DNA of 64,000 bases, taken from positions 24,157 through 88,156 of the forward strand of contig JAZDKZ010000004.1 of assembly GCA_043802485.1 (NCBI GenBank), in the 5' to 3' direction. A program made the translations under genes and the position numbers. Under the pieces are notes generated by a model that ran no database searches, had not been told where the DNA came from, and worked only from the letters and a program-made list of their open reading frames with translations. Shown piece by piece: positions 1 to 64,000 of this stretch. Position 1 is the first letter of the stretch, and each line of letters begins with the position of its first letter. This stretch comes from Candidatus Aenigmatarchaeota archaeon. GTDB lineage: Archaea; Aenigmatarchaeota; Aenigmatarchaeia; Aenigmatarchaeales; Aenigmatarchaeaceae.

Positions 1-217
1 TTTCAGAGGGACGCTGAAAACAGCAGACCTTCCCCCTGAAGAATATAATGTATATACTGTCATCGACTACACGACTGGAAAGGCGGAAAAAAGCTCCTCA
101 ATAGAGCTATCGCCAGCCACGTCGCTGGCCATAGAGCAAGGAGGCGACATGACGCTGCTCTTTCTCATCCTAATAGTATTAATTGTTTCGATAATAATAT
201 ACAGAAGAGTAAGATGA
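1..217 (+). CDS. Partial (5'-truncated) surface protein with C-terminal membrane anchor
   Basis: Manual translation of frame 2 is open to TGA 215-217 and ends LLFLILIVLIVSIIIYRRVR; ATGA overlap with next gene. Confidence 0.8.
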   Translation, partial: FRGTLKTADLPPEEYNVYTVIDYTTGKAEKSSSIELSPATSLAIEQGGDMTLLFLILIVLIVSIIIYRRVR

Positions 218-714
218 ACGCAAAATATCTGCTATTGGCCCTTGTTGTTGTTTTCGTGCTGCTTGCAAACATGTTGGAGCCTCCTGAACCAGCAGGAACA
301 GTTGGGAACAAGACTGTTGGCAACTACTCCAACCTGTTCTTTAGCTACAACATAATAAGGTATCCGTCTTCTGTGGAGATAACGCCCGCAGAGAGCCTGA
401 ACAACTCGATAGTGCTGGGGTTCGCCACAGAGAGCTGGAGCATCAACTTTGGCTCGGTGCCGGCCAAGGGCAGCTATGCCACCAGGACTGTAGACATTTC
501 GAACTCCAATGAATTCGACGTAGAGATAATCATGAAGGCCTACGGCAACATATCGGACATGGTCATCTTCAGAGAAAACAACATTGTCCTTGAGCCTGGT
601 GAGAAGAAATCAGTGGGTATTGTTCTGGAGAGCAAAGAGGATATCGGCAACTATTCGGGTGAAATTGACATCATGATCAAGAAACCTATTTATATTTTTC
701 CCTCTATAGTTTGA
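214..714 (+). CDS. Membrane-anchored/secreted beta-sandwich protein
   Basis: 166 aa, N-terminal hydrophobic segment, several N-x-S/T sequons, operonic. Confidence 0.75.
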   Translation: MNAKYLLLALVVVFVLLANMLEPPEPAGTVGNKTVGNYSNLFFSYNIIRYPSSVEITPAESLNNSIVLGFATESWSINFGSVPAKGSYATRTVDISNSNEFDVEIIMKAYGNISDMVIFRENNIVLEPGEKKSVGIVLESKEDIGNYSGEIDIMIKKPIYIFPSIV

Positions 715-1464
715 TTGATGAGGAATTCTTTATTCATTGTCGGTTGCTTCCTGCTGTTGATATGCACAGCATACGCTGCGTCTGTCGAGGTTGGTATATC
801 CGAGGTTATGGAAGGAAAGTTGATATCACTGTCGCATGATAATGCCACAAATATTGTAAAATTTTCTGCAGAGTTCTACAATACAGGAAGCGTGCCGTAC
901 AAGACTAGGATGAAGACAGAGATAATCAAAGGCGATGAAACAGTCTTCAATGGTTGGAGCGACGAGAAAGACTTTATGCCAGGCGACAAGAGAATGTTCG
1001 AAACATATTGGCATGCCACAACCTCTGGAGCATATTCTGTAAAGCTGAAAGCCTACTTTGGGAACGAAATCAAAGAATACAAAAAGGTTGATTTTGTTGT
1101 GGGCAGTGTGGCAGACTCTGAAGACGTCTTTGCCATAGAAAACTTTAGAACATATGATGATTACGTTCTGTTTGATGTCGTGTCAAATGAAGACGTTGAG
1201 AATGTGATAATAATGCCTTCAGGCTATACTGCCGGTTGGATATTCGAACAGAAAACGATAGATAACCTGACAAAAAACAGCTCAAAGTACGTCATGATCA
1301 AATACAAACCAACTCTTTGGTCGCGTTCTGCTGTCAAAATGTCAATAGTCTCTGATGACGGCAAGTACTATACAGAGGAATCGCTTGAAATGAAAAAGCT
1401 GGAAGGCCTGACAGGTCTCTATTTCTATATTACAGACAGCATCAAATATGCTCTTTTCAAGTAA
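715..1464 (+). CDS. Secreted hypothetical protein
   Basis: 249 aa, signal peptide (AYA-A), abuts upstream stop. Confidence 0.75.
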   Translation: MMRNSLFIVGCFLLLICTAYAASVEVGISEVMEGKLISLSHDNATNIVKFSAEFYNTGSVPYKTRMKTEIIKGDETVFNGWSDEKDFMPGDKRMFETYWHATTSGAYSVKLKAYFGNEIKEYKKVDFVVGSVADSEDVFAIENFRTYDDYVLFDVVSNEDVENVIIMPSGYTAGWIFEQKTIDNLTKNSSKYVMIKYKPTLWSRSAVKMSIVSDDGKYYTEESLEMKKLEGLTGLYFYITDSIKYALFK

Positions 1465-1472
1465 TTATATTT

Positions 1473-1557
1473 CAATATAGCTTCTATATAGTATCTATAT
1501 CTATACAGAAAAGTATTTATATAAAATTTATATGTTATCTATATAGTTGCAATATAG
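1473..1557. promoter_or_regulatory. AT-rich promoter region with repeated CTATATAG/CAATATAG motifs, candidate operator of the downstream wHTH gene
   Basis: Palindromic CTATATAG at 1484 and 1539, CAATATAG at 1473 and 1550, around TTTATATA. Confidence 0.4.
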
Positions 1558-1569
1558 AAAGGGATTGAT

Positions 1570-1788
1570 TTGACGGAAAACGGGCTCACAGGCAATGATT
1601 TCGAGAAAAAGGTTCTTGACCTGCTAAGTCAGGAGCTGCTTTCTGTTTCTCAGATAGCCAAAAAACTCGGGATAAGAAGGGATGTTGCAGCAGGCTATCT
1701 CGAGGCATTGAAGAACCAGGGAAAGCTGGAGCTCCATAAGGTGGGCAGATCCAACATATACATGGTTCCAAGGAGGCCGAAGAAATGA
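1570..1788 (+). CDS. Small winged-helix DNA-binding protein
   Basis: LSVSQIAKKLGIRRDVAAGYLEALKNQGKL...KVGRSNIY wHTH pattern; TTG start. Confidence 0.8.
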   Translation: MTENGLTGNDFEKKVLDLLSQELLSVSQIAKKLGIRRDVAAGYLEALKNQGKLELHKVGRSNIYMVPRRPKK

Positions 1789-4154
1789 AAAGAGCGCTTT
1801 TCCTGGCAGTTGTAATGCTCCTGCTTTCGATTCAAGTAGCTTCGGCAGCGCCAGTCATACAGAACGTCTCCATCAGCCCGTCAAGCCCGTGGTTGGGCGA
1901 GAACGTCAACATCTACCTGTCGTGCGCAGACAGTTTGAACAATTCGATAGAAAGCGTGTATGCAGACATAACAGGGCCCAGCATAACCCTTCCAAGGCTT
2001 CACTTTTCAGGTTATGAAAACTATCAGCTGACTGTCAGCAAGGATTATCTTGACAGGACAGGGCTATACAATGCTATGATATACTGTAAGAACAACCTGA
2101 GCAATGTCTCAAGCAATGCAACCAGCTTTTACGTTTCAAGCCTCATAGGATACATAAGCATTGTCAATCCTGAACCAGCGTACATAGGGGACACAATAAC
2201 GATAGACTTTGTGCTAGAGAAGGATGGCGCAAGAATAACGACGGGGGCAGCTTTCAATGTCTCGCTTAACGGCGTGCTGAAAACCCTGAAGGTCGTTCCT
2301 GCCTATGACAGCATCAGGGGATGGATACTGAAGCTTGATGCACCCACAACTTCTGGCAACTACGACTTGGACGCTGTGGCGTTTTATGGTGGCACAAGCG
2401 TGTCAGACTCGGACACGATAGACGTCAGGAACAGCATAGAGTTTGAAATAGTTTCCATGGACAAAAACTGGATCAAGGGCAATGACAACATGACTGTAGT
2501 GCTTAGGGCTATGGAAAAGGGCAGCGTCATCGATCTTGACAAGAGCGATGTTGGGATAAAGATAGGGTCAGGCGATGCTGAAGTTACCGGATTTTCCAGA
2601 CAAGGCGACACTTATGTTGCAAATATAATAGCACCCACATTGTCGCCAGGAAGATACCAGCTGGAGGCGTACCTCTATCATGCTGGCAAGACATATTCTG
2701 ACAGTAGGTCGGTTGACTACATAGTCGCCGTGTCAGGAGACATAGTGGATGCCAACAACAAGGCTGTCAGCACGCAGATAAAGTTCATCCAGTATGGCGT
2801 TACCAAGCTTACGTTGTCAAGCGATTCTTACGGACATTATAGCGGTTCAATACCTCTGGGCACGTACGACATAACTGTCAGCTTTCCCAAATCGAAACTC
2901 GAGTTGACCAGCGTTCTTGTCAACAATTTCGACGACCCGATAAACCATTTTTATGGGGACGACTTTGAAATAACCGGCCTGAGAAACGCGGGAGTTTACA
3001 ACTATGACATTGACCTCACATATTCAATAGTCAGGATTGAGATGGACTATAATGAAAAGAACATAGTGGACGAGAACAATCTCAGAGTATACAGGTGCTC
3101 AGAATGGAACTCCGGGAAGAAGGTTTGCAATGATGAATGGGAAGAGATAGGCTATGAAATAGACATGATAAGAAACAAAGCAAAAGTCAACTCTTCGAGC
3201 CTGTCGGCTTTTGTGATAGGAGAGGTAAAGGACATTAATGTAATTTTCAGCCTTGACAAAGAAGAGTACAACCTTGATGAAAAAATAAAGGTTTCTGGCA
3301 TAGTCAAGGATGCTGACGGCAAAAGCGTGAGCAACGCTTCTCTTCGCGTCTATATCAAAAACACACTAGAAAGCCTTGACACTATTGCCGACAACAACGG
3401 CGTCTTCTCCTTAGAGCTCGATGTTCCGGAGAACGAGGGAGAGTATCTGATAGTAGTGGAGGCTGAAAAGGAACCGTATAACGATTTCAAGGGAGAGAAG
3501 AGCTTTGATGTTGTGAAAAGCAGGTCTCTCTTTATAGATTTCCCAGAAACTGTAAGAATAGAGAGGGGCAAGAACTTTAGCCAGGAGTTCACTATTTTGA
3601 ACAATGGTCAAATCAATATTGATAACATAATGTTAACCTTGGAGGGGCTTCCTTCAGAGTATTACAACATAAGGCCTGAAACAATAGGCTTGGACGTGGA
3701 TGAAAGCAGGACCATCTACATAGACTTTTCAGTTCCTGTTTATGCAGAAACTGGGATATCAAGTGTCAGTTTGAAAGCAGAGAATGAGGAGCTTTCAGAA
3801 GAGATTGTTTTCGGTTTCAATGTCTTCGAGGAGGATGACCAGGTTTCAGTGCCGACAACAGGACTTGCCACAGGCTTTGCAATACCGCAGATAAGCTATA
3901 TGGAATTGGTTTATGTGGGCGTTTTTGCAGTAGTTTGTTTTTCCGCGGCAATTCTTTTGAAGAAGAGGACAGCTGGGGACAAAAGAAGCAATATAAGGAG
4001 CTTCCTTTTCGGTGTCAGAAAATATATGAGCTTTGATGACAGAACGTCTGTTGTGAAAAAAGATGGCTCGTATGACAAGCTGATAATAACAGAATTTCCT
4101 AATGTTTTAAAATTTTCCAATAATTTGACTCAAACAGAAAAAGGTGATAAATAA
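1785..4154 (+). CDS. Large multi-Ig-like cell-surface glycoprotein
   Basis: 789 aa, signal peptide, beta-rich repeats, C-terminal TM helix followed by KKR. Confidence 0.8.
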   Translation: MKRALFLAVVMLLLSIQVASAAPVIQNVSISPSSPWLGENVNIYLSCADSLNNSIESVYADITGPSITLPRLHFSGYENYQLTVSKDYLDRTGLYNAMIYCKNNLSNVSSNATSFYVSSLIGYISIVNPEPAYIGDTITIDFVLEKDGARITTGAAFNVSLNGVLKTLKVVPAYDSIRGWILKLDAPTTSGNYDLDAVAFYGGTSVSDSDTIDVRNSIEFEIVSMDKNWIKGNDNMTVVLRAMEKGSVIDLDKSDVGIKIGSGDAEVTGFSRQGDTYVANIIAPTLSPGRYQLEAYLYHAGKTYSDSRSVDYIVAVSGDIVDANNKAVSTQIKFIQYGVTKLTLSSDSYGHYSGSIPLGTYDITVSFPKSKLELTSVLVNNFDDPINHFYGDDFEITGLRNAGVYNYDIDLTYSIVRIEMDYNEKNIVDENNLRVYRCSEWNSGKKVCNDEWEEIGYEIDMIRNKAKVNSSSLSAFVIGEVKDINVIFSLDKEEYNLDEKIKVSGIVKDADGKSVSNASLRVYIKNTLESLDTIADNNGVFSLELDVPENEGEYLIVVEAEKEPYNDFKGEKSFDVVKSRSLFIDFPETVRIERGKNFSQEFTILNNGQINIDNIMLTLEGLPSEYYNIRPETIGLDVDESRTIYIDFSVPVYAETGISSVSLKAENEELSEEIVFGFNVFEEDDQVSVPTTGLATGFAIPQISYMELVYVGVFAVVCFSAAILLKKRTAGDKRSNIRSFLFGVRKYMSFDDRTSVVKKDGSYDKLIITEFPNVLKFSNNLTQTEKGDK

Positions 4155-4930
4155 TGGTAAGAATAATAAGCATTGTCTCTGGCAAGGGCGGCGTTGGCAA
4201 GACAACGCTCGCAGCCAACCTTGGAGTTGCTTTGCAAAAGTACAACAAGAAAGTGGCAGTGATAGACTTCAACATAACGACGTCCCATCTCAGCCTCTAC
4301 TTTGACATGTACAAGTGCCCGCTGACCCTGAACAACTTCCTTAGAAACGAGGTGAAGCTTGAGGACGCCATCTACTCTCATGAATCTGGCCTGAGTGTTG
4401 TGCCAGCTTCTCTTAAACTGAACGACGTTGTGAACCTTGATGTCAGCAACCTGAAAGAAAAGCTAAGGCAGGTGTTTAGCAGTTATGATATAGTTATTCT
4501 TGATTCAGCACCAGGACTGGGAAAGGAGGCGCTGATAGCACTGCAGGCAAGCGACGAGATTCTGTTCGTGGCAAACCCCTTCATACCGTCGCTGGTTGAC
4601 ATAGAAAAGTGCAAACATGTCATTAGCACTCTTCAGACAAGACCCATGCCGATAGGCGTTGTGGTGAACCGAGTCAGGAACAAGAAGTACGAGCTGACTA
4701 TGGACGAGATACAACAGTTCCTAGAGCTTCCGATAATAGGCTATATCCCAGAGGATGAGGAAGTGCTGGCAAGCTTCAACAGGAAGACGCTCGTGGCATC
4801 GTCAAAAAAGGATTCCCCTTCCAAGAAAGCTTTCTTCAAGATAGCTGCCAAAATCGCTGGGCACAAGTACAACTATGGGTTTTGGGAAAAGCTGAAGATG
4901 TCCTTCAAAAAGAAAAAAGAGTTTGGTTGA
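4154..4930 (+). CDS. minD: MinD/ParA-family ATPase (paralog 1)
   Basis: Deviant Walker A SGKGGVGKTT, DSAPG, C-terminal amphipathic FWEKLKMSF. Confidence 0.88.
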   Translation: MVRIISIVSGKGGVGKTTLAANLGVALQKYNKKVAVIDFNITTSHLSLYFDMYKCPLTLNNFLRNEVKLEDAIYSHESGLSVVPASLKLNDVVNLDVSNLKEKLRQVFSSYDIVILDSAPGLGKEALIALQASDEILFVANPFIPSLVDIEKCKHVISTLQTRPMPIGVVVNRVRNKKYELTMDEIQQFLELPIIGYIPEDEEVLASFNRKTLVASSKKDSPSKKAFFKIAAKIAGHKYNYGFWEKLKMSFKKKKEFG

Positions 4931-4939
4931 GGTTTTTCT

Positions 4940-6271
4940 GTGAGCATGCGTTTCAAAGGAATGCTTTTTTTAATTTTACTAGTCCTACTGATAAACTGCT
5001 CTATCGTTTTCGCCCAGGCAGTTGTTCAGTACAACCAGACAGGTGCTCCCTATTTAGACACGGGCGAGACCCCTTCAGGGGACTATAATGATTTGAATAT
5101 TCTGGGAGAGGATTTGACTTATGATATCGTCGAAGAGTTTAGGTTCGGCAACAATTTCGTCGATGTCTGGCACAACTCAACCCAGATAGCTGACGGCAAC
5201 ATAGACTCCATCAACGCCACAATAAATTTTACCACCAATGTCTCTGACGACTATAGCCTGAACATATATGACTGGTTCAATTCTATTTGGGTTTCCGCAG
5301 GATGCGATTCTGGAAGCGTTTTGGCGGACACGCCGATGAAATGGTGGTGCAACATCACGACAGATGCCATGAATTACAACTCGTCTGACAGAAGGATAAG
5401 GTTCAAGATAAACTCCACAGGAGACTCTGATGTCGGCCTGCTGAAAGAGGACTATGTCCAATACTACGTGGGTTATCTGAGTTATCTGGAAGTCAACATG
5501 ACCAACCCCGACCCAGTGGCAACAATGAACGTTATACAGAACCGGACTTTTTTCGCAAACACCTCTGTGATTTGCAGGGACGGACCGTGCGGAGAGGTTT
5601 TTGCAACAATATTGTATAACCTCTCATCCGTTTATCCAGACACGCCCGTCAATACCACGGAAGGTGACAAACCGCTTTACATACAGGAAAGCCCTGCCAA
5701 TGCGCTAAAGTCGTGCGGAACATTGGACAAGGACGAACCGTGTCTCATCAACTGGTCAATGAACGCCACAGGAGTTATCGGCAGCGAATGGAAAATCGGT
5801 GCTGTGTTCAATTCGTCGTATACGCAAATAGAAGGCAACAGCACCGACAACGTGACGATTTCCATAAACGACTGCACGGTGGACATAAGCATACAGTGGG
5901 AGTCTGTTGTCTTCGGGCTGTTGGATCCCAGCACATCGGAGAACAGCGCCTCAGGCAATGACGGCAACGAATACAACATAACTGTCAATCCAGGGAGCTG
6001 CAATCTTGACATCTACATAAACGGGACAGACATAACCAATGCGACTCTGGGATATACCATAGACGCCTCAAACGTCAGCTGGAGCAACACGACCAACCTT
6101 TTCTCAGAGTCTCACAACATGTCGACATCAGTCAGCCTATTAAAATCAGATGTTCCGGAAGGTACCAATGTAACAACATGGTACTGGATGAACGTGCCTC
6201 CTGTTTACACAGGTTATTACAAGGGAACAATATCCATATGGGGTGTGAAAAATGGCCAAAGTTCTCCTTAG
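4940..6271 (+). CDS. Secreted glycoprotein
   Basis: 443 aa, signal peptide, many N-x-S/T sequons, paired Cys. Confidence 0.8.
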   Translation: MSMRFKGMLFLILLVLLINCSIVFAQAVVQYNQTGAPYLDTGETPSGDYNDLNILGEDLTYDIVEEFRFGNNFVDVWHNSTQIADGNIDSINATINFTTNVSDDYSLNIYDWFNSIWVSAGCDSGSVLADTPMKWWCNITTDAMNYNSSDRRIRFKINSTGDSDVGLLKEDYVQYYVGYLSYLEVNMTNPDPVATMNVIQNRTFFANTSVICRDGPCGEVFATILYNLSSVYPDTPVNTTEGDKPLYIQESPANALKSCGTLDKDEPCLINWSMNATGVIGSEWKIGAVFNSSYTQIEGNSTDNVTISINDCTVDISIQWESVVFGLLDPSTSENSASGNDGNEYNITVNPGSCNLDIYINGTDITNATLGYTIDASNVSWSNTTNLFSESHNMSTSVSLLKSDVPEGTNVTTWYWMNVPPVYTGYYKGTISIWGVKNGQSSP

Positions 6272-6875
6272 ACTTTCATCGGTTCTTCTGTCCTTGATCC
6301 TGCTATCGACCAGCGCATACTCGATAAACATAGGCAGTGTCATCAAAAACGACTTTGCAGAAACATCAATTAACGAGTCAGCCAGCTTCAAAATATTATT
6401 CTGGAACTCTGGAAACGAATCTTACGCATTGAAGCTTGCTGTATCCGGCCAGCCTGAAGGGTGGGCAGTGATAATAGACCCTGAAGAATTCGTTTTGAAC
6501 AAGTCTGTGGGCGAGGAATACATCAGCCTTCCTTACATGAACGAAAACATCAGGGCAAAGGTTGTAAACGTCTTTGTAAAGCCTGATTCGGAAAGCCTGA
6601 GCGGAAACTATTCTGTCACCATAGTCTCTGGCGCCGTATATGACACTCCATATTTGCTGACGGTCGTCCCTAAAACGTCTTTTGTTTTGAGAATAGGTTT
6701 GAAAGGCGGCAGAACGGAGAACAAGGAAGCCGAAGTACAAAACGCAAAAGAGAATATTGATAATGAAATCGCGGAGGTGATGATTGACGGTGAAGAAAGC
6801 AGCGACAGCGTTCTTCTTCTTGTTTTAGTTTTTCTTATCCTGGGCGCGGCGATAGCTGTATACAAAAAATCTTAA
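6252..6875 (+). CDS. Surface protein with C-terminal TM anchor
   Basis: Signal peptide, Ig-like core, hydrophobic tail plus YKKS. Confidence 0.75.
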   Translation: MAKVLLRLSSVLLSLILLSTSAYSINIGSVIKNDFAETSINESASFKILFWNSGNESYALKLAVSGQPEGWAVIIDPEEFVLNKSVGEEYISLPYMNENIRAKVVNVFVKPDSESLSGNYSVTIVSGAVYDTPYLLTVVPKTSFVLRIGLKGGRTENKEAEVQNAKENIDNEIAEVMIDGEESSDSVLLLVLVFLILGAAIAVYKKS

Positions 6876-6906
6876 GGGTTTTATATCTAAAATCCGAATT
6901 AGTTAT

Positions 6907-8130
6907 ATGAGAGAGTTTTGGCCGCATATTCTTCTTCTATTGCTAGTTCTAGTCGCATTGGCCTACTTGGTGCCTTATGGCATAACGGGCATGACAATGC
7001 ACCAGATATCTTTGTCGATTAAGAGCAACATGAGCGGCCAGATATCTGCCTTTAACTATGAGCCGATAGCCAACATTTCAGAAATACAAGACATATATGT
7101 AGAGTTCCTCAATTCAGGCACAGAGAAGTACACGCTAACGCTTGAGGTGTTCATCTACTACTATTCTGACAGATTGAAAGAGATGGCGCATTATCAGGAT
7201 TCCAGCGTTGTCCTTTATCCTGGAATGAGAAGGCCGTTCGAGACAAAGTTCCTTCCAAACGAGATGGGATACTATTACATAAAGGTAAGAGTAACCATGG
7301 GGACCAAGAGGATGGAAGCTTGGGGAAGCTTCTATGTAACTTACCCGGACTACAGTCCTTTCATACCGGCCCAGTACCAGCCATACGGAACGTATGCTGA
7401 GGTAACGCCCTCCCTGAACATAAGCTATCCTGAATCAGTGGTGGTCTATCCTGGCAGGAGCGTTCTGACAAACATCAGGGTGCAGAACATAGGAAATGCC
7501 ACCATACACGAAGTAAAGATGCATCTATCCGCTTCAAACCTTCTGGAAATAGACATGAACCCGAAGGAGTCGTATTATCTTGACCCGGGCAAGACGTTGA
7601 CATTCCTGCTGGACATATACGCGCCGAGTGACATGCCCATAGGCGAATATCCGATAGACTTTGAGCTTGTCACAAGGGAGTTGAAGGACAGTGGAACAAT
7701 AGTTGTGAACGTGACAGCATACAACGTATCACTCAAGGAGGAAGTTGGTAAAACAATTCTCAATTATGACTTGCTAATAGCCCAGTTGGAAAGGGAGATC
7801 CTGGACGCCCGGGCAAAGGACATAAACACAACCTTGGCTGAAAACGATTTGGAACTTGCCAAAACTAGGATGCAGGAAGCCAAGGACTATTATGTACAGG
7901 AGGATTATGAATCGGCAAAAGACTCGTTGGACGATGTCAAGGACATTCTGAAGGACGCTGTTCTAAAGCTTGCCCAAGCGTCTTTCGTGGTTTTCGTTGC
8001 CCCAGCGTTCAGTCCGCTCTGGCTACTTTTGATAATAATCATGATAGCGCTGGTGCTATTGTTCATACAGAGAAGAGAGAGGAAAGAGAAGAAACCGAAA
8101 CTGCTTAGAACTTCAGATTCTGAAGCATAG
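6907..8130 (+). CDS. Membrane protein with CARDB/NEW3-like domain and helical stalk
   Basis: N- and C-terminal TM segments, IRVQNIGN Ig-like motif, coiled region. Confidence 0.75.
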   Translation: MREFWPHILLLLLVLVALAYLVPYGITGMTMHQISLSIKSNMSGQISAFNYEPIANISEIQDIYVEFLNSGTEKYTLTLEVFIYYYSDRLKEMAHYQDSSVVLYPGMRRPFETKFLPNEMGYYYIKVRVTMGTKRMEAWGSFYVTYPDYSPFIPAQYQPYGTYAEVTPSLNISYPESVVVYPGRSVLTNIRVQNIGNATIHEVKMHLSASNLLEIDMNPKESYYLDPGKTLTFLLDIYAPSDMPIGEYPIDFELVTRELKDSGTIVVNVTAYNVSLKEEVGKTILNYDLLIAQLEREILDARAKDINTTLAENDLELAKTRMQEAKDYYVQEDYESAKDSLDDVKDILKDAVLKLAQASFVVFVAPAFSPLWLLLIIIMIALVLLFIQRRERKEKKPKLLRTSDSEA

Positions 8131-8163
8131 ACTTTAAAGTAAAGAAAAAAATATCTATAAAGC

Positions 8164-8433
8164 ATGGGTCTTTTCGGTCCTTTAGTCTACAAGAGCAAGA
8201 AAAGGAAGAAGAATTTCTGGCTTCATATGACAGTCAAGGGAAAGTCAAAGCTGTACTTTTTTTCAGAAGACCCGAAGGATGCCTTAGGCAGCGTTCCAAA
8301 AGGTTATGAGGTTTACGAGGAACCCAAAACAGGGCTCCCTTTCCTAAGAAAGGGCGGTGGTGGCTTTTTGGGCAAACTTTTTGGCAACAGAAAGGTTAAA
8401 AAAGATAAGAAACCACAAAAATTAAAAGAGTAG
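8164..8433 (+). CDS. Small basic hypothetical protein
   Basis: 89 aa, operonic with second minD. Confidence 0.7.
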   Translation: MGLFGPLVYKSKKRKKNFWLHMTVKGKSKLYFFSEDPKDALGSVPKGYEVYEEPKTGLPFLRKGGGGFLGKLFGNRKVKKDKKPQKLKE

Positions 8434-8443
8434 TGGTGGTGTA

Positions 8444-9211
8444 ATGGCTAGGATAATAAGCATTGTTTCAGGCAAGGGCGGCGTTGGCAAGACCACGCTA
8501 GGCCTTAACATAGGCGCGTCTCTTGCAAAGCACTTTAAGAAGAACGTCACTCTTGTCGATTGTAATGTTACAACATCACACGTCGGCCTTTATCTGGGCA
8601 TGTATTACTGCCCCATAACCTTGAACAAGGTCCTGAGAGGCGAGCACAAGATCGAGGACGCTGTGAACGAGCACTACAGCGGCATGAAGGTGGTTCCCGC
8701 TTCTTTGTCCCTGACTGACTTGGAGGGCGTGGACATAACCGAGCTCAGGAACAAGCTCAAGGGTTTGATGGACGACAACGACATTATTCTTCTTGACAGC
8801 AGCCCTGGCTTAGGCAGGGAGGGCGTGGCGTCGATGAGGGCTGCTGACGAGGTTCTGTATGTGACAAATCCGTACATACCTTTTGTTATGGACATTGTCA
8901 GGTGCCAGGAGATTGCCAACGAGATAGGTGTCAAGCCCCTTGGTGTTGTAGTAAACATGTCCAACAACAAGAACTATGAGATGTCGACAGACGAGATAGA
9001 GGAGATGACAAAGCTGCCTGTCATCGCGACAATACCACATGACAGGAATGTCCACAAGAGCCTTACATTGAAAATGCCGGTTGTGTTGTTCAAGCCCTAC
9101 AGCGCTGCCAGCAAGGAGATGATAAAACTCTCATCAAAACTGGTTGGAGAGGTCTACAAGACAGAAGGCAAGCTTCTAAGGCTTTTGCGAAGACTAAGGC
9201 TCAAAAAATAA
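8444..9211 (+). CDS. minD: MinD/ParA-family ATPase (paralog 2)
   Basis: SGKGGVGKTT, DSSPG, amphipathic tail LLRLLRRLRL. Confidence 0.88.
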   Translation: MARIISIVSGKGGVGKTTLGLNIGASLAKHFKKNVTLVDCNVTTSHVGLYLGMYYCPITLNKVLRGEHKIEDAVNEHYSGMKVVPASLSLTDLEGVDITELRNKLKGLMDDNDIILLDSSPGLGREGVASMRAADEVLYVTNPYIPFVMDIVRCQEIANEIGVKPLGVVVNMSNNKNYEMSTDEIEEMTKLPVIATIPHDRNVHKSLTLKMPVVLFKPYSAASKEMIKLSSKLVGEVYKTEGKLLRLLRRLRLKK

Positions 9212-9242
9212 GCTTAAATCTCTTTGGAAAGCACTATTTCTC

Positions 9243-9692
9243 ATGTCTTACAAAACGGCGTTTTGGATACTGATATTCTTGACAGTCATATCCGCAGCGC
9301 TACAGCTTTTCGGCTACGACTTTCTGCAAGTCCTGATAGTCCTTCTTATCGCAGATTCCATAGGCTTCGGGGCCATAGTTGAGCTTGAAAAGAAGAGGTC
9401 CTTCAAGGAAGAGGAGGTCGGAAAGGCTATAAAGCAGAAGATAGAAAGCCTTGAGGAAGTGTGCAAGGACGTGGTCAAACGGGTGAATGTCGGCTTTGTG
9501 ATGGAAGAAATTGAGACAAGGCTGAACAAGCAAAAGGAAGACCAGAAAAGCGCTTTGGACAAGATAGCTGAGAAGACGCTCAGTCTTGAGAGGAAGCTAA
9601 ACAATTTCGGCGCGAGCCTGGCAGAGCACCTCCAGGTAAACAAGGAAGAGGACGTCTCAGACTATATCTTCATGGAAGACGATGAAAAGTAA
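9243..9692 (+). CDS. Two-TM coiled-coil protein
   Basis: Two N-terminal hydrophobic helices followed by heptad-rich region. Confidence 0.7.
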   Translation: MSYKTAFWILIFLTVISAALQLFGYDFLQVLIVLLIADSIGFGAIVELEKKRSFKEEEVGKAIKQKIESLEEVCKDVVKRVNVGFVMEEIETRLNKQKEDQKSALDKIAEKTLSLERKLNNFGASLAEHLQVNKEEDVSDYIFMEDDEK

Positions 9693-9719
9693 AGATTTAA
9701 ATATATTTCAAAAGTAATT

Positions 9720-9761
9720 AATCATCACTGCTTCGGCAGTAGCATAGTGCGTGAGCTGATT
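9720..9761 (+). promoter_or_regulatory. Structured 5' leader of uL1 operon
   Basis: ACTGC-TTCG-GCAGT hairpin 9727-9740 inside AATCA/TGATT outer pairing, downstream of TTTAAATA. Confidence 0.45.
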
Positions 9762-9763
9762 GT

Positions 9764-10402
9764 ATGGTTGAAGGAAAGATATTAGCAGCAGTTAAAGAAG
9801 CTAGGAAAAGCGACAAGAGAAATTTCAAGCAAGGCTTTGACCTAGCCATCAATCTGAAAAACATAGACCTGAAAAAGCCGGAGAACAGAATAAAGACCGA
9901 GCTGAGCCTGCCCAATGACACTGGAAAGAAGATGAAAATCGGTGTCATAGTTGACAGCCTAGCGTCTCAGGCAATCGGTTTAGAAGATGTCATTGTTATA
10001 AAGAGGGACCAGTTGGAAAGTTTCGGAAAGGACAAGAAATCCGCCAAGAAGATCGCAAGGCAGTGCTCCTATTTCGTGGCAGAAGCACCGCTCATGCCTC
10101 TGGTGGGTAAGAACCTGGGCCCCATTCTCGCCCCAAGGAACCTGATGCCTGTGCCATTGCCTCCGACAGCAGACCTGAAGGCCAATGTCAACAGCAGGAA
10201 GAACATACTAAAGATACAGCTGAAGAGCTCGCCCTCGATAAACCTGGGGGTCGGCAAGGAGGAGATGGAGGACGAGAAGGTGGCAGAGAACATCGAAGCT
10301 GTGATAAACGCAGTCATAAGCAAGCTGCCGAAAAACAAGGAGCAGGTAAAGAACTATGTTGTCAAACTAACAATGGGCAAGCCTGTAAAATTCAAGTTGT
10401 GA
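9764..10402 (+). CDS. rpl1: 50S ribosomal protein uL1
   Basis: RNFKQGFDLAINLKNIDL, LGPILAPRNLMP, KLTMGKP. Confidence 0.96.
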   Translation: MVEGKILAAVKEARKSDKRNFKQGFDLAINLKNIDLKKPENRIKTELSLPNDTGKKMKIGVIVDSLASQAIGLEDVIVIKRDQLESFGKDKKSAKKIARQCSYFVAEAPLMPLVGKNLGPILAPRNLMPVPLPPTADLKANVNSRKNILKIQLKSSPSINLGVGKEEMEDEKVAENIEAVINAVISKLPKNKEQVKNYVVKLTMGKPVKFKL

Positions 10403-10406
10403 TTTC

Positions 10407-11234
10407 ATGGAGAAAAAAGGAAGAAGCGGCGTAAACCCGAAGAAGATGAAGGTAGTCGAAGATCTGTCTGTCATGCTTAACGAGTATCCTGTAGTGGGCT
10501 TGGTAAATCTGCACAAGATGCCTGCGTCTGCCTTGCAGAAGATCAAGATGGACATGAAGGGCAAGATGAAGATAAGAATTGCCAAGAAGAAGATGATACT
10601 GTTCGCGCTGGAAAAGACCAAGAAGGACAACCTCAAGGAATTTGTAGTGGGTTATCCGGCACTGATATTCACAAAGGAGGACCCGTTCAAGCTTTTCTCG
10701 CTGATATCAAAGCATATCGTCAAAAGGCCTGCAAAGCCTGGCGACATACCAGAAGCGGACATAGAGGTAAATGAAGGCCCGACAGATATACCGCCTGGGC
10801 CTGCGATATCAACCCTGTCAAAAGTCAAGATACCTGCAAAGGTTCAGGGTCCAACCATATCTATAATGAGGGACTGTGTGGTCTGCAAGGCAGGAACTCC
10901 TGTTTCAATAGACCTTTCGTCAGCGCTGCAGATGCTGAAGGTAACACCGATGAAGGTTAGCCTTAATATGCTGGCATTCTCGGAAAAGGGAACAGTCTAC
11001 AGCAAGGACCAGATGTTTGTCGACGAGGTCAAGCTGGTCAATGATATTCATTTGGCAATACGGAACGCCTTCAACCTTTCAATGAACTCAGGCTATCCGA
11101 CAAAGGAGACCATAGGCTTCATGCTTGCCAAGGCGCAGCTGGAGGCAAAGGCTTTGGAAGCTGAATTGGGAAAGGGCGCTCCCAAGGAAGAGCCAAAAGA
11201 TGAAGAAGTGAAAGAAGCGGAGAAAGCGGAATAA
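10407..11234 (+). CDS. rpl10: 50S ribosomal protein uL10 (P0)
   Basis: PAKPGDI...GPTDIPPGP insertion domain, YPTKETI; operon context. Confidence 0.95.
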   Translation: MEKKGRSGVNPKKMKVVEDLSVMLNEYPVVGLVNLHKMPASALQKIKMDMKGKMKIRIAKKKMILFALEKTKKDNLKEFVVGYPALIFTKEDPFKLFSLISKHIVKRPAKPGDIPEADIEVNEGPTDIPPGPAISTLSKVKIPAKVQGPTISIMRDCVVCKAGTPVSIDLSSALQMLKVTPMKVSLNMLAFSEKGTVYSKDQMFVDEVKLVNDIHLAIRNAFNLSMNSGYPTKETIGFMLAKAQLEAKALEAELGKGAPKEEPKDEEVKEAEKAE

Positions 11235-11262
11235 TAATTACAAAAAAAATGAGGTGTAAAAA

Positions 11263-11556
11263 ATGGAGATGATATACAGCGCGTTGTTATTGCACAGTGC
11301 AAAGCAAAATGTGGACGAAGCCAACATAACAAAGGTCTTGCAGGCTGCAGGCATATCGCCTGACGCAGCAAAGGTCAAGGCAGTCGTCGCATCGTTGGAC
11401 GGAGTCAACATAGAAGAGGCGATAAGCAAGGCAGCAATGCCAGTCGCCGCAGCACCGGCAGAAGCAGGCGCAGCTAAGAAAGAAGCAAAAGACGAAGATG
11501 ACACAGAAAAGAAAGCTGAGCAAGCAGTTGAAGGCTTGGCAGGTCTATTTGGTTAG
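11263..11556 (+). CDS. rpl12: Ribosomal stalk protein P1/L12
   Basis: [11 protein letters not shown]...GLAGLFG; SD GAGGTG upstream. Confidence 0.96.
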
Positions 11557-11702
11557 TTTTTTTAATTTAGCCAAGCTTTTGATCAGCTTTCTCTAACGGT
11601 TTTTCTAATTCTATTTATAATTTAATTTATAAACTGTAATGCTAGAACACTACGAAAAAACAGCAAAATCAAGCTTAAATCTTTTTGTATTGTTATAGTA
11701 GT

Positions 11703-13220
11703 ATGAAGTTAGCAAAATTGGTACCAATATTTGTGTTATTGATTTTTTCAGTGACAGCAGTTATGGCAACACATTCGACACAGATTTCTCTTCAGCCAAG
11801 CGAGTGGTCCATGGGCGCTGAGCAGGACGTTTTATTGAGCGTCGTGAACAGTGGCGGGGACAACATAGTCATGGTTGAGCTAAAGGTTCCGGAAAGCGAC
11901 CTAGTACCTTTGTACAAGCTATTAGAGTTTACCACGCCGCAAGGCTGGACATACGCATATACAACAAAAGATGGTCAAACACCATACAAGGTAACTTGGA
12001 CAACAGAAGGAAGCGGAATAGCAGTAGGAGAAACTGTGAAATTCGGAGTAAGGGCACAATCACCCAACGAGAAGGGCGAATTTGTCTGGTCTTGGATGAC
12101 AAAGGATGTAGCAGGCTCTGCAAAGTCAGGAACCCTGACAACAAAGACAGGCTCAGCACCTTTGGCTTACCTGAAGATAACAGCACCTTCCAAAACAAAG
12201 GCAGGCAACTCGTTTGGAGTAACAGTTACAGCATACGACAGTTCCGATAGAATAAAGACCGATTATGCAGGAACATTAACTTTCAGTTCATCTGACCCCC
12301 TGGCAACACTAGCAGGTTCGTACACCTTCAAGACATCTGACAACGGCGTCAAGTCCTTATCGACAAAGTTGAGGACGGCTGGGGAGCAGACGATAACTGT
12401 GAGTGATGTTAGTAGCAAGATGTTTGCAACAAAAACTCTGGAAGTTGAAGCAGGAAGTCTTGTATCATTGAAAATAGTCGCAGACGATTTGGATACAAAC
12501 GTCGGCCAGACTGTTGTGTTCAATGCATTAGCAAGCGACCTTTTCGGTAACCAAGTCGATGTTACGGACGGAACCACCTGGAATGTTGACGACGAGGCAG
12601 ACGGCAGCTGGAAGGACAACACATACAAGACAGCAATCAGCGGCCTGTGGGTCGTTACCGGAAAATACAGCACACTAGTTGACGGTGTGGTGTTGAAAGT
12701 CGGTGGACAGGTTGTGGAAGTAGAGGTGCCTGTTGAAATCCCAGTTGAGGACACAACGACACCAGAAGAAGAGGTTGTGGTACCGGAAATACCAACAGCA
12801 GAGATGACAATAAGCGGAGACGATGCTATAACAATTCCTGCAGGCTCGAACGATACAATGGTCCTTACTGTCAGCAACAAAGGCGACGTAGACCTAACAG
12901 GAGTCATGTTGAGCTTTACAGGCATACCGGCTGACTGGGTATTAACATTCCCACTATCCAGCGACATAGCAGCAGGGAGCTCAAAGGACTATCTGGTGAT
13001 AATCTATGTGCCGGACAACGCAACAGACGCCAGGGACATAACGTTCTCGGCAGTGGCTGACGAGGGAGCAAGCGCAGAAAAGCAGGTCTCACTAAGCCTT
13101 GTATCGCCTGCAACAGGTTTGTTGGAAGCGATTCCAAAGAACATCTTGCAGCTGGGCGTGGTGATAATTGCAGTAGCAGCGGTCATCATAATCGGTTGGG
13201 AACTCTGGTTCAAGAAATAG
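11703..13220 (+). CDS. Cell-surface Ig-like protein with C-terminal anchor
   Basis: ATG 11703, signal peptide, Thr/Glu/Val linker, TM tail WFKK. Confidence 0.8.
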   Translation: MKLAKLVPIFVLLIFSVTAVMATHSTQISLQPSEWSMGAEQDVLLSVVNSGGDNIVMVELKVPESDLVPLYKLLEFTTPQGWTYAYTTKDGQTPYKVTWTTEGSGIAVGETVKFGVRAQSPNEKGEFVWSWMTKDVAGSAKSGTLTTKTGSAPLAYLKITAPSKTKAGNSFGVTVTAYDSSDRIKTDYAGTLTFSSSDPLATLAGSYTFKTSDNGVKSLSTKLRTAGEQTITVSDVSSKMFATKTLEVEAGSLVSLKIVADDLDTNVGQTVVFNALASDLFGNQVDVTDGTTWNVDDEADGSWKDNTYKTAISGLWVVTGKYSTLVDGVVLKVGGQVVEVEVPVEIPVEDTTTPEEEVVVPEIPTAEMTISGDDAITIPAGSNDTMVLTVSNKGDVDLTGVMLSFTGIPADWVLTFPLSSDIAAGSSKDYLVIIYVPDNATDARDITFSAVADEGASAEKQVSLSLVSPATGLLEAIPKNILQLGVVIIAVAAVIIIGWELWFKK

Positions 13221-13229
13221 TACTATCGA

Positions 13230-13256
13230 CTTTTTTCACATTTTCTTTTTATTTTA
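13230..13256 (+). terminator. Oligo-T archaeal terminator
   Basis: T-rich tract directly after stop codon. Confidence 0.5.
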
Positions 13257-13310
13257 TCTTGTCAGATGTTATTTTATAAAATGTTTTGAGAATATTCTAT
13301 AAGTGATAAT

Positions 13311-15062
13311 ATGAATTCCGACGAGCTGAAGAGGCTGTACATAGATTTTTTCAAGAAGAAGAAACACGCAGTTATTCCTAATGTTTCCCTTATACCGGAA
13401 AATGATTCTACAGTGCTTTTTACTACAGCAGGCATGCATCCGCTAGTTCCATTTCTTTTGGGCCAACCGCATCCGCAGGGCAAAAGACTTGTTAATGTCC
13501 AAAAATGCTTTAGAACCAGTGATATAGACGAGGTTGGAGACGACTTTCATCTAAGCTTCTTCGAGATGTTGGGCAACTGGTCGTTGGGTGACTATTTCAA
13601 AGAGCAATCTATCTCATGGAGCTTCGAGTTTCTGACCAACAAGGAATGGCTCGGAATAGACAAGGAAAAACTTTTCGTTACAGTATTCGAGGGCGATGAA
13701 AATGTCCCAAGGGACAATGAAAGCGCAAAGATATGGGAAGGTCTGGGCATATCAAAGGAAAGAATATACTACCTTCCTAAAAAGGACAATTGGTGGGGGC
13801 CGGCCGGTAACACAGGTCCTTGCGGGCCTGACACTGAAATTTTCTATGACACAGGCAAGGAGGTGTGTGGTAAAGATTGCAAACCGGGCTGCTCGTGCGG
13901 TAAGTACAACGAAATATGGAACAATGTTTTCATGCAGTACAACAAAAAGACTGACAGTGTGTATGAAGAGCTGGAGCAGAAAAACGTTGACACCGGAATG
14001 GGAGTCGAAAGGACTATAGCCGTCTTGCAAGGAAAAGATAATGTGTATGATACTAAATTGTTTGCTCCTCTGATTAAAAAAATCAAAGAACTGTCAAAAA
14101 ACGCTAACGAAAGGAGCATAAGAATAATCACAGACCATATGCGCGCCACATCTTTCATTCTCGCAGAAAATATAGTTCCGAAGAATGTGGAGCAGGGATA
14201 CGTTCTGAGAAGGCTGATAAGAAGGTCCATAAGGCACGGGAAACTTTTGGGAATTGAAGAAGATTTTCTGACAGACCTGGCAAACATAGTTATCGAAAAT
14301 TACAAGAAAGAATATCCTCACTTGGAAAAAAACAAGGAGTTCATAATCGAGGAGCTGAAGAAAGAAGAGAAGAAGTTCAAGAAAACTCTTGAGAAGGGCC
14401 TAAGAAAGTTCAAGGAATTGACAAAAGACAAGAAAGAATTAGACGGCAAGGAGGCATTCCTACTATTCCAAAGCTATGGCTTCCCCATAGAGATAACCAA
14501 GGAGCTCGGAGAGGAGAGTGGGATTGAAGTAGATGCGAAGGGCTTCTGCGAAGAGTTCGAAAAGCATCAGAATATATCAAGGTCCGGTGCTGAGAAGAAA
14601 TTCGGCAGCGGACTCGCAGACACTTCAGAAAAGACGATAAGGCTTCACACGGCAACGCATCTGCTCAATCAGGCCTTGAGGAAAGTCCTGAAAAAGGATG
14701 ACATCTACCAGAGGGGCTCGAACATAACCCCAGAAAGGCTCAGGTTTGACTTTAACTTTGACAGGAAGCTGACCGACGACGAGTTGAAGCAAGTGGAGGA
14801 CTTGGTGAATCAGAAAATAAAAGAAGCAATCCCTGTGAAGAGAATTGAGACGAGCTTTGATGAAGCGAAAAAAATGGGAGCACAGGGCGTGTTCGAGGAA
14901 AAGTACGGCGAAAAGGTCTTTGTCTATTCCATAGGCGATTTCTCATGCGAGATATGCAGCGGCCCGCATGTCGAGAACACGAAAGGACTAGGTCATTTCA
15001 AGATTGTAAAGGAGAAGGGAATCGCTGCCGGCGTTAGAAGGATAAGAGCTGTTCTGGATTAA
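13311..15062 (+). CDS. alaS: Alanine--tRNA ligase, short form lacking C-Ala domain
   Basis: LFTTAGMHPL, FFEMLGNWS, GPCGPDTE, DTGMGVER, editing HTATH and CSGPH, GVRRI. Confidence 0.97.
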   Translation: MNSDELKRLYIDFFKKKKHAVIPNVSLIPENDSTVLFTTAGMHPLVPFLLGQPHPQGKRLVNVQKCFRTSDIDEVGDDFHLSFFEMLGNWSLGDYFKEQSISWSFEFLTNKEWLGIDKEKLFVTVFEGDENVPRDNESAKIWEGLGISKERIYYLPKKDNWWGPAGNTGPCGPDTEIFYDTGKEVCGKDCKPGCSCGKYNEIWNNVFMQYNKKTDSVYEELEQKNVDTGMGVERTIAVLQGKDNVYDTKLFAPLIKKIKELSKNANERSIRIITDHMRATSFILAENIVPKNVEQGYVLRRLIRRSIRHGKLLGIEEDFLTDLANIVIENYKKEYPHLEKNKEFIIEELKKEEKKFKKTLEKGLRKFKELTKDKKELDGKEAFLLFQSYGFPIEITKELGEESGIEVDAKGFCEEFEKHQNISRSGAEKKFGSGLADTSEKTIRLHTATHLLNQALRKVLKKDDIYQRGSNITPERLRFDFNFDRKLTDDELKQVEDLVNQKIKEAIPVKRIETSFDEAKKMGAQGVFEEKYGEKVFVYSIGDFSCEICSGPHVENTKGLGHFKIVKEKGIAAGVRRIRAVLD

Positions 15063-15092
15063 TACTAGCTCATCACTAACTAAACAATCACT

Positions 15093-15548
15093 CTATCCGA
15101 TATTTATCTGAACCTTGTCCTTGATGTCCAACAAAGGCAAATCCAATCTTGCCGTCACAAACCATCTCACTTCCGTATCCTTTCCTGATAATATCTGACC
15201 AGCCTTTATCAACGTACCTAAGTTGTTATTTGGTAGTGATGGATTATCTGATATCCTAGGAATCTTCATATTGAACTTGTATTCTCCCTTTGAGTATTCC
15301 TTTTCTCCGTCTAATTTCTGCTCGAAATCAAACACCTTCACCGTCTTTGTTTCCATATTCATATTTCCACTAATATTTGAAGTCGTCCTAGTTTTCTTTT
15401 CTCCATATATTCCGACTTTCAATGCTTTCGCCTTTGTAGGTTTCAAGTCAAGTATTACCTTGCCTTTTATGGTGTCTCCTTTGGAGAAATTGAACTTTTC
15501 AAGGACGACTGCTACCTTCTTTTTACCTAAACCAAACATTTTTTTCAC
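15093..15548 (-). CDS. SpoOM/arrestin-N-like protein
   Basis: GDTIKGKVIL...YKFNMKIP...VRWFVTARLD pattern; AT-rich. Confidence 0.55.
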   Translation of the reverse strand: MKKMFGLGKKKVAVVLEKFNFSKGDTIKGKVILDLKPTKAKALKVGIYGEKKTRTTSNISGNMNMETKTVKVFDFEQKLDGEKEYSKGEYKFNMKIPRISDNPSLPNNNLGTLIKAGQILSGKDTEVRWFVTARLDLPLLDIKDKVQINIG

Positions 15549-15609
15549 CCTTTATAATTTACAAAACCATGTTTATTAATCTTGCATCATTTGTGTAAAG
15601 AATGCGTAA

Positions 15610-15633
15610 TGTGGAGGGCAGGATTTGAACCTA
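15610..15633 (-). other. Isolated tRNA 3'-end fragment (T arm plus acceptor 3' strand), att-like scar
   Basis: Minus strand TAGGTTCAAATCCTGCCCTCCACA; no D or anticodon arm upstream. Confidence 0.6.
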
Positions 15634-15637
15634 TGTA

Positions 15638-16096
15638 TTATCTGTAGTCTATTCTTACGACGTCCATGTTGTTTATTTTGTATAGCTCATAATCCTTGTT
15701 CTCCACAAAGCTTGTATAAGAAATTAGGCAGTTGCTACAGACGTACATTTTCATGGAGTGGTTCCCGTTGTTGCAGTAATCAAATATGCATGTTGAATTG
15801 AAGGTCTCCCCCCATATACCAAAGAAGTCTTTCAGTCTGACATCATCATCAGTATTTTTGTATATAATGCTGTCATAATCAGTTGTGAAAAGTATGTCTG
15901 TCGCATTGTTGACGATACCAACTCCCGCGGGTATTTGTTGCAAATTATTATCAATATATATATTCAGTCCAAAGGCCCAAACGTCGCTCTGCTTCTGAGT
16001 TGGGAAAGCGAAAGACAGGGCATAGGCAAAGCTGCTGAACAGGAAAGCTGATATTATGAAAATGCTTATTATTTTCTTCTTAGTAGACTTTTTCAT
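15638..16096 (-). CDS. Membrane-anchored hypothetical protein
   Basis: 152 aa, N-terminal TM, IPAGVGI and LKDFFGIWG motifs. Confidence 0.7.
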   Translation of the reverse strand: MKKSTKKKIISIFIISAFLFSSFAYALSFAFPTQKQSDVWAFGLNIYIDNNLQQIPAGVGIVNNATDILFTTDYDSIIYKNTDDDVRLKDFFGIWGETFNSTCIFDYCNNGNHSMKMYVCSNCLISYTSFVENKDYELYKINNMDVVRIDYR

Positions 16097-17040
16097 TTCT
16101 TTGCACCGTAATCCAGCGGGGTTTTCTCGCCGTAGAACCCGCCCTTGATGAAAAGGTAGGCGTTTGTGGCAGCGACAGCACCGCCTGCTGCGGCAGTGAC
16201 TATCTGCGCCAGGGCACCTGTCACGTCACCGGCAGAGTAGACGCCGGGAATGTTGGTCTCCATCATGTCGTTGACCTTGATATAGTTCTTTTCCGATACT
16301 TCAACTCCAGCAGACCTGACAATCTGCGTTGTGGGAATTTCTCCAACATCGATGAAAACTCCGTCAACTTCCAGCTCTGTTATTTTCTCATCCTTGACGT
16401 TCTTGATAATGATCTTCTTGACAACGCTGTCGCCTTCTATCCTCTCGACAACAGAGTCCCAGATGATACTGACCTTGGTCTTCTTCAGATTCTCCTGATT
16501 CTTTTCCTCTGCCCTTAATTTATCTCTTCTGTGGATAAGGAAAATTTCTGATGCCAATTCACTCAGGTAAATAGCCGACTTTACAGACGTGTCCGAACCA
16601 CCTATAACAGCAATTTTCTTTCCTTTGAAAAGCGGGCCGTCGCACGTGGCGCAGTAGGAGACACCCTTGCCTATGAACTTGTCCTCGCCCTCGGCGCCGA
16701 GCTTCCTGTGCTGCATGCCTGTTGCTATTATGACGACCTTTGATTCATACTCCTTGTCAGAGGTTTTTACCTTTTTGACCTTGCCAGAAATATCAAACGA
16801 TTTCACAGTATCCACAACTATTTCGCAGCCCGCTTTCTCGGCCTGGGCTTTCATCTTCTCGGCCAGCTCCATGCCACTGATGGGTTCTGAACCAGGATAG
16901 TTCTCCACAACATGAGCCCAAGCCATCTGGCCTCCCAATTTCTCGCCGATTATCAAAGTCTTCAGGTTTCTCCTGGCAGCGTATATGCCAGCAGCCAGGC
17001 CAGCAGGCCCTACGCCAACAATTATTATATCATATTCCAT
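16093..17040 (-). CDS. trxB: Thioredoxin reductase
   Basis: GVGPAG, ENYPG, GVSYCATCDG, IHRRD, AGDV. Confidence 0.95.
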   Translation of the reverse strand: MEYDIIIVGVGPAGLAAGIYAARRNLKTLIIGEKLGGQMAWAHVVENYPGSEPISGMELAEKMKAQAEKAGCEIVVDTVKSFDISGKVKKVKTSDKEYESKVVIIATGMQHRKLGAEGEDKFIGKGVSYCATCDGPLFKGKKIAVIGGSDTSVKSAIYLSELASEIFLIHRRDKLRAEEKNQENLKKTKVSIIWDSVVERIEGDSVVKKIIIKNVKDEKITELEVDGVFIDVGEIPTTQIVRSAGVEVSEKNYIKVNDMMETNIPGVYSAGDVTGALAQIVTAAAGGAVAATNAYLFIKGGFYGEKTPLDYGAKK

Positions 17041-17108
17041 GACATCACATAATTATATTAATAAGATAGCTATTAAATTTAATAACTATAATATTTGAAG
17101 GTTTTTAC

Positions 17109-18299
17109 ATGGATCAATGGGTACTTGATATAAAGCAAAGGGCATTGACAGGAAAGCCCCCTGTTTCTGGAGGCAGGTCAGACAAGCTCAACAAGGTCAG
17201 CTTTGACGGTCTTGTCTTCGTTCCAGCCCAGTTGACGAAAAGGCCTGTCGACTATTTCAGGGACAAGGTCGATTCTGAAACCATTATAGGCAAGACTTCA
17301 AAGCATCCGTTGAAGCTAAAGATTCCGATTCTTGTGGGAGCCATGAGCTTCGGTGCCCTGAGCAAGGAGGCCAAAACGGCAATTGCAAAGGCATCAGCCA
17401 CGGTAGGCACAGCAACCAACACAGGGGAGGGCGGCATGCTGCCGGAAGAAAGGGACAACTGTTCTTTATTGATAGCACAATATTCTACCGGAAGATTCGG
17501 AGTAGATGATGATTACATCAAAAAGGCGGACGCCATCGAGGTGAAGATTGGCCAGGGCGCAAAGCCTGGGCAGGGCGGGCTGTTGCCTGCTCACAAGGTC
17601 ACGGATGAGGTGGCAAAGGTGAGAAAAATTGAGAAAGGCAAGGACGTCCACTCGCCGCCATACCACCCGGACATAAAATCTGTTGAAGATTTGAGGAAGA
17701 AGATTGAATGGCTGAGAGAAAAGAGCGGAGGCAAGACAATCATACTGAAGCTTGGCGCAGGCAATGTCGAGAAGGATGTGGAGATAGCGCTGCAGGCAAA
17801 CCCTGACGTGATAGCCATTGACGGCATGGAAGGGGGGACAGGCGCTGCACCCAAGATAATGCTTGACGATTTTGGAACGCCGGCACTTTCCGCGTTGGTA
17901 AAGGCAAGAAAGATAATGGACAAGCTGGGAGCAAAGCAGGAGCTTATCATAGGCGGCGGCATAAACAAAGGCGCTGACGTTGCCAAGGCATTGGCCTTGG
18001 GAGCCGACGCTGTCTTCATGGCATTCCCGCTGCTGATAGCCATGGGCTGCACCTATTGCAAGCAATGCTATACTGGCAAGTGCCCGCTAGGCGTCACGAC
18101 CCAGGACCCAGAGCTTAGAAAGAACCTGAACGTGGAAGAAGCTTCGAAAAGGGTTGCCAACTTCTTGACTGCCTGCACAGAAGAGGCCAAGATGGCTGCC
18201 GCGGCGACGGGCAAGAACAATGTGCACGGACTTGACAGAAACGATTTGCGTTCAATCGATTTATTGACAGAAAAGATAACCGGAATCCCGTTGGCTTAA
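17109..18299 (+). CDS. FMN-binding glutamate synthase domain protein (archaeal GltB2 type)
   Basis: AMSFGALS, NTGEGG, EVKIGQGAKPGQGG, CTYCKQCYTGKCPLGV. Confidence 0.93.
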   Translation: MDQWVLDIKQRALTGKPPVSGGRSDKLNKVSFDGLVFVPAQLTKRPVDYFRDKVDSETIIGKTSKHPLKLKIPILVGAMSFGALSKEAKTAIAKASATVGTATNTGEGGMLPEERDNCSLLIAQYSTGRFGVDDDYIKKADAIEVKIGQGAKPGQGGLLPAHKVTDEVAKVRKIEKGKDVHSPPYHPDIKSVEDLRKKIEWLREKSGGKTIILKLGAGNVEKDVEIALQANPDVIAIDGMEGGTGAAPKIMLDDFGTPALSALVKARKIMDKLGAKQELIIGGGINKGADVAKALALGADAVFMAFPLLIAMGCTYCKQCYTGKCPLGVTTQDPELRKNLNVEEASKRVANFLTACTEEAKMAAAATGKNNVHGLDRNDLRSIDLLTEKITGIPLA

Positions 18300-18457
18300 G
18301 CAGGGATTTCATTGTATTCTTCTATCTCAGAAACTTGAGCATTGTATTTTATATTTTTGATTTCTTTTTTAACTTCTCTCTCTGATAGGTATGCGCACGC
18401 ACCGCCGATTGCGCTGATAGCAACCATAGAGACTACATACCCTAAATAAACAGACAT
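18296..18457 (-). CDS. Small single-TM protein (53 aa)
   Basis: Manual translation MSVYLGYVVSMVAISAIGGACAYL...; fills intergenic gap. Confidence 0.5.
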   Translation of the reverse strand: MSVYLGYVVSMVAISAIGGACAYLSEREVKKEIKNIKYNAQVSEIEEYNEIPA

Positions 18458-18488
18458 GCTAATAATACAAAGAAAACGGATTTAAGCC

Positions 18489-19133
18489 TTATTGGGTATC
18501 TTTGGCCTTTCTCTTTTCGTTGCCCCTTTTAATCAGATAAAGTATTCTCAGCATCCATTCTAGAACTATCGAGAATATCAGGAACTGGAGTATGCTTGAC
18601 CACAGCAGAGGAACTTCGGAAAGCCTGGCTATCGTCGTCTCTATCGAGAAGAAATTGCTGCCTGTCAACGAAACTGCCATTAGACCAAACGGTATGAGTT
18701 TTGCGATGTCTGTTGAGAGGTCCTCGCTGTAATATGAAAGCAGCCTTGTCGCGGAAACGATTGATATTGAAAGCATAAGAACCGTGCCTACTGTAGCATC
18801 AACTGTCATCAACAGCATCAGCAGAGAGAGTATCACGAACCAGATGATTATGTAAAAGGGGAAGATGACGCCGTATTTTAGTATGTAGGCAAATATGCTT
18901 CCGGCCTTTCTCAGGTTCTTGTGCTTGGTGTCTGGTAAGTTGTACTTTTCCAGATTTATCTTGAAAATGTCCCTCTTGGACAACGTCCTGTAGAACTTCC
19001 ATACGAACACAGCGTAAACCGACAAGGCCAGGACGGTCACAAAGAGCTGCAAGTATGTCTCCCCTATTATCGGGGCTATCAGACTGTAAAAGAAAGTGTA
19101 TATCTGCTGAACAATGCTTACAACATCAACCAC
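18489..19133 (-). CDS. Multi-pass membrane protein
   Basis: GTG start at 19133 preceded by AGGAG; about 5 hydrophobic segments. Confidence 0.75.
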   Translation of the reverse strand: MVDVVSIVQQIYTFFYSLIAPIIGETYLQLFVTVLALSVYAVFVWKFYRTLSKRDIFKINLEKYNLPDTKHKNLRKAGSIFAYILKYGVIFPFYIIIWFVILSLLMLLMTVDATVGTVLMLSISIVSATRLLSYYSEDLSTDIAKLIPFGLMAVSLTGSNFFSIETTIARLSEVPLLWSSILQFLIFSIVLEWMLRILYLIKRGNEKRKAKDTQ

Positions 19134-19953
19134 GATATATCTCCTGGGCCTCTTTGGAAAGCGTCCTGAGCTTTCTAACACGTATGCCTGTTATCTTGTT
19201 TAGTTCCTTTGTTGATATATCTATAAGGTTCTTCATAAGAATCATGCCAGATAATGCGAACTTCTCCTGCGAGTCCTGGTCAAGCTTCCTGAGCATTGTT
19301 ATCGGGTAGAGGTTCCTTTTCTCTATCATGTCCCTCAGGTTGTTCTTTTTGGGATAGTTCCAGCCTATTAGCTTGATGCCAGCGCATTCGGAATATTTCA
19401 CAGCGTCCTCAGAAAAGTGGGTGTTGCACACCAACCATGGCTGGTCAAGCTGCTGGCACTTGCCTGTCTTGCAGCCTTTGACAACATCCAAGAACCTAGC
19501 ATAGGTGTACAGGGCCTCTTTCAGGCCTGTGTAGATGCCTGGAAGGTTGTGGTACTTGCACTCTATCATGTAGCTCTTGTTGTTCAGAGTTGCGATGACG
19601 TCAACTTCCTGGTCAACGCAGAACCCGTTGAGCATGCTTTGCACCTTTGTCTTGTAGCCGTATTCTTTCAGAATCTCTGCTATCAGATGCTCGAAGGCAA
19701 AACCTGAAGGGCCGAGCCTGAACAAGGCCCCCTTCAGATCGTAGCGGGCTGCTATGAAGGGTTTCTGCTTCTCCAGCATCCTCAGAGTCATTCTCAGTAT
19801 TTCCCTGGTAGAAATGCCGTCATAAGCCTTCTTCTCTACATCCCTTGCTATCCTATTTGCCAAAGCCTGTGTGGCACCTGCCTTTAGGCAGGTCCTCTTT
19901 ATCTTGTTGATGTCCAATGGTTCTGTTTCTCCCGAGGCTTTGACAACCCACAT
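19126..19953 (-). CDS. ATP-cone plus Mrr-like PD-(D/E)xK endonuclease
   Basis: VVKASGETEPLD ATP cone; GFAFE, EVDV, IECK. Confidence 0.85.
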   Translation of the reverse strand: MWVVKASGETEPLDINKIKRTCLKAGATQALANRIARDVEKKAYDGISTREILRMTLRMLEKQKPFIAARYDLKGALFRLGPSGFAFEHLIAEILKEYGYKTKVQSMLNGFCVDQEVDVIATLNNKSYMIECKYHNLPGIYTGLKEALYTYARFLDVVKGCKTGKCQQLDQPWLVCNTHFSEDAVKYSECAGIKLIGWNYPKKNNLRDMIEKRNLYPITMLRKLDQDSQEKFALSGMILMKNLIDISTKELNKITGIRVRKLRTLSKEAQEIYRG

Positions 19954-19986
19954 GTATCAGAAATAGCTTTTTGAATTAATAAAAAG

Positions 19987-20090
19987 TAGCCCCCGCAAGA
20001 TTCGAACTTGCGTTTACTGCTCCAGAGGCAGTTGTCTTATCAAAACCCCTCGGTTAAGGGAGGTTTTCTTGACCACTAGACGAGGGGGCT
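19987..20090 (-). tRNA. tRNA-Gln(CTG) with ~31-nt non-canonical D-arm intron (20037-20067)
   Basis: Acceptor AGCCCCC/GGGGGCT, anticodon arm ACTGC-CTCTGGA-GCAGT, T arm GCAAG-TTCGAAT-CTTGC, BHB-like intron. Confidence 0.92.
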
Positions 20091-20127
20091 GTATGATATA
20101 AATTTTATGTCTTCAGTGTTTAAGAAA

Positions 20128-20634
20128 TTATTGTTTCAACGCTTCCGCAATCTTCTTGCCGAACTCTGCAGCAGCCTGCGGGCCGTTGGCTGTTATCACG
20201 TTCTCATCCGCCTCCACAGGATTGCCAGTGTAAGTGCAGACGGCGTTGAGGTTGTCCCTTTCCGAAGGGAAGGCCGTCGCCTTCTTGCCGCTCAGGATGC
20301 CTGCATTGGCCAGTATCGACGGCGCGATGCAGATGGCAGCAACGACCTTGCCGTCCTCGTTGAACTGCCTTACCAGCTCCAAAGCCCGCTTGTTGTCAAA
20401 GTACTGGGCGCAGCCCAGGCCGCCCACGAACACAAGCGCGTCGTATTTGTTAGAATCAGCCTCGTAGAAGTTCATATCAGGTTGGACTATCTTACCGAAC
20501 TTGCTCTTTGAAGGTTGACCGGTCGAGTTAGCCACCTTGACCTCGTTGCCAGCATCCTCTAGGACCTTTCTTGTCTCGAAATACTCCTCGTCCCTAAAGT
20601 CTGCAGGAGCGATTATCATGAGCACCTTCTTCAT
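20128..20634 (-). CDS. DJ-1/PfpI family protein
   Basis: FRDEE, FVGG, AAICIAP, ITANGP. Confidence 0.92.
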   Translation of the reverse strand: MKKVLMIIAPADFRDEEYFETRKVLEDAGNEVKVANSTGQPSKSKFGKIVQPDMNFYEADSNKYDALVFVGGLGCAQYFDNKRALELVRQFNEDGKVVAAICIAPSILANAGILSGKKATAFPSERDNLNAVCTYTGNPVEADENVITANGPQAAAEFGKKIAEALKQ

Positions 20635-20695
20635 AAGAATTATTTGGAGTTAGAACAAATAAATAGTTGTTCGCTTCATTATTTACAGTGATTAT

Positions 20696-21106
20696 ATGCC
20701 AGCAATCGGATTGAACATAAGCGGTATAGAAGCAAAGAAGTTCGAAGAAGCGGCTATTGGTGTAAAGGTAAACACAAACACCAACCTGAAGGAAGTCAAA
20801 GAGCACAGCCTTGATCCGTTGGACAAGAAATGCATGTCCGTGGAATTTGAGTTCACGACAAACTACGTGTCCCAAGAAGGCGGCAAGGTGGCAGACATCG
20901 TTATAACAGGAGACGTGCTCTTCCTGGACGAGGACTATAAGAAGATAATTGCCCAGTGGAAGAAGGAGAAGAAGCTTCCGGAGGACGTGAGCCTTCAGAT
21001 AATAAACGTTGTCTTCAACAAGTGCCTGAAAAAGGCCATTTTGCTAAGCGACGACCTGCAGCTACCTTCGCCAATACCTATACCGGTTGCAAAAAAGAAA
21101 GAGTGA
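20696..21106 (+). CDS. Archaeal hypothetical protein (SecB-like topology)
   Basis: 136 aa ending LQLPSPIPIP. Confidence 0.7.
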   Translation: MPAIGLNISGIEAKKFEEAAIGVKVNTNTNLKEVKEHSLDPLDKKCMSVEFEFTTNYVSQEGGKVADIVITGDVLFLDEDYKKIIAQWKKEKKLPEDVSLQIINVVFNKCLKKAILLSDDLQLPSPIPIPVAKKKE

Positions 21107-21120
21107 AAATTAGAAGCATT

Positions 21121-22092
21121 CTATCTCTGATATGATATGTCTAGTTCTTCAAAATCTTTACACCTATTTCTAATGGTAACATCTGTTATACCAACAACAT
21201 CTGCTATTATCCGCTGGCTTATTCTATTCCCATCAAGGCTTTTTTTAGTTTTGGTCAATTTCAAAGCTTTGTAGAAGGCGGTGGCAGCATTTCCCTTGGG
21301 GCTCTTGCCTTGCAACAATCCTTCTTTGTCCGCTTTTTCTAATATTTCAAGCGACAGGTCTTCAACGCTCTTGGAAACAGGTACCTGTTCTCTTAGCTGG
21401 GAAACATACCTTCTGGGGTCCTGGATTGGCATTCTCTTCCACTGTTTTTTATCCTCATCGCTGTCAATATACTTGACTTGCTTTTCTCCATTCCTAAGGA
21501 AGAGGCGATAATAATTTTTTAGTAGTCCTTTGGAGGTTCCTGAAAGTTCTGAAATTTTCTCCAAGATATCAAACCTTTGTATATCTAACTCTCTGCATGC
21601 GGTAAAGACGGCTGCCGCTGCCATATCGGTTATTGTCCTGCCCTTACAGTAGCCCTCGTCCATAGCCCTTCTATATAACTTTGAAGCGTTGTGTGAAACT
21701 TGTCTTGGCAAACCGTCAATATTACCAACCACCCTCTCTATTTCTGGGATGGCGATTGACAGATTCCTTTTTTTATTACCATGGACCTTGGCCCTGCGGT
21801 TCCACTTTCTCATCCTGTAAATCTGGTTCAATTGGCCCTGGTCTATTTTTTTCCCACTTGCATCCATATCCTCATTGCCCATCATCGTGCCTTCATCATA
21901 GATTACGGGCGTTGACGGCGGACCTACCCTGGAGCGTCTTCCTTTTTCCTCCAAAGTGAAGGCCCTCCATTCGGCATCCATGCTAGTTTCATAACCGAGA
22001 ACTACGCCAGTAGAAATGTCGACAACTTCCTTTGTGTCTGGGTCTACCCAAATGTCGTTAGAATATGTTTTCTGTGCTTTTTGAGGGACCAT
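21121..22092 (-). CDS. tfb: Transcription factor B homolog, divergent
   Basis: EWRAF B-reader, RMRKWN linker, two cyclin repeats (KGR..AAA; GKSPKGNAA; QRIIADVVGITDVTIRNR). Confidence 0.88.
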   Translation of the reverse strand: MVPQKAQKTYSNDIWVDPDTKEVVDISTGVVLGYETSMDAEWRAFTLEEKGRRSRVGPPSTPVIYDEGTMMGNEDMDASGKKIDQGQLNQIYRMRKWNRRAKVHGNKKRNLSIAIPEIERVVGNIDGLPRQVSHNASKLYRRAMDEGYCKGRTITDMAAAAVFTACRELDIQRFDILEKISELSGTSKGLLKNYYRLFLRNGEKQVKYIDSDEDKKQWKRMPIQDPRRYVSQLREQVPVSKSVEDLSLEILEKADKEGLLQGKSPKGNAATAFYKALKLTKTKKSLDGNRISQRIIADVVGITDVTIRNRCKDFEELDISYQR

Positions 22093-22195
22093 AACAACAC
22101 CAGAATTAATTTATTATTTAACCTCAAACTTCTTATTTCTATTAAAAGGAAGAAAGCCGAAACAGAATTTTAAATGTTGGGCTGTAATATTCTAT

Positions 22196-23254
22196 ATGCT
22201 TGACAAGGCTGCGGCTTTCATAAGTGGTTGCAAGGGGAGAACTGTCGTAGTTTATGACACTGACGGTGACGGCGTCGGTGCCGCGGCGATTCTTGCAAGG
22301 ACAATGAAAAATATTTTCGGAGACTACCCTGTTGCTCTTCCCAGAGAACATGGCCTTTCTCTTGTGACAAAAGGCATGGTGGAGAAGCTATACGGCAAGT
22401 TCGACAACGTGATATTTCTCGACATAGCTGTGGATGAGAACCCGGAGCATGTCATCAAGATATCTGAAAAGTCCAGGACCATGATAGTAGACCATCATCA
22501 AATAAGTGAAGACCTGAATGGAAAGGGTATATTACATGTCAACTCGTCTATGATGAAGATAAACATGAGCCCAACAAGATACTGTGTGAGCAAGATGGTC
22601 TACGACGTATGCTCACTGATTGCAGATGTCTCGGATTCTGATTGGCTGGCTGGGATAGGAATAGTCAATGACAGGGCGTGGAGGGTATGGAATGAATTCA
22701 TGGAAAGCATATATGAAAAGTACGGAATATCGGCGGATGATTTTTCCCTTGTCAACAATATTGTAAACGCCCCGTTCATGTCGTCGAACGAGGACAGCAA
22801 CGACCTGGGATACAAGGCGTGCCTGGTCTCAACCCCGAACGACATACTTGATGCGAAGACGCCGGAAGCAGAGCGTCTGTGGGAATTTCACAACACGGTT
22901 GAGAAGCAGCTTGCTTCTTTCATTGATAACTGGAAAGACAAAGCCCAAGTCTTTGACGACAAGAAGCTGATAATGCTTGAGATAGAGACGGAATTCTCCA
23001 TAAGCTCGGTGATTTCGACTAAAATCAGCCTCGAGAAACCAGACTATACAGTCATGGTTGCCAGAAGGAATGGAGAGTATGTCTCAGTGAGTCTTAGAAG
23101 ACAGGACAAAGGAGTAGACTGTGGGGAGTTGGCCAAGAAGCTTACTGAAGGGGTTGAGAATTCGAGCGGAGGCGGCCACGTACCCGCAGCAGGAATGAAG
23201 ATGCTGGCCAAGGACTGGAACTTGATTAAAGAAAGAGCGCAGGAAATATTATAG
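22196..23254 (+). CDS. DHH/DHHA1 phosphoesterase (RecJ/GAN-like)
   Basis: DTDGDG, LD, VDHH, SLRR, GGGHVPAAG. Confidence 0.9.
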   Translation: MLDKAAAFISGCKGRTVVVYDTDGDGVGAAAILARTMKNIFGDYPVALPREHGLSLVTKGMVEKLYGKFDNVIFLDIAVDENPEHVIKISEKSRTMIVDHHQISEDLNGKGILHVNSSMMKINMSPTRYCVSKMVYDVCSLIADVSDSDWLAGIGIVNDRAWRVWNEFMESIYEKYGISADDFSLVNNIVNAPFMSSNEDSNDLGYKACLVSTPNDILDAKTPEAERLWEFHNTVEKQLASFIDNWKDKAQVFDDKKLIMLEIETEFSISSVISTKISLEKPDYTVMVARRNGEYVSVSLRRQDKGVDCGELAKKLTEGVENSSGGGHVPAAGMKMLAKDWNLIKERAQEIL

Positions 23255-23342
23255 TAAATTAGAAATTTAAACATTTTTGTTCCGGAAAGCTGATGAATTT
23301 TCTTGCGAAGAGAATTTAAAGCTTATTTTCATATTTAATGAA

Positions 23343-23918
23343 ATGGCAATAGGTTTGATTTTGGAAGACCCTGTTTTTAAGGAAAATTACAAACTGGAAG
23401 ATTGCTATTTGGCCATATGTGATGCCAACAGAGATGCTGCTGGTTTTCTTATAAGATATAGAGGCGCCACAAAGGCAGAACAAACGCGCAAAATAAGGCT
23501 AAGGTCCAACAATTCCTTTGTTTTCGAGTCCGTCTCTATTTCATCAGCATTAAGAGAGATCCCTAGGATATATAACGGCAGCAGAGATGCGGTTGTTGTG
23601 GCAAACGACAATTTCGATACAATCGATTATGCCAAATTCTTTTTTGACTGCGGGACGCCGGGGAACAGAAGGTTAAGAAAAATAAAGTCTAATTATGCCG
23701 AGTGCATACCCGTCGTTAACAGGATTCTGGAGCCTGCCAGAAACGTTGTGAGCTGCTATCCGGTGTTCTTTGCAAAGATAGAAAACAGTAAGAAGAAGAA
23801 CGACAACGCAGCTCATGTCTTATGCACAAACGAAGCAAGAAACCTGAAAAAGTCAAGAATAAAAAAAGACTTGAAACACCTTTGTAAGAATGGTTATTAT
23901 GACAATATTCAAATATAA
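23343..23918 (+). CDS. Hypothetical protein
   Basis: Long ORF; ATG 23343 downstream of TTTAAA box. Confidence 0.6.
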   Translation: MAIGLILEDPVFKENYKLEDCYLAICDANRDAAGFLIRYRGATKAEQTRKIRLRSNNSFVFESVSISSALREIPRIYNGSRDAVVVANDNFDTIDYAKFFFDCGTPGNRRLRKIKSNYAECIPVVNRILEPARNVVSCYPVFFAKIENSKKKNDNAAHVLCTNEARNLKKSRIKKDLKHLCKNGYYDNIQI

Positions 23919-23991
23919 AAATTTTTATTCTGTAGAGTGTAATTGATTTTCTACAATCATAATTTAAAATTTATTCCACTAATTGGAAGCA

Positions 23992-24483
23992 ATGGCAAGA
24001 AGACATTATGATACCAAGATTCTAACCGATGGAAACTATGACACCAAAAAGGGATTCGGAGTGCCAGGTGTCGTGGTGATAAGGGACGGTGAATATTTGG
24101 AAGGCGTTTTCTTCGGCTTTGGAAACTTTCGCTATCCATCATCCATGGTATCAGAATGCGCCGCCACCTCACTGGGAATATACGTTGCGACAAACTTCTG
24201 CGATACTAGGAACGCGCCCCATGAAAACGGAAGGGCTGTCGTTAAAAACGACAATTCTGAAATTGTGCGTTTCTTTAATGGAGGGAAAATAGAAAACAAC
24301 GATAGAGAAAGCCAAGAAATGAAAAATCTTTTAGAAGTTTCTTTGATGCTGAAAAAGCGATACAAAATAGACGTCAAACATACTAAAGGCGAAGACGTAC
24401 TTCCAGACCATCTGAGTAGGGAAATAAGGACGCTATTTTTGAAAAAAGCCGAGGAGTACAAACAGACTGTAACTCTCATTTGA
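23992..24483 (+). CDS. RNase H-fold protein
   Basis: ILTDG, SECAA, KNDNSE, H...PDHLSR acidic tetrad spacing like RNase HI. Confidence 0.55.
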   Translation: MARRHYDTKILTDGNYDTKKGFGVPGVVVIRDGEYLEGVFFGFGNFRYPSSMVSECAATSLGIYVATNFCDTRNAPHENGRAVVKNDNSEIVRFFNGGKIENNDRESQEMKNLLEVSLMLKKRYKIDVKHTKGEDVLPDHLSREIRTLFLKKAEEYKQTVTLI

Positions 24484-24538
24484 AAACCTTTTAAACGGGC
24501 GTTCTGAATTATATTCTATAGTAAAAGGAGGTAATATA

Positions 24539-25264
24539 ATGGTTAATTACGAAAGTGCTATAAAGAAGCCGTTTACAGACGTGGCAAAGCTGATAATAGG
24601 CGCAATAGTGAGCATCATACCGATAGTGAACTGGATAGCCACAGGCTACGCCCTGGAAAGCTCTGGTCTGGGAAAGACAAAAACATCGAAAAAAATGCCA
24701 GAGTGGAAGAACATCGGAAACCTTTTCATCAAAGGCTTTGCTTCATACGTGATAGGCTTTGTCTACGCGCTGCCGGCCTTGATAGTCTTCGTGGCAGGGG
24801 CAGGATTCGCAGCAACATCGCTGATGAACTCTTATGTTGGAACAGTGATACCCCAGGACATGATATCGTCGTTGATAGCAGGAGAGACGTCGCCCGAAGT
24901 TGTCGCCCAGCTGGTTTCTCAGAACTGGTATCTTGCAATACCGACGCTGGTAACCTTGGCGCCAATACTGCTTGCAGGAGCAATACTGATGATAATAGCC
25001 AGGTTTGTAACGCCCATGGCTGTTCTGAACTACTTGAAGAACAAGAGCTTCACCAAGGCGTTCGACATAGGAACAGTTTCAAAGAAGGCTTTCACGATGA
25101 GATATTTCACAGTGTGGATAGTGGCGGCCATAGTGACCTTTGTCGCAACATTGCTGCTGAGCCTGATACCGTGGGTAGGCGCTCCGATAGCAGTGTTTGT
25201 AAGCGGCGTGATAACTTACAGCATGTACGGCGATGTGTACAGAGAAACAAAGGCCAGACGCTAG
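24539..25264 (+). CDS. DUF4013-like membrane protein
   Basis: IKKPF, IPIVNWIATGY, MPEW; SD GGAGG. Confidence 0.8.
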   Translation: MVNYESAIKKPFTDVAKLIIGAIVSIIPIVNWIATGYALESSGLGKTKTSKKMPEWKNIGNLFIKGFASYVIGFVYALPALIVFVAGAGFAATSLMNSYVGTVIPQDMISSLIAGETSPEVVAQLVSQNWYLAIPTLVTLAPILLAGAILMIIARFVTPMAVLNYLKNKSFTKAFDIGTVSKKAFTMRYFTVWIVAAIVTFVATLLLSLIPWVGAPIAVFVSGVITYSMYGDVYRETKARR

Positions 25265-25333
25265 TCTGCCTTTCTCTTTTTTATTTTTCTATTTGCTAAA
25301 AGAAGATAGCAGAAATGTGCTATCACAACAAAA

Positions 25334-25696
25334 TTAGATGCTCTTCAGGTCAATCAGCGGCTTTGAGTCCACTTCTATGTCCTTGCTGCCAAGTATCTTT
25401 GACACTGCTCTTGACAGGGCGTCCTCGCTCAGCTCCATCTTTGTGATTCTATGAAGCTCCTCTACCTTCTCCTTCAAGGAGACCTCGATAGAGTCTATCT
25501 TCTCCTTGAGATCGTCAAGCTTATCCTCGTTCTTCTCGAACCTTACTATCAGCGCCTCGACCAGCTCGTTGGCTATGATGTACTTTAGCCTGACATTGCT
25601 CTCCTCTGTGTTCTCGATATAATCCCTGAGTATGTCTATCTGGGCCTTTAGCGTGTTCAGCTGCGCCTTTATTATCGGTTCAATATTTTCTTTCAT
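25334..25696 (-). CDS. Coiled-coil hypothetical protein
   Basis: 120 aa heptad-rich ORF. Confidence 0.7.
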   Translation of the reverse strand: MKENIEPIIKAQLNTLKAQIDILRDYIENTEESNVRLKYIIANELVEALIVRFEKNEDKLDDLKEKIDSIEVSLKEKVEELHRITKMELSEDALSRAVSKILGSKDIEVDSKPLIDLKSI

Positions 25697-25946
25697 TCTT
25701 TTCGCTCTCCAATACCTTTAGCAAAGATGTGTCAACCTGGGTCCTGGCCTTCATTGAATCTATCATGTTCTCCAGAATTCTGACCTTGTTCTTCAGCTCG
25801 CTTATTGACGCGTCGTCCTTGGAGGAAGATATGCTTTTGATATCCTCCCGCATGGACTTTATGTTGCCGTCATAGACTTCGAACTTTTTCTTGAGAATAG
25901 ATATGAGCTCGTTCAAGAAGCCGTTTAGTTCGACTTTTTCTGTCAT
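25680..25946 (-). CDS. Coiled-coil hypothetical protein
   Basis: ATG 25946 (MTEKV), overlaps next gene. Confidence 0.7.
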   Translation of the reverse strand: MTEKVELNGFLNELISILKKKFEVYDGNIKSMREDIKSISSSKDDASISELKNKVRILENMIDSMKARTQVDTSLLKVLESEKNERKY

Positions 25947-26058
25947 AAATAGAAAATGTAGACTAAATTTTAAATACTTGACATTTGGCACACTACAATC
26001 ACAGGATTGTTAACTGTTTTTGTAAAGTAAATATCAAAATCTTCCAATTAGGAGACAT

Positions 26059-26508
26059 TCAGTTCTTTGCAATCCCTTTGGCCACAAGCCTTCCTATGAT
26101 TTGTTTATTTTTTCTCAAGTCCTCCTCTCCGATTGCGTCCTTTTTGATGAGCTCGTATTTGTCTTCAGACGTTATGTCGCCTGTAACTATTCCATAGCCT
26201 CCTGGTTCTGTAAAGACCCCCCTAAAAATAAAATCATTTGTTGTGACCATGCCTCCGTTGCTTTCGTTCGGGTATGTAAAAGTCACTTTGCCCCAATAAT
26301 CTTCGATTGTAGTTTCTATTCCTATTTTTCTCTTGAGATATTCTAACGTTCTGGAAGAAACGCGATTCGGTTCTTCGCCGTCCAATGGACGACGAAGATA
26401 ATACTCGTTAATCCTTTCAAGCCTTTTTTCACGTTCCTCTTTTCCTAGCTTGTAGATTTTGCGGTTTTTTCTTGTCAGACCATCAACAAGCCGTTCATAC
26501 CTATCCAT
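26059..26508 (-). CDS. Hypothetical protein
   Basis: 149 aa ORF. Confidence 0.65.
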   Translation of the reverse strand: MDRYERLVDGLTRKNRKIYKLGKEEREKRLERINEYYLRRPLDGEEPNRVSSRTLEYLKRKIGIETTIEDYWGKVTFTYPNESNGGMVTTNDFIFRGVFTEPGGYGIVTGDITSEDKYELIKKDAIGEEDLRKNKQIIGRLVAKGIAKN

Positions 26509-26592
26509 AATATCACGTTCCTTTTTAGTAGAGAGAGAAAAAGCCTTCCATAAGTAGGGTTTGAAAATTATTAAGCTTTTGTATCTTAAACT

Positions 26593-26787
26593 TCAGCCCT
26601 TCTTCTCGTTTATCTTGAAGGTTCTGACTGCCTTGTACCAGACGATTATCCCGAAGGCGGAGCTTATGATGGAGACAACGTCTATCACTCCCGGCTTGTT
26701 GACAAAGTCCTCGATATCCTTCAGGGTCTTCCTAAAGTCTACTGTCCTTGCCGGCCATGGGAAAGGCCTGTGCTCTATTCTCTTCAT
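26593..26787 (-). CDS. Small membrane protein
   Basis: 64 aa, one TM. Confidence 0.55.
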   Translation of the reverse strand: MKRIEHRPFPWPARTVDFRKTLKDIEDFVNKPGVIDVVSIISSAFGIIVWYKAVRTFKINEKKG

Positions 26788-26848
26788 AATAGAAATATAG
26801 ATGTTTTGAGATTTATTTAGGCGTTCCTATCTAAAGGAGATTAGTTTT

Positions 26849-27043
26849 TCATCTTTTGTCCAAAAAATGTTCTACAATATAGTAGAAAACAACTAGAACT
26901 ATTGTGGAGACTATTATCACTGCCTCGCCAATGTATACGTTGCCTTTGAATAACTGTATTATTGCTAGCGTTCCTGAAAACGCCCACATCAGTATAAATG
27001 AGGCTGTGACAGCCCAGAACCATGAAGGCCTTTTTCCTAACAT
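26849..27043 (-). CDS. Small two-TM protein
   Basis: 64 aa, two hydrophobic helices. Confidence 0.55.
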   Translation of the reverse strand: MLGKRPSWFWAVTASFILMWAFSGTLAIIQLFKGNVYIGEAVIIVSTIVLVVFYYIVEHFLDKR

Positions 27044-27375
27044 GTTAAAGATTATGTAAAGCTACAATTTAAAATGGTCGCATAAATTCTATAGTTTTTG
27101 CTATAGGTTTTATAGAAGTGCATAACTATTAAGCAAAAACCTGAAATTATTCTGACCGTGTTGATCAAAGAATGTTTGCAAGGGCCGTTTTCTATAGATT
27201 ATGGAAACCCTGAAAATCGGGAATAATTTAAAAAGTTAGACAATCGTCTAATTCGGGCCTTTTCAGCCTTTTCCTGATTTTTTCTTAAAGTACTTGAAGT
27301 ATTCTGATGGTTTCCTAAGCAAATAGAGTTTTTTTATAAAGTATTTTCTTAAAGTATTATTATGTATGTGATTTC

Positions 27376-28356
27376 ATGATTTGGTATGAAAGATATGGGT
27401 GGGGTTCGAATCCGTTCGAGCTAAAGCCAATGCCAGACCTTATATCAGGGTTTGACGAGATAAGGAGCGAACTGCTCGAGTTCGTCAAATCAGGAGACTG
27501 CTGCCTTCTAACAGGCATGGAGGGCATGGGTAAGACAACGCTTCTGAAATGGCTGGAAAAGTACGCTCTGCAGGAATACGAGCCAATATACATCAACACA
27601 ATCGGCATGTCGAAGGATGAGCTGAAGCTGATCAACATCGACAAGATAATCAGGGACAAGGTGAACCTTCTCGACAAGTTCAGAAAAAAGGAAAGGAACA
27701 TCGTCATGCTAATTGACGAGGCGCAGGCTCTGCCGCCGACAGTAGGCGACGCGATAACAAGGAACCTCGACAACAATCTTATCAAGTCGGTGGTGCTTGC
27801 CGCGCCTGCCGACAGTTCGAAATTGATTTTGTCGGAAAAAATAGGCAAGAAGAAAATTGCAGTGAGGCTGATGAAGGCTGACGAGGCGATGGGCATGATA
27901 CTCAAGCGCATCGGCTACAACAACCCCTTCGATCATGAAAGCCTGGAGATAATTTTCTCGAAAGCAACGTTCATACCGAAAAGAATACTTGAGCTCTGCG
28001 AAAGGATTGCAAGGGCCAACATGGAAAAGCATGTGTCGAAAGATTTTGTCGAGGCGTACTTTGGCCTTGAGGGTTCGATGGACGACTCAACCTCTTTTCT
28101 GAACAGCCTGTCGCCGCTGCAGAGGAAGATAGTCATAGTCCTGAAGACCGGTAACCACAGGCCCAAGGACATAGCCAAAAGGCTCAAAAAGCCTGCCAAA
28201 ACGATAACATCCCAGCTGGCATACCTAAGCCTAAAGGCAGGCATCAAGACCATGAAGAGGAAGGGGATAGAGAATCCTGTTGTGGAGAAGATACCTGGAA
28301 CACATGCTGTCTATAGGCTCACTGACAGCGCAAGGAAGACGCTGATAAAAGAATAA
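27376..28356 (+). CDS. AAA+ ATPase with C-terminal winged helix
   Basis: NPF, GMEGMGKT Walker A, LIDEAQ Walker B, LSPLQRKI...KDIAKRL wHTH. Confidence 0.85.
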   Translation: MIWYERYGWGSNPFELKPMPDLISGFDEIRSELLEFVKSGDCCLLTGMEGMGKTTLLKWLEKYALQEYEPIYINTIGMSKDELKLINIDKIIRDKVNLLDKFRKKERNIVMLIDEAQALPPTVGDAITRNLDNNLIKSVVLAAPADSSKLILSEKIGKKKIAVRLMKADEAMGMILKRIGYNNPFDHESLEIIFSKATFIPKRILELCERIARANMEKHVSKDFVEAYFGLEGSMDDSTSFLNSLSPLQRKIVIVLKTGNHRPKDIAKRLKKPAKTITSQLAYLSLKAGIKTMKRKGIENPVVEKIPGTHAVYRLTDSARKTLIKE

Positions 28357-28374
28357 ATAAGGGGAAGCTAATCT

Positions 28375-28767
28375 ATGGTCATGGAAGAGGAAAAAAAGAA
28401 GGCTTCTGACAGCGGCGAATCCATATGGAAGAGCTTGATGAAAGAGGTCAAGGAAGAGGCCCCGAAAGAGGAATCTATAGACGAAACCCCAGCCGCTAAG
28501 CAGGGACCTGTTTTCCAGAATTCTATAGAAAAGAAACCTATAGAAGATTCTATAGAAAAACCCTTAGAGAACACTGAGGAAAAGACGGACAAGCCCAAGG
28601 AAGAGACAAAAGCAGAAGAAAAGTCTGCTGAGAAAAAGGAGGCTCCTAAGAAGAGCAAGTTCACGACAATAATGCTCACCAAGGAGCTGAAGGAAAAGTT
28701 GACAAAGGCAAAGGATCCGCACGAGTCCTACGGCGACTATATACAAAGGCTGCTGGAAAGGGCATAA
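28375..28767 (+). CDS. Low-complexity protein with C-terminal ribbon-helix-helix-like domain
   Basis: Glu/Lys-rich linker then FTTIMLTKELKEKL...ESYGDYIQRLL. Confidence 0.7.
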   Translation: MVMEEEKKKASDSGESIWKSLMKEVKEEAPKEESIDETPAAKQGPVFQNSIEKKPIEDSIEKPLENTEEKTDKPKEETKAEEKSAEKKEAPKKSKFTTIMLTKELKEKLTKAKDPHESYGDYIQRLLERA

Positions 28768-28806
28768 AATTTATTAACCAGCCACCAATTATTATAAAGT
28801 GAAAAA

Positions 28807-29397
28807 ATGGCTAAAAAACGAAAAATCTCCAGAGAGGAGAGATTCGAAAGTATGCTAGAGAAGAACGCCAAGGACTTTGCCGAAGAGATAGTCGCCCTGG
28901 CCAAAAAGGCAGGCATAAAGCCAGAGAAGCGCCACAAGGAAAATGATGACTGGAACTTTAGGGTTTTCGGTTTTGTAGGACCCCTGATAGGGAGCGTCTT
29001 TGGCGCCCTGTTTCTGGTGCTGTTCTCGTGGCTGGTCGGCATTGTGAGCGCCGTGCTGGGCATTAGTTTCTTCATAAGTGTGTCCTATTTCATAACAAAC
29101 AATGTGCATTGGTTCTTTGTGCTTTTCCTTTTCTTCGGCTACAGCGAGTACTTTTCAAAAAGGTTCAAGAAGAGATACTGGTTGGTGTCACCCTTTGTGA
29201 GCGGGACTGGCCTGGTCTTTGTTCTTTGGCTGGCTATCTGGGCTCTTAACATGGTCAACGTTTACGGGAACAGCGTCTTTGTGGCGAATCTTTCCAACTT
29301 CCTCTACGCCAACATGTTAAGCATAATGTTTGTTTTTATAGTCTTGGATTACGTATTAATAGTACTTGAAAAAATTATAATAACTGAGGGAATGTAA
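28807..29397 (+). CDS. Membrane protein
   Basis: Four hydrophobic segments; coupled to pspC-like gene. Confidence 0.75.
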   Translation: MAKKRKISREERFESMLEKNAKDFAEEIVALAKKAGIKPEKRHKENDDWNFRVFGFVGPLIGSVFGALFLVLFSWLVGIVSAVLGISFFISVSYFITNNVHWFFVLFLFFGYSEYFSKRFKKRYWLVSPFVSGTGLVFVLWLAIWALNMVNVYGNSVFVANLSNFLYANMLSIMFVFIVLDYVLIVLEKIIITEGM

Positions 29398-29651
29398 TGG
29401 CAGCAAAAAGAAAAGCTAAAACATCAAGAACAGCACCAAGAAGAACAAGCAGCTCGGCAAAGAGGCTGTACAGATCCAGCAAGAACAAGATACTTGGCGG
29501 CGTCTGCGGAGGCATAGGCGAATACCTCAACGTTGACCCGACAATAGTAAGGTTGTTGTGGGCGCTTTCAGCGTTTGTATGGGGAGCAGGCATACTGCTC
29601 TACTTGCTTGCATGGCTGATTATACCCAGGAACCCTAACCAGAGATGGTAA
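29397..29651 (+). CDS. pspC: PspC domain protein
   Basis: KRLYRS..NKILGGVCGGIGEYLNVDPTIVR. Confidence 0.92.
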   Translation: MAAKRKAKTSRTAPRRTSSSAKRLYRSSKNKILGGVCGGIGEYLNVDPTIVRLLWALSAFVWGAGILLYLLAWLIIPRNPNQRW

Positions 29652-29729
29652 AACCTGTCTAGTTTTCTTGGAAACAAAGACATTTCTATATTTTTTTATT
29701 TTTAAATTCTGCCAGCTATATAGTTCTGC

Positions 29730-30297
29730 ATGAGGCTTGGCAGAAAATTCTATTCAAGAGACACAGAGACCATTGCAAAGGACCTTCTAGGAAAGATATT
29801 GGTCCACAAGACAAAGGAAGGAATTCTCAAGGGAAGAATAGTCGAGACCGAAGCCTACCTAGGAAAGAACGACCCTGGGGCAAAAGGCAACAGGAACATC
29901 AAGAATGCGCCAAAGTCCCTGCTGAAAGAGCCTGGCCATGCCTTTGTCTACTTCACCTATGGCAACCACTGGATGCTCAACGTAGTTGCCAAGAATCCTG
30001 GCATTCTTGGTGCTGTTCTGCTGAGGGGTATCGAGCCCTTGAAAGGGATTGAACTGATGAAGAGGAACAGAAAGAAGGATGATATTGCAAACCTTTCCAA
30101 CGGCCCTGGTAAATTGACGCAGGCTTTTGGAATAAGCAAAAAACACGACGGCATTGACCTGACAAAAAGCAGCCTTTTCGTCGAAGACTCGAAAGACAAG
30201 CCGAAGATACATACAACCACAAGGATAGGGCTGTCGAAAGGCGGCGGCCTGCCTAAGGTTCTACATAAAGGGCAGTGACTTTGTCTCAAGGAAATAA
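29730..30297 (+). CDS. mpg: DNA-3-methyladenine glycosylase (AAG/MPG family), frameshift near C-terminus
   Basis: GRIVETEAY, FVYFTYG, NGPGKL, RIG; conserved tail RFYIKGSDFVS lies in +1 frame from 30256. Confidence 0.88.
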
Positions 30298-30328
30298 AGG
30301 ACTTAAAGTTTAGAAACAAACTATAAGC

Positions 30329-30526
30329 ATGAGGCTTGAAAATATTATCGTCGCATTCTTCATTGCAGTGTTTCTTCTAACTCTGGTTAGCATAGAGCCT
30401 TACAGCACAGGAAACTTCATAATGCCAACACCGCTTAGCCTGGAGGTCGGGCTTTTCATAATAGCTGTTTCTTTTTTCATAGTGCTGATACTGCTGTTAC
30501 CGAAAAGAAAATACAACGCCTTCTAG
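30329..30526 (+). CDS. Small two-TM protein
   Basis: 65 aa hydrophobic ORF. Confidence 0.6.
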   Translation: MRLENIIVAFFIAVFLLTLVSIEPYSTGNFIMPTPLSLEVGLFIIAVSFFIVLILLLPKRKYNAF

Positions 30527-31290
30527 ACCTCGCTTCTGCTGAAAAGGTAGCTGCCTATCATTATAAACACTATCGATATAACAGAAAGCGCTAAGAGGTC
30601 GACATAAATCGGAAAATAGGAAAAGCCAACCAAGGAGGCCCTCAAACCGTCAACGCCGTAGGTTATTGGGTCCATGAAAGCTAGAAGCTTCAGCCAGCTC
30701 GGAAGAGGGTCTAAAGGCGAGAAGGGCGATGAAAGGAATAGCAATGGAAATATCAGTATTGACATTATGAACTGGAAGCCCTCTATGCTCTGCAATTTCG
30801 AAGCTATTATCAGGCCTATGCCTATTGCAACAAAGGACGTCAGGAGCATGAAAGGAAGCGCAAAAATCAGGAGCGGTGAGATGCTGAATGAGACTCCCAT
30901 TATTATCGAGATTGTCAAAACGATAGTGGCTTGTACCATTGCGATTGTGGCGCCGCCAAGTATGGTGCCTATCACTATGGAAGTCCTGCTGACAGGAGCT
31001 ACCAGAACTTCCTGCAGGAAGCCGAACTGCCTGTCCCAAAGGATGGACAGGCCTGTGAACAATGATGGGAAGAGGATTGACCAGGCAATTATGCCTGGTG
31101 CAAGTATTTCCATATAGCCTATGCCGGCTGGTAGATCAGTAAAGGTTGCCGAACCAAGGCCGAACCCCAGAATAGCAAGGAACATGAAAGGCTGCACAAT
31201 GTTTGAGATCAGCCTTCCCTTGTCCCTGGAAAATCTTTTCAGCTGCCTCAGCCATATGACATATATTGCTTGGTAGTTTAGTGATAACAT
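30523..31290 (-). CDS. ABC-2 type transporter permease
   Basis: DRQFGFLQEVLVAPVSR, PITYGVDGLR. Confidence 0.92.
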   Translation of the reverse strand: MLSLNYQAIYVIWLRQLKRFSRDKGRLISNIVQPFMFLAILGFGLGSATFTDLPAGIGYMEILAPGIIAWSILFPSLFTGLSILWDRQFGFLQEVLVAPVSRTSIVIGTILGGATIAMVQATIVLTISIIMGVSFSISPLLIFALPFMLLTSFVAIGIGLIIASKLQSIEGFQFIMSILIFPLLFLSSPFSPLDPLPSWLKLLAFMDPITYGVDGLRASLVGFSYFPIYVDLLALSVISIVFIMIGSYLFSRSEV

Positions 31291-31295
31291 AAAAA

Positions 31296-32282
31296 TCAGT
31301 GCCTGAACCTTCTTTTGAATTGCTCGACATTGTTGCCCTCTTGTTCCCTTATCTTTCTCCCTGTATAGTAAAGGAAGACGTCCTCCAGGGTGGGCTTCCT
31401 TATGTCTATCGACTTTATCTTCACCTTGTTCTTCTCTGCAAGCTTTATTATGAAAGGCAGCCTCTTCTCGATTTCCTTGGCGCCTATGGTCACGCTGGAA
31501 TCATGGACCTTGATGCTTTCAACCCACCTCTGCTTCTTAAGCAATGCTGAGCAGACGCCCGTGTTGGAGCATCCTATTGTCAGGATGCTCTTGCCTATCT
31601 TTGCCTTTAGCTTTGAGGGCCTGTCAATGACAAGTATCTTGCCTTTGTCAATTATGGCGACCCTGTCGCAGAGATAGTCTGCCTCTTCCATGTAGTGGGT
31701 TGTCAGAAATATTGTGATGTTCTCCTTCTCGTTAAGAAGCTTGATATATTCCCATATTGTCCTTCTTGTCTGAGGGTCAAGCCCCAATGTAGGCTCGTCC
31801 AGGAACAAAACTTTTGGAAAGTGCATAAGGCCCCTGGCTATCTCCAATCTTCTTTTCATGCCACCAGAATATTTCTTCACCAGAACATTGGCCTTTTCCT
31901 CAAGGTCAACCAGCTTTATGACTTCCTTTATTCTCTTTTCTCGCTGGTCTTTTTTCAGACCGTACATCCTTGCATGAAAGTCCAGATTTTCCTTGCCTGT
32001 CAGGCTGTCGTCCAAAGCAGGCTCCTGGAAAACTATGCCTATGTCGCCTCTTACCTTGTCAGGATCCTTTATTATGTCACGACTGACAACCTTTGAGGTT
32101 CCTGAAGTGGGCCTCAGAAGCGTGACAAGCATCTTTATTGTCGTGGTTTTGCCTGCGCCGTTAGGTCCCAAGAATCCGAATATTTCTCCTTTCTTGACGT
32201 CAAAAGAAACGCCGTCAACAGCCTTTGTATCCTTGTAATGTTTCTTGAGGTTCTCAACCTTTATTATCGACCTTTCAGCCAT
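31296..32282 (-). CDS. ABC transporter ATP-binding protein (DrrA-like)
   Basis: GPNGAGKTT, YSGGM, LDEPT, TTHYMEEA, PTLEDVF. Confidence 0.95.
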   Translation of the reverse strand: MAERSIIKVENLKKHYKDTKAVDGVSFDVKKGEIFGFLGPNGAGKTTTIKMLVTLLRPTSGTSKVVSRDIIKDPDKVRGDIGIVFQEPALDDSLTGKENLDFHARMYGLKKDQREKRIKEVIKLVDLEEKANVLVKKYSGGMKRRLEIARGLMHFPKVLFLDEPTLGLDPQTRRTIWEYIKLLNEKENITIFLTTHYMEEADYLCDRVAIIDKGKILVIDRPSKLKAKIGKSILTIGCSNTGVCSALLKKQRWVESIKVHDSSVTIGAKEIEKRLPFIIKLAEKNKVKIKSIDIRKPTLEDVFLYYTGRKIREQEGNNVEQFKRRFRH

Positions 32283-32342
32283 TTGAAATAAATTGGATTG
32301 ACCCTAATTAAAGCTTTTTTACCTGCAATACAATATTATTTT

Positions 32343-32813
32343 ATGAACAAATGGCTCAAACTGATAATTTCAATTGTTGCTTGCCAGCTGGCAGGAATAA
32401 TAGGCTCGGTGTTTACAACATCATCTATAACAACGTGGTACGTCGGTCTGGAGAAGCCATGGTTCACCCCACCCAACTGGCTGTTCGGTCCGGTGTGGAT
32501 TACACTGTATACGCTGATGGGCATCTCGCTCTTTTGGATATGGCAGAAAGGACCGTCCAAAGCAAATGTGAGAAGCGCGCTGCTGGCGTTCTTCGGTCAG
32601 CTTGCAATCAACGCAGTATGGTCGATAGTGTTCTTCGGCCTGCAGGCCCCCCTGTATGCGCTGGTGCTGATAGTAATGATGTGGGCATTGATTCTACTTA
32701 CGATAACAATGTTCTACAAGATAGACAAGAAGGCTGCTCTGATACTGATTCCCTACATAGCATGGGTGACAGTAGCAACGTTCCTAAATTATTATGTTTG
32801 GATTCTCAACTGA
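32343..32813 (+). CDS. tspO: TspO/MBR family protein
   Basis: WY..LEKPWFTPPNWLFGPVW, LIPYIAWVTVATFLN. Confidence 0.93.
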   Translation: MNKWLKLIISIVACQLAGIIGSVFTTSSITTWYVGLEKPWFTPPNWLFGPVWITLYTLMGISLFWIWQKGPSKANVRSALLAFFGQLAINAVWSIVFFGLQAPLYALVLIVMMWALILLTITMFYKIDKKAALILIPYIAWVTVATFLNYYVWILN

Positions 32814-32815
32814 TC

Positions 32816-33352
32816 TCACATGAACATGTAGATCTTAGTCTCGCCCATCTTTCTCTTGACCTGGTCGATAATCTTATACGGCTCAAAGCAGAAAAGGTAG
32901 TTGGGCTTTGATTCAACAATCCCCAAGGAGCTTCTGGAAATTATATTGAAGGAATTATCGTACAGTGTGTGCTTCTTGTTTTCGAGTTCATCAAGGTCTT
33001 TGTGGTGCGCAAAGATGAATACCTTCTCACCAAAGTTTTCCTTGTAGGGATCCGGCTTTAGAATGGTTCTTACAGTATAGTCTTGTGACGTCATGTTTCT
33101 TGAACGTAGCTTCTCATCAAGGTACCTTGCTCCGCTGATGCTCTTGGGCGGATGGCTCAGCCTCTCCTCAGCAGGCATTGACCTTCCAAGGGGGGTGTAC
33201 TTGAAGATCTCATTTTTTTTCATGTAGAAGGGAAATGTTACAGAATCTTTCATCAAGCCGAAATTGTCAACCATAGCTATGCTAATGATATTACTGAAAC
33301 TTTTGGCATCCAAGCCTTTAGAGAGCCTTTTCTCTATACTGTTTATGTCCAT
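32816..33352 (-). CDS. Hypothetical protein
   Basis: 178 aa ORF, divergent TATA upstream. Confidence 0.65.
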   Translation of the reverse strand: MDINSIEKRLSKGLDAKSFSNIISIAMVDNFGLMKDSVTFPFYMKKNEIFKYTPLGRSMPAEERLSHPPKSISGARYLDEKLRSRNMTSQDYTVRTILKPDPYKENFGEKVFIFAHHKDLDELENKKHTLYDNSFNIISRSSLGIVESKPNYLFCFEPYKIIDQVKRKMGETKIYMFM

Positions 33353-33410
33353 ATCCAGAGTTTGCTAGAAAATTATTTAAGCTTAAATTGTTTTTCACCT
33401 AATGATAATC

Positions 33411-33641
33411 ATGTTTGATAAAAAGCCCAGTGATGAGTTTAAAAAAGTTGCCGGAGAAATCGACAAAGCTATCGGAGAGAATAGGAGAAAAGGGATAAAT
33501 TACGTTGAGGTCACCTCTTATCAGTGGAATGTTCTGCTTAAGAACGATGATTTTGAAAAACAGGTAAATAAAAGAAACGCCAATATGGGCGGATATGAGA
33601 TAAGAAAAGGTATTGAATTCAAAGTACACCTTTCTTATTGA
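33411..33641 (+). CDS. Hypothetical protein
   Basis: ATG 28 bp after TTAAATTGTTTT. Confidence 0.6.
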   Translation: MFDKKPSDEFKKVAGEIDKAIGENRRKGINYVEVTSYQWNVLLKNDDFEKQVNKRNANMGGYEIRKGIEFKVHLSY

Positions 33642-34276
33642 TTTTCTTTGATTCTTTTGTCACAGATGTCCTTGTAGGAACAGGTTGCGCATTTCTTTGG
33701 GTTCTTCGTAGGCTCGAACTCGCGCTTGCCCATTGCCAGCTCGTGCAGACGGTTCACCTTCTCCTCGAGGAACTCTACCCACTCCTGGGAAAGAACGTCC
33801 TCCCATGTTATGTCGCCGCTGTCCCTGTTCTGTATTCTCATGTAAATGTCCAGAGGCGGCCTGTACTGGTCCTTGAAGGCCATGGCATAGGCTATTATCT
33901 GGGACTTGTCAGAAAGATAGGTATATTCCCCAGGCTTGTCGTCAGCAACTATGATGCCTCCGGGGCTTATCTCGACAAAGTCTATGACTCCGAAAATCCT
34001 GAACGTCGGGGAGATTATGAAGACCTCCCTTCCTGAAAAGCTTTCGTCGTTCTCAATGGCTCTCTTTATTGCGTTCTTTATCCCGACCTGCTCCAGTTCT
34101 TTTGTCTTGTCCTCAAAGTCCTTGAACTTCTGCTGGTGCACCTCCGTCCCCTTCTTCATGGCAGGCGTCTCCTTCTTTATCCCCTGCCACTTGTACTTCA
34201 ACTGCACCTCGCAGTAGGACTGCTGGTGGAACTCGGAGATGGCGATCCAGGAGTTGCCGTTAGAATCAATTCGCAT
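33635..34276 (-). CDS. Solo Cas4-like PD-(D/E)xK nuclease with Fe-S cysteines
   Basis: YC, G..VH, GVID, DDK, QIIAY, C-terminal CATCSYKDIC. Confidence 0.85.
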   Translation of the reverse strand: MRIDSNGNSWIAISEFHQQSYCEVQLKYKWQGIKKETPAMKKGTEVHQQKFKDFEDKTKELEQVGIKNAIKRAIENDESFSGREVFIISPTFRIFGVIDFVEISPGGIIVADDKPGEYTYLSDKSQIIAYAMAFKDQYRPPLDIYMRIQNRDSGDITWEDVLSQEWVEFLEEKVNRLHELAMGKREFEPTKNPKKCATCSYKDICDKRIKENQ

Positions 34277-34291
34277 GTTTATATTATGTTT

Positions 34292-34915
34292 TCAAATTTT
34301 TTTAAGCATGTCCTCGTTTTCTTTCAGGTCTATGAGATAACGAAACATGTCCTTCATAATAACCTCCCCCCTTCTCCTTTCATGTAGAGTAAGCCTGAGA
34401 ACAGGGGCTTTGTATTGCTTAAAGGAAGGATATTGATAATGGCCGTTCGTGGCCTCATAAATGATATGTCCTATATAAGGACATTCTTCATCGCTGTCGA
34501 TTTCTCCTATGGGTATGAAGTATTCTCGCGTTTCTATTTTCCTTTTTCCCTTTCTTCTAACATTTTTTACACTACCTCTTATAGCTTTGCCGAAAAACAA
34601 TTCTAAATCTTTATCCAAAAAAATATTCTCCAATGATTGGTTAACTATTTCGACATCTACACCACTCAAATTAATTTTTGGCATGGCGTCTACACACGTA
34701 TAGTCTATAAGAAACGAACTTTGTTCTTTCAACAGCACTCGGTTTACAGAGAAATCCACATCCCTTATAACAGAACACTCGTCCTCGATAGGATACCTTT
34801 TCAATTGTCTCTTCATTTGACTTTCCAAACGATTTATGCCAGGAAAGGTTGACGCAGGAACAAAGCGACATATTCTGTATATTTCTTCAAATATGCTATC
34901 GCATTTTGTAGACAT
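34292..34915 (-). CDS. Hypothetical protein
   Basis: 207 aa ORF from MSTKC. Confidence 0.6.
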   Translation of the reverse strand: MSTKCDSIFEEIYRICRFVPASTFPGINRLESQMKRQLKRYPIEDECSVIRDVDFSVNRVLLKEQSSFLIDYTCVDAMPKINLSGVDVEIVNQSLENIFLDKDLELFFGKAIRGSVKNVRRKGKRKIETREYFIPIGEIDSDEECPYIGHIIYEATNGHYQYPSFKQYKAPVLRLTLHERRRGEVIMKDMFRYLIDLKENEDMLKKI

Positions 34916-35013
34916 TATATTATTTTTCTTCAATTAAAGATTTAAACATTAAAAGTTCCTAATCAGAATAGATTTTATATAAAAGCGTCAAATATGATAT
35001 ATCTGTGATTTGT

Positions 35014-36753
35014 ATGAAGTCCCTAAGCCACAGCGGCATAATAATACCAGAGTACGAGCCCGAGGGCTTTAGCATAAAATTCAAAGGCAATTCTATCAAA
35101 CTCGACCCTCACCAAGAGGAGATGGCTATTGCCTGGGTAAGAAAGCTGGGAACACCTTATACAGAGGACAAGATTTTCATAAAGAATTTCTTCAAGGATT
35201 TCTGCAGAGCTCTCAAAGTGAAAGGCAGCGTAGATGATTTTGATTTCTCGGAGATAATTAGATTTGTGGAAGCTGAAAGAGAAAGAAAACAGAACATGCC
35301 CAAAGAAGAGAAGAAGAAGCTGACAGAGGAGAGGAAGGCTGTGCGAGAGGCCAACAAGGAAGACTATGGCTTTGCCGTGATTGATGGGGATAGGGTCGCT
35401 TTAGGGAATTATATGGCAGAGCCTAGCGGCATATTCATGGGAAGGGGCAAGCATCCTCTGCGCGGCAGCTGGAAGCAGGGGGCAAAGCACAGCGATATCA
35501 TTCTCAACATGTCGCCGGATTCCAAAAGGCCGCCAGGCAGCTGGAAGGAGATTGTATGGATGCCTGAATGTATTTGGATTGCAAAATGGACCGACAAGTT
35601 GACAGGAAAGGAGAAATACATCTGGCTAGCAGAAAATTCCCCTATAAAGCAGGAGAGGGAGATGAAAAAGTTCGACAAGGCGACTGAATTGGAAAAGAAC
35701 CGGGACAATATACGCGAATACATAAAGAAAGGCCTTGTATCTGATGATGAAAGAACGAGAAAGGTCGCAACCGTTTGCTATCTGATCGAAACAGTGTGCA
35801 TGCGTGTGGGCGACGAGAAGGACGAAGACGAGGCTAACACTGTCGGCGCCTCAACGCTTGCAAAGAACCACATAACCATAGAAGGCAACACCGTAAAGTT
35901 CGACTTTCTTGGAAAAGACTCTGTGAGATGGATAAAGGAGATGGACGCTCCTGATGAGGTTGTCAGCAACCTGAAGGAATTCATGAGCGGCTCCGACGAT
36001 CTGATTTTCGACGGCATAAGGTCTGAGAATGTCAACGAGTTCCTGGGGCAGGCTATGGAAGGCCTGACGTCAAAGGTGTTCAGGACCTGCAGCGCGACAA
36101 AGGCTGTGAAGGATTTCCTGGAAAATAACAAGGTAAGCAAGGACGCTTCAGAGTACTACAAGAAGCACGTCGCCAAAATGGCCAACCTTGAGGCTGCCAG
36201 AATCTGCAACCACAAGAGAACCATACCCAAGAGCTGGCAGCAGTCTCTGGAAAATAAAAAGGTCCGGCTGAAAGCCAATAAGAAAAAGGCAAAACAGAAC
36301 ATAGAAAACTATATGAAAAGGATAGACGACCTCAAGAAAAGGCACGAGCAGCAGAGCAAAAATTACGATACTAAGCTGGAAGAAGAAACCAGGAAAATGG
36401 AGCAGTACCAGAAGGAAGGCAGGGAGAAGATGGCTTCCTCTAAGAAGAAGGCGATAGAAAACATCAGGAAGCGCGTCAGGGTTCTCAATAAAAATTACAG
36501 CAGCAGGCTTGACAAGCTGAAGAGCATGCTGGAGAAAAGGAAGATGGCGGACAAGGAGAACATCAAAAGGGCCGAGCTGCAGCTAGAGGAGCAGGAGAAG
36601 ACAAAGGACTACAACCTGAACACGTCGCTGAAGAGCTACGTAGATCCGAGGGCGTACTACAGATGGTTCAGGAAATACGGCTATGACTGGAAGAAATACT
36701 ATTCGTCGACCCTTCAGAAAAAGTTCTCTTGGGTAGAGAAAGAAGAATGTTAA
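35014..36753 (+). CDS. DNA topoisomerase IB (eukaryote/Thaumarchaeota-like large form)
   Basis: EPSGIFMGRGKHPLRG; catalytic R (MRVGDEK), K (FLGKDS), R (KVFRT), H (CNH), Y (SLKSYVDPR); coiled-coil linker. Confidence 0.95.
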   Translation: MKSLSHSGIIIPEYEPEGFSIKFKGNSIKLDPHQEEMAIAWVRKLGTPYTEDKIFIKNFFKDFCRALKVKGSVDDFDFSEIIRFVEAERERKQNMPKEEKKKLTEERKAVREANKEDYGFAVIDGDRVALGNYMAEPSGIFMGRGKHPLRGSWKQGAKHSDIILNMSPDSKRPPGSWKEIVWMPECIWIAKWTDKLTGKEKYIWLAENSPIKQEREMKKFDKATELEKNRDNIREYIKKGLVSDDERTRKVATVCYLIETVCMRVGDEKDEDEANTVGASTLAKNHITIEGNTVKFDFLGKDSVRWIKEMDAPDEVVSNLKEFMSGSDDLIFDGIRSENVNEFLGQAMEGLTSKVFRTCSATKAVKDFLENNKVSKDASEYYKKHVAKMANLEAARICNHKRTIPKSWQQSLENKKVRLKANKKKAKQNIENYMKRIDDLKKRHEQQSKNYDTKLEEETRKMEQYQKEGREKMASSKKKAIENIRKRVRVLNKNYSSRLDKLKSMLEKRKMADKENIKRAELQLEEQEKTKDYNLNTSLKSYVDPRAYYRWFRKYGYDWKKYYSSTLQKKFSWVEKEEC

Positions 36754-36787
36754 GAAATATTAATCAGGTATTATCTATAATTCTAGT

Positions 36788-37693
36788 ATGAAATTTGTCG
36801 TATTGTTGCTGTTAATTCTACTGGTGGCAGGGTGCGTTGAGCAGCAGGTGGAGTACCTGTACGTCTGCCCAGACGGCTCGACTGTAACACAAAGGCTGGA
36901 CTGCGTGAAACCTGTGGTAGAGGAAGAGATAGTTCCGATAGATTACCCGGCCGAAAGCGATTACAACGCGAGCGACATCGAGAAGGCCATATTCAATCTT
37001 GTCAATGACAGGAGGGCGCAGTACGGCATAAAGAGCCTCAAGTGGAACAATGACATAGCAAGTATCGCAAAGAACAAGAGCAAGGAAATGGCTGACAGCA
37101 ATTATTTCAACCATGTCAATCCGGACGGAGTGGGTTTCTCCGACACGCTCAGGGAGAACGAGATATTCTATCTGGCCGCAAGCGAGAACATAGCCATGGT
37201 GGGCAACGCAGCCAAGGACCTTGCGGAGACAGCAGTAGAGGGTTGGCTTGACAGCCCGTCGCACCGAGTTCCCATACTCGACCACGACGAGATATACACA
37301 GACACCGGCGTTGGCGTCTACTGCGAGAAAAGCATATGCTACTTTACCATGCAGTTCGTGAACCTGGAAAAGAACATTGACGTATCGTTGAAAACAAGGT
37401 ACGGAACGTTCATCTACATCTACGACCCTGCCCTGGACTTTGAGTACGACACCTTCGTTATGCTGGAGGTCAACTCCACAAGGAACACGGACACCTATGT
37501 TGTGGATGATTCTGACATATTCGACCTGTTCATGCAGGGCTATCCCGTGTACTCGGAAAGGGTGTTCAAGCACATGAGCTATGTCAACACGTCCCTGATT
37601 GCAAAGAAGGGCTACGGCATCATACTCTATTCTGATCCAGAGTGGGTGTTCAGCGACGCGCAGGTGAGTGTGAGGCTGCGCTACGTCGTATGA
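36788..37693 (+). CDS. CAP/SCP domain secreted protein
   Basis: Lipobox-like VAGC, CPDG, LVNDRR, YFNH, ENIA, WLDSPSHR. Confidence 0.88.
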   Translation: MKFVVLLLLILLVAGCVEQQVEYLYVCPDGSTVTQRLDCVKPVVEEEIVPIDYPAESDYNASDIEKAIFNLVNDRRAQYGIKSLKWNNDIASIAKNKSKEMADSNYFNHVNPDGVGFSDTLRENEIFYLAASENIAMVGNAAKDLAETAVEGWLDSPSHRVPILDHDEIYTDTGVGVYCEKSICYFTMQFVNLEKNIDVSLKTRYGTFIYIYDPALDFEYDTFVMLEVNSTRNTDTYVVDDSDIFDLFMQGYPVYSERVFKHMSYVNTSLIAKKGYGIILYSDPEWVFSDAQVSVRLRYVV

Positions 37694-37789
37694 AGCCTTA
37701 ATATTGTTCATGAACGATGCGGACAAGTTTGACGTCTCCAAGGCAGAGGCTTCTCTATTCTTTAAATTTTTTAGATTAGAACGTTTTTT

Positions 37790-37996
37790 ATGAACAAAAA
37801 AGACAAGAGTATTTTTAAGCAAGCTAAACGTGTTGTAAAGAATCTGGAAGATAACATATACAAAGGCCGCGTGCTGATTGAAACTTTAAAGGAAAACGGA
37901 ATATACGCACAGAACTATCCGTCACTTATTCAGGCAATTGCCGATAACTGCCCATGGCTGACAAGACTTGGTGACGATGAATACAAAAAGTCTTAA
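37790..37996 (+). CDS. Hypothetical protein
   Basis: 68 aa, TATA upstream. Confidence 0.55.
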   Translation: MNKKDKSIFKQAKRVVKNLEDNIYKGRVLIETLKENGIYAQNYPSLIQAIADNCPWLTRLGDDEYKKS

Positions 37997-38035
37997 AATA
38001 ATCCGTCTTAAATTGTTTTCTAATCAATTCTTTTC

Positions 38036-38446
38036 ATGGTCAACGAATTTCTTGTCTGCGAGGCAGAGCTAAATTGGCCCAGACTTTACAGACCTGTGGG
38101 TGAAAGGTTTTACTATATCATGGATGGGGACAGGGATTTATGTTCAAGGGCAAAATGCACTACCATGGAGGATATAGCAGACCATCTGGTAGAGGGAGTT
38201 CTCCTGTCAAAAACCTTGTCTTCGGGCGATATGATACTCTACAATCCAACTTTTTTATCAGACTGCAGGTCTGCGGAATGCTTTCTCTACAAGGGGCCTG
38301 CTCTGGTGGATGCTTATTACTACAAACCACTTGATGTGGAGAAAAGGGCTGTTCTTGAGAACAGCCTGGAAAGAATGGGAATGAAATGCCGGAAGCTGAA
38401 AGACCCTGACAAGGTAGTTGTAAAAAAGCTCAAAAGAATCAGATAA
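38036..38446 (+). CDS. Hypothetical protein
   Basis: 136 aa, ATG 28 bp after TTAAATTGTTTT. Confidence 0.65.
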   Translation: MVNEFLVCEAELNWPRLYRPVGERFYYIMDGDRDLCSRAKCTTMEDIADHLVEGVLLSKTLSSGDMILYNPTFLSDCRSAECFLYKGPALVDAYYYKPLDVEKRAVLENSLERMGMKCRKLKDPDKVVVKKLKRIR

Positions 38447-38495
38447 CCCTACGTCTTTCTATCGTTTTAAATAATTTTGTTATCAATGACCTTTC

Positions 38496-38876
38496 ATGGC
38501 GTTTGCGGTTAGAGCTAAAAGAGAAAACGGAAAGGTGAGACAGGAAGATATCGACTGGCTAGAATCCTTAAGAACCGAAGCCCTTGAAAGAGGCCTTACC
38601 ACTTATCATTCAAACGACCCTGAAGCATGCGTAACTATCAATAGAAAAATAAACTATCCCGACATTGCAAAATTTTTGGATTTGCCAGATTATCTGAGAA
38701 AAACCGTCAAGCCGCTCCTAATGCTGGGCAGAGCCACGGCAGACGAGGTGGCTGAATACACTGGAAGGGCAAGGGGTACGGAAAGCAGGTGCCTAAACCA
38801 GCTGACGGTAATGGATTACTTGAAAAGTGAAAGGGAAAGGAAGCTTAAAGGAAAGACATGTTTTTCTATAAAGTAA
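38496..38876 (+). CDS. Winged-helix transcription regulator
   Basis: LPDYLRKT...ATADEVAEYTGRARGTESRCLNQL. Confidence 0.75.
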   Translation: MAFAVRAKRENGKVRQEDIDWLESLRTEALERGLTTYHSNDPEACVTINRKINYPDIAKFLDLPDYLRKTVKPLLMLGRATADEVAEYTGRARGTESRCLNQLTVMDYLKSERERKLKGKTCFSIK

Positions 38877-38879
38877 TTT

Positions 38880-39167
38880 TTACTCTTGCGGAACCTTGTA
38901 GGCGGTTCCATTGAATTTGTAACCATCTATACCATCCACATCTGATGTGGAAATCACACTTATGATTCTTGCGCCATGAGCAAGCTCTAACTCGCTGAGA
39001 TAGTTGTCCTGCATAAAGGAAACCATTTTCTTGATATAACCCTTTTTGACATGTTCGACGACTCTGGTTCCTGGCAATATCAATATATTTTCTACATGTT
39101 TACTTATTTTTTCCAGGTCTTCTGTTATGCAAGAGGTGTTTCTTCGTGCCTTGAAAAGTGTTTCCAT
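38880..39167 (-). CDS. Hypothetical protein
   Basis: 95 aa ORF. Confidence 0.55.
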   Translation of the reverse strand: METLFKARRNTSCITEDLEKISKHVENILILPGTRVVEHVKKGYIKKMVSFMQDNYLSELELAHGARIISVISTSDVDGIDGYKFNGTAYKVPQE

Positions 39168-39225
39168 ACCTATAAAAGTCCAGAAAGGCTTAAATGTCTT
39201 TTCCTCTATTAATTTAATTGATTGA

Positions 39226-39441
39226 ATGTGTAATGAATGCTATGTGGATATCCGTCTTTCTCCTGGAACGAATCTAAAGGAATGCGGGGATAAATTGATA
39301 AAACTTGGTCTGGCATCTTATTATCAACCTTATAAACCGACGTCGGAAAAAAATTATATCTTGGATGCCAAGATAGATGTAGAATCATTGGTAGCTATCA
39401 GGAACCTTCCGGAAGTGGAAAGGGCAAGCGTTAAATTCTGA
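39226..39441 (+). CDS. Hypothetical protein
   Basis: 71 aa ORF. Confidence 0.55.
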   Translation: MCNECYVDIRLSPGTNLKECGDKLIKLGLASYYQPYKPTSEKNYILDAKIDVESLVAIRNLPEVERASVKF

Positions 39442-39485
39442 TTTTCTGAAATTCTATTTAAATTGTTTTGGAGCTTAGAAGTCTT

Positions 39486-40100
39486 ATGAACCACCTTGGA
39501 ATAGATTGGAAGGACCAGAAAAGGCACATAGCGACATGGCAGAAAATGCTGTGCATGGCTACAGAGAAGCTTTTAACGTCCTCCAGCAATTTCGAGCTGT
39601 CCAGCCAAAACGAGGCAGGCTATTTCTATCGCGTCAGGAATAGCGATGGCTATGAACAGATGAAAACTGTGTGGAAAAACCAGGGCAAGGTCCCAGAAGA
39701 GTGGATGACCAGGGACAACTATCCCGGAATGCAGACAGCCATGTTCGATCCGGTGAACACCTTTGCCTCATCAATCATGCCTGTTATGGTGTTAAGACTT
39801 TATTTCAAGGACGGCTACATGATATTCGACAGGCTCAATAAGGACCACAAGAAATTGTCAGAATCTTGGAAAGGTGACGGAAAGCCCAACTCATGGGACG
39901 TTTTGAAAGACAGGGAATACTCTATGAAATCAAAAATAGAATCAAACTTTTATCCGTCGCACAAAAAGTTTTTTGAGGAAAACAGTTTTGGCGGCATTGT
40001 CGGTTATCCTGTTGTGGGTTACCACGACGCTTTCGTCTCTCCTGTGGCTGTACTGGAAGATTCCATAGAAAGAATAGATTTTCTTGGAAACGTCAGATAA
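39486..40100 (+). CDS. Hypothetical protein
   Basis: ATG 28 bp after TTAAATTGTTTT. Confidence 0.65.
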   Translation: MNHLGIDWKDQKRHIATWQKMLCMATEKLLTSSSNFELSSQNEAGYFYRVRNSDGYEQMKTVWKNQGKVPEEWMTRDNYPGMQTAMFDPVNTFASSIMPVMVLRLYFKDGYMIFDRLNKDHKKLSESWKGDGKPNSWDVLKDREYSMKSKIESNFYPSHKKFFEENSFGGIVGYPVVGYHDAFVSPVAVLEDSIERIDFLGNVR

Positions 40101-40103
40101 TTT

Positions 40104-40778
40104 CTATTCCAATATCTTCAGCAGGTCCTTTATGTCGTTAAGGACATAGTCCGGCTTGACCCGGGATACCTCGCACATGGTGGGGTCGTAGCCGTACTTG
40201 GCATAGGCGGTCTTGAAGCCCATCTTTCTCGCAGGTGCAATGTCCCTTCCCAGCGAATCTCCCACCATCAAACATTCCTTTGGCTCGACGCCAAGTTTCT
40301 TCAGAGCATAAAGAAACGGCTTCTTGTTGGGCTTTTTTACCTTGGTGTCGTCAAAAGTTATTACACAGTCAAACTTGTCCTGTATCCCCATGGCAGCAAG
40401 CCTTAACCATGCCTGTATCCTAGGAGCGTCGGATATGATTGCCAACTTGTATTTTTTCCTCAGCTTGTTTAGTGTTGGAACAACGTTAGGATACGGATAT
40501 ATCAGACCGTTCTTCACCCTCCTGTAGGCGACTATGCCTGAGGCCATTATGCCGTAATCCACCTTGCCTATGACGTTCTTCAGGAACAATTGGAATATCT
40601 TCTGGTACTCTAGACCCTTCTTGGAGTAGAGATGAAACAGCGTGTCCATGCCCTTCTTCTTGTCTATCTTCAAACCGGCCTTTATCATGGCTTCCATGGC
40701 CGCCTCGCAGCTAAGGGTCTTCATGCGCATGAAGTCTATCAGCGTGTTGTCCAGATCGAATATGACAACCTTTATCAT
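40104..40778 (-). CDS. HAD-superfamily hydrolase, subfamily IA
   Basis: FDLDNTL, ISD, KKP, MVGDSLGRDI. Confidence 0.92.
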   Translation of the reverse strand: MIKVVIFDLDNTLIDFMRMKTLSCEAAMEAMIKAGLKIDKKKGMDTLFHLYSKKGLEYQKIFQLFLKNVIGKVDYGIMASGIVAYRRVKNGLIYPYPNVVPTLNKLRKKYKLAIISDAPRIQAWLRLAAMGIQDKFDCVITFDDTKVKKPNKKPFLYALKKLGVEPKECLMVGDSLGRDIAPARKMGFKTAYAKYGYDPTMCEVSRVKPDYVLNDIKDLLKILE

Positions 40779-40861
40779 TAAGATATGTTTGTTTTTCCGG
40801 AACTTAAATCGTTTTTGGAAAAGCGTAAAAAGTTTCCTGTTCAATTATATTTTGTGAGTTT

Positions 40862-41035
40862 ATGAGTGAAATGCTGAGAAAAATCAAGAAAAAAATGGAC
40901 AATCTTGAGAAAGAGGCAGACGAGCTGAGAGTATTGAAAGAGAAATCGGAATATACCAGAAATTTAAGGGATTATAATAGAAATTTCAGAAATGATATAA
41001 ATAATTTGAAAGAGTACCACAAGAAATTTGACTGA
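40862..41035 (+). CDS. Small coiled-coil protein (57 aa)
   Basis: Manual translation MSEMLRKIKKKMDNLEKE... Confidence 0.5.
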   Translation: MSEMLRKIKKKMDNLEKEADELRVLKEKSEYTRNLRDYNRNFRNDINNLKEYHKKFD

Positions 41036-41087
41036 TTTACCTAATTCTAATATTAGGTTTAAATTTCTTTCTTTCCAAATACCTGAA

Positions 41088-41342
41088 ATGACAATATACC
41101 CATTTGAAGAGATGAAAAAGTTCAACGAAATTGAAGTTGACAGTGAGTATGAATGCTGCGTTGAAGGCTGTCCGCCTACAACGAAAATAAACGGTTATGA
41201 AGTAAGCATTGTTCTGTCTGACAGTGATAAAAACGTGCCTCATGCGCACAGACTGAGGGCTAAAGACAAGGTATTAGTCCGTGTATTGAGCGTGTCAGAA
41301 CGCAATAAAAGCGCAGTGGCGCACTATGTAAGAAAGCTATAG
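41088..41342 (+). CDS. Hypothetical protein, possible OB/TRAM-like fold
   Basis: ATG after TTTAAA box; KVLVRVLSV..SAVA. Confidence 0.5.
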   Translation: MTIYPFEEMKKFNEIEVDSEYECCVEGCPPTTKINGYEVSIVLSDSDKNVPHAHRLRAKDKVLVRVLSVSERNKSAVAHYVRKL

Positions 41343-41367
41343 GTATTTTTTGTTGGCATCTGAACCT

Positions 41368-42159
41368 TCATTCTTTCTTGCCATATATCTTGTCGTTTAC
41401 ATGCCTGCACATGTCGTTGTGAGCAGGGGCAATGGTCTGGTAGAACTTGTTAAGACCGTCGTAGAAGGCTTGGACCGTCTTGTCAAAGGTCTCTGCCTTG
41501 ACGGCAGCTTTTTGAGGATCTTTCTCCACCATTCTGAAAATCTTCCGGGTATTCGCGATTCTCTTATGTTTCTTGAAAGCTCCTGCTATAACTTCGCTCC
41601 TCGTCTTGTCTTCCTTTTCAGGCATGACATCTCTCCAGGCCTGGTATATCGATTCCCGTTCCAACGCCTTTGCGCCGACCTTGCGAAAATTCTGCTTTAT
41701 TGCTCCGACAAGGATTTCAGGAACTATTAATGCCTCGACCATCTTGCCTGTTAGCTCAACATCTTCCTCAAGATTCAGAATATCGGAAAAGTCAATCCCG
41801 TCTAACTTGTTCTTGTGGAACATCCTGTCTAAAAGCTTGCTGCCGTTCAAATTCTCCTCGTATTGCTTCTCGGACAGCCGTTTGATACTGCCGTATGTCA
41901 TCTTGTCTGAAACATCGGATACCACAGGGAGCACCAGGGAGCTTACCAGTGTCTCAAATTTACCATATTCTTCAGGGTCCAGCACGTCCCGTGCTTTTGA
42001 AAGTTGCTTTGACACCACCTTGTTGACATGTGAGATGTAGACTTGCCTGCCCCTTTCAATGCGTTCGACGAACTCTGGATGCTCGGAAGCGTACTCGCTT
42101 ATCTCCTGCCCCCTCAGCTCTCCGAGAGTTAACCGTATCTCCTCTTCTGTAGGATTCAT
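41368..42159 (-). CDS. Helical hypothetical protein
   Basis: 263 aa, SD GGAGAGGT. Confidence 0.75.
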   Translation of the reverse strand: MNPTEEEIRLTLGELRGQEISEYASEHPEFVERIERGRQVYISHVNKVVSKQLSKARDVLDPEEYGKFETLVSSLVLPVVSDVSDKMTYGSIKRLSEKQYEENLNGSKLLDRMFHKNKLDGIDFSDILNLEEDVELTGKMVEALIVPEILVGAIKQNFRKVGAKALERESIYQAWRDVMPEKEDKTRSEVIAGAFKKHKRIANTRKIFRMVEKDPQKAAVKAETFDKTVQAFYDGLNKFYQTIAPAHNDMCRHVNDKIYGKKE

Positions 42160-42257
42160 GTTCTCAACCTCTCCTTATTAAGAGGCAAAATCTTTTAAAG
42201 AAATGTTTATGGCGCTGGCTTTTTTGATGATGAATTATTAAATACCAGTCTCTGCAT

Positions 42258-42452
42258 ATGGATAGCATGTGCAAAGCAAACATTCTATACGCCATTGCGC
42301 TGGCATTGGGAGTTGCAGCGGTCGTGATGAACTTCACAGGCATTGCAGGAAACTATGACACTGCACCCCTGCTGGGAATCGCGGTCGTGTGCCTGGCGCT
42401 CGCATGCATGGACAAATCCTGCTGCAAACCCGTGGCGAAGAAGAGAAGATAG
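42258..42452 (+). CDS. Small two-TM protein
   Basis: 64 aa hydrophobic. Confidence 0.6.
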   Translation: MDSMCKANILYAIALALGVAAVVMNFTGIAGNYDTAPLLGIAVVCLALACMDKSCCKPVAKKRR

Positions 42453-42534
42453 TCTAATCTTTTTGTTTTTTTTCTTGTTCTTACTTTTAGTAATGTATTT
42501 AAAGTTTACTACCTTAAAGTGAATATAGAGTGAT

Positions 42535-42810
42535 ATGATGATTTCCAAAGGCGTTATTTTAGGGATATTCATGGTAGCTTTAATGGTCGCTATCATCTAC
42601 AGCCTGGCAGCATACGCCATGAAGAATGACTCCCAATACAATTCCTACACAAAGACCATAAAGTCCTGCGACGGCCATGGCAACTGCATGCTGAGGGACC
42701 TGCTGGTCCAGTGCCTGGGCGACAGCGTGATAGACATCACCCTGATAGGGGAGTCTCCAGACGTGCCCGAGTCCTTCGAGGGCGGAAACATGTTCAGCTG
42801 GTGCAACTGA
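42535..42810 (+). CDS. Small membrane-anchored Cys-containing protein
   Basis: 91 aa, N-terminal TM. Confidence 0.6.
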   Translation: MMISKGVILGIFMVALMVAIIYSLAAYAMKNDSQYNSYTKTIKSCDGHGNCMLRDLLVQCLGDSVIDITLIGESPDVPESFEGGNMFSWCN

Positions 42811-42843
42811 CATTTTAAATTCTGGGTTTTCCATATTGTTAGT

Positions 42844-43098
42844 ATGAAAAACAGGTATCTCTACTCTAGAATGATGTACAGCATGGCCTACGTTTGTGCG
42901 GTAGCCATTCTTGTCTTCGCATACATGGGGATACCCAACGACCTGCTGATAGCTTTCGCCATAGCGTGCCTTGTGACAGGCGGCTACCTTTCTGCGGACA
43001 GGGACAAGAGAGACGATATACCCAAACACAAGGTGAAGCTGACCACGCTGGACGAGGAAATGAAAGAAGCCAGGCATCTGGCTGCTGTGGAGAAGTAG
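42844..43098 (+). CDS. Small two-TM protein
   Basis: 84 aa. Confidence 0.6.
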   Translation: MKNRYLYSRMMYSMAYVCAVAILVFAYMGIPNDLLIAFAIACLVTGGYLSADRDKRDDIPKHKVKLTTLDEEMKEARHLAAVEK

Positions 43099-43725
43099 GA
43101 TAAAATAAAGAAATATGCCGAATTGTTCGACAAGGGGAAGAGGCATTATGATAGAGTTTAAATCCTGGTTTTCTATATTGATATTTTTATTATAACACAG
43201 TAGTGACTGCTTTAAGTAGTTAGAGCGCCATATACTATAAAGAGATACTTGATGTTTTAAGAAATTATTTCTTATTCTGAACTTTGAAGTATTTGGAATT
43301 AAGGGTGATTAAAATGGCTAATTTATTCGTGGAAAGGCAGGCTGCGCTGGAAAGGCACAATACAGTGACAGAAGATGAACTGATCAGAGGGAGATTTGGT
43401 TAGGATGAAATTTTATTCGGATGCGTATTTCGGCATGCTGAGGACGACAGCCGATGGGTCGAAACCCCACACAGTAGCGTGCGCTTAGACTTAATGCGAT
43501 AAGACGGAGATTTTATGTTAAAAAATGATGAAGTTATAATAAAAAAGAAGAAAGAAATTTCTTACATGTCACAGGAAGACAGAGAGATAGCAGCAAGTGA
43601 TCCTGGTCCTTATTTACTTCGTTCGTAGGGTTTTGATATGCCAACGCCACCTGTCTGGAGAAAAAGAAGCAAGCGAAGTTATTTCAAGAGAGATGAATAT
43701 TACTAGTTTTGGGATGGTTGATAAT

Positions 43726-43905
43726 ATGAAAGAATATAATAGGTATGAAAAAGCAAGGATGGTCGGGGCCAGGGCTTTGCAGCTATCAAGAGGGGCACCG
43801 TCTGTGATAGATACTAAACTAAAGGACCCCAAAGACATAGCAGAGCTGGAGTTTGACCAGGGCGTAATACCGATAGAAGTCAAAAGGCGTGTCAAAGCAA
43901 AATAA
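43726..43905 (+). CDS. rpoK: RNA polymerase subunit Rpo6 (RpoK)
   Basis: YNRYEKARMVGARALQLSRGAP...IPIEVKR. Confidence 0.95.
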   Translation: MKEYNRYEKARMVGARALQLSRGAPSVIDTKLKDPKDIAELEFDQGVIPIEVKRRVKAK

Positions 43906-44073
43906 GGGCTAATATACAAAGAACCAGGAGGAAAGCGCCTTGCTCTCTCCCTTGCGGCACTCGCCCTTTAGCTTTTTTCTTTCCACACGTGTCAGCCGCT
44001 TTGCACTTCTTCTCATCATATATATATGATTTTCGCAGAAATAAAGGCGCTGTTTCTTTAGAACGTCTGATTT

Positions 44074-44328
44074 TTATTCTGATAATAATGCGATAACAAG
44101 CATATCTGTTTTGTAGGACTTGTGCCTGTACACGAAGGTTTCTTTGCCTCCTCTGGCAGGTCTATCTCTCTTTTGATATTCCACCTCATTGTGATACCTA
44201 AGCTTTTTGAGGGATACGGCGCTTGTTGTGACGCCTAGTGCAACATCTATATCATTCGCTGTAAAGTACATGTTCTTGTCTTTCCTATACTGCTGCTTCA
44301 AGAACTTTAGAACACTCCTCTGGCCCAT
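44074..44328 (-). CDS. Small wHTH-like protein
   Basis: MGQRSVLKFL...FTANDI...SLKKLR. Confidence 0.6.
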   Translation of the reverse strand: MGQRSVLKFLKQQYRKDKNMYFTANDIDVALGVTTSAVSLKKLRYHNEVEYQKRDRPARGGKETFVYRHKSYKTDMLVIALLSE

Positions 44329-44410
44329 TCTTTAATCTAAGAAGACAAGCTTTAAATCCTAAACGGAAATTGTGTTTAAATCTTTTTGGAATTTAATCTT
44401 TATTGATATT

Positions 44411-44740
44411 ATGCAAATAAATGTGGAAAAGGTAATCAAAAGAAGGATGGAGAATTGGGAATATACGTTAGGGTATGCTGAATGGGTTGTTGAAACTCAA
44501 AGAAATAAGAAAAACTATACTGAAAATGAAAGATCAACGGTTGGTGATATTTTTACGGCATTGTGTTATGCTAATGAAGTTGTATCAGACACTTCTGGAA
44601 ATTCTATTTATACGGTTATTATGGAAGATGCTGGTTTGGAGAAGAAATGCAAGAACGATTTTACAAGGTGTTGGGCAAGAGCTAAACAAGTCAGATTTGA
44701 TACACACGAGTTAATAGAAGAATTGTTTGAGAAACGTTAG
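44411..44740 (+). CDS. Hypothetical protein
   Basis: AT-rich ORF with TATA upstream. Confidence 0.55.
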   Translation: MQINVEKVIKRRMENWEYTLGYAEWVVETQRNKKNYTENERSTVGDIFTALCYANEVVSDTSGNSIYTVIMEDAGLEKKCKNDFTRCWARAKQVRFDTHELIEELFEKR

Positions 44741-44804
44741 AACCTTTATTTATTTAAGTGATTGTAAGATTTTAATAAAGAAACCATTGTAACCATTATC
44801 TGAT

Positions 44805-45014
44805 ATGAGTGGTGTTATGATAAATTATGGTATTATAGAAATAGCAAAAAATGTAGTCATGTTTAGAAGAGATGCGATTAATGCTGGTGAAGTGACTAAA
44901 GCCAATGGCTATGGGTCCCAGATTGATAGTATATGCGAGGAAAACCAGGACGTCGATGGCAAGAGCCTCTGTGTAGACAAAAGCAATGACATTGTATACT
45001 GGAAGAAGAAATAA
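44805..45014 (+). CDS. Hypothetical protein
   Basis: 69 aa; ends 12 bp before repeat R1. Confidence 0.5.
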   Translation: MSGVMINYGIIEIAKNVVMFRRDAINAGEVTKANGYGSQIDSICEENQDVDGKSLCVDKSNDIVYWKKK

Positions 45015-45026
45015 AATGATGATAAT

Positions 45027-45065
45027 ATGGTCTTTCTAACCTTCTACGGCGGCGCTTAGAAATCG
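45027..45065 (+). repeat. Gene-start repeat R1
   Basis: ATGGTCTTTCTAACCTTCTACGGCGGCGCTTAGAAATCG (MVFLTFYGGA*). Confidence 0.92.
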
Positions 45066-45071
45066 AATAAC

Positions 45072-45233
45072 TTATTCTTTAATCGGCCTTGCAAGGCTTT
45101 TCAGCTGGGAGTCCACGACCACCTTCTGCTGCATGCTCCAGTCAGTGTCTGGATGGGTCCTGACATAGTCTGCCCACTTCTCCACGAACCTCATCCTCTG
45201 CTCGCTGTTTTTCTCCCTGTCGAACACTTTCAT
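45072..45233 (-). CDS. Small partner protein of nucleotidyltransferase (53 aa)
   Basis: Manual translation MKVFDREKNSEQRMRFVEKWADYVRTHPDTDWSMQQK...; ATGA overlap. Confidence 0.7.
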   Translation of the reverse strand: MKVFDREKNSEQRMRFVEKWADYVRTHPDTDWSMQQKVVVDSQLKSLARPIKE

Positions 45234-45796
45234 TCAAGCATCTCCCTGTACTTGCCTAATAATTTATGGTCTATATTGCTCTTAAAAACAGTCTCCAGAT
45301 GCCTGGCGTCCTCCATGTCCTTCTCCGATTTCAGCACCTTCTCCTTGTACGCTATCTGCAGCTCGATGCTAGATATCCTTATCTTGCCAGTCTTCATGAC
45401 CACACCTATTGCTGTGGCAACGGCCTTCTTTTCGACGGGGTTCTTCACGAACTTGAGCTCCATGTTGGGTATCACATTCGGCTTTTTGGCGAACCTCACC
45501 GCAAGGCCGCCGAGCAGCGCACCCATAATCCCGTCAACGCTCTCCGCCTCCAGGCACCAGTAGCCATTATCCTTCAAATCAGAATAGAGGCTTTTGAATT
45601 CATCCGCGTTCATTTTTTCTATCAAAATGTCTATGTCCTCAGTGGCCCTTGACCTGCCGAACAGTATCGAGACGTACCCGCTCACTATGACGTAGCCTGC
45701 GTGCTTCTCCAACACCTTTACGAAATCAACCACAAACTTGTCCAGCAGCGTCGGCACCTTATCCAGCTTGATGGTCTTTCTGTCGATGAATTCCAT
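45230..45796 (-). CDS. Nucleotidyltransferase-fold protein
   Basis: VSGYVSILFGRSRATEDIDIL, KEKVL..EKDMEDA. Confidence 0.82.
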   Translation of the reverse strand: MEFIDRKTIKLDKVPTLLDKFVVDFVKVLEKHAGYVIVSGYVSILFGRSRATEDIDILIEKMNADEFKSLYSDLKDNGYWCLEAESVDGIMGALLGGLAVRFAKKPNVIPNMELKFVKNPVEKKAVATAIGVVMKTGKIRISSIELQIAYKEKVLKSEKDMEDARHLETVFKSNIDHKLLGKYREMLE

Positions 45797-45852
45797 GCTT
45801 CAACCTTTTGATATTTAAATCGCGGGACAATTTAAACCATAGCTGACTGGAA

Positions 45853-45908
45853 GTGGTGAATTTTTATTGTAGGTCTCTCTGACATTCTACGGCGGCGGCA
45901 GGGAAATC
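45853..45908 (+). repeat. Gene-start repeat R2 with promoter, internally deleted
   Basis: GTGGTGAATTTTTATTG joined to AGGTCTCTCTGACATTCTACGGCGGCGGCAGGGAAATC (VSLTFYGGGREI). Confidence 0.92.
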
Positions 45909-45969
45909 TTAAAGCCTGGATTTTCTAGTTAAACTTTTATCGTTTGCAGCATCATATAATCTTGATTGT

Positions 45970-47238
45970 ATGGGTTTTCTGGACGGCATTTTCGGTGGCA
46001 AGAAGGAGGCCCCGAAGGAGAAGAGGGTCTCGCTAAAAGATACAGAAAAAATAATATCAGACAAAGCAGAAAAGGCCTTCGAACCCCTGAAGGATGCTGC
46101 CAAGAAGGAGTACGAGACCTTCCAGACGTCTGCGACCGCGATGCAGGGCCAGCTGAAAATCCTTGAGCAGGCTGCCCTTCATGAGAGGACCTTTAGCGGC
46201 ATTGCAAGCAGGTCAACGGCAAGCAGAAGGGACTTTATCGGCAGGATGGACTTTCTAATCAAGAAGCTGCGCGCACCCTTTGGAGAGAATGCGGATTCCA
46301 TCATAAGCTTCTACGAAGAGGCCAACAGGACGATCAACACCGTGAATGCTGAAACGATAAAGGACTATGCCTTTCTCAAGATGGTTTTTGAAAAGGAGGG
46401 AAAGGATGTCCTGCAGAGCTTCCGGCAGATATTCGAAGCGAACAAGAGCATGGGGGAAACGGTAAAGGAAATCAGGAAGCACCAATCAAAGCTGTCGAAA
46501 GCAAGGGAGTGTGTCGCTGAGATTTCAAGGATGGCCCATGAGATGAAGGAGGACGAGACCGGCAGGCTGAACGAGAGGCTCTTGGCAAAGGAAGCCGAGC
46601 TCAGGAAGGCCGAGAGCGGAATGGAAGAGCTACTTCGCGAGGACGCATGGAAGGCCTTTCTTGAGATGCAGAAAACCAGGGACGAATTGAAAAAAGAGAT
46701 GGAAAACAAGGAAGCCGAATTCACGGACCTCATTTCTGAACTGGAAGTTCCTCTGAAGAAATACAGACGATTGGCCGAGAACAGCGTTCTTAATCATTAT
46801 ATAGAGAAATCTTTCTACTCGGTCCTGCATGAAGACCCGGATGGTGAAGTTCTTCTGTCCGCACTCAGGGACATGAAGTTAAGGATGATCGAGGACAAGA
46901 TGGCGCTGAAGGGCGGCGACAGGTTCATGACAGTCATAGACCGCGCGAAGGAGGGCAACATCATGGGAGGGATTCTCAAGGAATATGCAAGCACTGCCGA
47001 TAGGTTGAAAAAACTGGAAGAGGAGATGGGACTGCAAAAAGTCCCCAGAAGGAAGGGGATGTTCGAGAAGGATATCAATAAGCTTAAGGCGGAGCGCGAG
47101 GAACTGAGAGCTGGAATTGAAAAGTCCGAAGAGAGCAAAAAGAGATTGGTCGAGAGCAGGGAACAGAGAATAAGGGAACTGGAAGAGCTGCTAAGCGAGG
47201 CTTCCGGAGAGAGAATCCTGCTAGAAGTCAACAATTAA
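45970..47238 (+). CDS. Long coiled-coil protein
   Basis: 422 aa, MGFLDGIFGG amphipathic start, heptad repeats. Confidence 0.8.
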   Translation: MGFLDGIFGGKKEAPKEKRVSLKDTEKIISDKAEKAFEPLKDAAKKEYETFQTSATAMQGQLKILEQAALHERTFSGIASRSTASRRDFIGRMDFLIKKLRAPFGENADSIISFYEEANRTINTVNAETIKDYAFLKMVFEKEGKDVLQSFRQIFEANKSMGETVKEIRKHQSKLSKARECVAEISRMAHEMKEDETGRLNERLLAKEAELRKAESGMEELLREDAWKAFLEMQKTRDELKKEMENKEAEFTDLISELEVPLKKYRRLAENSVLNHYIEKSFYSVLHEDPDGEVLLSALRDMKLRMIEDKMALKGGDRFMTVIDRAKEGNIMGGILKEYASTADRLKKLEEEMGLQKVPRRKGMFEKDINKLKAEREELRAGIEKSEESKKRLVESREQRIRELEELLSEASGERILLEVNN

Positions 47239-47263
47239 ATCCCACTTCTTCCATAGTTTAGAT

Positions 47264-48871
47264 ATGAAGAAACTATCATTTTGTTTTATTTTATTTATCT
47301 CGTTCTTTTTGTTTTCCTCTATCGTTCTTGCTGACGGTGGTGCATATATACGTTCCACCTTTGAAACAGATGTGTGGCTACCTATTGGTCAAGACGAGCA
47401 AGTGTCTGTAATAACCTACGAGAACGGGAAGGAAAGCATGATTATTTCTATTGAGGCAGAATTGGAAAGCGGTGAAATAGCCTGGATATTCCCTATCCCA
47501 TCAAAGCCAGAGCAAACGAACATTGATATTGTGAAAGAATTCCCAGAGTTCAGCGGCTATGAAGTCAAAAGTAAGGTTGGCTACGAGTTCAACAGAGGTT
47601 ATCCGGCGTTTTACCTATCCCAAGTATATCCAATATTCTTAACTCTTTTCTCGGGTTATAGCATGGGGGCAGCTGGTGGAGGGCTGATAGACGGCGCCTT
47701 GCAAGATATAGCCGTTGAAATACACGAACATATAGAATACGGAGGGCTAACAACAGAGCTCGTAACTACAAAAGACGAAACAGAGCTTTATGCCTATATG
47801 CAACAAAAAAATCTAGACCTACCACCCGAATCGCTTTCAATAATAGAGGAGTACGTTGGCAAGGATTATTCATTCATTGTCTCTTGGATATCAGACGGCT
47901 TGGCTTATAGGGATGCGACCGGCGGGAATGTTTTGGGGGTAAAGGCAACATTTCCAACTAATGACATATTTTATCCTTTGAGGCTGACTTCAATATACGA
48001 CGAAACGAAAATACCGATGACAATTTATGTGTCTGGCCATGTCAGCCCGAATGTTTTCAGCGAGATAGATGATTACACCGATGTAAAATATTATGGCGGT
48101 GACAAGGATTACACAAAAATTAATATAAATTCAGAATCGAGATTCTTTGTAGATGATCTTTGGATGAGCAGGTCTGTACCGATAGATATACTAATAGCTG
48201 ACATCATACTGATTAGCCCTACGGCATTCTTGGTTTTTGTCTTTGTAACAGTTTCTATTCTGTCAAGCATCATCGCAGGGCTTATTATCTATAAGGATGA
48301 ATTTTCCTTGAAGAAGTTTGCCTTGCTCGGGCTTTCAAACCTGTTAAGTATTGTCGGGTTCTCAATAGCATCTATTCTAGCATTTAAATCTGAAAGGAAA
48401 GGCGACTTGAAACTGATCCTGTTGTCTTTTGGCCTGTCGGTTGCTCTTCTTGTTTCTGCGTTCATGCTGTCAAATGCTTTGCTATTAATCGTCTCAATAA
48501 TTGCTTTTGCTGTTTCGTTCATTGTCATGATTTCGGTATTGGGAAGTAAAGCGGTGTCATTGTTCATACTTATCTTTAGCATATTGTTCTTAACCATTTC
48601 ATTCCTTGTGAGTTCCCTGATTCTTTCGGCTTATCCCCACACCACAGTAATGTCTGGTGTTATGTCCTTTGAATATGGCAGACATTATGGATGCATGCAG
48701 TATCTAAGGAATAATTGTTTGGACTCGGATGAGATACTGTTACAGATAGACGCAAATCAAAACGGACGTATGGACAGCGGCGACACCCTACAAGCATTAG
48801 CTGAAATTTATTATGGCTGCGATCCTGGCGTAGAGGAATGTGTAAGACAACTTTGTGGTTGCAACGTTTAG
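47264..48871 (+). CDS. DUF2330-like extracellular domain plus multi-TM membrane protein
   Basis: Signal peptide ADGG, WIFPIPSKP, FYPLRLTS, about 5 TM helices, Cys-rich tail. Confidence 0.7.
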   Translation: MKKLSFCFILFISFFLFSSIVLADGGAYIRSTFETDVWLPIGQDEQVSVITYENGKESMIISIEAELESGEIAWIFPIPSKPEQTNIDIVKEFPEFSGYEVKSKVGYEFNRGYPAFYLSQVYPIFLTLFSGYSMGAAGGGLIDGALQDIAVEIHEHIEYGGLTTELVTTKDETELYAYMQQKNLDLPPESLSIIEEYVGKDYSFIVSWISDGLAYRDATGGNVLGVKATFPTNDIFYPLRLTSIYDETKIPMTIYVSGHVSPNVFSEIDDYTDVKYYGGDKDYTKININSESRFFVDDLWMSRSVPIDILIADIILISPTAFLVFVFVTVSILSSIIAGLIIYKDEFSLKKFALLGLSNLLSIVGFSIASILAFKSERKGDLKLILLSFGLSVALLVSAFMLSNALLLIVSIIAFAVSFIVMISVLGSKAVSLFILIFSILFLTISFLVSSLILSAYPHTTVMSGVMSFEYGRHYGCMQYLRNNCLDSDEILLQIDANQNGRMDSGDTLQALAEIYYGCDPGVEECVRQLCGCNV

Positions 48872-48930
48872 ATATGGTCTCATTGACATTCTACGGCGGC
48901 GTCAAGAAAAAATGGGTTTAAATTGTTTTG
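48866..48930 (+). repeat. Gene-start repeat R3 plus downstream TATA
   Basis: GTTTAGATATGGTCTCATTGACATTCTACGGCGGCGTCAAG (MVSLTFYGGVK). Confidence 0.95.
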
Positions 48931-48945
48931 TTTCGAATTCTTCTT

Positions 48946-49191
48946 ATGCCAGAACTGGATGAAAAATGTCTAATTATGTTAGAAACCGTATATCAAGGCG
49001 AAAAGCCCGTCACTTTGGGACTTTTGTATGGAAGAACAAAACCAACGACCTACCCAACAATGATGAAAAGACTGGATGAAATGCAAGAGGCTGAGCTGAT
49101 AGAAGTGAAACGACTAGATTGTATGACGAAAAAATATGAGATAACAGACTTTGGGATTGAAGTTATGGAAGAGTTAATGAAAAAGTCTTAG
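48946..49191 (+). CDS. Winged-helix protein
   Basis: TYPTMMKRLDEMQEAELIE...KKYEITDFG. Confidence 0.7.
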   Translation: MPELDEKCLIMLETVYQGEKPVTLGLLYGRTKPTTYPTMMKRLDEMQEAELIEVKRLDCMTKKYEITDFGIEVMEELMKKS

Positions 49192-49255
49192 TTTTTTCCT
49201 TTACCCTCTGTTCTCTGAAAATGGGTTTAAATGTTTTTGTGTTCTTTAACTAAAT

Positions 49256-49480
49256 ATGGCTGAAGAAATTAAAAGAGTTCTCAAATACTGTTCAAATTCT
49301 CCTATGGACAAACGTTTCTGTATTTCGATGAGTAGATTATCAGAGATTATAGAAGAGTTAAAGGAATTAGATTACAAAAGTCTTGAAGACGTCTATAATT
49401 ATGCTAAAAATCTTGATCTTCCTGAAGAATTTAAAGAGGAATTAAAATTTGAATATGAAAAAAGAGGGTTTAAATCCTGA
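49256..49480 (+). CDS. Hypothetical protein
   Basis: 74 aa with own TATA. Confidence 0.55.
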   Translation: MAEEIKRVLKYCSNSPMDKRFCISMSRLSEIIEELKELDYKSLEDVYNYAKNLDLPEEFKEELKFEYEKRGFKS

Positions 49481-49492
49481 TTCTTCTATAAT

Positions 49493-49897
49493 TCAATCCA
49501 AATCTATGGTAATGTTCTTGGGTGTCATCATTTCATAAACATCAGAGAAGAATTTTTCTTCTTTTTTTCTGGGGAGTTCTGCCCCATCATGTCCATAACC
49601 ACAAGAACGGGATACTTCCTCCAGAATAGACGTGCTTATTTCCTGCACAGAAACATACTCTTCTTGACATTCAAACAATCCTTTAACGAACTCTGTCTTG
49701 CCATCTTTCTCTATTGAAAGAGCACAACTAATTATTTTTCTCTTCATAGTGCTTTTCGCAGTTCCTCTCCTAGCAAATCCATAGTTCACACAACAGCTAT
49801 CAATGATGTCAGTCATGCTCATTTTCTTTCTTTTTTGGATTTCCTTAAAGATGTAATTAGTCATTTCTTTAGTGGAAGGGTAAGACGATCCTTTCAT
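49493..49897 (-). CDS. Hypothetical wHTH-like protein, paralog of 54397-54666
   Basis: Shared motif D[IV]ID...N[YF]G.A.RG..KS..KR.I. Confidence 0.65.
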   Translation of the reverse strand: MKGSSYPSTKEMTNYIFKEIQKRKKMSMTDIIDSCCVNYGFARRGTAKSTMKRKIISCALSIEKDGKTEFVKGLFECQEEYVSVQEISTSILEEVSRSCGYGHDGAELPRKKEEKFFSDVYEMMTPKNITIDLD

Positions 49898-49968
49898 AAA
49901 TAAAACAAGGTTGATAATTTATTTAAGCTTGAAATGTGTTTAAATTATTTTATGCTTTATTTCATAGT

Positions 49969-50241
49969 ATGAACAAGAATTTAAAATGGGGCTTGTCCTC
50001 TAATCAGAAGAAAGCTTTCGAAGAGATTTCTCGCAGTATAGGTGATGAGTATGATCACGGTTTGGAAGATGCCAAGGGGGTAGGAATCCATGGGGATGAA
50101 CTCAAGACTTATATGACGCTGTTCGTTCAAAATAAACTTTACATGTTTGAAAACGATAAATATACGATAACAGGTAGGGGACTAATTCTCTTTAACCAGC
50201 TTATGACTAATTCCCTGACAAAGGGTAGATACTGTTATTAG
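49969..50241 (+). CDS. Hypothetical protein (wHTH-like, YTITGRG)
   Basis: ATG 29 bp after TTAAA. Confidence 0.55.
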   Translation: MNKNLKWGLSSNQKKAFEEISRSIGDEYDHGLEDAKGVGIHGDELKTYMTLFVQNKLYMFENDKYTITGRGLILFNQLMTNSLTKGRYCY

Positions 50242-50256
50242 TTTTTATTCTGGTTT

Positions 50257-50308
50257 TTCCATAGTTTAGATATGGTCTCGTTAACCTTCTACGGCGGCGT
50301 CAAGGAAA
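50257..50308 (+). repeat. Gene-start repeat R4
   Basis: 37 nt from ATG 50272 identical to 58241-58277. Confidence 0.96.
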
Positions 50309-50314
50309 GGGGAC

Positions 50315-50770
50315 TTATTTCTTCTCCAGCCTTGTAAGGCTTTTCATTTTGGGATACATCCTTTTAAGGAACTTCACGACCTTTTCCGCGTAGACCCTGT
50401 CAAGTATGGTCCCGTAGTAGAGCATGCCGTTCCTAAAGTATCTCAGCTGGTCGGCAAACTGTACGTCCTTCTCGTCAAATTCAAGAACCCTCATGTAGGA
50501 CACCTCTGCCTCGTGAGCGCCCTGGCCAGAAGCGTTATAGCCTTCCAGGAGCATCTTGGCCCGCAGCATCTCCATGACTATGTCGTAGCACATCTTCACG
50601 AACAGGTTGGCATTGGAGTCATCAAGTTTAATCTTGACCAGCATCCTGAGAAGGCTTTTGTAGCTGTTCTCGGATTCCTTCAGCAGGAAATCTGCCCTTG
50701 ACTTGTCCCTGCTCTGCTTCTTGACAACACCCTCTTTTATAAATCCTTCGAATTTTCTTATTGCCCTCAT
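50315..50770 (-). CDS. HEPN-like protein (toxin partner of MNT)
   Basis: Helical; AHEA and LRYFRNGMLYYG; coupled to MNT gene. Confidence 0.75.
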   Translation of the reverse strand: MRAIRKFEGFIKEGVVKKQSRDKSRADFLLKESENSYKSLLRMLVKIKLDDSNANLFVKMCYDIVMEMLRAKMLLEGYNASGQGAHEAEVSYMRVLEFDEKDVQFADQLRYFRNGMLYYGTILDRVYAEKVVKFLKRMYPKMKSLTRLEKK

Positions 50771-51309
50771 AGCTCGACACCGCCTGATATCACTATGCCG
50801 TTGCACAGATTCTCCCTCAGGTTCTTGTGCACAGACCGGAGCGAATCATAAAAGTTCAGGTTTATTTTTCTTTCCAGCGCCCTTTCATAAGCAGCGAGAT
50901 CGGTTTTCTTGCCTTTTCTGCCGATTACTGCTACATCCACGTCCGAGTTCATCGTGTCCTCCCCTCTCGAGTAGCTCCCAAACAGTATGAGGGTAGCTCC
51001 TGCAAATTCCCTTTCCAAAAAGTCCGCAAGGCCTGTCTCGTATATCAGCATGAGATTGTCCGCGCGTTTCATCTGCATCGCCCTGTGGTCGTCTCTGTTG
51101 AGCTCGACAGACCACCTCTTGGTCGTCTTGTCCTGGCTTGACCTGACCATGCCTTCCATTCCCGGAAGCGACTTCATCACAGCCGGCTGGGAAACGCCCA
51201 GCAGGTTTGCAATCTGCCTTTGGTTGAGAGACGTTCCTGCCTTGACAAAGAGCAGCCTCAATATTTTCTGCTGCAGCACTGTCAGCCTGATTTTGTATAT
51301 ATTAACCAT
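50767..51309 (-). CDS. HTH-fused minimal nucleotidyltransferase (MNT antitoxin)
   Basis: LNQRQIANLLGVSQPAV HTH; LFGSYSRGED...SDVDVAV. Confidence 0.88.
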   Translation of the reverse strand: MVNIYKIRLTVLQQKILRLLFVKAGTSLNQRQIANLLGVSQPAVMKSLPGMEGMVRSSQDKTTKRWSVELNRDDHRAMQMKRADNLMLIYETGLADFLEREFAGATLILFGSYSRGEDTMNSDVDVAVIGRKGKKTDLAAYERALERKINLNFYDSLRSVHKNLRENLCNGIVISGGVEL

Positions 51310-51394
51310 AGTTTATATGTATTAACTTAAGTTTATATATGTTTCTACTTGACTAATTGCGCCATAGAAATATTATAGTTTTGTCACTTCTTCT

Positions 51395-51486
51395 GGTGGT
51401 AAATTTTTATTAGTGGCTCCTCAATTCTTTAGTATGGTATCCCTAACCTTCTACGGCGGCGTTTGGAAATCTGTTTAAATTGTTTT
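51395..51486 (+). repeat. Gene-start repeat R5 with upstream promoter and downstream TATA
   Basis: GGTGGTAAATTTTTATT...TCAATTCTTTAGTATGGTATCCCTAACCTTCTACGGCGGCGTTTGGAAATC. Confidence 0.95.
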
Positions 51487-51504
51487 GTTTTAAATATCTA
51501 ATTT

Positions 51505-51753
51505 ATGAAAGATGGCAAGAAAATGAGTTATAATGATGTTTTAGGGGCTTATGTTGGCAAAAAGGTAACTTTTCGTTTTATGGCGATGAATCTCCAAAAC
51601 ACCCACTCTATGGAAAAAATAGAGGGCCGTCTTTCCAAAGGACCTGTCTATTACACCGTACATGGGGAAAGAGCGGTGATGATGCTTGTTCCCGGCGCCT
51701 CAGGAGAGATAGAAGCAGGGGGCCAAAAATACGATCTTAGAGATTTGGTTTAA
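51505..51753 (+). CDS. Hypothetical protein
   Basis: 82 aa immediately after R5 TATA. Confidence 0.6.
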   Translation: MKDGKKMSYNDVLGAYVGKKVTFRFMAMNLQNTHSMEKIEGRLSKGPVYYTVHGERAVMMLVPGASGEIEAGGQKYDLRDLV

Positions 51754-51901
51754 ACGCGGGGTTTTTATCCTTAAGTTTCCCATGGTTTGAATCGGTTGAT
51801 TCTTGGGCTGATAAGATTGATTGTTTAGAATGGGGATTGTTGGAGCGTTGGTGGCTACTATAAGAATAAAAAGTTTTTTGTACCATTAAATAGTGAGATA
51901 A

Positions 51902-52624
51902 ATGGCCAATGAAAAGAATTTTCAGCCAACGTCTGAAGAGATAGAAAGGTCTTTCAAAGCTCTAGGCAAAGCACTTGACAACAAGACGCCTTTGGAAAAG
52001 TTTTTTTCAGGCTATAAAAGCATAGGGCTTCCTTTTAATTACGGCGACAAGAGTGTCATAACAAGTGTATATGAGATGGGAAGGGGTGTGACAATAGTAA
52101 GAGAAAGGCACATGGCAAGTGGTATGAATCATAGGATGATAAGAAGTGGCAGAAACCCAGAATATAGCAACGAACCATTTTCATGGGATATTTCTAATTA
52201 TTATGTGTTAAATGGAAACAAGTTAGTGATTGATGAAGAAGAGGTCAAGCAAATATTAAAAGACTCGACAGCTATAGACATGCCTGTCATTGAAGTTAGG
52301 AACGAACCCAGGCCGAACACATTGCACAGAAACTTTAATCCCGGGATGATAGTCACCAAAGTAACAGTAGATGAAAAGAATAGTTATAATCCAAGCTATG
52401 ATGAGTTTCATAAAGAAGAAAGGTATATGAGAAGCGAAATAAAATCCAAAGTCAGAAAAACGATCGAAGATGGCAGAAGCACTGGATTTATTGATGTTGA
52501 AAGGGAAGAAAAGCTTTCAAAAGTAACCGAAATTATGTATCCTGGTATGTTCAAAGAGATTTTAGATGAAATGAAACCGGACGAGGACATAACGCATCCT
52601 TTCCGCTCTGTTTTTGGATTTTAA
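51902..52624 (+). CDS. Hypothetical protein
   Basis: 240 aa ORF. Confidence 0.7.
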   Translation: MANEKNFQPTSEEIERSFKALGKALDNKTPLEKFFSGYKSIGLPFNYGDKSVITSVYEMGRGVTIVRERHMASGMNHRMIRSGRNPEYSNEPFSWDISNYYVLNGNKLVIDEEEVKQILKDSTAIDMPVIEVRNEPRPNTLHRNFNPGMIVTKVTVDEKNSYNPSYDEFHKEERYMRSEIKSKVRKTIEDGRSTGFIDVEREEKLSKVTEIMYPGMFKEILDEMKPDEDITHPFRSVFGF

Positions 52625-52643
52625 TTTTTTCTGAACTCATCTA

Positions 52644-52720
52644 GTGGTGAATTTTTATTGCGGTGTTATCAATTCTTTACTATGGTTTCATTAACCTTCT
52701 ACGGCGGTGTCAAGGAGATT
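52644..52720 (+). repeat. Gene-start repeat R6 with full promoter
   Basis: GTGGTGAATTTTTATTGCGGTGTTATCAATTCTTTACTATGGTTTCATTAACCTTCTACGGCGGTGTCAAGGAGATT; MVSLTFYGGVKEI with 5 synonymous changes. Confidence 0.96.
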
Positions 52721-52781
52721 TCGTTAGGTTACTACCGTAAGAATATGGAACGTATTTAAGTCAAATTTTTCCAATTAGATT

Positions 52782-53093
52782 ATGAAACTTTTATTGTCGG
52801 GGTTGTTGACAATGTTTCTGATATCAGGCTGCGTCACGATTCCTAAGAGTTGTCCGATTCTAAACCCTTCATACTGCGAGGTCGACTCGGACTGCATGTG
52901 CTCCACAACACCATGCTTCCTAGGCAACAAGGAGTATTTTGAGAAATGTGTACCTGACAAGTCTGTTCTTGGGTCTTGCCTCGACGCTTGCGGATTTGGA
53001 CCATATGGAATGGAATTCAGATACATCTGTGAAGACAGCCAATGTATAATTGCAACGTTTAACATGACGAATGGTCAGAGAATAAAGTCTTAA
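52782..53093 (+). CDS. Small Cys-rich secreted/lipoprotein
   Basis: ISGC lipobox-like, CEVDSDC, further Cys. Confidence 0.7.
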   Translation: MKLLLSGLLTMFLISGCVTIPKSCPILNPSYCEVDSDCMCSTTPCFLGNKEYFEKCVPDKSVLGSCLDACGFGPYGMEFRYICEDSQCIIATFNMTNGQRIKS

Positions 53094-53096
53094 ATC

Positions 53097-53141
53097 CTGA
53101 CCTTCTACGGCGGCGTCAAGGAAATCTGTTTAAATTGTTTC
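53097..53141 (+). repeat. Gene-start repeat R7 (5'-truncated) plus TATA
   Basis: CTGACCTTCTACGGCGGCGTCAAGGAAATCTGTTTAAATTGTTTT. Confidence 0.94.
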
Positions 53142-53158
53142 TTGTCGATAATCTTAGT

Positions 53159-53671
53159 ATGAGCATGAAAGTCTTGAAATATGTGCGCAAGGAAGGCGGC
53201 CTTGCAAGAGTAAAGGAAGTCAAGAATAGGTCAGGCCGCAATTCTAGAGTATTGAATGAGCTTAAGAGTGACAAGCTGATAAAGCCCATGCGCAGGAGGC
53301 CGTACATGCCCAAAGGCCAGTATGTCGTTATGACTGACGGTGGGTGGGACGCTGCAGAGGAAAAAAGCAGGCCTGGCTCTGCTGTCAAACCGAACAAGTA
53401 CATGCTAAAGATACTGAGCATATACGACAGGAACAAGGACAACACAAGGTTCCGCGTCAAGCTCAACGGAAAGAGCATAAAGGTCACCAGGGAAGAGCAA
53501 GCTTCTCTTGAAGACACGAACTATGTGTTCTCTACCAGAGGCGTATGGAACAAAAACAAGCGCGAGGATCTCACAGAAAAGCAAACTGAAAGCTTTGATG
53601 AAGCAGTAAATTACATGGCCCGCGTGTCCGGAATAGGCAAAGGCAAATACACCACTAAAACCGGGCTGTAG
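53159..53671 (+). CDS. Basic hypothetical protein
   Basis: ATG 29 bp after R7 TATA. Confidence 0.65.
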   Translation: MSMKVLKYVRKEGGLARVKEVKNRSGRNSRVLNELKSDKLIKPMRRRPYMPKGQYVVMTDGGWDAAEEKSRPGSAVKPNKYMLKILSIYDRNKDNTRFRVKLNGKSIKVTREEQASLEDTNYVFSTRGVWNKNKREDLTEKQTESFDEAVNYMARVSGIGKGKYTTKTGL

Positions 53672-53703
53672 TGTTTTTATTCTAGCTTTTTCATATTGAA
53701 ATT

Positions 53704-54288
53704 ATGAAAACTCTAATCCTAATTTTTATCCTAATGGCCTTTGGGATATTTACAGGAGTAATTTCAGACTTTTTTGTTCATGAAATGGGTCACTATACCT
53801 TTGCCTCGATTATCAACAGCTCTGCCATAGAGGGCGTGCGCTTCTACCCGGAAAGCCTGCTGGCAAGCCCCATTGAAAACAAGATACAGACGTTTGCCAG
53901 GGTGAGCTACAAATCATCCATACTCGAATCGTTTGGCTTTCATGGCGGTTTGCTTGTAACCGTCGCTGGCTTCTTGTTCGAGGTTATATTTCTAGTCTCG
54001 CTTGTAGCCCTGGTCAAAAAGCAAAGGCATGGGAGAAGAGGCCTGACAGCCTTCCTGCTAGGGGCATTGCTGGGCGCGTTGATGGGCATAAGCGCCAGCT
54101 GGATCAACGACTTTATCTTTATCTTCTATACCCTGTCTGAAAACACGCTTGTGACTGGGGCAATGATAATTGCGATGCTGCTCACTATGATTTACCTGTC
54201 CGTGCACATCTTCCTCAAGGCCTCGTCCAAATTCTTTGGCGGATTGCTTCCAAGGCGCTTTAGGCGGCGCTCCTCACCCCGACGCTGA
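53704..54288 (+). CDS. M50-like membrane metallopeptidase
   Basis: VHEMGH in TM context, VAGF, ND motif. Confidence 0.7.
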   Translation: MKTLILIFILMAFGIFTGVISDFFVHEMGHYTFASIINSSAIEGVRFYPESLLASPIENKIQTFARVSYKSSILESFGFHGGLLVTVAGFLFEVIFLVSLVALVKKQRHGRRGLTAFLLGALLGALMGISASWINDFIFIFYTLSENTLVTGAMIIAMLLTMIYLSVHIFLKASSKFFGGLLPRRFRRRSSPRR

Positions 54289-54328
54289 CAGAAGTACGGT
54301 TGTTGACCGCACAAACAAATTTTATTTC

Positions 54329-54382
54329 ACGGTCTTATTGACATTCTACGGCGGCGTTTAAAATTAGGATTTAAATTGTTTT
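54329..54382 (+). repeat. Gene-start repeat R8
   Basis: ACGGTCTTATTGACATTCTACGGCGGCGTTTAAAATTAGGATTTAAATTGTTTT. Confidence 0.92.
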
Positions 54383-54396
54383 CTGTTGATTGTTTA

Positions 54397-54666
54397 TTAA
54401 ACATAATCTTGGCCAAGATAGTCTATATGTATCCACACTCCGTTTAAGAATTGTATTTCTCCATCTTTTCTGTGTTTTTCTAAATGGTTAAGTATATCCC
54501 TTTTTTTATCAGATTTATCCTTTCCTCTTGCAGCCAGGCCAAAATTGAATTTATAATTATCAATAACATCGGCTGTTGTCATTCCATTCTCTTTTTGTTG
54601 ATAAATTATTTTAAGAACGTGTCTACTTAATTCTTCTCCGGAAATATGGCTGTCTGCTCGTCCCAT
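54397..54666 (-). CDS. Hypothetical wHTH-like protein, paralog of 49493-49897
   Basis: Start MGRADS; shared motif. Confidence 0.65.
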   Translation of the reverse strand: MGRADSHISGEELSRHVLKIIYQQKENGMTTADVIDNYKFNFGLAARGKDKSDKKRDILNHLEKHRKDGEIQFLNGVWIHIDYLGQDYV

Positions 54667-54732
54667 AAAACAATAAAGAATGCTAAAAAATTTAAGCTTA
54701 AATTTTAAAATTCCCAACTATTCTTTGGTAAT

Positions 54733-54921
54733 ATGGATAATCTTCGAAGAAGAATCGACCCGTGTACAAGCAAGCAGAAAGGCGAATGCGTAATTTTCGG
54801 CGTTGACGGCAACTGCAACAACTGTGACATATACCAATCAAGATTATGGTCAAAAGTGATTGGGTCATTAAGTCCTTACAAATCCGCCAATGAAACTGTG
54901 ATAGAAGGATTGGTTGTTTAG
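54733..54921 (+). CDS. Small Cys-containing protein
   Basis: 62 aa, C..C..CNNC. Confidence 0.5.
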   Translation: MDNLRRRIDPCTSKQKGECVIFGVDGNCNNCDIYQSRLWSKVIGSLSPYKSANETVIEGLVV

Positions 54922-54930
54922 TCCCTTCAT

Positions 54931-54973
54931 TTAACCTTCTACGGCGGCGTTTGGAAATCTGTTTAAATTGTTT
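54931..54973 (+). repeat. Gene-start repeat R9 (5'-truncated) plus TATA
   Basis: 42 nt (54932-54973) identical to R5 51444-51485. Confidence 0.94.
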
Positions 54974-54990
54974 ATTTTCTAATAAAGAAT

Positions 54991-55551
54991 ATGTTTTCAC
55001 TAAATCCATCATTCAGAATAGTCCGCTATAGTCCTATAACTGCAGCTTTTGGTAGTGTGAAGTATCAATTTGATGGTCCGTTTAGTCTCGGGAATTTAAC
55101 CCAAGAAGTAGGAGAGGTTGTAGAAAGCATAGGATATTCTTTAAAGAGGGCTTATGATGTGAAAACAACAATCGAACAACCCAAGATAAACATCTTGTCT
55201 ACTAGAGTAACTCCAATAAGTTCTGAACTTAACAAAAGGGAATTTGATTTAGACCTAAGATATGTCGGCAACCAAGGATTGATGGAAAGGATTAAGACAG
55301 TCTGTACGAAGATGTTTTTGGAGAAAAAGGATAATGCCATATTGACTCGAAACGACAAAAGGGGGTTTTATTTTTTCCACAACCTGAAGGAAAGTTTTGA
55401 TCCCGTATCAACTGGAAACCTGCTGAAAGCAACAGAGTCAATTTTACTTAAAGATGCGGGGCAGAGACTAGAAACTGTCAAATCAGAAATACAGCCCGAT
55501 TATCTAGAAGTTGACATTGAGATAAGGGAATTTAAAAATTACATAGTATGA
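54991..55551 (+). CDS. Hypothetical protein
   Basis: 186 aa, ATG 28 bp after R9 TATA. Confidence 0.65.
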   Translation: MFSLNPSFRIVRYSPITAAFGSVKYQFDGPFSLGNLTQEVGEVVESIGYSLKRAYDVKTTIEQPKINILSTRVTPISSELNKREFDLDLRYVGNQGLMERIKTVCTKMFLEKKDNAILTRNDKRGFYFFHNLKESFDPVSTGNLLKATESILLKDAGQRLETVKSEIQPDYLEVDIEIREFKNYIV

Positions 55552-55628
55552 AATGCTCTTTGATTCAGCACACTTTCTTCTTGCAGACTTTTAAGAATAA
55601 ATAAAATTGGAGCGTTGGTGGATGCTGC

Positions 55629-56294
55629 TTAAACGTTCAATTTTCTTATTATAACAGGCACATGTCTCAAGTCGTTTACAACATAATCTGCGGCATGTCT
55701 CACTTTTTCTGAACCAGGACGGTATGCTATGCTGTGTTCTGCTATTTCAAAGGATTCCAGCTCGTTCTCATGGTCGCCAATCATCACAACGCCTTTGTAT
55801 ACCCCGTTATCGTCGGGCTTTATGCCGAACCTGCTGCATACATCAATCATATTCTGCTTCTTGTCCCACAGAGGAACATTGTTTTTTCCTTTTCCTGTAT
55901 AGTAACCGTTCTCATGAAGCAGGTCGTTGCACTCGCAAAATTTCATATCCAATTCATCTGCTATGTGCCTTGCCGGCGGGTTTGTTCCTGCCGTAATCAG
56001 ACCTACAATCAAACCCATTTCGTTTAGCTCGTGCACAGCCTCCCTTGCGCCGTCCGAGTAGACGGGGGGCAGTACTTTAGTTTCCACTGCTTCAACTGAA
56101 ACGCCTTTCAGAAGGGCACATTCCTTGTCAAACCATTCGTTGTAAAGATGCGGTCTGGGAAGGTAGTATTCGAGCAGTTCTTTGGCCTCATCAAGCATGC
56201 CGGCTGCATAGAGAACAGCGTCCCAGCTGGAACCGTACTTTCCATGGGGGTAGTTGATTGTTGTCCCGTCCATGTCAAAGAAAACCAAAGACAT
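55629..56294 (-). CDS. HAD phosphatase, phosphoserine-phosphatase-like
   Basis: FFDMDGT, SSW, ITAG, K, IGDHENE. Confidence 0.85.
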   Translation of the reverse strand: MSLVFFDMDGTTINYPHGKYGSSWDAVLYAAGMLDEAKELLEYYLPRPHLYNEWFDKECALLKGVSVEAVETKVLPPVYSDGAREAVHELNEMGLIVGLITAGTNPPARHIADELDMKFCECNDLLHENGYYTGKGKNNVPLWDKKQNMIDVCSRFGIKPDDNGVYKGVVMIGDHENELESFEIAEHSIAYRPGSEKVRHAADYVVNDLRHVPVIIRKLNV

Positions 56295-56336
56295 AGAAGA
56301 ATAATGCATCCTAAATCTTAAATTCTGATACTTGCT

Positions 56337-56386
56337 ATTCTTTACTATGGTATCTTTAACCTTCTACGGCGGCGTTTAAAGAGATA
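56337..56386 (+). repeat. Gene-start repeat R10
   Basis: ATGGTATCTTTAACCTTCTACGGCGGCGTT-T-AAAGAGATA (MVSLTFYGGV, +1 nt, KEI). Confidence 0.94.
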
Positions 56387-56441
56387 GATTAAATAACGGG
56401 ATTTTCTATAAGCATAAAAAGTTTTTGTTACAATTTTTAGC

Positions 56442-56654
56442 ATGGACAAAAGCGAAACTTTTCAAAAATACAGGAGCGAGGGCTTGAGAGCAGTATTAGA
56501 CTTGTGCCTTGAAATGGCCAGAGAAAAAGGTATTAAAGATGAGTCCGTTGCCTATGAAACTTTCAGGGAAACGGCAAAAAAATTCATTCCTGATGCTACC
56601 GAGAAGGATGTTGCTAGAACAATAGAGGAATACGAGAAGATGAAGAAAGGATAA
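56442..56654 (+). CDS. Hypothetical protein
   Basis: 70 aa. Confidence 0.6.
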   Translation: MDKSETFQKYRSEGLRAVLDLCLEMAREKGIKDESVAYETFRETAKKFIPDATEKDVARTIEEYEKMKKG

Positions 56655-56768
56655 ATCCTTGTTTTTCTATATTCTCCAAACCACATCTGGCAGAGGATAC
56701 TTCGCAACTTCTGTTTCAGAGCCGCCAAATCAATTTAATTATACAAGCGAATTTATCTTAAGGTTTCT

Positions 56769-56966
56769 ATGAAAAAGTCAAAAAACAGGCAAAAGGCCCT
56801 GTCGCTCTTCTCCAAGGAGGCCATGAAAAGGCTTAGGAAGGACAAGTTCAATGGACGCCTGATCGTCCTGTGGGAAAACGGAATGGTAAAGGACTTTAAC
56901 CTCAGGACGAACTTTAGGTTCTTTGTGGGCAAGGCTAGAGAGGACTTTTTCATGGAAGACTTGTGA
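56769..56966 (+). CDS. Small basic protein (micro-operon gene 1)
   Basis: 65 aa. Confidence 0.6.
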   Translation: MKKSKNRQKALSLFSKEAMKRLRKDKFNGRLIVLWENGMVKDFNLRTNFRFFVGKAREDFFMEDL

Positions 56967-56975
56967 GGTGGTAGT

Positions 56976-57077
56976 ATGCTTGCGCTTAAAAGAAAGGGTT
57001 TCACGGACATGCACACTTTGAACCTATCGGAAGAGTATGAACTGGACCCGAAAGACGCGAACGAGGTGGAGATGTGA
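56976..57077 (+). CDS. 33-aa protein (micro-operon gene 2)
   Basis: SD GAGGTG; MLALKRKGFTDMHTLNLSEEYELDPKDANEVEM. Confidence 0.5.
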   Translation: MLALKRKGFTDMHTLNLSEEYELDPKDANEVEM

Positions 57078-57193
57078 CCATTAAGAAGAAGGTGAGGTTC
57101 ATAAGAAAACAGGTGCTGGACGAGATTTACAAGTACAAGGAAATCGAGAAGAGGAATCTGAAGGACGGATTAGCAAACAGAGGGTTCGGATGA
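57074..57193 (+). CDS. 39-aa protein (micro-operon gene 3)
   Basis: SD GAGGTG, GTGA overlap; MTIKKKVRFIRKQVLDEIYKYKE... Confidence 0.5.
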   Translation: MTIKKKVRFIRKQVLDEIYKYKEIEKRNLKDGLANRGFG

Positions 57194-57402
57194 ACAGGAA
57201 AATGAAATTTCTAAGATATTTGGTAGAAAGGAGAGAGATGTTCGTTCCATTGGACAACATTCCTGGTGGGAACATAGAGACAGCGGAAGCTCTGCTGCGA
57301 GAGGGAATGATAGGAGTGGAGAGACTGGAGAAGTGTATTAATTGCGTGCTATTGATAAGGGGGCACGAACTCATAGAAAGCGCCAAGAAAAAAGAGAATT
57401 GA
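57190..57402 (+). CDS. Small wHTH-like protein (micro-operon gene 4)
   Basis: ATGA overlap, 70 aa. Confidence 0.55.
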   Translation: MNRKMKFLRYLVERREMFVPLDNIPGGNIETAEALLREGMIGVERLEKCINCVLLIRGHELIESAKKKEN

Positions 57403-57451
57403 TTTTACTTCTAACGTCAGACTTTTATTCACGATTATATAAAATTCTAGT

Positions 57452-57490
57452 ATGGTCTCACTCACATTCTACGGCGGCGTTCGAGAAATT
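57452..57490 (+). repeat. Gene-start repeat R11
   Basis: ATGGTCTCACTCACATTCTACGGCGGCGTTCGAGAAATT (MVSLTFYGGVREI). Confidence 0.94.
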
Positions 57491-57509
57491 GTCTCAAGAA
57501 ATTAAATAC

Positions 57510-57833
57510 TCAAAGCGAGGGCACCATCAAAGGTATCTCCGTCTGCTCCCTGTTCGCAAACTTTAGCAGAATAACTATCAGAACAATCTCCTTTCCTGGC
57601 CTCAGGCGTATCTCCGCGTTCTTTATGCTCTTCAGAAGCTTTTTGGTGATCCTTTTCTTGTAGAGCTTTCTGAGCATCTTCGAGACGTCCATTATCTCTA
57701 TGCCGACAATGTTGCCATCGAAAGAATAGTCTATCACAAAGTCGTCCATCTGCATGCTGTCTTTGACCTTCCCGTCCTTGTACAGGAACAGTATGTCGTT
57801 CTCATAGTCATAGTCTATCTTTGCTTCAGCCAT
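57510..57833 (-). CDS. DUF2283-like putative antitoxin
   Basis: IDYDYENDILFL...FVIDYSFDGNIVGIEI. Confidence 0.85.
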   Translation of the reverse strand: MAEAKIDYDYENDILFLYKDGKVKDSMQMDDFVIDYSFDGNIVGIEIMDVSKMLRKLYKKRITKKLLKSIKNAEIRLRPGKEIVLIVILLKFANREQTEIPLMVPSL

Positions 57834-58159
57834 TTTTCATACACCTTCCTTCTCCTTTTGTTCTGGATGTGCGCCGTTACAATATTTATTTTGTCCTTCT
57901 TTATTGATATTATTATCCTCATGTCGTATCTGGACGATTTCTGTAAAAGCATCAGGTATTTGTGGCCCTTTGGCTCAAGGCCCTGGTCCTCAATCAAGAT
58001 TATTGAATCAACGTCTTTTATAGCCTTTAATATCTCGCCTTCATCTATATTTCTTTTTTCCGCCTTGACGCGATAATGGCTGCTAAAATTTATGCTGCCC
58101 CTGGTTATCCTTCTGCTTATTTTCATTGCGTCCTTGTCGCTCAACACGTCCTTCATCAA
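57815..58159 (-). CDS. DUF4258-like putative RNase toxin
   Basis: FSSHYRVKAEKRNI...INIVTAH; overlaps DUF2283 gene. Confidence 0.75.
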   Translation of the reverse strand: MMKDVLSDKDAMKISRRITRGSINFSSHYRVKAEKRNIDEGEILKAIKDVDSIILIEDQGLEPKGHKYLMLLQKSSRYDMRIIISIKKDKINIVTAHIQNKRRRKVYEKWLKQR

Positions 58160-58203
58160 AAGATATATGGTTTCCTGGAATTAAATTGCTGATTCACCCT
58201 TGG

Positions 58204-58240
58204 CGGTGAATTTTTATTGCAGTGTTATCAATTCTCTACT
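58204..58240 (+). promoter_or_regulatory. BRE/TATA promoter of beta-CASP gene (probably leaderless)
   Basis: CGGTGAA-TTTTTATT 23-30 bp before ATG; also retained in R2, R5, R6. Confidence 0.7.
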
Positions 58241-59704
58241 ATGGTCTCGTTAACCTTCTACGGCGGCGTCAAGGAAATCGGGGGCAACAAGATATTACTA
58301 GAAGACGATGGAACCAAAATATTTCTAGATTTTGGCATGAACTTTTCACAGCACGCCAAGTTCTTCACTGAATACATGCCGCCCCGCAAGAACTCGTGCA
58401 TAACGGACATGATGTTCCTGGGCCTATTGCCCAACATCAAAGGATTATACCGCCGCGATTACTGCAAGCACCAGGGCGCGGACCATAAAGAAGAAAATTC
58501 CGTGGATGGCGTCCTGATATCACACGGCCACATCGACCACGTGGGCTATGTCCATTTCCTTAGGAAGGACATACCCGTCCATGTAAGCCATGAAACCAAG
58601 GCGATAATGGAACTGTTTACCAGAACCGGAGCAGGCGGTTTCAGCGAGTTCTGCGACTTTAAACCGAGCTTTGAACTGATACCCGCAAAAACAGGCGGTA
58701 TGAAGAGGCGCGATGCCCGCGACGGAACGGAGAAGAGGGACGTCCGCACCTTCGAGTTCGGCAAAAAGTTCACCATAGGCAATCTGGAGATCGAACCCTA
58801 CCGGGTCGACCATTCCCTGCCCGGCGCGACCGGTTTCATAATCCACACCTCCGCCGGAGCCATAATCTATACAGGCGATCTGCGGTTCCACGGCCGCCAC
58901 AGGGACTGGAGCAACGCCTTTGTCTCGGCCTCGGCTGCGGCCGAGCCCGTGGCCATGATATCGGAAGGCACAAGGATCAAAAAGTCTGACAACAGGACCG
59001 AAGATTATGTCCAGAAGGAGAGCACCGACTGCATCAAAGGCAAAAAGGGCCTGGCCATAGCCAACTTCCCCATAAGGGACACTGAGCGATTATTGACCTT
59101 CTACCAAACAGCCAAGGCCAACCAGCGCAAGCTGGTCATAGAGTACCGGCAGGCCATCCTGCTGGACCTCCTGAAAAAGTGCGGCATTGACGGGCTGCCG
59201 GACTCGAAAGATCCGGAAATAAGGATATTCTACCCCAAAAAGAGCTGGGGTCTGATCGGCAGGAAGGACTTTGACCGGGAGCAGGTGGAAAGGGACTATA
59301 CGTCCTGGGAGAGGACGTACGCCTCGTCGGAGAACGTGATAGACGCCTGCGAGATAAGGGACCATCAGAACGGTTTTGTGATGTTCATGAACTATTTCCA
59401 GCTGAATAATTTGCTTGATTTGAAGCCTGTTTCGGGTAGTGTCCATATTCGAAGCATCTGTGAGCCTTTCTGCGAGGACATGGAGCTGGACCAGAAGCGC
59501 ATTAATAACTGGTTAAGGCTGTTCAAATTGTATCCTGAGAAAAAATTCCACTGCTCCGGGCATGCCACCGGTGACGCGATAGAGGGGATGATCAAAACGG
59601 TTTCGCCAAAGGCGGTGTTCCCCATACACACAGAGTATCCTGGGATTTTCCGGCGTTTCAACAAGTCAAGAATGGTTAAGTATGGGAAGTGCTACGAGAT
59701 TTAA
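58241..59704 (+). CDS. Metallo-beta-lactamase/beta-CASP nuclease (RNase J-like), 487 aa
   Basis: GGVKEIGGN, LDFG, SHGHIDH, VDHS, YTGDLR, EGT, HCSGHA, PIHTE. Confidence 0.92.
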   Translation: MVSLTFYGGVKEIGGNKILLEDDGTKIFLDFGMNFSQHAKFFTEYMPPRKNSCITDMMFLGLLPNIKGLYRRDYCKHQGADHKEENSVDGVLISHGHIDHVGYVHFLRKDIPVHVSHETKAIMELFTRTGAGGFSEFCDFKPSFELIPAKTGGMKRRDARDGTEKRDVRTFEFGKKFTIGNLEIEPYRVDHSLPGATGFIIHTSAGAIIYTGDLRFHGRHRDWSNAFVSASAAAEPVAMISEGTRIKKSDNRTEDYVQKESTDCIKGKKGLAIANFPIRDTERLLTFYQTAKANQRKLVIEYRQAILLDLLKKCGIDGLPDSKDPEIRIFYPKKSWGLIGRKDFDREQVERDYTSWERTYASSENVIDACEIRDHQNGFVMFMNYFQLNNLLDLKPVSGSVHIRSICEPFCEDMELDQKRINNWLRLFKLYPEKKFHCSGHATGDAIEGMIKTVSPKAVFPIHTEYPGIFRRFNKSRMVKYGKCYEI

Positions 59705-59719
59705 ATTTTATTATATTGA

Positions 59720-60091
59720 ATGATTATTATGGACCAGAAAGTTACAGTTGAAGAATTGAAGAAACTTGTAGCAAAGTTTAGAGATGAACGTGAATGGGCA
59801 AAATATCACACTCCTAAGGATCTTGCTGTTTCTATTAGTGTTGAAGCAAACGAGTTGTTAGAACTTTTTCAATGGAAGACAAATGAAGAAGTGGAAGAAT
59901 TATTAAAGAAAAATGAAAAGTATCAAAAGGTCTTGGAAGAATTAGCCGATGTTATGATATACTGTTTGAATCTAGCAGATACAATAGGTGGCGACGTGTC
60001 AGATGCTGTTAAGAAAAAGTTGGAGCATAACGAAAAGAAATATCCTATCGAGAAAATAAAAGGTAATTATAGAAAGTATACGGAGCTATGA
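59720..60091 (+). CDS. MazG-like nucleotide pyrophosphohydrolase
   Basis: REWAKYHTPKDLA..ISVEANELLE..FQW, EELADV, NEKKYP. Confidence 0.92.
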   Translation: MIIMDQKVTVEELKKLVAKFRDEREWAKYHTPKDLAVSISVEANELLELFQWKTNEEVEELLKKNEKYQKVLEELADVMIYCLNLADTIGGDVSDAVKKKLEHNEKKYPIEKIKGNYRKYTEL

Positions 60092-60092
60092 T

Positions 60093-62012
60093 ATGTTAAA
60101 TAGAAGAATACTTTACGACGCTCCACAAAAAGATTTTTTCAAAGATGTTCTAGTAAATAAGTTTGCTGATAAAGTCCAAGAAAGTTTTATTGATCAGAAT
60201 GGATGGGAAAACAAATCTGAATTTAGTTCATGGGTTGATACAGGAAAGACTATTAAAAATCTAATAGAATTAAGTGGATTAGAAAATCTATATCTTTCCT
60301 TTGAATATCAGGTGCCTTACACACAAAAAAGAATAGATTGTTTATTGTTTGGTAAAAATAAAAAAGGAAAAGGTATCATAATTCATATAGAAATGAAACA
60401 ATGGCAAAGTGTTGAAGCTCTTCCTGTAGATGGAAATTTCGTTGAGACGTATGTTGGTGGCAATACAAGAAAGGTAGCACATCCTTCTCAACAAGTAAGA
60501 GGTTATCATAATTATCTAATTGGGTTTGTAGAAATTTTTGAAGAAAATGAAGTGGATTTAATCGGTTGTGCTTATTGTCCTAATTATAATAAAAAAGACG
60601 GTGAAGGTTTGCTTGACGAAAAATACAAAGAAGTTGTTAGCAAGTTTCCTATTTACACAAAAGAAGATATTGAAGTATTAGCTAATAGATTGAAAGACTT
60701 GTTAAGTCAAGAAGATGGTTTTGATATTTTCAACAAATTCATGGAATCACCAATAAAACCTTCTAGAAAACTTTTAGATAATGCATCTAAAGTAATCAAA
60801 AAAGAATCTGATTTTAATTTACTTGATGATCAGATTTTGGCAAGAAATGTTATTATTGACAAAATAAAAAAAGCCGAAAACAAAGGAGAAAATAGTATTA
60901 TCATAGTTAAAGGCGGTCCTGGTACAGGAAAGACTGTTATAGCGCTTCATATATTAGCAGAGTTTGCTGGTCATAAAGAAAAGAAGTATAACATATTTTT
61001 TGCTTCAAGGTCCAAGCCTTTAATCGAGGCAATAAAATATAAGATGGAACGTGGCCAGAAAGTAGGGGAAGTTAATGCTAAAATACTATTCACCAGTTTA
61101 GAATCATATATTCCTCAAAGGGTTGATGAAAATGACCTTGACATTCTGATTGTTGACGAGGCTCATAGAATAGGTGAAAAATCAGGAAACTTTATGACAA
61201 AAAAAGAATACCGTTCAGATATGCCGCAAATAGAACAGTTGATTCGTTGTGCAAAAACCTCTATATTCTTTATTGATAACAAGCAGGTAATTAGGGGCGC
61301 TGAGATCGGTAATACAGAATTAATTAAAGACTTTGCTAAAAATCTGGGAAGGCAAATAGAAGAAGTTGAATTGACTTCTCAGTTTAGATGCAACGGTTCT
61401 GATAATTATCTGGATTGGTTGGAATACGTCCTCGGTCATTCTAAAAGAAAAATTATTTTAAAGAGGGAAGATAATTTCGATTTCCGAATAATCGATTCTC
61501 CTGAAAAATTATATGAAATTATAAAGGAGAAAAATTCTCAAAAAGGAATGACTGCTAGACTTGTTGCTGGTTATTGTTGGTCTTGGTCTACGAAAACGGA
61601 TAGTAATGGTGATTTGATAAAAGACGTTAAAATCGGGGACTTTAGTATGCCTTGGGAAACCCATACAGGATTAAAGCCGCCCAAAGGTTATGTAAGGTGG
61701 TATGAATGGGCATACAAACCAGAAGGGATAAAACAAATTGGTTGCATATACACGGCGCAAGGTTTTGAATTTGATTATATTGGTGTGATTGTAGGTCCTG
61801 ACTTAAAATATGACGCTGAAAATGATCGTTTGGTTACAGACATTGATGGAATCGCAGATCCGGCTTTAAGAAAGAAGAAAGATAGAGACAAGTTTGATGA
61901 ATATGTAAGAAATATCTACAGAGTCTTAATGTCAAGAGGTCTAAAGGGCTGTTATGTCTACTTTGTGGATAAAGAAGTCGAGAAATTCTTCAGAAAGAGG
62001 ATAGCTGATTAA
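60093..62012 (+). CDS. DUF2075 / Schlafen-group-3-like nuclease-helicase
   Basis: EY..P..RID..IEMKQW nuclease; GGPGTGKT, DEAHR, SQFRC, TAQGFE, YRVLMSRG. Confidence 0.9.
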   Translation: MLNRRILYDAPQKDFFKDVLVNKFADKVQESFIDQNGWENKSEFSSWVDTGKTIKNLIELSGLENLYLSFEYQVPYTQKRIDCLLFGKNKKGKGIIIHIEMKQWQSVEALPVDGNFVETYVGGNTRKVAHPSQQVRGYHNYLIGFVEIFEENEVDLIGCAYCPNYNKKDGEGLLDEKYKEVVSKFPIYTKEDIEVLANRLKDLLSQEDGFDIFNKFMESPIKPSRKLLDNASKVIKKESDFNLLDDQILARNVIIDKIKKAENKGENSIIIVKGGPGTGKTVIALHILAEFAGHKEKKYNIFFASRSKPLIEAIKYKMERGQKVGEVNAKILFTSLESYIPQRVDENDLDILIVDEAHRIGEKSGNFMTKKEYRSDMPQIEQLIRCAKTSIFFIDNKQVIRGAEIGNTELIKDFAKNLGRQIEEVELTSQFRCNGSDNYLDWLEYVLGHSKRKIILKREDNFDFRIIDSPEKLYEIIKEKNSQKGMTARLVAGYCWSWSTKTDSNGDLIKDVKIGDFSMPWETHTGLKPPKGYVRWYEWAYKPEGIKQIGCIYTAQGFEFDYIGVIVGPDLKYDAENDRLVTDIDGIADPALRKKKDRDKFDEYVRNIYRVLMSRGLKGCYVYFVDKEVEKFFRKRIAD

Positions 62013-62176
62013 ATTTGCGAAGTATCAAAATCTCTAACTGTTAACTCCAAGTCTTTTATTAGCTTTAGTATTTTTTCTTTTTCGTTAAAACTTAGGACTA
62101 CCCCTTCTTGAAGCAAGTAGTAAAATTCATTACACATTTTTTCAAGTTTATCTATCATGTCTTTGTTATATTCCAT
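62009..62176 (-). CDS. Possible small protein (55 aa)
   Basis: Manual translation MEYNKDMIDKLEKMCNEF... Confidence 0.35.
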   Translation of the reverse strand: MEYNKDMIDKLEKMCNEFYYLLQEGVVLSFNEKEKILKLIKDLELTVRDFDTSQI

Positions 62177-62289
62177 ATTTTTATTAAATTTTCAATCAAC
62201 AAGTTCATTATTCAATACCTTTAGTGGTAAAGACAAACAATCTTTATGATAGACTATATTTTATATACAAACGAATATCACCTTTTAAT

Positions 62290-64000
62290 ATGCGCTCATA
62301 TTATTCAAATTCAATTAAAAGTTTTTTAGAAGATAATGATTCTAAAATATTGGGGGAGTTAACAAGACATCATTCACATACTCTTGAAAATTTACAAAGA
62401 AATGCATGGATTAAACAAATAAAAATCTTAAAAAATGTCTTTAAAGATAATAATGAAGGTCATATTTTCTTTGAATTTGCTATACCTCGTATGGGAAAAA
62501 GGGTTGATAATATTATCATAATTAGAGATTTAATTTTTGTAATAGAGTTTAAAGTAGGCGATTCAAAATACGAAAAACATGCAATTGATCAAGTTTTAGA
62601 TTATAGTCTTGATCTGAAAAACTTTCATGAAGGAAGTCATAATGAAAAATTAATTCCAATATTAGTTGCAACAAAAGCTGTTACAAAACAAAATACTATT
62701 CAAAAATATCAAGATTTGTTATATGAGACACTATTTGCAAATGAAAATAATTTATTTGATGTAATATCTTCTTGTTTTTCTGAAAAAGGAACTACATATA
62801 TAAATGTAGTTGAATGGGAAAATTCAATCTATAAACCAACGCCCACTATTATAGAGGCTGCACAAGCATTGTATAAAGGTCATAATGTTCAAGAAATTTC
62901 TCGTTCAGATTCGGGTGCAATTAATCTATCAAGAACCGCAAACTGTATAAATAAAATTATTGATGAATCAAAAATTAATTCTCAAAAATCTATTTGTTTT
63001 GTAACTGGAGTTCCAGGTGCTGGAAAAACTCTTGCAGGTTTAAATATTGCCAATGAAAGAATGAAAATTGCAGAAGATGAAAATGCTGTTTTTTTATCTG
63101 GTAATGGCCCACTAGTAAAGGTTTTAAGAGAAGCGTTGACTAGAGACGAAGTAAAGAATGCTAAAATTAATGGTAATAAAATTACAAAAAAAGAGGCTGC
63201 AATAAAAGCAAATGCTTTTATTCAAAATATACATCATTTTCGTGACGAAGCTTTAATTTCTAAAAATGCCCCAACTGAAAAAGTAGTAATTTTCGATGAA
63301 GCGCAGAGAGCTTGGACACAACAACAAGCCAATTCTTTTATGATCAGAAAAAAAGGAGTTTCTGATTTTGATCGTTCAGAACCAAATTTCTTAATTGAAG
63401 TTATGGATAGACATCAAGATTGGTGTTCAATTATATGTTTAATAGGCGGTGGACAAGAAATCAATACAGGTGAAGCTGGTTTAGAAGAATGGATAAATGC
63501 TCTAAAGGATAATTTCTCAAATTGGAAGATATATTTTTCAGACTTGATAATCAGCGATAATAATTATTTGGATAAACAAAGTTATAGAAATTGGTTAAAC
63601 AAAAACGGTCAGTCTAAATCTGAACTTCATTTATCTGTTTCTGTTCGTTCTTTTAGATCCGAAAAACTTTCTGAACTGATTAGTCATTTATTGAATAAAA
63701 ACACTGAAAAAGCGAGAGAATTATATTGCGATCTAAAGAAAGTATATCCTATTGTTATTACTAGAGATTACAATTCGGCCAAAAAATGGATTAAAGAAAA
63801 GGCAAGGGGTTCTGAACGTTTTGGTATTTTAGCATCTTCAAATGCTAAAAGATTAAGACCTTTTGGAATTGATGTTAAAAATAGTATCAGCGCTTCAAAT
63901 TGGTTTTTGGATGGGAAAAATGATGTTCGTTCATCATATTATATGGAAGATGTTGCCACAGAATTTGAAATTCAAGGACTTGAACTTGATTGGACTATTG
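62290..64000 (+). CDS. Second DUF2075-type nuclease-helicase, 3'-truncated by window
   Basis: Manual translation MRSYYSNS..., EFAIPRMGKRVD, IEFK, GVPGAGKT, DEAQR, TEFEIQGLELDW. Confidence 0.88.
   Translation, partial: MRSYYSNSIKSFLEDNDSKILGELTRHHSHTLENLQRNAWIKQIKILKNVFKDNNEGHIFFEFAIPRMGKRVDNIIIIRDLIFVIEFKVGDSKYEKHAIDQVLDYSLDLKNFHEGSHNEKLIPILVATKAVTKQNTIQKYQDLLYETLFANENNLFDVISSCFSEKGTTYINVVEWENSIYKPTPTIIEAAQALYKGHNVQEISRSDSGAINLSRTANCINKIIDESKINSQKSICFVTGVPGAGKTLAGLNIANERMKIAEDENAVFLSGNGPLVKVLREALTRDEVKNAKINGNKITKKEAAIKANAFIQNIHHFRDEALISKNAPTEKVVIFDEAQRAWTQQQANSFMIRKKGVSDFDRSEPNFLIEVMDRHQDWCSIICLIGGGQEINTGEAGLEEWINALKDNFSNWKIYFSDLIISDNNYLDKQSYRNWLNKNGQSKSELHLSVSVRSFRSEKLSELISHLLNKNTEKARELYCDLKKVYPIVITRDYNSAKKWIKEKARGSERFGILASSNAKRLRPFGIDVKNSISASNWFLDGKNDVRSSYYMEDVATEFEIQGLELDWTI

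Follow-up and report, generated by a model that had tools for sequence, protein, structure and literature searches.

In the T4-type phages RB49 and phi1, genes are carried in PeSL (promoter-early stem-loop) cassettes and, according to the parts of the report cited here, enter, leave or replace one another through recombination, the position of which varies within the repeat and may fall between the -10 element and the ATG (Arbiol et al. 2010, PMC2839356). The SXT/R391 elements at prfC and the dusA-associated elements are large, and the portion of their description used here gives them a tyrosine integrase of their own and defined att cores (10.1101/2021.06.18.448947). Additive islands with tRNA-fragment repeats are attributed to site-directed recombination in the relevant sections of two papers (PMC7771536, PMC5217437). 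Integrons and CALINs, including archaeal ones, hold small exchangeable cassettes between co-oriented repeats, as outlined in the cited part of 10.1101/2022.02.06.479319. In Haloquadratum, DNA between short direct repeats is lost by repeat-mediated deletion, at least in the passages cited (PMC3119063).

The locus described here lies in a 64-kb stretch (the window) of the DNA of a very small, symbiotic archaeon and consists of 11 cargo units of 0.4-3 kb, followed by the gene of a beta-CASP nuclease (the anchor gene). Partial copies of the start of this gene, 28-40 nt long and situated upstream of it, will be called stubs. Like the PeSL cassettes, the array has co-oriented promoter-like repeats between non-essential ORFans, strain differences map to the repeats, and no dedicated integrase was found (for the phages, in the cited part of PMC2839356). 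Unlike PeSL, its repeat belongs to the chromosome of a cell, an archaeon, and takes in the first 10-22 codons of one particular protein-coding gene, the one at the end of the array; a terminator stem-loop was not seen, and the body of the gene is a hot spot of allele replacement. Units ending in a replacement promoter and N-terminal codons are shared with the prfC and dusA elements, but the 11 units of the array measure just 0.4-3 kb, and no integrase was found in the array or the adjoining site; compared to the att cores of those elements, the array core is invariant (22/22 stubs), and the switch points lie to its left in 2/2 strain pairs. Both this array and the tRNA-fragment islands grow by small cassettes that are each tagged with an incomplete copy of the target gene and that are shared between genera; the target is a tRNA 3' end in the islands and the 5' end of a protein gene plus its promoter in the array.

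As in integrons and CALINs, the cassettes are small and exchangeable, the array is rich in toxin-antitoxin (TA) and orphan genes, and the gene order varies between strains. The attC sites of integrons are imperfect palindromes that form a bottom-strand hairpin and have GTTRRRY cores; the array, in contrast, has no attC-type hairpin, and its repeats are coding, i.e. copies of a gene start and its promoter. No IntI was found, which a CALIN would not need, and the newest-cassette polarity of integrons was not seen (n=11, low power). Homology-facilitated illegitimate recombination combines a long anchor homology with a short microhomology joint, a combination that would also apply to the array; however, this process and the Haloquadratum deletions normally give scattered replacement or loss, while the array grows by addition at a single gene start. 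The array also differs from casposons and CRISPR in that no Cas1 was found and the copies are not identical target duplicates but alleles that differ synonymously and bring promoters of their own. Among the papers listed by literature searches, none describes this layout. The best reading is that the array would work like the PeSL shuffling of T4 phages and the additive tRNA islands, and not as an integron.

The anchor gene and the copies of its start

The anchor gene (58241..59704, + strand) encodes a 487-aa metallo-beta-lactamase/beta-CASP (RNase J-like) nuclease. The protein matches the Pfam families Lactamase_B and RMMBL, falls under the NCBIfam cut-offs for RNase J and aCPSF1, and has the motifs HGHIDH 95, H191, D213, E242, H441 and H463. 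The gene was found in 10/20 genomes of the family, and the family alleles are polyphyletic, i.e. they form several well-supported clades intermixed with Woesearchaeota and Thermoplasmata sequences. Judged from these sequence comparisons, we consider the gene accessory and horizontally exchanged. Despite the mixed clades, the protein start M[VTA][ST]L[TA]FYGGV is common to nearly all alleles. It is unlikely that the nuclease acts as its own recombinase: its motif C is His, which at this position of beta-CASP proteins is the RNA-specific state, and the closest structures are RNase J-like.

There are 11 stubs upstream of the gene, all in its orientation, and none elsewhere in the assembly of ~769 kb (768,849 bp, 7 contigs, 89% complete). 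The pattern ACMTTCTACGGCGGYG has 12 matches in the 64-kb window, on the + strand only, as opposed to a chance expectation of 0.00 (100 shuffles). The TTC cores lie exactly where an earlier, sequence-only reading had placed them, at 45042, 45885, 48889, 50287, 51449, 52697, 53103, 54344, 54937, 56362 and 57467; the 12th, at 58256, is the gene itself, and the spacings given in that reading are therefore correct too. A search of the whole assembly, in line with a check proposed at the same time, returned these 12 sites as the sole matches at 0-1 mismatch and one additional, unrelated coding match at 2 mismatches. A profile of promoter plus stub likewise found only the 12 sites (E<=9e-10), the next match being at E=1.6. 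Every stub is intergenic, and the intervals hold ~1-5 ORFs each, as had been noticed.

The stubs, numbered from left to right and all on the + strand, differ in what is left of the gene start. Stub 1 (45027..45066, MVFLTFYGGA*) has kept its ATG, while stub 2 (45855..45908) has lost it, so that codon 2 directly adjoins what remains of a type-A promoter. Stub 3 (48874..48906) reads MVSLTFYGGVK. Stub 4 (50242..50308) includes a promoter and a 37-nt match to the gene. Stub 5 (51398..51471) has a type-A promoter and a right arm that continues into GAAATCTGTTTAAATTGTTT, and the type-A promoter of stub 6 (52646..52719) is the closest to that of the gene (36/40). In stub 7 (53090..53126) the ATG is deleted and the junction motif TTAAATCCTGA is fused straight to codons 4-13; in stub 8 (54329..54357) the ATG is mutated. 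Stub 9 (54922..54959) is eroded in its left part and shares the right arm of stub 5, stub 10 (56318..56387) is preceded by the junction/promoter motif TTAAATTCTGA, and stub 11 (57452..57491) reads MVSLTFYGGVREI. The left allele of stub 11 is joined to other cargo in genome G002 and in public contigs.

The ATG is gone in 4/11 stubs, and the residues K/E/I are kept in just 4-5/11, whereas L-T-F-Y-G-G is kept in 11/11. Codons 2-5 vary synonymously, e.g. five different Leu codons are used. Since the differences are synonymous and the core is invariant, the stubs derive from different alleles that once worked. Across genomes the stub length is ~10 to 22 codons, the TTCTACGG core is intact in 22/22 stubs, and decay sets in sharply past nt 28-29. 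In the genome as a whole, only 38% of Phe-Tyr pairs are encoded by TTCTAC and only 18% of Gly-Gly pairs by GGCGGC. Among 11 family genes, the DNA-level constraint of the core was not clearly above that of other invariant codons (F 0.91 vs 0.64-0.82). The assembly has 4 instances of the sequence GTTTAAATTGTTT, all of them behind a stub, which means that stubs with unrelated cargo share a right arm.

No attC-like fold is shared by the 12 copies (z -1.9 to +1.7; 120-nt windows, both strands, crude pair-shuffles), and an Rfam scan of 36-64 kb gave no match. A bacterial-type terminator scan found 12 terminator-like sites versus 13.8 by chance, none of them common to the stubs. By eye, a weak inverted repeat (TTGAC...GTCAA) is seen around the core of stub 3.

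Cargo units and promoter-like junctions

Cargo 1 (45072..45796, - strand) is a pair of genes for 188 and 53 aa with a weak PADLOC match to PDC-M21B; its layout suggests a TA-like pair, and homologs are present in G008, G017 and L064. Cargo 2 (45970..48871, + strand) combines a 422-aa coiled-coil-like ORF, which by visible C-terminal similarity has a homolog in the G002 array, with a 535-aa DUF2330 membrane protein. Cargo 3 (48946..50241) consists of four small ORFs, including a 74-aa MAEE ORF that stands immediately behind a stub in G002, and cargo 4 (50315..51309, - strand) of an HTH-nucleotidyltransferase (MntA-like) and its putative HEPN partner, i.e. a type VII TA-like pair. Cargo 5-9a (51505..55551) are orphan ORFs of 82, 240, 103, 170, 194, 62-106 and 186 aa, without a Pfam match at cut-off. 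They are followed by a HAD-family hydrolase (cargo 9, 55629..56309, - strand), several small orphan ORFs (cargo 10, 56442..57402, + strand) and a DUF4258 and DUF2283 pair assigned by Pfam (cargo 11, 57510..58159, - strand), which we take to be a putative TA pair; these two families also occur in the L059, L064, G008 and G017 arrays. None of the 93 cargo ORFs scanned is a recombinase.

The cargo units end in promoter-like sequence followed by ATG GTN TCN. The presumed live, leaderless-type promoter of the gene ("type A", GGTGAATTTTTATTG) occupies 58201..58240 on the + strand, and all 4 assembly-wide matches to the pattern GGT[AG]AA[CT]TTTTATT lie immediately ahead of a stub or the gene. By position and sequence, the repeat borne by the stubs is promoter-like. 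Promoters of the cargo genes gave no specific sign of descent from the beta-CASP promoter: with a matrix built from 18 relative sequences, ordinary starts score alike, and a score of at least 8 is reached by 2/41 island versus 17/861 other ORFs.

A second promoter-like motif, TTAAAT[CT][CT]TG[AG], has 8 matches in the assembly, 6 of which are in the window, all on the + strand, within 39431..56328 (at 39431, 42815, 43158, 49470, 53090 and 56318). The plastic region extends left beyond the first stub. In eight regions from relatives and this genome, 47 junction motifs are on the + and 4 on the - strand (ORFs: 105 +, 75 -), with a regular expression that was tuned on the loci in which it was counted and with 3/8 regions overlapping; a looser expression gave only 2 + and 2 - in the window. 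Of the 47 + motifs, 22 precede a minus-strand gene and look like orphan promoters. The motif is, moreover, similar to ordinary promoters in other parts of the genome. The terminal residues of a reversed HAD gene are read from the junction motif in G001 and L064, not so in the window.

Relatives, strain pairs and public contigs

The sequence-only reading had suggested scanning upstream of homologs for copies of their own starts, and this recovered the layout in independent genomes, namely in 3/10 family relatives that have the gene, plus one more genome. TA-type cargo is common to the arrays of the relatives, in different orders. Outside the family, stubs were found in 0/11 loci and in 0/8 gene-bearing loci (0.4-16 kb of upstream sequence); the sole exception is G248, whose 65%-complete assembly has no full gene. 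The second match in L075 is a divergent second gene and not a stub, and G004 has, downstream of the gene, the mirror image of this layout, namely copies of 36 codons from its conserved 3' end. The same cargo adjoins the same promoter type in other genera, and promoter remnants without a coding stub lie behind the same cargo in other genomes.

Strain comparison, also suggested at the outset, revealed a whole stub-bounded unit of 1005 bp that is present in L041 and absent from L064. In L064 the promoter of the stub is joined to the coding sequence of the gene at about the ATG, and in L059/L068 the switch is at codon 3; we note that these switch points rest on two strain pairs and could also result from later allele swaps. 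The gene body is only 85.4% and 89.9% identical in two strain pairs with 99.5% identical flanks. One stub has 3 third-codon differences in 66 nt versus 5 differences over 1627 nt of flank, a pattern that gene conversion would produce. Away from stubs, gene-sized blocks of L041/L064 break at ~16-bp microhomology in TTAAATYYTGA-TTTT. Among public contigs, some have alternative joins at stubs, and public-run contigs cross the stubs at 45042, 52697 and 54344 with no letter differing, the last one in both studies (one run may be the source sample, and no contig among those listed spans the whole array).

Mechanism and alternative explanations

The sequence-only reading had pictured an integron-like array built by serial insertion. 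Its view that the stubs bound exchangeable units ending in a promoter and a gene start holds; the serial mode and the fixed crossover are not supported. Insertion at the live gene start only finds no support in the similarity of the stubs to the gene, which is not correlated with their distance from it (rho -0.15 to +0.26, p>0.4; low power at n=11), and the stub with the 37-nt match sits 8 kb from the gene. Against a fixed crossover at codons 5-13, the switch is at or before codon 3 in 2/2 strain pairs, and the stubs are not the sole joints, as blocks also break at the promoter-like motif without a coding stub. The remark that no integrase is in the window is borne out by searches of the 89%-complete assembly: PF00589, PF00239, PF16795, Cas1 and IS110 gave no match, an HMM from 10 family integrases gave nothing better than E=0.057, and tblastn with these integrases was negative too. 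As far as the sequences tell, the mechanism looks more homology-driven than integron-like.

We modestly favour homology-driven additive shuffling, in which the gene body is the long anchor and the promoter/gene-start module the short crossover site, with no integrase. Incoming DNA from a related cell would bring cargo, promoter and a beta-CASP allele, and the long gene body would pair with the resident gene, presumably through RadA (present in the assembly; DprA was not found there). That the gene body is often partly replaced is shown by the strain pairs. A second crossover would occur in the short homology of the promoter and start. It could fall in the TATA-like junction motif, at the ATG, or within codons 5-9, a GC-rich core that the resident start and the donor stub would share. 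The resident promoter and first codons would remain upstream as a stub, and the gene would receive a fresh promoter and start. Existing stubs and bare promoter copies would then serve as crossover points at which units are gained, lost and reordered array-wide; such gain, loss and reordering are seen between strains and relatives. The stubs would decay from the cargo side, and the core may be invariant because a stub remains usable only as long as its core is intact. The first stubs probably go back to rare joins at microhomology, or to a second copy of the gene in tandem that lost its interior by deletion. The likely function would be that of a hot spot sampling TA, defence-like and orphan genes while the anchor gene stays unbroken. 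Homologies of 13-16 bp are short for RadA, and for the invariant core a recombinase core would be a simpler explanation than the homology model.

It is possible, if doubtful, that a tyrosine recombinase supplied in trans by a virus, plasmid or unassembled locus inserts circular units at the TTCTACGG core near the 5' end of the gene, in the manner of the elements that target prfC and dusA, the stub being an attL-like junction. The core is invariant in 22/22 stubs and its right boundary is sharp, TTCTAC is enriched in family beta-CASP genes (8/11, as against 2/11 TFYGG genes from outside the family; Fisher p=0.03, with codon bias and kinship as confounders), a weak inverted repeat flanks the core of stub 3 by eye, and 14/20 family genomes have a PF00589 match. 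The units end in a promoter and start as in the dusA and prfC elements (cited part of 10.1101/2021.06.18.448947), and the pTN3 integrase is also able to recombine short homologies (cited part of PMC8371274). On the other hand, the PF00589 matches are never on a gene- or stub-bearing contig, and among the stub-richest genomes G000 and G001 have no integrase and G008 only a sub-threshold match; the core is absent near 12 integrase loci and in viral contigs (0 matches), the switch is left of the core in 2/2 strain pairs, and promoter-only breakpoints and 3' stubs would require further sites. Unlikely, in our estimate, is a dedicated, unrecognised archaeal cassette system in which a non-IntI, sequence-specific enzyme excises and inserts units at the TTCTACGG core and/or the promoter junction, candidates being the co-located topoisomerase IB (TopIB) or a recombinase outside current Pfam models; if true, it would be a DPANN analogue of integrons with a protein gene's own start as att site. 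TopIB as such, a relative of tyrosine recombinases that would cut CTT/AAAT-type junctions and join foreign DNA, is very unlikely to be the integrase of the array. Its eukaryote-like gene (35005..36753, + strand) is in the same plastic region, rare (6/61 relatives, 4 in the family) and upstream of the array in the same orientation in G000, G017 and, as the overlap with L064 indicates, G008; stubs occur in 3/3 TopIB-positive versus 2/7 TopIB-negative scorable genomes (p=0.08 one-sided, kin being non-independent), and the junction resembles what we take to be TopIB cleavage consensi. Yet G001 and G002 have stubs and no TopIB was found in them, G003 has TopIB and no strict junction motif within ~38 kb around it, its neighbours vary as other cargo does, and the motif fits a TATA box equally well.

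The stubs could also be inert scars with no later role in shuffling. In that case whole beta-CASP genes, with neighbouring cargo, would have arrived repeatedly as tandem copies, and deletion would have reduced the redundant one to its ends. Variable-length 5' stubs and ATG-started 3' stubs both resemble internal deletions, promoter remnants without a coding stub lie behind the same cargo elsewhere, and the gene is often transferred; but neutral deletion leaves unexplained why 11/11 cores are intact and the ends cluster at nt 28-40, and equally the conversion-like changes within a stub, the alternative joins, and the right arms common to stubs with unrelated cargo. We give this account little credence. 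An assembly artefact, i.e. collapsed repeats and the concatenated cargo of several strains, is hardly credible. In its favour, the population varies at the stubs and none of the listed contigs covers the stretch from end to end; against it, the repeats all differ from one another and do not exceed ~40-90 nt, three stubs are crossed by exact contigs, and independent genomes have the same layout.

The locus bears on the question of how accessory genes are acquired and rearranged in streamlined DPANN archaea, which have few integrases or none. It is a mappable case that offers one anchor gene, junction scars that can be counted, pairs of strains, and a living population in groundwater/biofilm. 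Should a specific enzyme act on the invariant 8-bp core, this would be a new recombination system. Island finders based on integrases, attC sites or tRNAs would miss such arrays, which are detected by scanning for copies of a gene's own first codons. When the first 60 nt of all ORFs of at least 80 aa (n=797) were compared with nearby same-strand sites, the beta-CASP gene alone shared a 13-mer with more than 2 of them (11 vs <=2).

The start of the beta-CASP gene as a repeat

A pattern search of the window with the 16-mer ACMTTCTACGGCGGYG gave 12 matches, all on the + strand, where the number expected by chance is 0. They reproduce exactly the 12 core positions of the sequence-only reading, i.e. 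the beta-CASP nuclease gene at 58241..59704 (+) and the 11 partial copies of its start (stubs, 45027..57491) that separate the cargo units upstream. With up to one mismatch, the whole assembly (769 kb in 7 contigs, 89% complete) returned the same 12 sites and no others, and a profile search of the assembly found no weaker stub remnants. Among 797 ORFs, the beta-CASP gene is the sole case in which the 5' end is echoed at more than two nearby sites.

Mis-assembly as the origin of the array is extremely improbable. Public contigs assembled from groundwater and biofilm runs (three holders, two studies) cover all 30 bins of the window in three runs and cross the stubs at 45042, 52697 and 54344 without any differing letter, with one run perhaps being the source sample; none of the 32 public-run pieces listed spans the whole array.

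The stubs are alleles of the gene start, not exact duplicates. Their codons 2-5 differ synonymously, L-T-F-Y-G-G is retained in 11 of 11 and the ATG in 7 of 11, while K is found in four, E in five and I in four. The strict match to the gene stops at nucleotides 28-39, and decayed traces are seen until about nucleotide 40. Across genomes the stubs are about 10 to 22 codons long, and TTCTACGG is intact in all 22 distinct stubs, two of which were found by a pattern fixing these letters. Upstream of stubs we find sequences resembling leaderless-type promoters; one promoter type occurs four times in the assembly, each time before a stub or the gene. GTTTAAATTGTTT likewise has four occurrences, each immediately 3' of a stub and before unrelated ORFs. 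Among the cargo (GC 0.34 to 0.48 per unit) are a TA-like pair with a nucleotidyltransferase, DUF4258/DUF2283 and DUF2330 proteins, a HAD hydrolase and numerous orphans. Elsewhere in the same genome, three + strand ORF starts on contig C7 (~32500-39950) have the top promoter-matrix scores outside the array, and this is possibly a second plastic region.

Gain, loss and reordering of units

Strain comparisons show that cassette units are gained, lost and reordered, that the joints lie at stubs and at promoter-like motifs, and that divergent alleles take the place of the gene body. L041, a locus of relative G008, contains a unit of 1005 bp made up of a 20-codon stub, cargo and a promoter. This unit is missing from locus L064, where the promoter of the stub is fused, at about the ATG, to the coding part of the gene. 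In the other pair, L059 and L068, the sequences agree through codon 2 and part ways at codon 3. Flank identity is 99.5% in both pairs, that of the gene only 85.4% and 89.9%; one stub has 3 third-position differences in 66 nt, as compared to 5 in 1627 nt of flank. L041 and L064 also differ in the order of gene-sized blocks, with breakpoints at the TATA-like motif TTAAATYYTGA-TTTT. This motif has a strong strand bias in the regions examined, 47 versus 4 (the regex was tuned on these loci and three regions overlap), and it provides a stop codon in 12 of the 47. A loose regex gave only 2 versus 2 in the window; of the eight strict matches in the assembly, six are at window 39.4-56.3 kb, all on the + strand. 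The HAD hydrolase genes at L064 10144 and in L052 (from G001) are reverse-oriented, and their last residues, KIRI* and KIKI*, come from the reverse complement of the motif; the window's homolog ends with KILE* instead.

Public contigs contain alternative joins at stubs as well: 57481->49225, seen in both studies and equal to the junction in G002, and 45891->44057, 54826->58256 and 45849->51394. Note that these were placed at a likeness of 88%, on short sides, and could stem from sister species. A non-coding stretch upstream of rpoK (43158-43492) shares 78.6% identity with G002 over 350 nt; it has no Rfam or tRNA match and is possibly an unannotated RNA or regulatory region.

Whole-genome pattern scans revealed upstream start copies in some other Aenigmatarchaeaceae genomes, i.e. 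G001 (2), G008 (2) and G017 (1); G002 has a single stub, at the end of a contig, and G248, which belongs to another family, has two. At least two pattern matches occur in 5 of 371 class genomes. Among 22 metagenome loci, L058, L059, L064/L078, L068, L073 and L077 bear stubs (of these, L058 and L073 match G001 exactly); 19 gene-bearing loci from outside the family showed none. The arrays share cargo families in differing order (93 of the 132 listed ORFs were scanned, those omitted being mostly short or downstream), and the promoter type that follows recurring cargo is often the same, whether a stub accompanies it or not. The array is real, lineage-wide and dynamic.

In G248 two ATG-less stubs lie on either side of a nucleotidyltransferase TA-like pair (L093 1481-2680); the full beta-CASP gene was not found in this assembly, and the contig could reflect transfer or a binning error. 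G004 presents a mirror case, with two ATG-started 36-codon copies of the gene's conserved 3' end (PIHTEYPGKFR motif) downstream of the gene (L039 2921-3031 and 3842-3952), and G046 has another at L053 ~2654-2785, the copies ranging from 36 to 44 codons. They bound TA-type cargo and are closer to one another than to the resident gene; such copies may be scars in mirror image or else mini-proteins that are expressed.

Possible mechanism and related systems

We lean towards a homology-driven model. Donor DNA would pair with the resident via the gene body, a second crossover in the short homology of the promoter/start module would leave the old start upstream, and the stubs would afterwards serve as further crossover points. 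RadA is present in the assembly. Homology-facilitated illegitimate recombination offers a general comparison, and recombination in a DPANN population has reportedly been treated in a published study. No age gradient was found along the array, which speaks against insertion in strict succession at the live start, as had been proposed from the sequence. That the stubs are inert deletion scars seems improbable.

The main fact against the homology-driven model is the invariant stub core with its sharp right edge, although TTCTAC accounts for just 38% of the Phe-Tyr pairs of the own genome and GGCGGC for 18% of its Gly-Gly pairs. For this reason we retain, as a doubtful alternative, a site-specific recombinase acting in trans at the core. 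The absence of an integrase from the window holds and extends to the 89%-complete assembly, where recombinases of five families and a custom profile gave no match; PF00589 has no match on any gene- or stub-bearing contig, nor anywhere in the own genome or G001. Cleavage consensi are known for topoisomerases IB, and such an enzyme is encoded by only 6 of 61 relatives. Its gene lies upstream of the array in the own genome, G017 and, by overlap, G008; we regard the enzyme as a very improbable catalyst. The window's eukaryote-like topoisomerase IB (35005-36753) lies in the same plastic region in the own genome, G017 and probably G008, with varying neighbours. Its nearest named homologs point to an Aenigmarchaeota archaeon as the host.

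The array works most like the promoter-early stem-loop cassettes of T4-type phages, in which, according to excerpts of PMC2839356, crossovers fall at variable points of promoter modules and no integrase is involved. Its layout resembles, as far as extracts of these sources describe them, the prfC/dusA 5'-end islands (10.1101/2021.06.18.448947) and additive tRNA islands (PMC7771536, PMC5217437). The array is not an integron as portrayed in parts of 10.1101/2022.02.06.479319: IntI, an attC fold and polarity are all lacking. Passages of PMC8371274 and PMC3119063 deal with archaeal integrases with homology-type activity and with repeat-mediated deletions, respectively. Our literature search, in agreement with the sequence-only reading, turned up no published account of an array whose boundaries are copies of a protein gene's start. 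The array represents a new form of additive cassette shuffling mediated by repeats; what is unusual is that a protein-coding gene is both anchor and repeat source, in a cellular archaeon.

The anchor gene and its surroundings

The gene at 58241-59704 encodes a beta-CASP protein that is RNase J-like but scores under the curated RNase J cut-offs; its motif C is His, by the motif-C rule the RNA-specific state. The gene is present in 10 of 20 family genomes (identity 38-69%). In a gene-body tree (28 rows, first 25 residues cut off) the family sequences are polyphyletic, and the window allele clusters with a sequence from Woesearchaeota (100/100), its start nonetheless being MVSLT. The retention of MVSLT across polyphyletic bodies gives moderate support only, because the same start is found in 13 of the 57 most similar database proteins, whose host is not known. 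In the homolog of G016 (L050 7094-9409; open frame 775 aa), ~500 additional residues are inserted in frame near residue 190, possibly an intein.

Directly after the gene, a low-GC block (59720-64000) encodes two Schlafen group 3 helicases besides a MazG-like protein; the second helicase is a strong PADLOC PDC-S41 match. The MazG-like neighbour is common to G008, G009 and L064.

Follow-up and report, generated by a model that had tools for sequence, protein, structure and literature searches.

The first 10–13 codons of a gene for a β-CASP nuclease occur twelve times in the genome of a tiny symbiotic DPANN archaeon, and eleven cargo modules of 0.4–3 kb lie between the copies. On balance we consider it probable that this array arose as circular modules inserted in tandem at an attachment site that the nuclease gene carries in its 5′ end, through a recombinase that works in trans or escaped assembly. 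The window, by which we mean the whole 64,000-nt stretch analysed, covers positions 24,157–88,156 (forward strand) of contig JAZDKZ010000004.1 from a Candidatus Aenigmatarchaeota archaeon (GCA_043802485.1). The source genome, G000, comprises 769 kb and is 89% complete; other G and L numbers denote genomes and loci of relatives. The features are listed in window coordinates.

35011-36753: eukaryote-type topoisomerase IB, 8 kb from R1
40104..40778, −: HAD hydrolase, far-side marker of the variable region in most family relatives
R1, 45027..45065, +: displaced start with ATG, S3F, V10A and a stop at codon 11; core 45042-45052
Module 1, 45053..45884, −: 188-aa ORF (45230-45796) and 53-aa ORF (45072-45233)
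R2, 45853..45908, +: promoter A (TATA-like) joined to codon 2 by a ~22-nt deletion, without ATG; core 45885-45895
Module 2, 45896..48888, +: 422-aa coiled-coil-like ORF (45970-47238); DUF2330 membrane protein (47264-48871)
R3, 48874..48912, +: MVSLTFYGGVK, follows the DUF2330 stop without its own TATA; core 48889-48899
Module 3, 48900..50286, no single strand: wHTH-like 81 aa, 74-aa ORF, 134-aa ORF (−), wHTH-like 90 aa; 34% GC
R4, 50238..50310, +: promoter and start with 38 nt of identity to the live gene; core 50287-50297
Module 4, 50298..51448, −: MNT nucleotidyltransferase (50767-51309) and 151-aa partner (50315-50770)
R5, 51394..51472, +: promoter A and MVSLTFYGGV, right half with a 1-nt deletion; core 51449-51459
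Module 5, 51460..52696, +: 82-aa and 240-aa ORFs of unknown function
R6, 52642..52720, +: promoter A most like that of the live gene, MVSLTFYGGVKEI fully synonymous; core 52697-52707
Module 6, 52708..53102, +: 103-aa Cys-rich ORF with its own TATA-like box
R7, 53088..53126, +: TATA-like box fused directly to codon 4, with loss of codons 1-3; right half equal to the live gene up to codon 13; core 53103-53113
Module 7, 53114..54343, +: 170-aa ORF and 194-aa membrane protein
R8, 54329..54358, +: ACG for ATG, S3L; core 54344-54354
Module 8, 54355..54936, no single strand: 82-aa ORF (−), a paralogue of the 134-aa ORF of module 3, and 62-aa ORF (+); 34% GC
R9, 54922..54975, +: codons 1-3 lost, right half equal to R5 for 28 nt; core 54937-54947
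Module 9, 54948..56361, no single strand: 186-aa ORF (+) and HAD hydrolase (55629-56309, −)
R10, 56313..56385, +: promoter and MVSLTFYGGV, 1-nt insertion after codon 10; core 56362-56372
Module 10, 56373..57466, +: 70-, 65- and 70-aa ORFs; orphan promoter at 56651
R11, 57418..57490, +: promoter and MVSLTFYGGVREI; core 57467-57477
Module 11, 57478..58255, −: pair of DUF4258 (57815-58159) and DUF2283 (57510-57833), then promoter A driving the live gene
Live site, 58201..58279, +: promoter A, ATG 58241, core 58256-58266; proposed 7-bp overlap 58258-58264
Target gene, 58241..59704, +: 487-aa MBL-fold β-CASP nuclease, RNase J-like, with Lactamase_B and RMMBL
59729..64000, +: downstream defence-type genes (MazG-like protein, two SLFN-g3 helicases), interrupted by the end of the contig

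Between 45042 and 58256 there are twelve copies of the exact 11-mer TTCTACGGCGG, always on the + strand, with a chance expectation of 0.002 for these 13.2 kb; the 769-kb genome holds only two further occurrences, both in unrelated contexts. The twelve sites form a series of direct repeats in front of a single gene, and a comparable array was not found at any other gene of G000. The initial annotation had also counted twelve copies, although R1 (core 45042) and R2 (45885) precede the range it gave. Similarity among the copies extends to about codon 12–13, with 1-nt indels in several right halves. A profile scan at 5 bits returned no hidden broken-core copies between 36 and 64 kb of the window, while a broken-core copy in G003 scores 21.9 bits in the same scan. 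Internal nuclease remnants were not found in the arrays, so whole-gene tandem duplicates were not seen. The similarities of left and right halves are not positively correlated (r = −0.47), a value that we leave out of the argument, given the confounding effect of intact left halves and of shared cargo promoters.

R3, R4, R5, R6, R10 and R11 had been reported to encode MVSLTFYGGV and to differ from the live gene by 18 synonymous changes. A recount gave the same result (3, 0, 4, 3, 3 and 5 differences, respectively, every one synonymous); they represent 11 distinct variants, with a probability of about 2e-7 if changes were random. The replacements in R1, R2 and R8 are likewise as described. The core is identical in 12 of 12 copies; none of the 121 core positions compared is changed, as opposed to 7 of 74 replacement sites in the flanks (Fisher P 0.0009), and its wobble sites never vary (0 of 36), in contrast to 19 of 44 flanking ones (P 1.6e-6). 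The three invariant wobble bases occupy core positions 3, 6 and 9, which are the ends and the centre of the 7-bp spacer of the best dyad, and the wobbles just outside (Thr5, Gly9) do vary. The claim that the core is constrained as DNA stands against codon bias, but can be proven only for positions C3–C9 (CTACGGC, 7 bp), since the remaining positions are constrained as amino acids as well. Its invariance holds for the twelve copies of G000 and not across relatives, where G008 and G017 have different Gly8 wobble bases in the live gene and in a copy, and where broken cores are present in G010, G003 and one population variant. The dyads described around the core do exist; at 4–7 of 11 arm matches they are weak, not significant alone and about equal to free placement in random 61-mers. 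Only their centring on the core is notable (P about 0.01 for 7/11 at a fixed centre), and the best of them have odd spacers of 7–13 bp.

TTC, TAC and GGC are the commonest Phe, Tyr and Gly codons of G000 (0.61, 0.51 and 0.41), and the copies are related, as an origin of the pattern in codon bias and shared descent would have it. Among the family's live genes, however, these codons are used in 10/11, 8/11 and 7/11 cases, compared with 31/99, 9/30 and 34/153 at other conserved F, Y and G columns, and G004 and G010 keep TTC TAC GGC although their gene bodies use TTC at 5% and GGC at 4%. An assembly artefact is opposed by the recurrence of arrays in relatives and by contigs from public runs, which may include the source, that bridge R1, R6 and R8 with 0 differences. 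Both explanations are largely refuted, and we give them hardly any credence. One public run, X4, barely covers the array stretch. The comparison with array-free orthologues, in which the initial annotation had seen a possible refutation of its reading, was mixed in outcome, as three of six family orthologues without extra copies also carry TTC TAC GGC. We read these three as empty sites, because they do so against their own codon use and because there is no excess of this triplet outside the family (11 of 63 orthologues, 13.8 expected).

Alternatively, a regulator or an RNA might bind the core where the transcript begins, with copies produced by local duplication and cargo capture and no part played by site-specific recombination. 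The core lies 15–26 nt into what is probably a leaderless transcript, and HTH proteins are encoded by several of the cargo genes. Yet the cores of R2, R7, R8 and R9 are perfect despite lost promoter spacing or a lost ATG, and module order is shuffled between genomes; we hold this explanation to be quite improbable. The proposal that the copies were once functional starts of the gene is supported by left halves that diverge synonymously and by right halves that hold codons of other alleles. The distal copy in G008 reads LLQD, like G001 and G004, and its own live gene reads LLED. Overall, the earlier interpretation, functional starts around a crossover or binding site, is partly supported.

Extra copies were found in six family relatives and in one other family (G001, G002, G003, G008, G010, G017 and G240), and in none of 79 outside loci. 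The distance from the HAD marker to the nuclease start ranges from 0.5 to 18 kb among family relatives. G000 and G017 have three modules in common, in reversed order and on the same strand, and in both genomes promoter A comes after the MNT pair, where it ends module 4, and after the 188-aa gene. The ORF pair of module 1 has a 70% identical counterpart in G008 and G017, and the 186-aa ORF of module 9 a 48% identical one in G017. Module 4 also sits between two copies in G240. Site halves travel with the adjoining cargo: derived right halves are shared together with the cargo promoter by R5, R9, R7 and G001a, and in G002 with the 74-aa gene of module 3, which lies there directly behind a site. 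The R11-type left half meets three different right sides, including other cargo in G002 and in population contigs, and at the position of R9 a population contig carries an intact R5-type start. The upstream promoter motif is not site-specific, as many genes score alike. The nuclease gene, whose bodies form five clades in the family, is accessory and horizontally exchanged, and its product scores below the TIGR00649 cut-off. No nuclease relatives were found in viral contigs, and none of the 10 matches to the site pattern there is at a gene start.

As we envisage the process, the 5′ end of the nuclease gene would serve as attB, and each circular module would carry one copy of the site, arranged as right half, cargo and left half, the latter comprising a leaderless TATA promoter and codons 1–5. 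Strands would be exchanged within the 7-bp overlap CTACGGC by a site-specific recombinase, most likely of the tyrosine family. Strand exchange by tyrosine recombinases needs identity in an overlap of 6–8 bp, and the pattern of core conservation fits one of 7 bp. Insertion would hand the gene the promoter and start of the module, leaving the gene intact and pushing the old start upstream; repeated insertion would build the array, in which displaced halves would decay through deletions and point changes around a preserved core. The recombinase, absent from the array, would act in trans or be missing from the assembly. What the data show is the array itself, synonymous change in left halves, the DNA-level constraint on the core, module order that is independent between genomes, site halves linked to cargo and variants among strains; circles, the place of crossover, the class of enzyme, the direction in which the array grew and its continuing activity are inferred. 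The direct repeats at a single gene, the wobble contrast and the codon excess across five clades support the attachment-site reading, as do the reversed order in G017, the linkage of promoter A to cargo and the R11-type half on three right sides. In att sites the block of shared identity is 7 bp or longer, and a sequence that replaces the lost part of the target gene is usually present on attP (PMC10111431); here an 11-bp block lies inside the gene in 12 of 12 direct-repeat sites. The target appears to be restored by such a sequence, judging by the intact 487-aa ORF and by the linkage of promoter A to upstream modules in two genomes.

The search for the enzyme returned 0 matches in G000 to each of PF00589, PF00239, PF07508, PF01867, PF02371, PF01797 and PF00078, and thus no tyrosine, serine, IS110, Y1, Cas1 or RT enzyme in this 89% complete genome. 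The eleven modules encode neither an integrase nor a fragment of one, and profiles built from the integrases of relatives retrieved from G000 nothing beyond a 71-aa integrase N-terminus at tRNA-Glu. G001 gave no PF00589 match and G008 a sub-threshold one only. None of 30 family integrase loci adjoins a site. In assembled contigs no precise excision joint or circle was seen; population contigs do contain variant joints near sites, none of them core-precise. The closest homologue of the nuclease (L018, 78% identical) has a gene for a 279-aa tyrosine recombinase 1.5 kb upstream. This recombinase is not supported as a candidate: close matches to it were found in only 3 genomes out of 371 and neither in G000 nor in viral contigs, and there is no site at the G017 and G037 loci checked for it. 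Topoisomerase IB is a relative of the tyrosine recombinases, and the eukaryote-type enzyme encoded near R1, which in G017 lies inside the island, might make the exchanges. It is found in G000, G003, G008 and G017, all with copies, but not in the copy-bearing G001, G002, G010 and G240, and 25 genomes of two other families have it with none matching the start pattern, which makes its involvement very improbable.

The failure to find a recombinase, a circle or sites at the family integrase loci, together with the background-level dyad, counts against the attachment-site reading, as does the Gly8 wobble mismatch in G008 and G017. A plain cassette cycle also does not explain why right halves in relatives keep codons to codon 16–22, and exchanges outside the core are suggested both by the 11-bp direct repeat, itself ending in ATG, on either side of the DUF2330 gene and by the mosaic of the live start, in which an R6-like promoter precedes an R4-like coding part. 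Insertion without a dedicated enzyme would accommodate several of these features: circles or incoming DNA would enter in Campbell fashion via 40–70 bp of homology in promoter and start, with RadA or microhomology joining at work, and the core would stay identical as the shortest perfect match that suffices. Right-hand homology ends that range from codon 10 to 22 fit this route, along with the repeat, the mosaic and the empty enzyme search. It does not account, however, for the retention of identical bases in defiance of codon bias across five clades or for the restriction of the array to a single gene of the genome, and DprA was not found in the 89% complete G000; we consider it unlikely. Variable right ends would also follow resection, if a sequence-specific or RNA-guided nuclease cut near the core and repair copied cargo and a new start from a donor, leaving the whole old start, both halves of one allele, upstream. 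Codons are indeed kept in both halves, R4 matches the live allele to the left and to the right of the core, and L091 has an HNH-like ORF, read by eye, between the HAD and nuclease genes. But modules and genomes share derived right halves along with the cargo promoter, every copy, having an intact target, would be open to renewed cutting, and no such nuclease was identified in G000, so that we regard cut-and-repair as improbable.

Under the attachment-site reading, the array would work like SXT at prfC or the tycheposon islands, minus a module-borne integrase. SXT/R391 likewise targets the 5′ end of a protein gene and forms tandem arrays at one site (PMC5812530), ICESt1-related islands accrete in tandem at one gene-embedded attB, and replacement sequences keep the target working in gene-embedded integrative elements (PMC10111431). 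Such elements are tens of kb long and encode an integrase, and the SXT arrays are described as unstable, whereas here eleven modules of 0.4–3 kb, none with a recombinase, lie in an archaeon at a gene that is itself accessory; no element-encoded integrase lies beside the site in the modules or G000. In the tycheposon islands of Prochlorococcus, also a streamlined genome, new elements push older ones inward and scatter partial target copies (10.1101/2020.12.28.424599); those elements target a tRNA and carry integrases or fragments thereof, in contrast to a target of promoter and start codons, modules free of integrase fragments and cores that are all intact.

Integrons and CALINs, reported from Aenigmatarchaeota too, are arrays of small cassettes rich in toxin-antitoxin and unknown genes in which the integrase can be absent (10.1101/2022.02.06.479319). 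Our array resembles them in its small cassettes of variable order, which carry toxin-antitoxin pairs, regulators and unknown genes, but its sites are gene starts and most modules have their own promoters, with genes on either strand. The 12 bottom strands (91 nt) fold with z from −1.78 to +0.83 and share no attC-like structure, and IntI, with 0 PF00589 matches, was found neither in the 89% complete genome nor beside the array. Recombinase-free modules between short sites, often toxin-antitoxin and moved in trans, are also known from the pdif/XerCD system of Acinetobacter, where identical spacers favour recombination (PMC13141974). The pdif sites have a 6-bp spacer and mostly alternate in orientation. 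Here, 12 of 12 sites are direct repeats on the + strand inside coding sequence, a dif-type 6-bp spacer averages 4.5/11 matches at best, and no Xer was found in G000. Nor was the Cas1-family integrase of casposon or CRISPR-type systems (0 PF01867 matches), or a cognate IS110 bridge recombinase, serine recombinase, Y1 transposase or retroelement enzyme, found in the incomplete G000. Titles and the opening parts of abstracts yielded no paper on gene-start arrays at a β-CASP gene, though the locus may be among those in the TIGER/Islander island tables or the archaeal-integron supplement.

Little is known of how DPANN archaea with genomes below 1 Mb gain and shuffle accessory genes, and this locus offers a precise site (a 7-bp core with defined halves), modules common to genera and an ordered record of insertion. 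Should modules that lack an integrase of their own still be moving, integrons and dif modules would be joined by another cassette system, and in the missing enzyme there would be a new short-site recombinase to find. Should they be no more than decayed leftovers of larger elements, the array would be an unusually clean case of tandem accretion, and of a coding sequence kept constant by a function at the DNA level. We tentatively entertain an active, integron-like DPANN system without attC or dif, in which the site is the promoter and first codons of the accessory nuclease gene, recombinase-free cassettes circulate among genera, each insertion re-wires the promoter, and the trans-acting enzyme may be of an unrecognised kind.

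The 188-aa ORF of module 1 gives a faint match to PADLOC PDC-M21B (E 6e-4), and the 151-aa partner of the MNT nucleotidyltransferase may be HEPN-like, going by its context and a faint PDC-M05B match. Downstream of the nuclease gene, the second SLFN-g3 helicase matches PADLOC PDC-S41 with an E value of 2e-251.

The window covers the terminal part of contig C4 in archaeal genome G000, an assembly of 769 kb that is 89% complete and matches a DPANN archaeon in both gene content and size. The live nuclease gene lies at:

58241-59704, + strand, 487-aa MBL-fold beta-CASP nuclease, RNase J-like.

The protein scores far under the TIGR00649 cut-off. Among 20 relatives from the family, 10 were found to have the gene, compared with 0 of 20 genomes from elsewhere in the order; since the family copies form five clades interspersed with genes from other phyla, it is an accessory gene. 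Defence-type genes lie downstream of it; in the window a MazG-like gene and two SLFN-g3 helicases occupy 59729-64000. Nuclease genes of other clades, those of relatives G008 and G009, likewise have the MazG-SLFN pair behind them.

From 45042 to 58256 there are 12 occurrences of the 11-bp core, the last in the live gene and all on the + strand, two further occurrences in the genome having unrelated contexts; no array of starts was found at any other gene in the rest of the genome. The displaced copies of the gene start, R1 to R11, and the live start are separated by eleven modules of 406-3004 bp and 34-48% GC, compared with 52% GC for the nuclease gene, with cargo comprising an MNT pair, a DUF4258/DUF2283 pair, HTH proteins, HAD, DUF2330 and genes without known function. 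As the initial annotation had described, six copies encode MVSLTFYGGV with 18 differences, all synonymous, and replacements are present in R1, R2 and R8. The 18 differences represent 11 distinct variants. R7 and R9 lack codons 1-3. Similarity to the gene stops at about codon 12-13 in most copies (codon 10 in R8), and 1-nt indels are frequent.

Minority bases occupy 19/44 of the four-fold sites V2, S3, T5 and V10 in the window copies, as opposed to 0/36 wobble positions at F6, Y7 and G8 (P 1.6e-6), and the same contrast confined to four-fold sites gives 1/24 (P 6e-4), both P values overstating the significance because the copies are related to each other. Replacement-site changes number 7/74 in the flanks and 0/121 in the core, and no broken-core copy was found hidden in the window at 36-64 kb. 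The 11 family live genes use TTC 10 times, TAC 8 times and GGC 7 times, versus 31/99, 9/30 and 34/153 in the remaining conserved columns; the starts of relatives G004 and G010 read TTC TAC GGC despite gene bodies at TTC 5% and GGC 4%. TTC TAC is found in 5/5 family genomes with live gene and copies (1.0 expected) and in 3/6 without copies (0.6 expected), against 11/63 genes outside the family (13.8 expected). Ordinary codon bias is thus rejected as the cause of the invariance, as family starts depart from their own codon use and outside genes show no excess; orthologues without arrays divide, half of the copy-free family genes sharing the codons.

The proposal that all 11 bp are held at the DNA level can be proved for CTACGGC, a shorter stretch than the full core. 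This 7-mer runs from the first to the last of the three invariant wobbles, which fall at core positions 3, 6 and 9, and the best dyad is centred on it; the dyad noted initially is present but weak, with 4-7 of 11 matches, no better than free placement in random sequence. Variation of the Gly8 wobble within the G008 and G017 arrays counts against full invariance, and further exceptions are TAT in the G010 copy, the decayed G003 copy and two G>A core changes in one population contig. Retention of the core in copies without a start codon suggests sites still in use or recently used.

The array is a real feature, specific to the family and reproduced from one genome to another. Extra upstream starts are carried by 4 of the 10 gene-bearing family relatives (two each in G001 and G008, one each in G017 and G010), and none was found within 0.3-19 kb of upstream sequence in the other 6. 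G002 and G003 have one copy each, and the nuclease gene was found in neither. Beyond the family, copies were seen at 0/79 distinct starts, 54 of them with at least 5 kb of upstream sequence; in G240, which belongs to a different family, an MNT pair in opposite orientation lies between two copies, and the nuclease gene was not found in this 65%-complete assembly. The pair between these copies (L065:1480-2700) adjoins a gene that is GTPase-like when read by eye. The variable region is bounded on one side by the nuclease and on the other by a divergent HAD gene, at a distance of 0.5 to 18 kb. In G017 the order of three cargo units, the 188-aa pair, the MNT pair and the 186-aa gene, is reversed, yet their strand with respect to the nuclease is unchanged; they therefore reflect independent insertions, not inversion; the strand of the DUF2283 gene differs between G000 and G017. 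Left halves travel with upstream cargo: in G000 as in G017, the TATA-like promoter A lies behind the 188-aa gene and behind the MNT pair. Right halves travel with the cargo downstream of them, which is the 74-aa gene in G002 and a zinc-finger gene in G008 and G017. Relatives' right halves stay gene-like as far as codon 16-22, and G008 has one that derives from a different allele.

Assembled contigs from three runs of two studies, covering all 30 bins and possibly including the source sample, supplied population variants. R1, R6 and R8 are each bridged by single contigs with 0 differences. Variants include an R9 module with an intact R5-type start, two further cargoes attached to the R11 left half (one being the G002 layout), and module 1 with an R5-type promoter at its end. 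In another, the partner gene of module 4 has diverged, with 48 differences in 640 nt, and starts at the R4 ATG behind other DNA; some, at 88% likeness, may come from related species. Core-precise excision was not seen among these contigs, which drop rare forms.

Tandem site-specific accretion by core crossover of circular modules is, in our judgement, the probable mechanism. In this account, the simplest one, circles made of right half, cargo and left half would insert repeatedly in Campbell fashion by crossover inside CTACGGC, each left half having once served as the live start. The earlier suggestion that the copies are former functional starts holds within this insertion model, left halves differing only synonymously in the six MVSLTFYGGV copies. 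The model explains the direct repeats, intact gene, synonymous left halves, faster right-half decay and retained core. Tyrosine recombinases of the lambda type typically have an overlap of 7 bp. For att sites, PMC10111431 describes replacement sequences and identity blocks that measure at least 7 bp.

Recombinases of seven families gave no match in G000. Tyrosine recombinases occur in 14/20 relatives, and the site was not found near them. A 71-aa N-terminal integrase remnant lies directly behind tRNA-Glu on contig C6 near 229871 (-). The window also encodes:

35011-36753, + strand, topoisomerase IB, eukaryote-type (PF01028, PF02919, PF14370).

This gene is present in 29/371 genomes of the phylum, in G017 within the HAD-nuclease island. 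Codons kept in right halves are unaccounted for by circle insertion; they suggest that modules are eroded descendants of larger elements carrying the whole gene, but no internal nuclease-gene remnant was found in the arrays. The repeat around DUF2330 and the mosaic live start imply some exchange outside the core. Together with the recombinase absence, these points keep tenable a homology-driven route replacing core-specific recombination, which we consider improbable, and a cut-and-copy route, which seems more improbable still. A bolder reading, in which cassettes lacking a recombinase form a novel and still active system, is doubtful.

The array works like SXT/R391 accretion at one site, prfC (PMC5812530), and like tycheposon islands, in which partial tRNAs are scattered (10.1101/2020.12.28.424599). 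Its anatomy resembles integron arrays (10.1101/2022.02.06.479319) and dif modules (PMC13141974). Integron membership fails, with no attC fold at the sites and no IntI in G000, as does dif-module membership, all sites being in direct orientation with no 6-bp spacer dyad. Unlike genomic islands, with their element-borne integrase, the modules here carry none. No description of a gene-start array of such modules was found in the literature searched, which was the main text of openly accessible papers; within that literature the array is a variant of tandem site-specific accretion not previously described, its enzyme not found in G000.

Several smaller observations were also made. An 11-bp direct repeat ending in ATG (47256-47266 and 48866-48876) brackets the DUF2330 ORF, which is preceded by a promoter resembling nuclease-start promoters, as if inserted at the R3 start codon. 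Two convergent genes that are not related to each other, one behind R1 and one behind R4, have 3' ends (45070-45103 and 50313-50346) with 79% identity and a short palindrome in common, which suggests cargo exchange inside one module frame. TATA-like elements at 39431, 43158, 49470 and 56651, at cargo-gene ends with no evident gene downstream, are possibly left halves with a deleted start. In G017 (L026:17793-18047) the displaced start is fused in frame to a zinc-finger ORF and so supplies it with a start codon and a promoter; G001 has a similar protein, which matches MqsA faintly. The G016 gene (L032:7094-9409) has a family-type start but a very divergent body of 772+ aa; judged by eye, part of this body is similar to a remnant of an ORF upstream and is possibly an intein. 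A second RpoK/Rpb6 gene (43726-43905, + strand), with 62% identity to the copy on contig C6, also occurs in the G002 and G003 islands.
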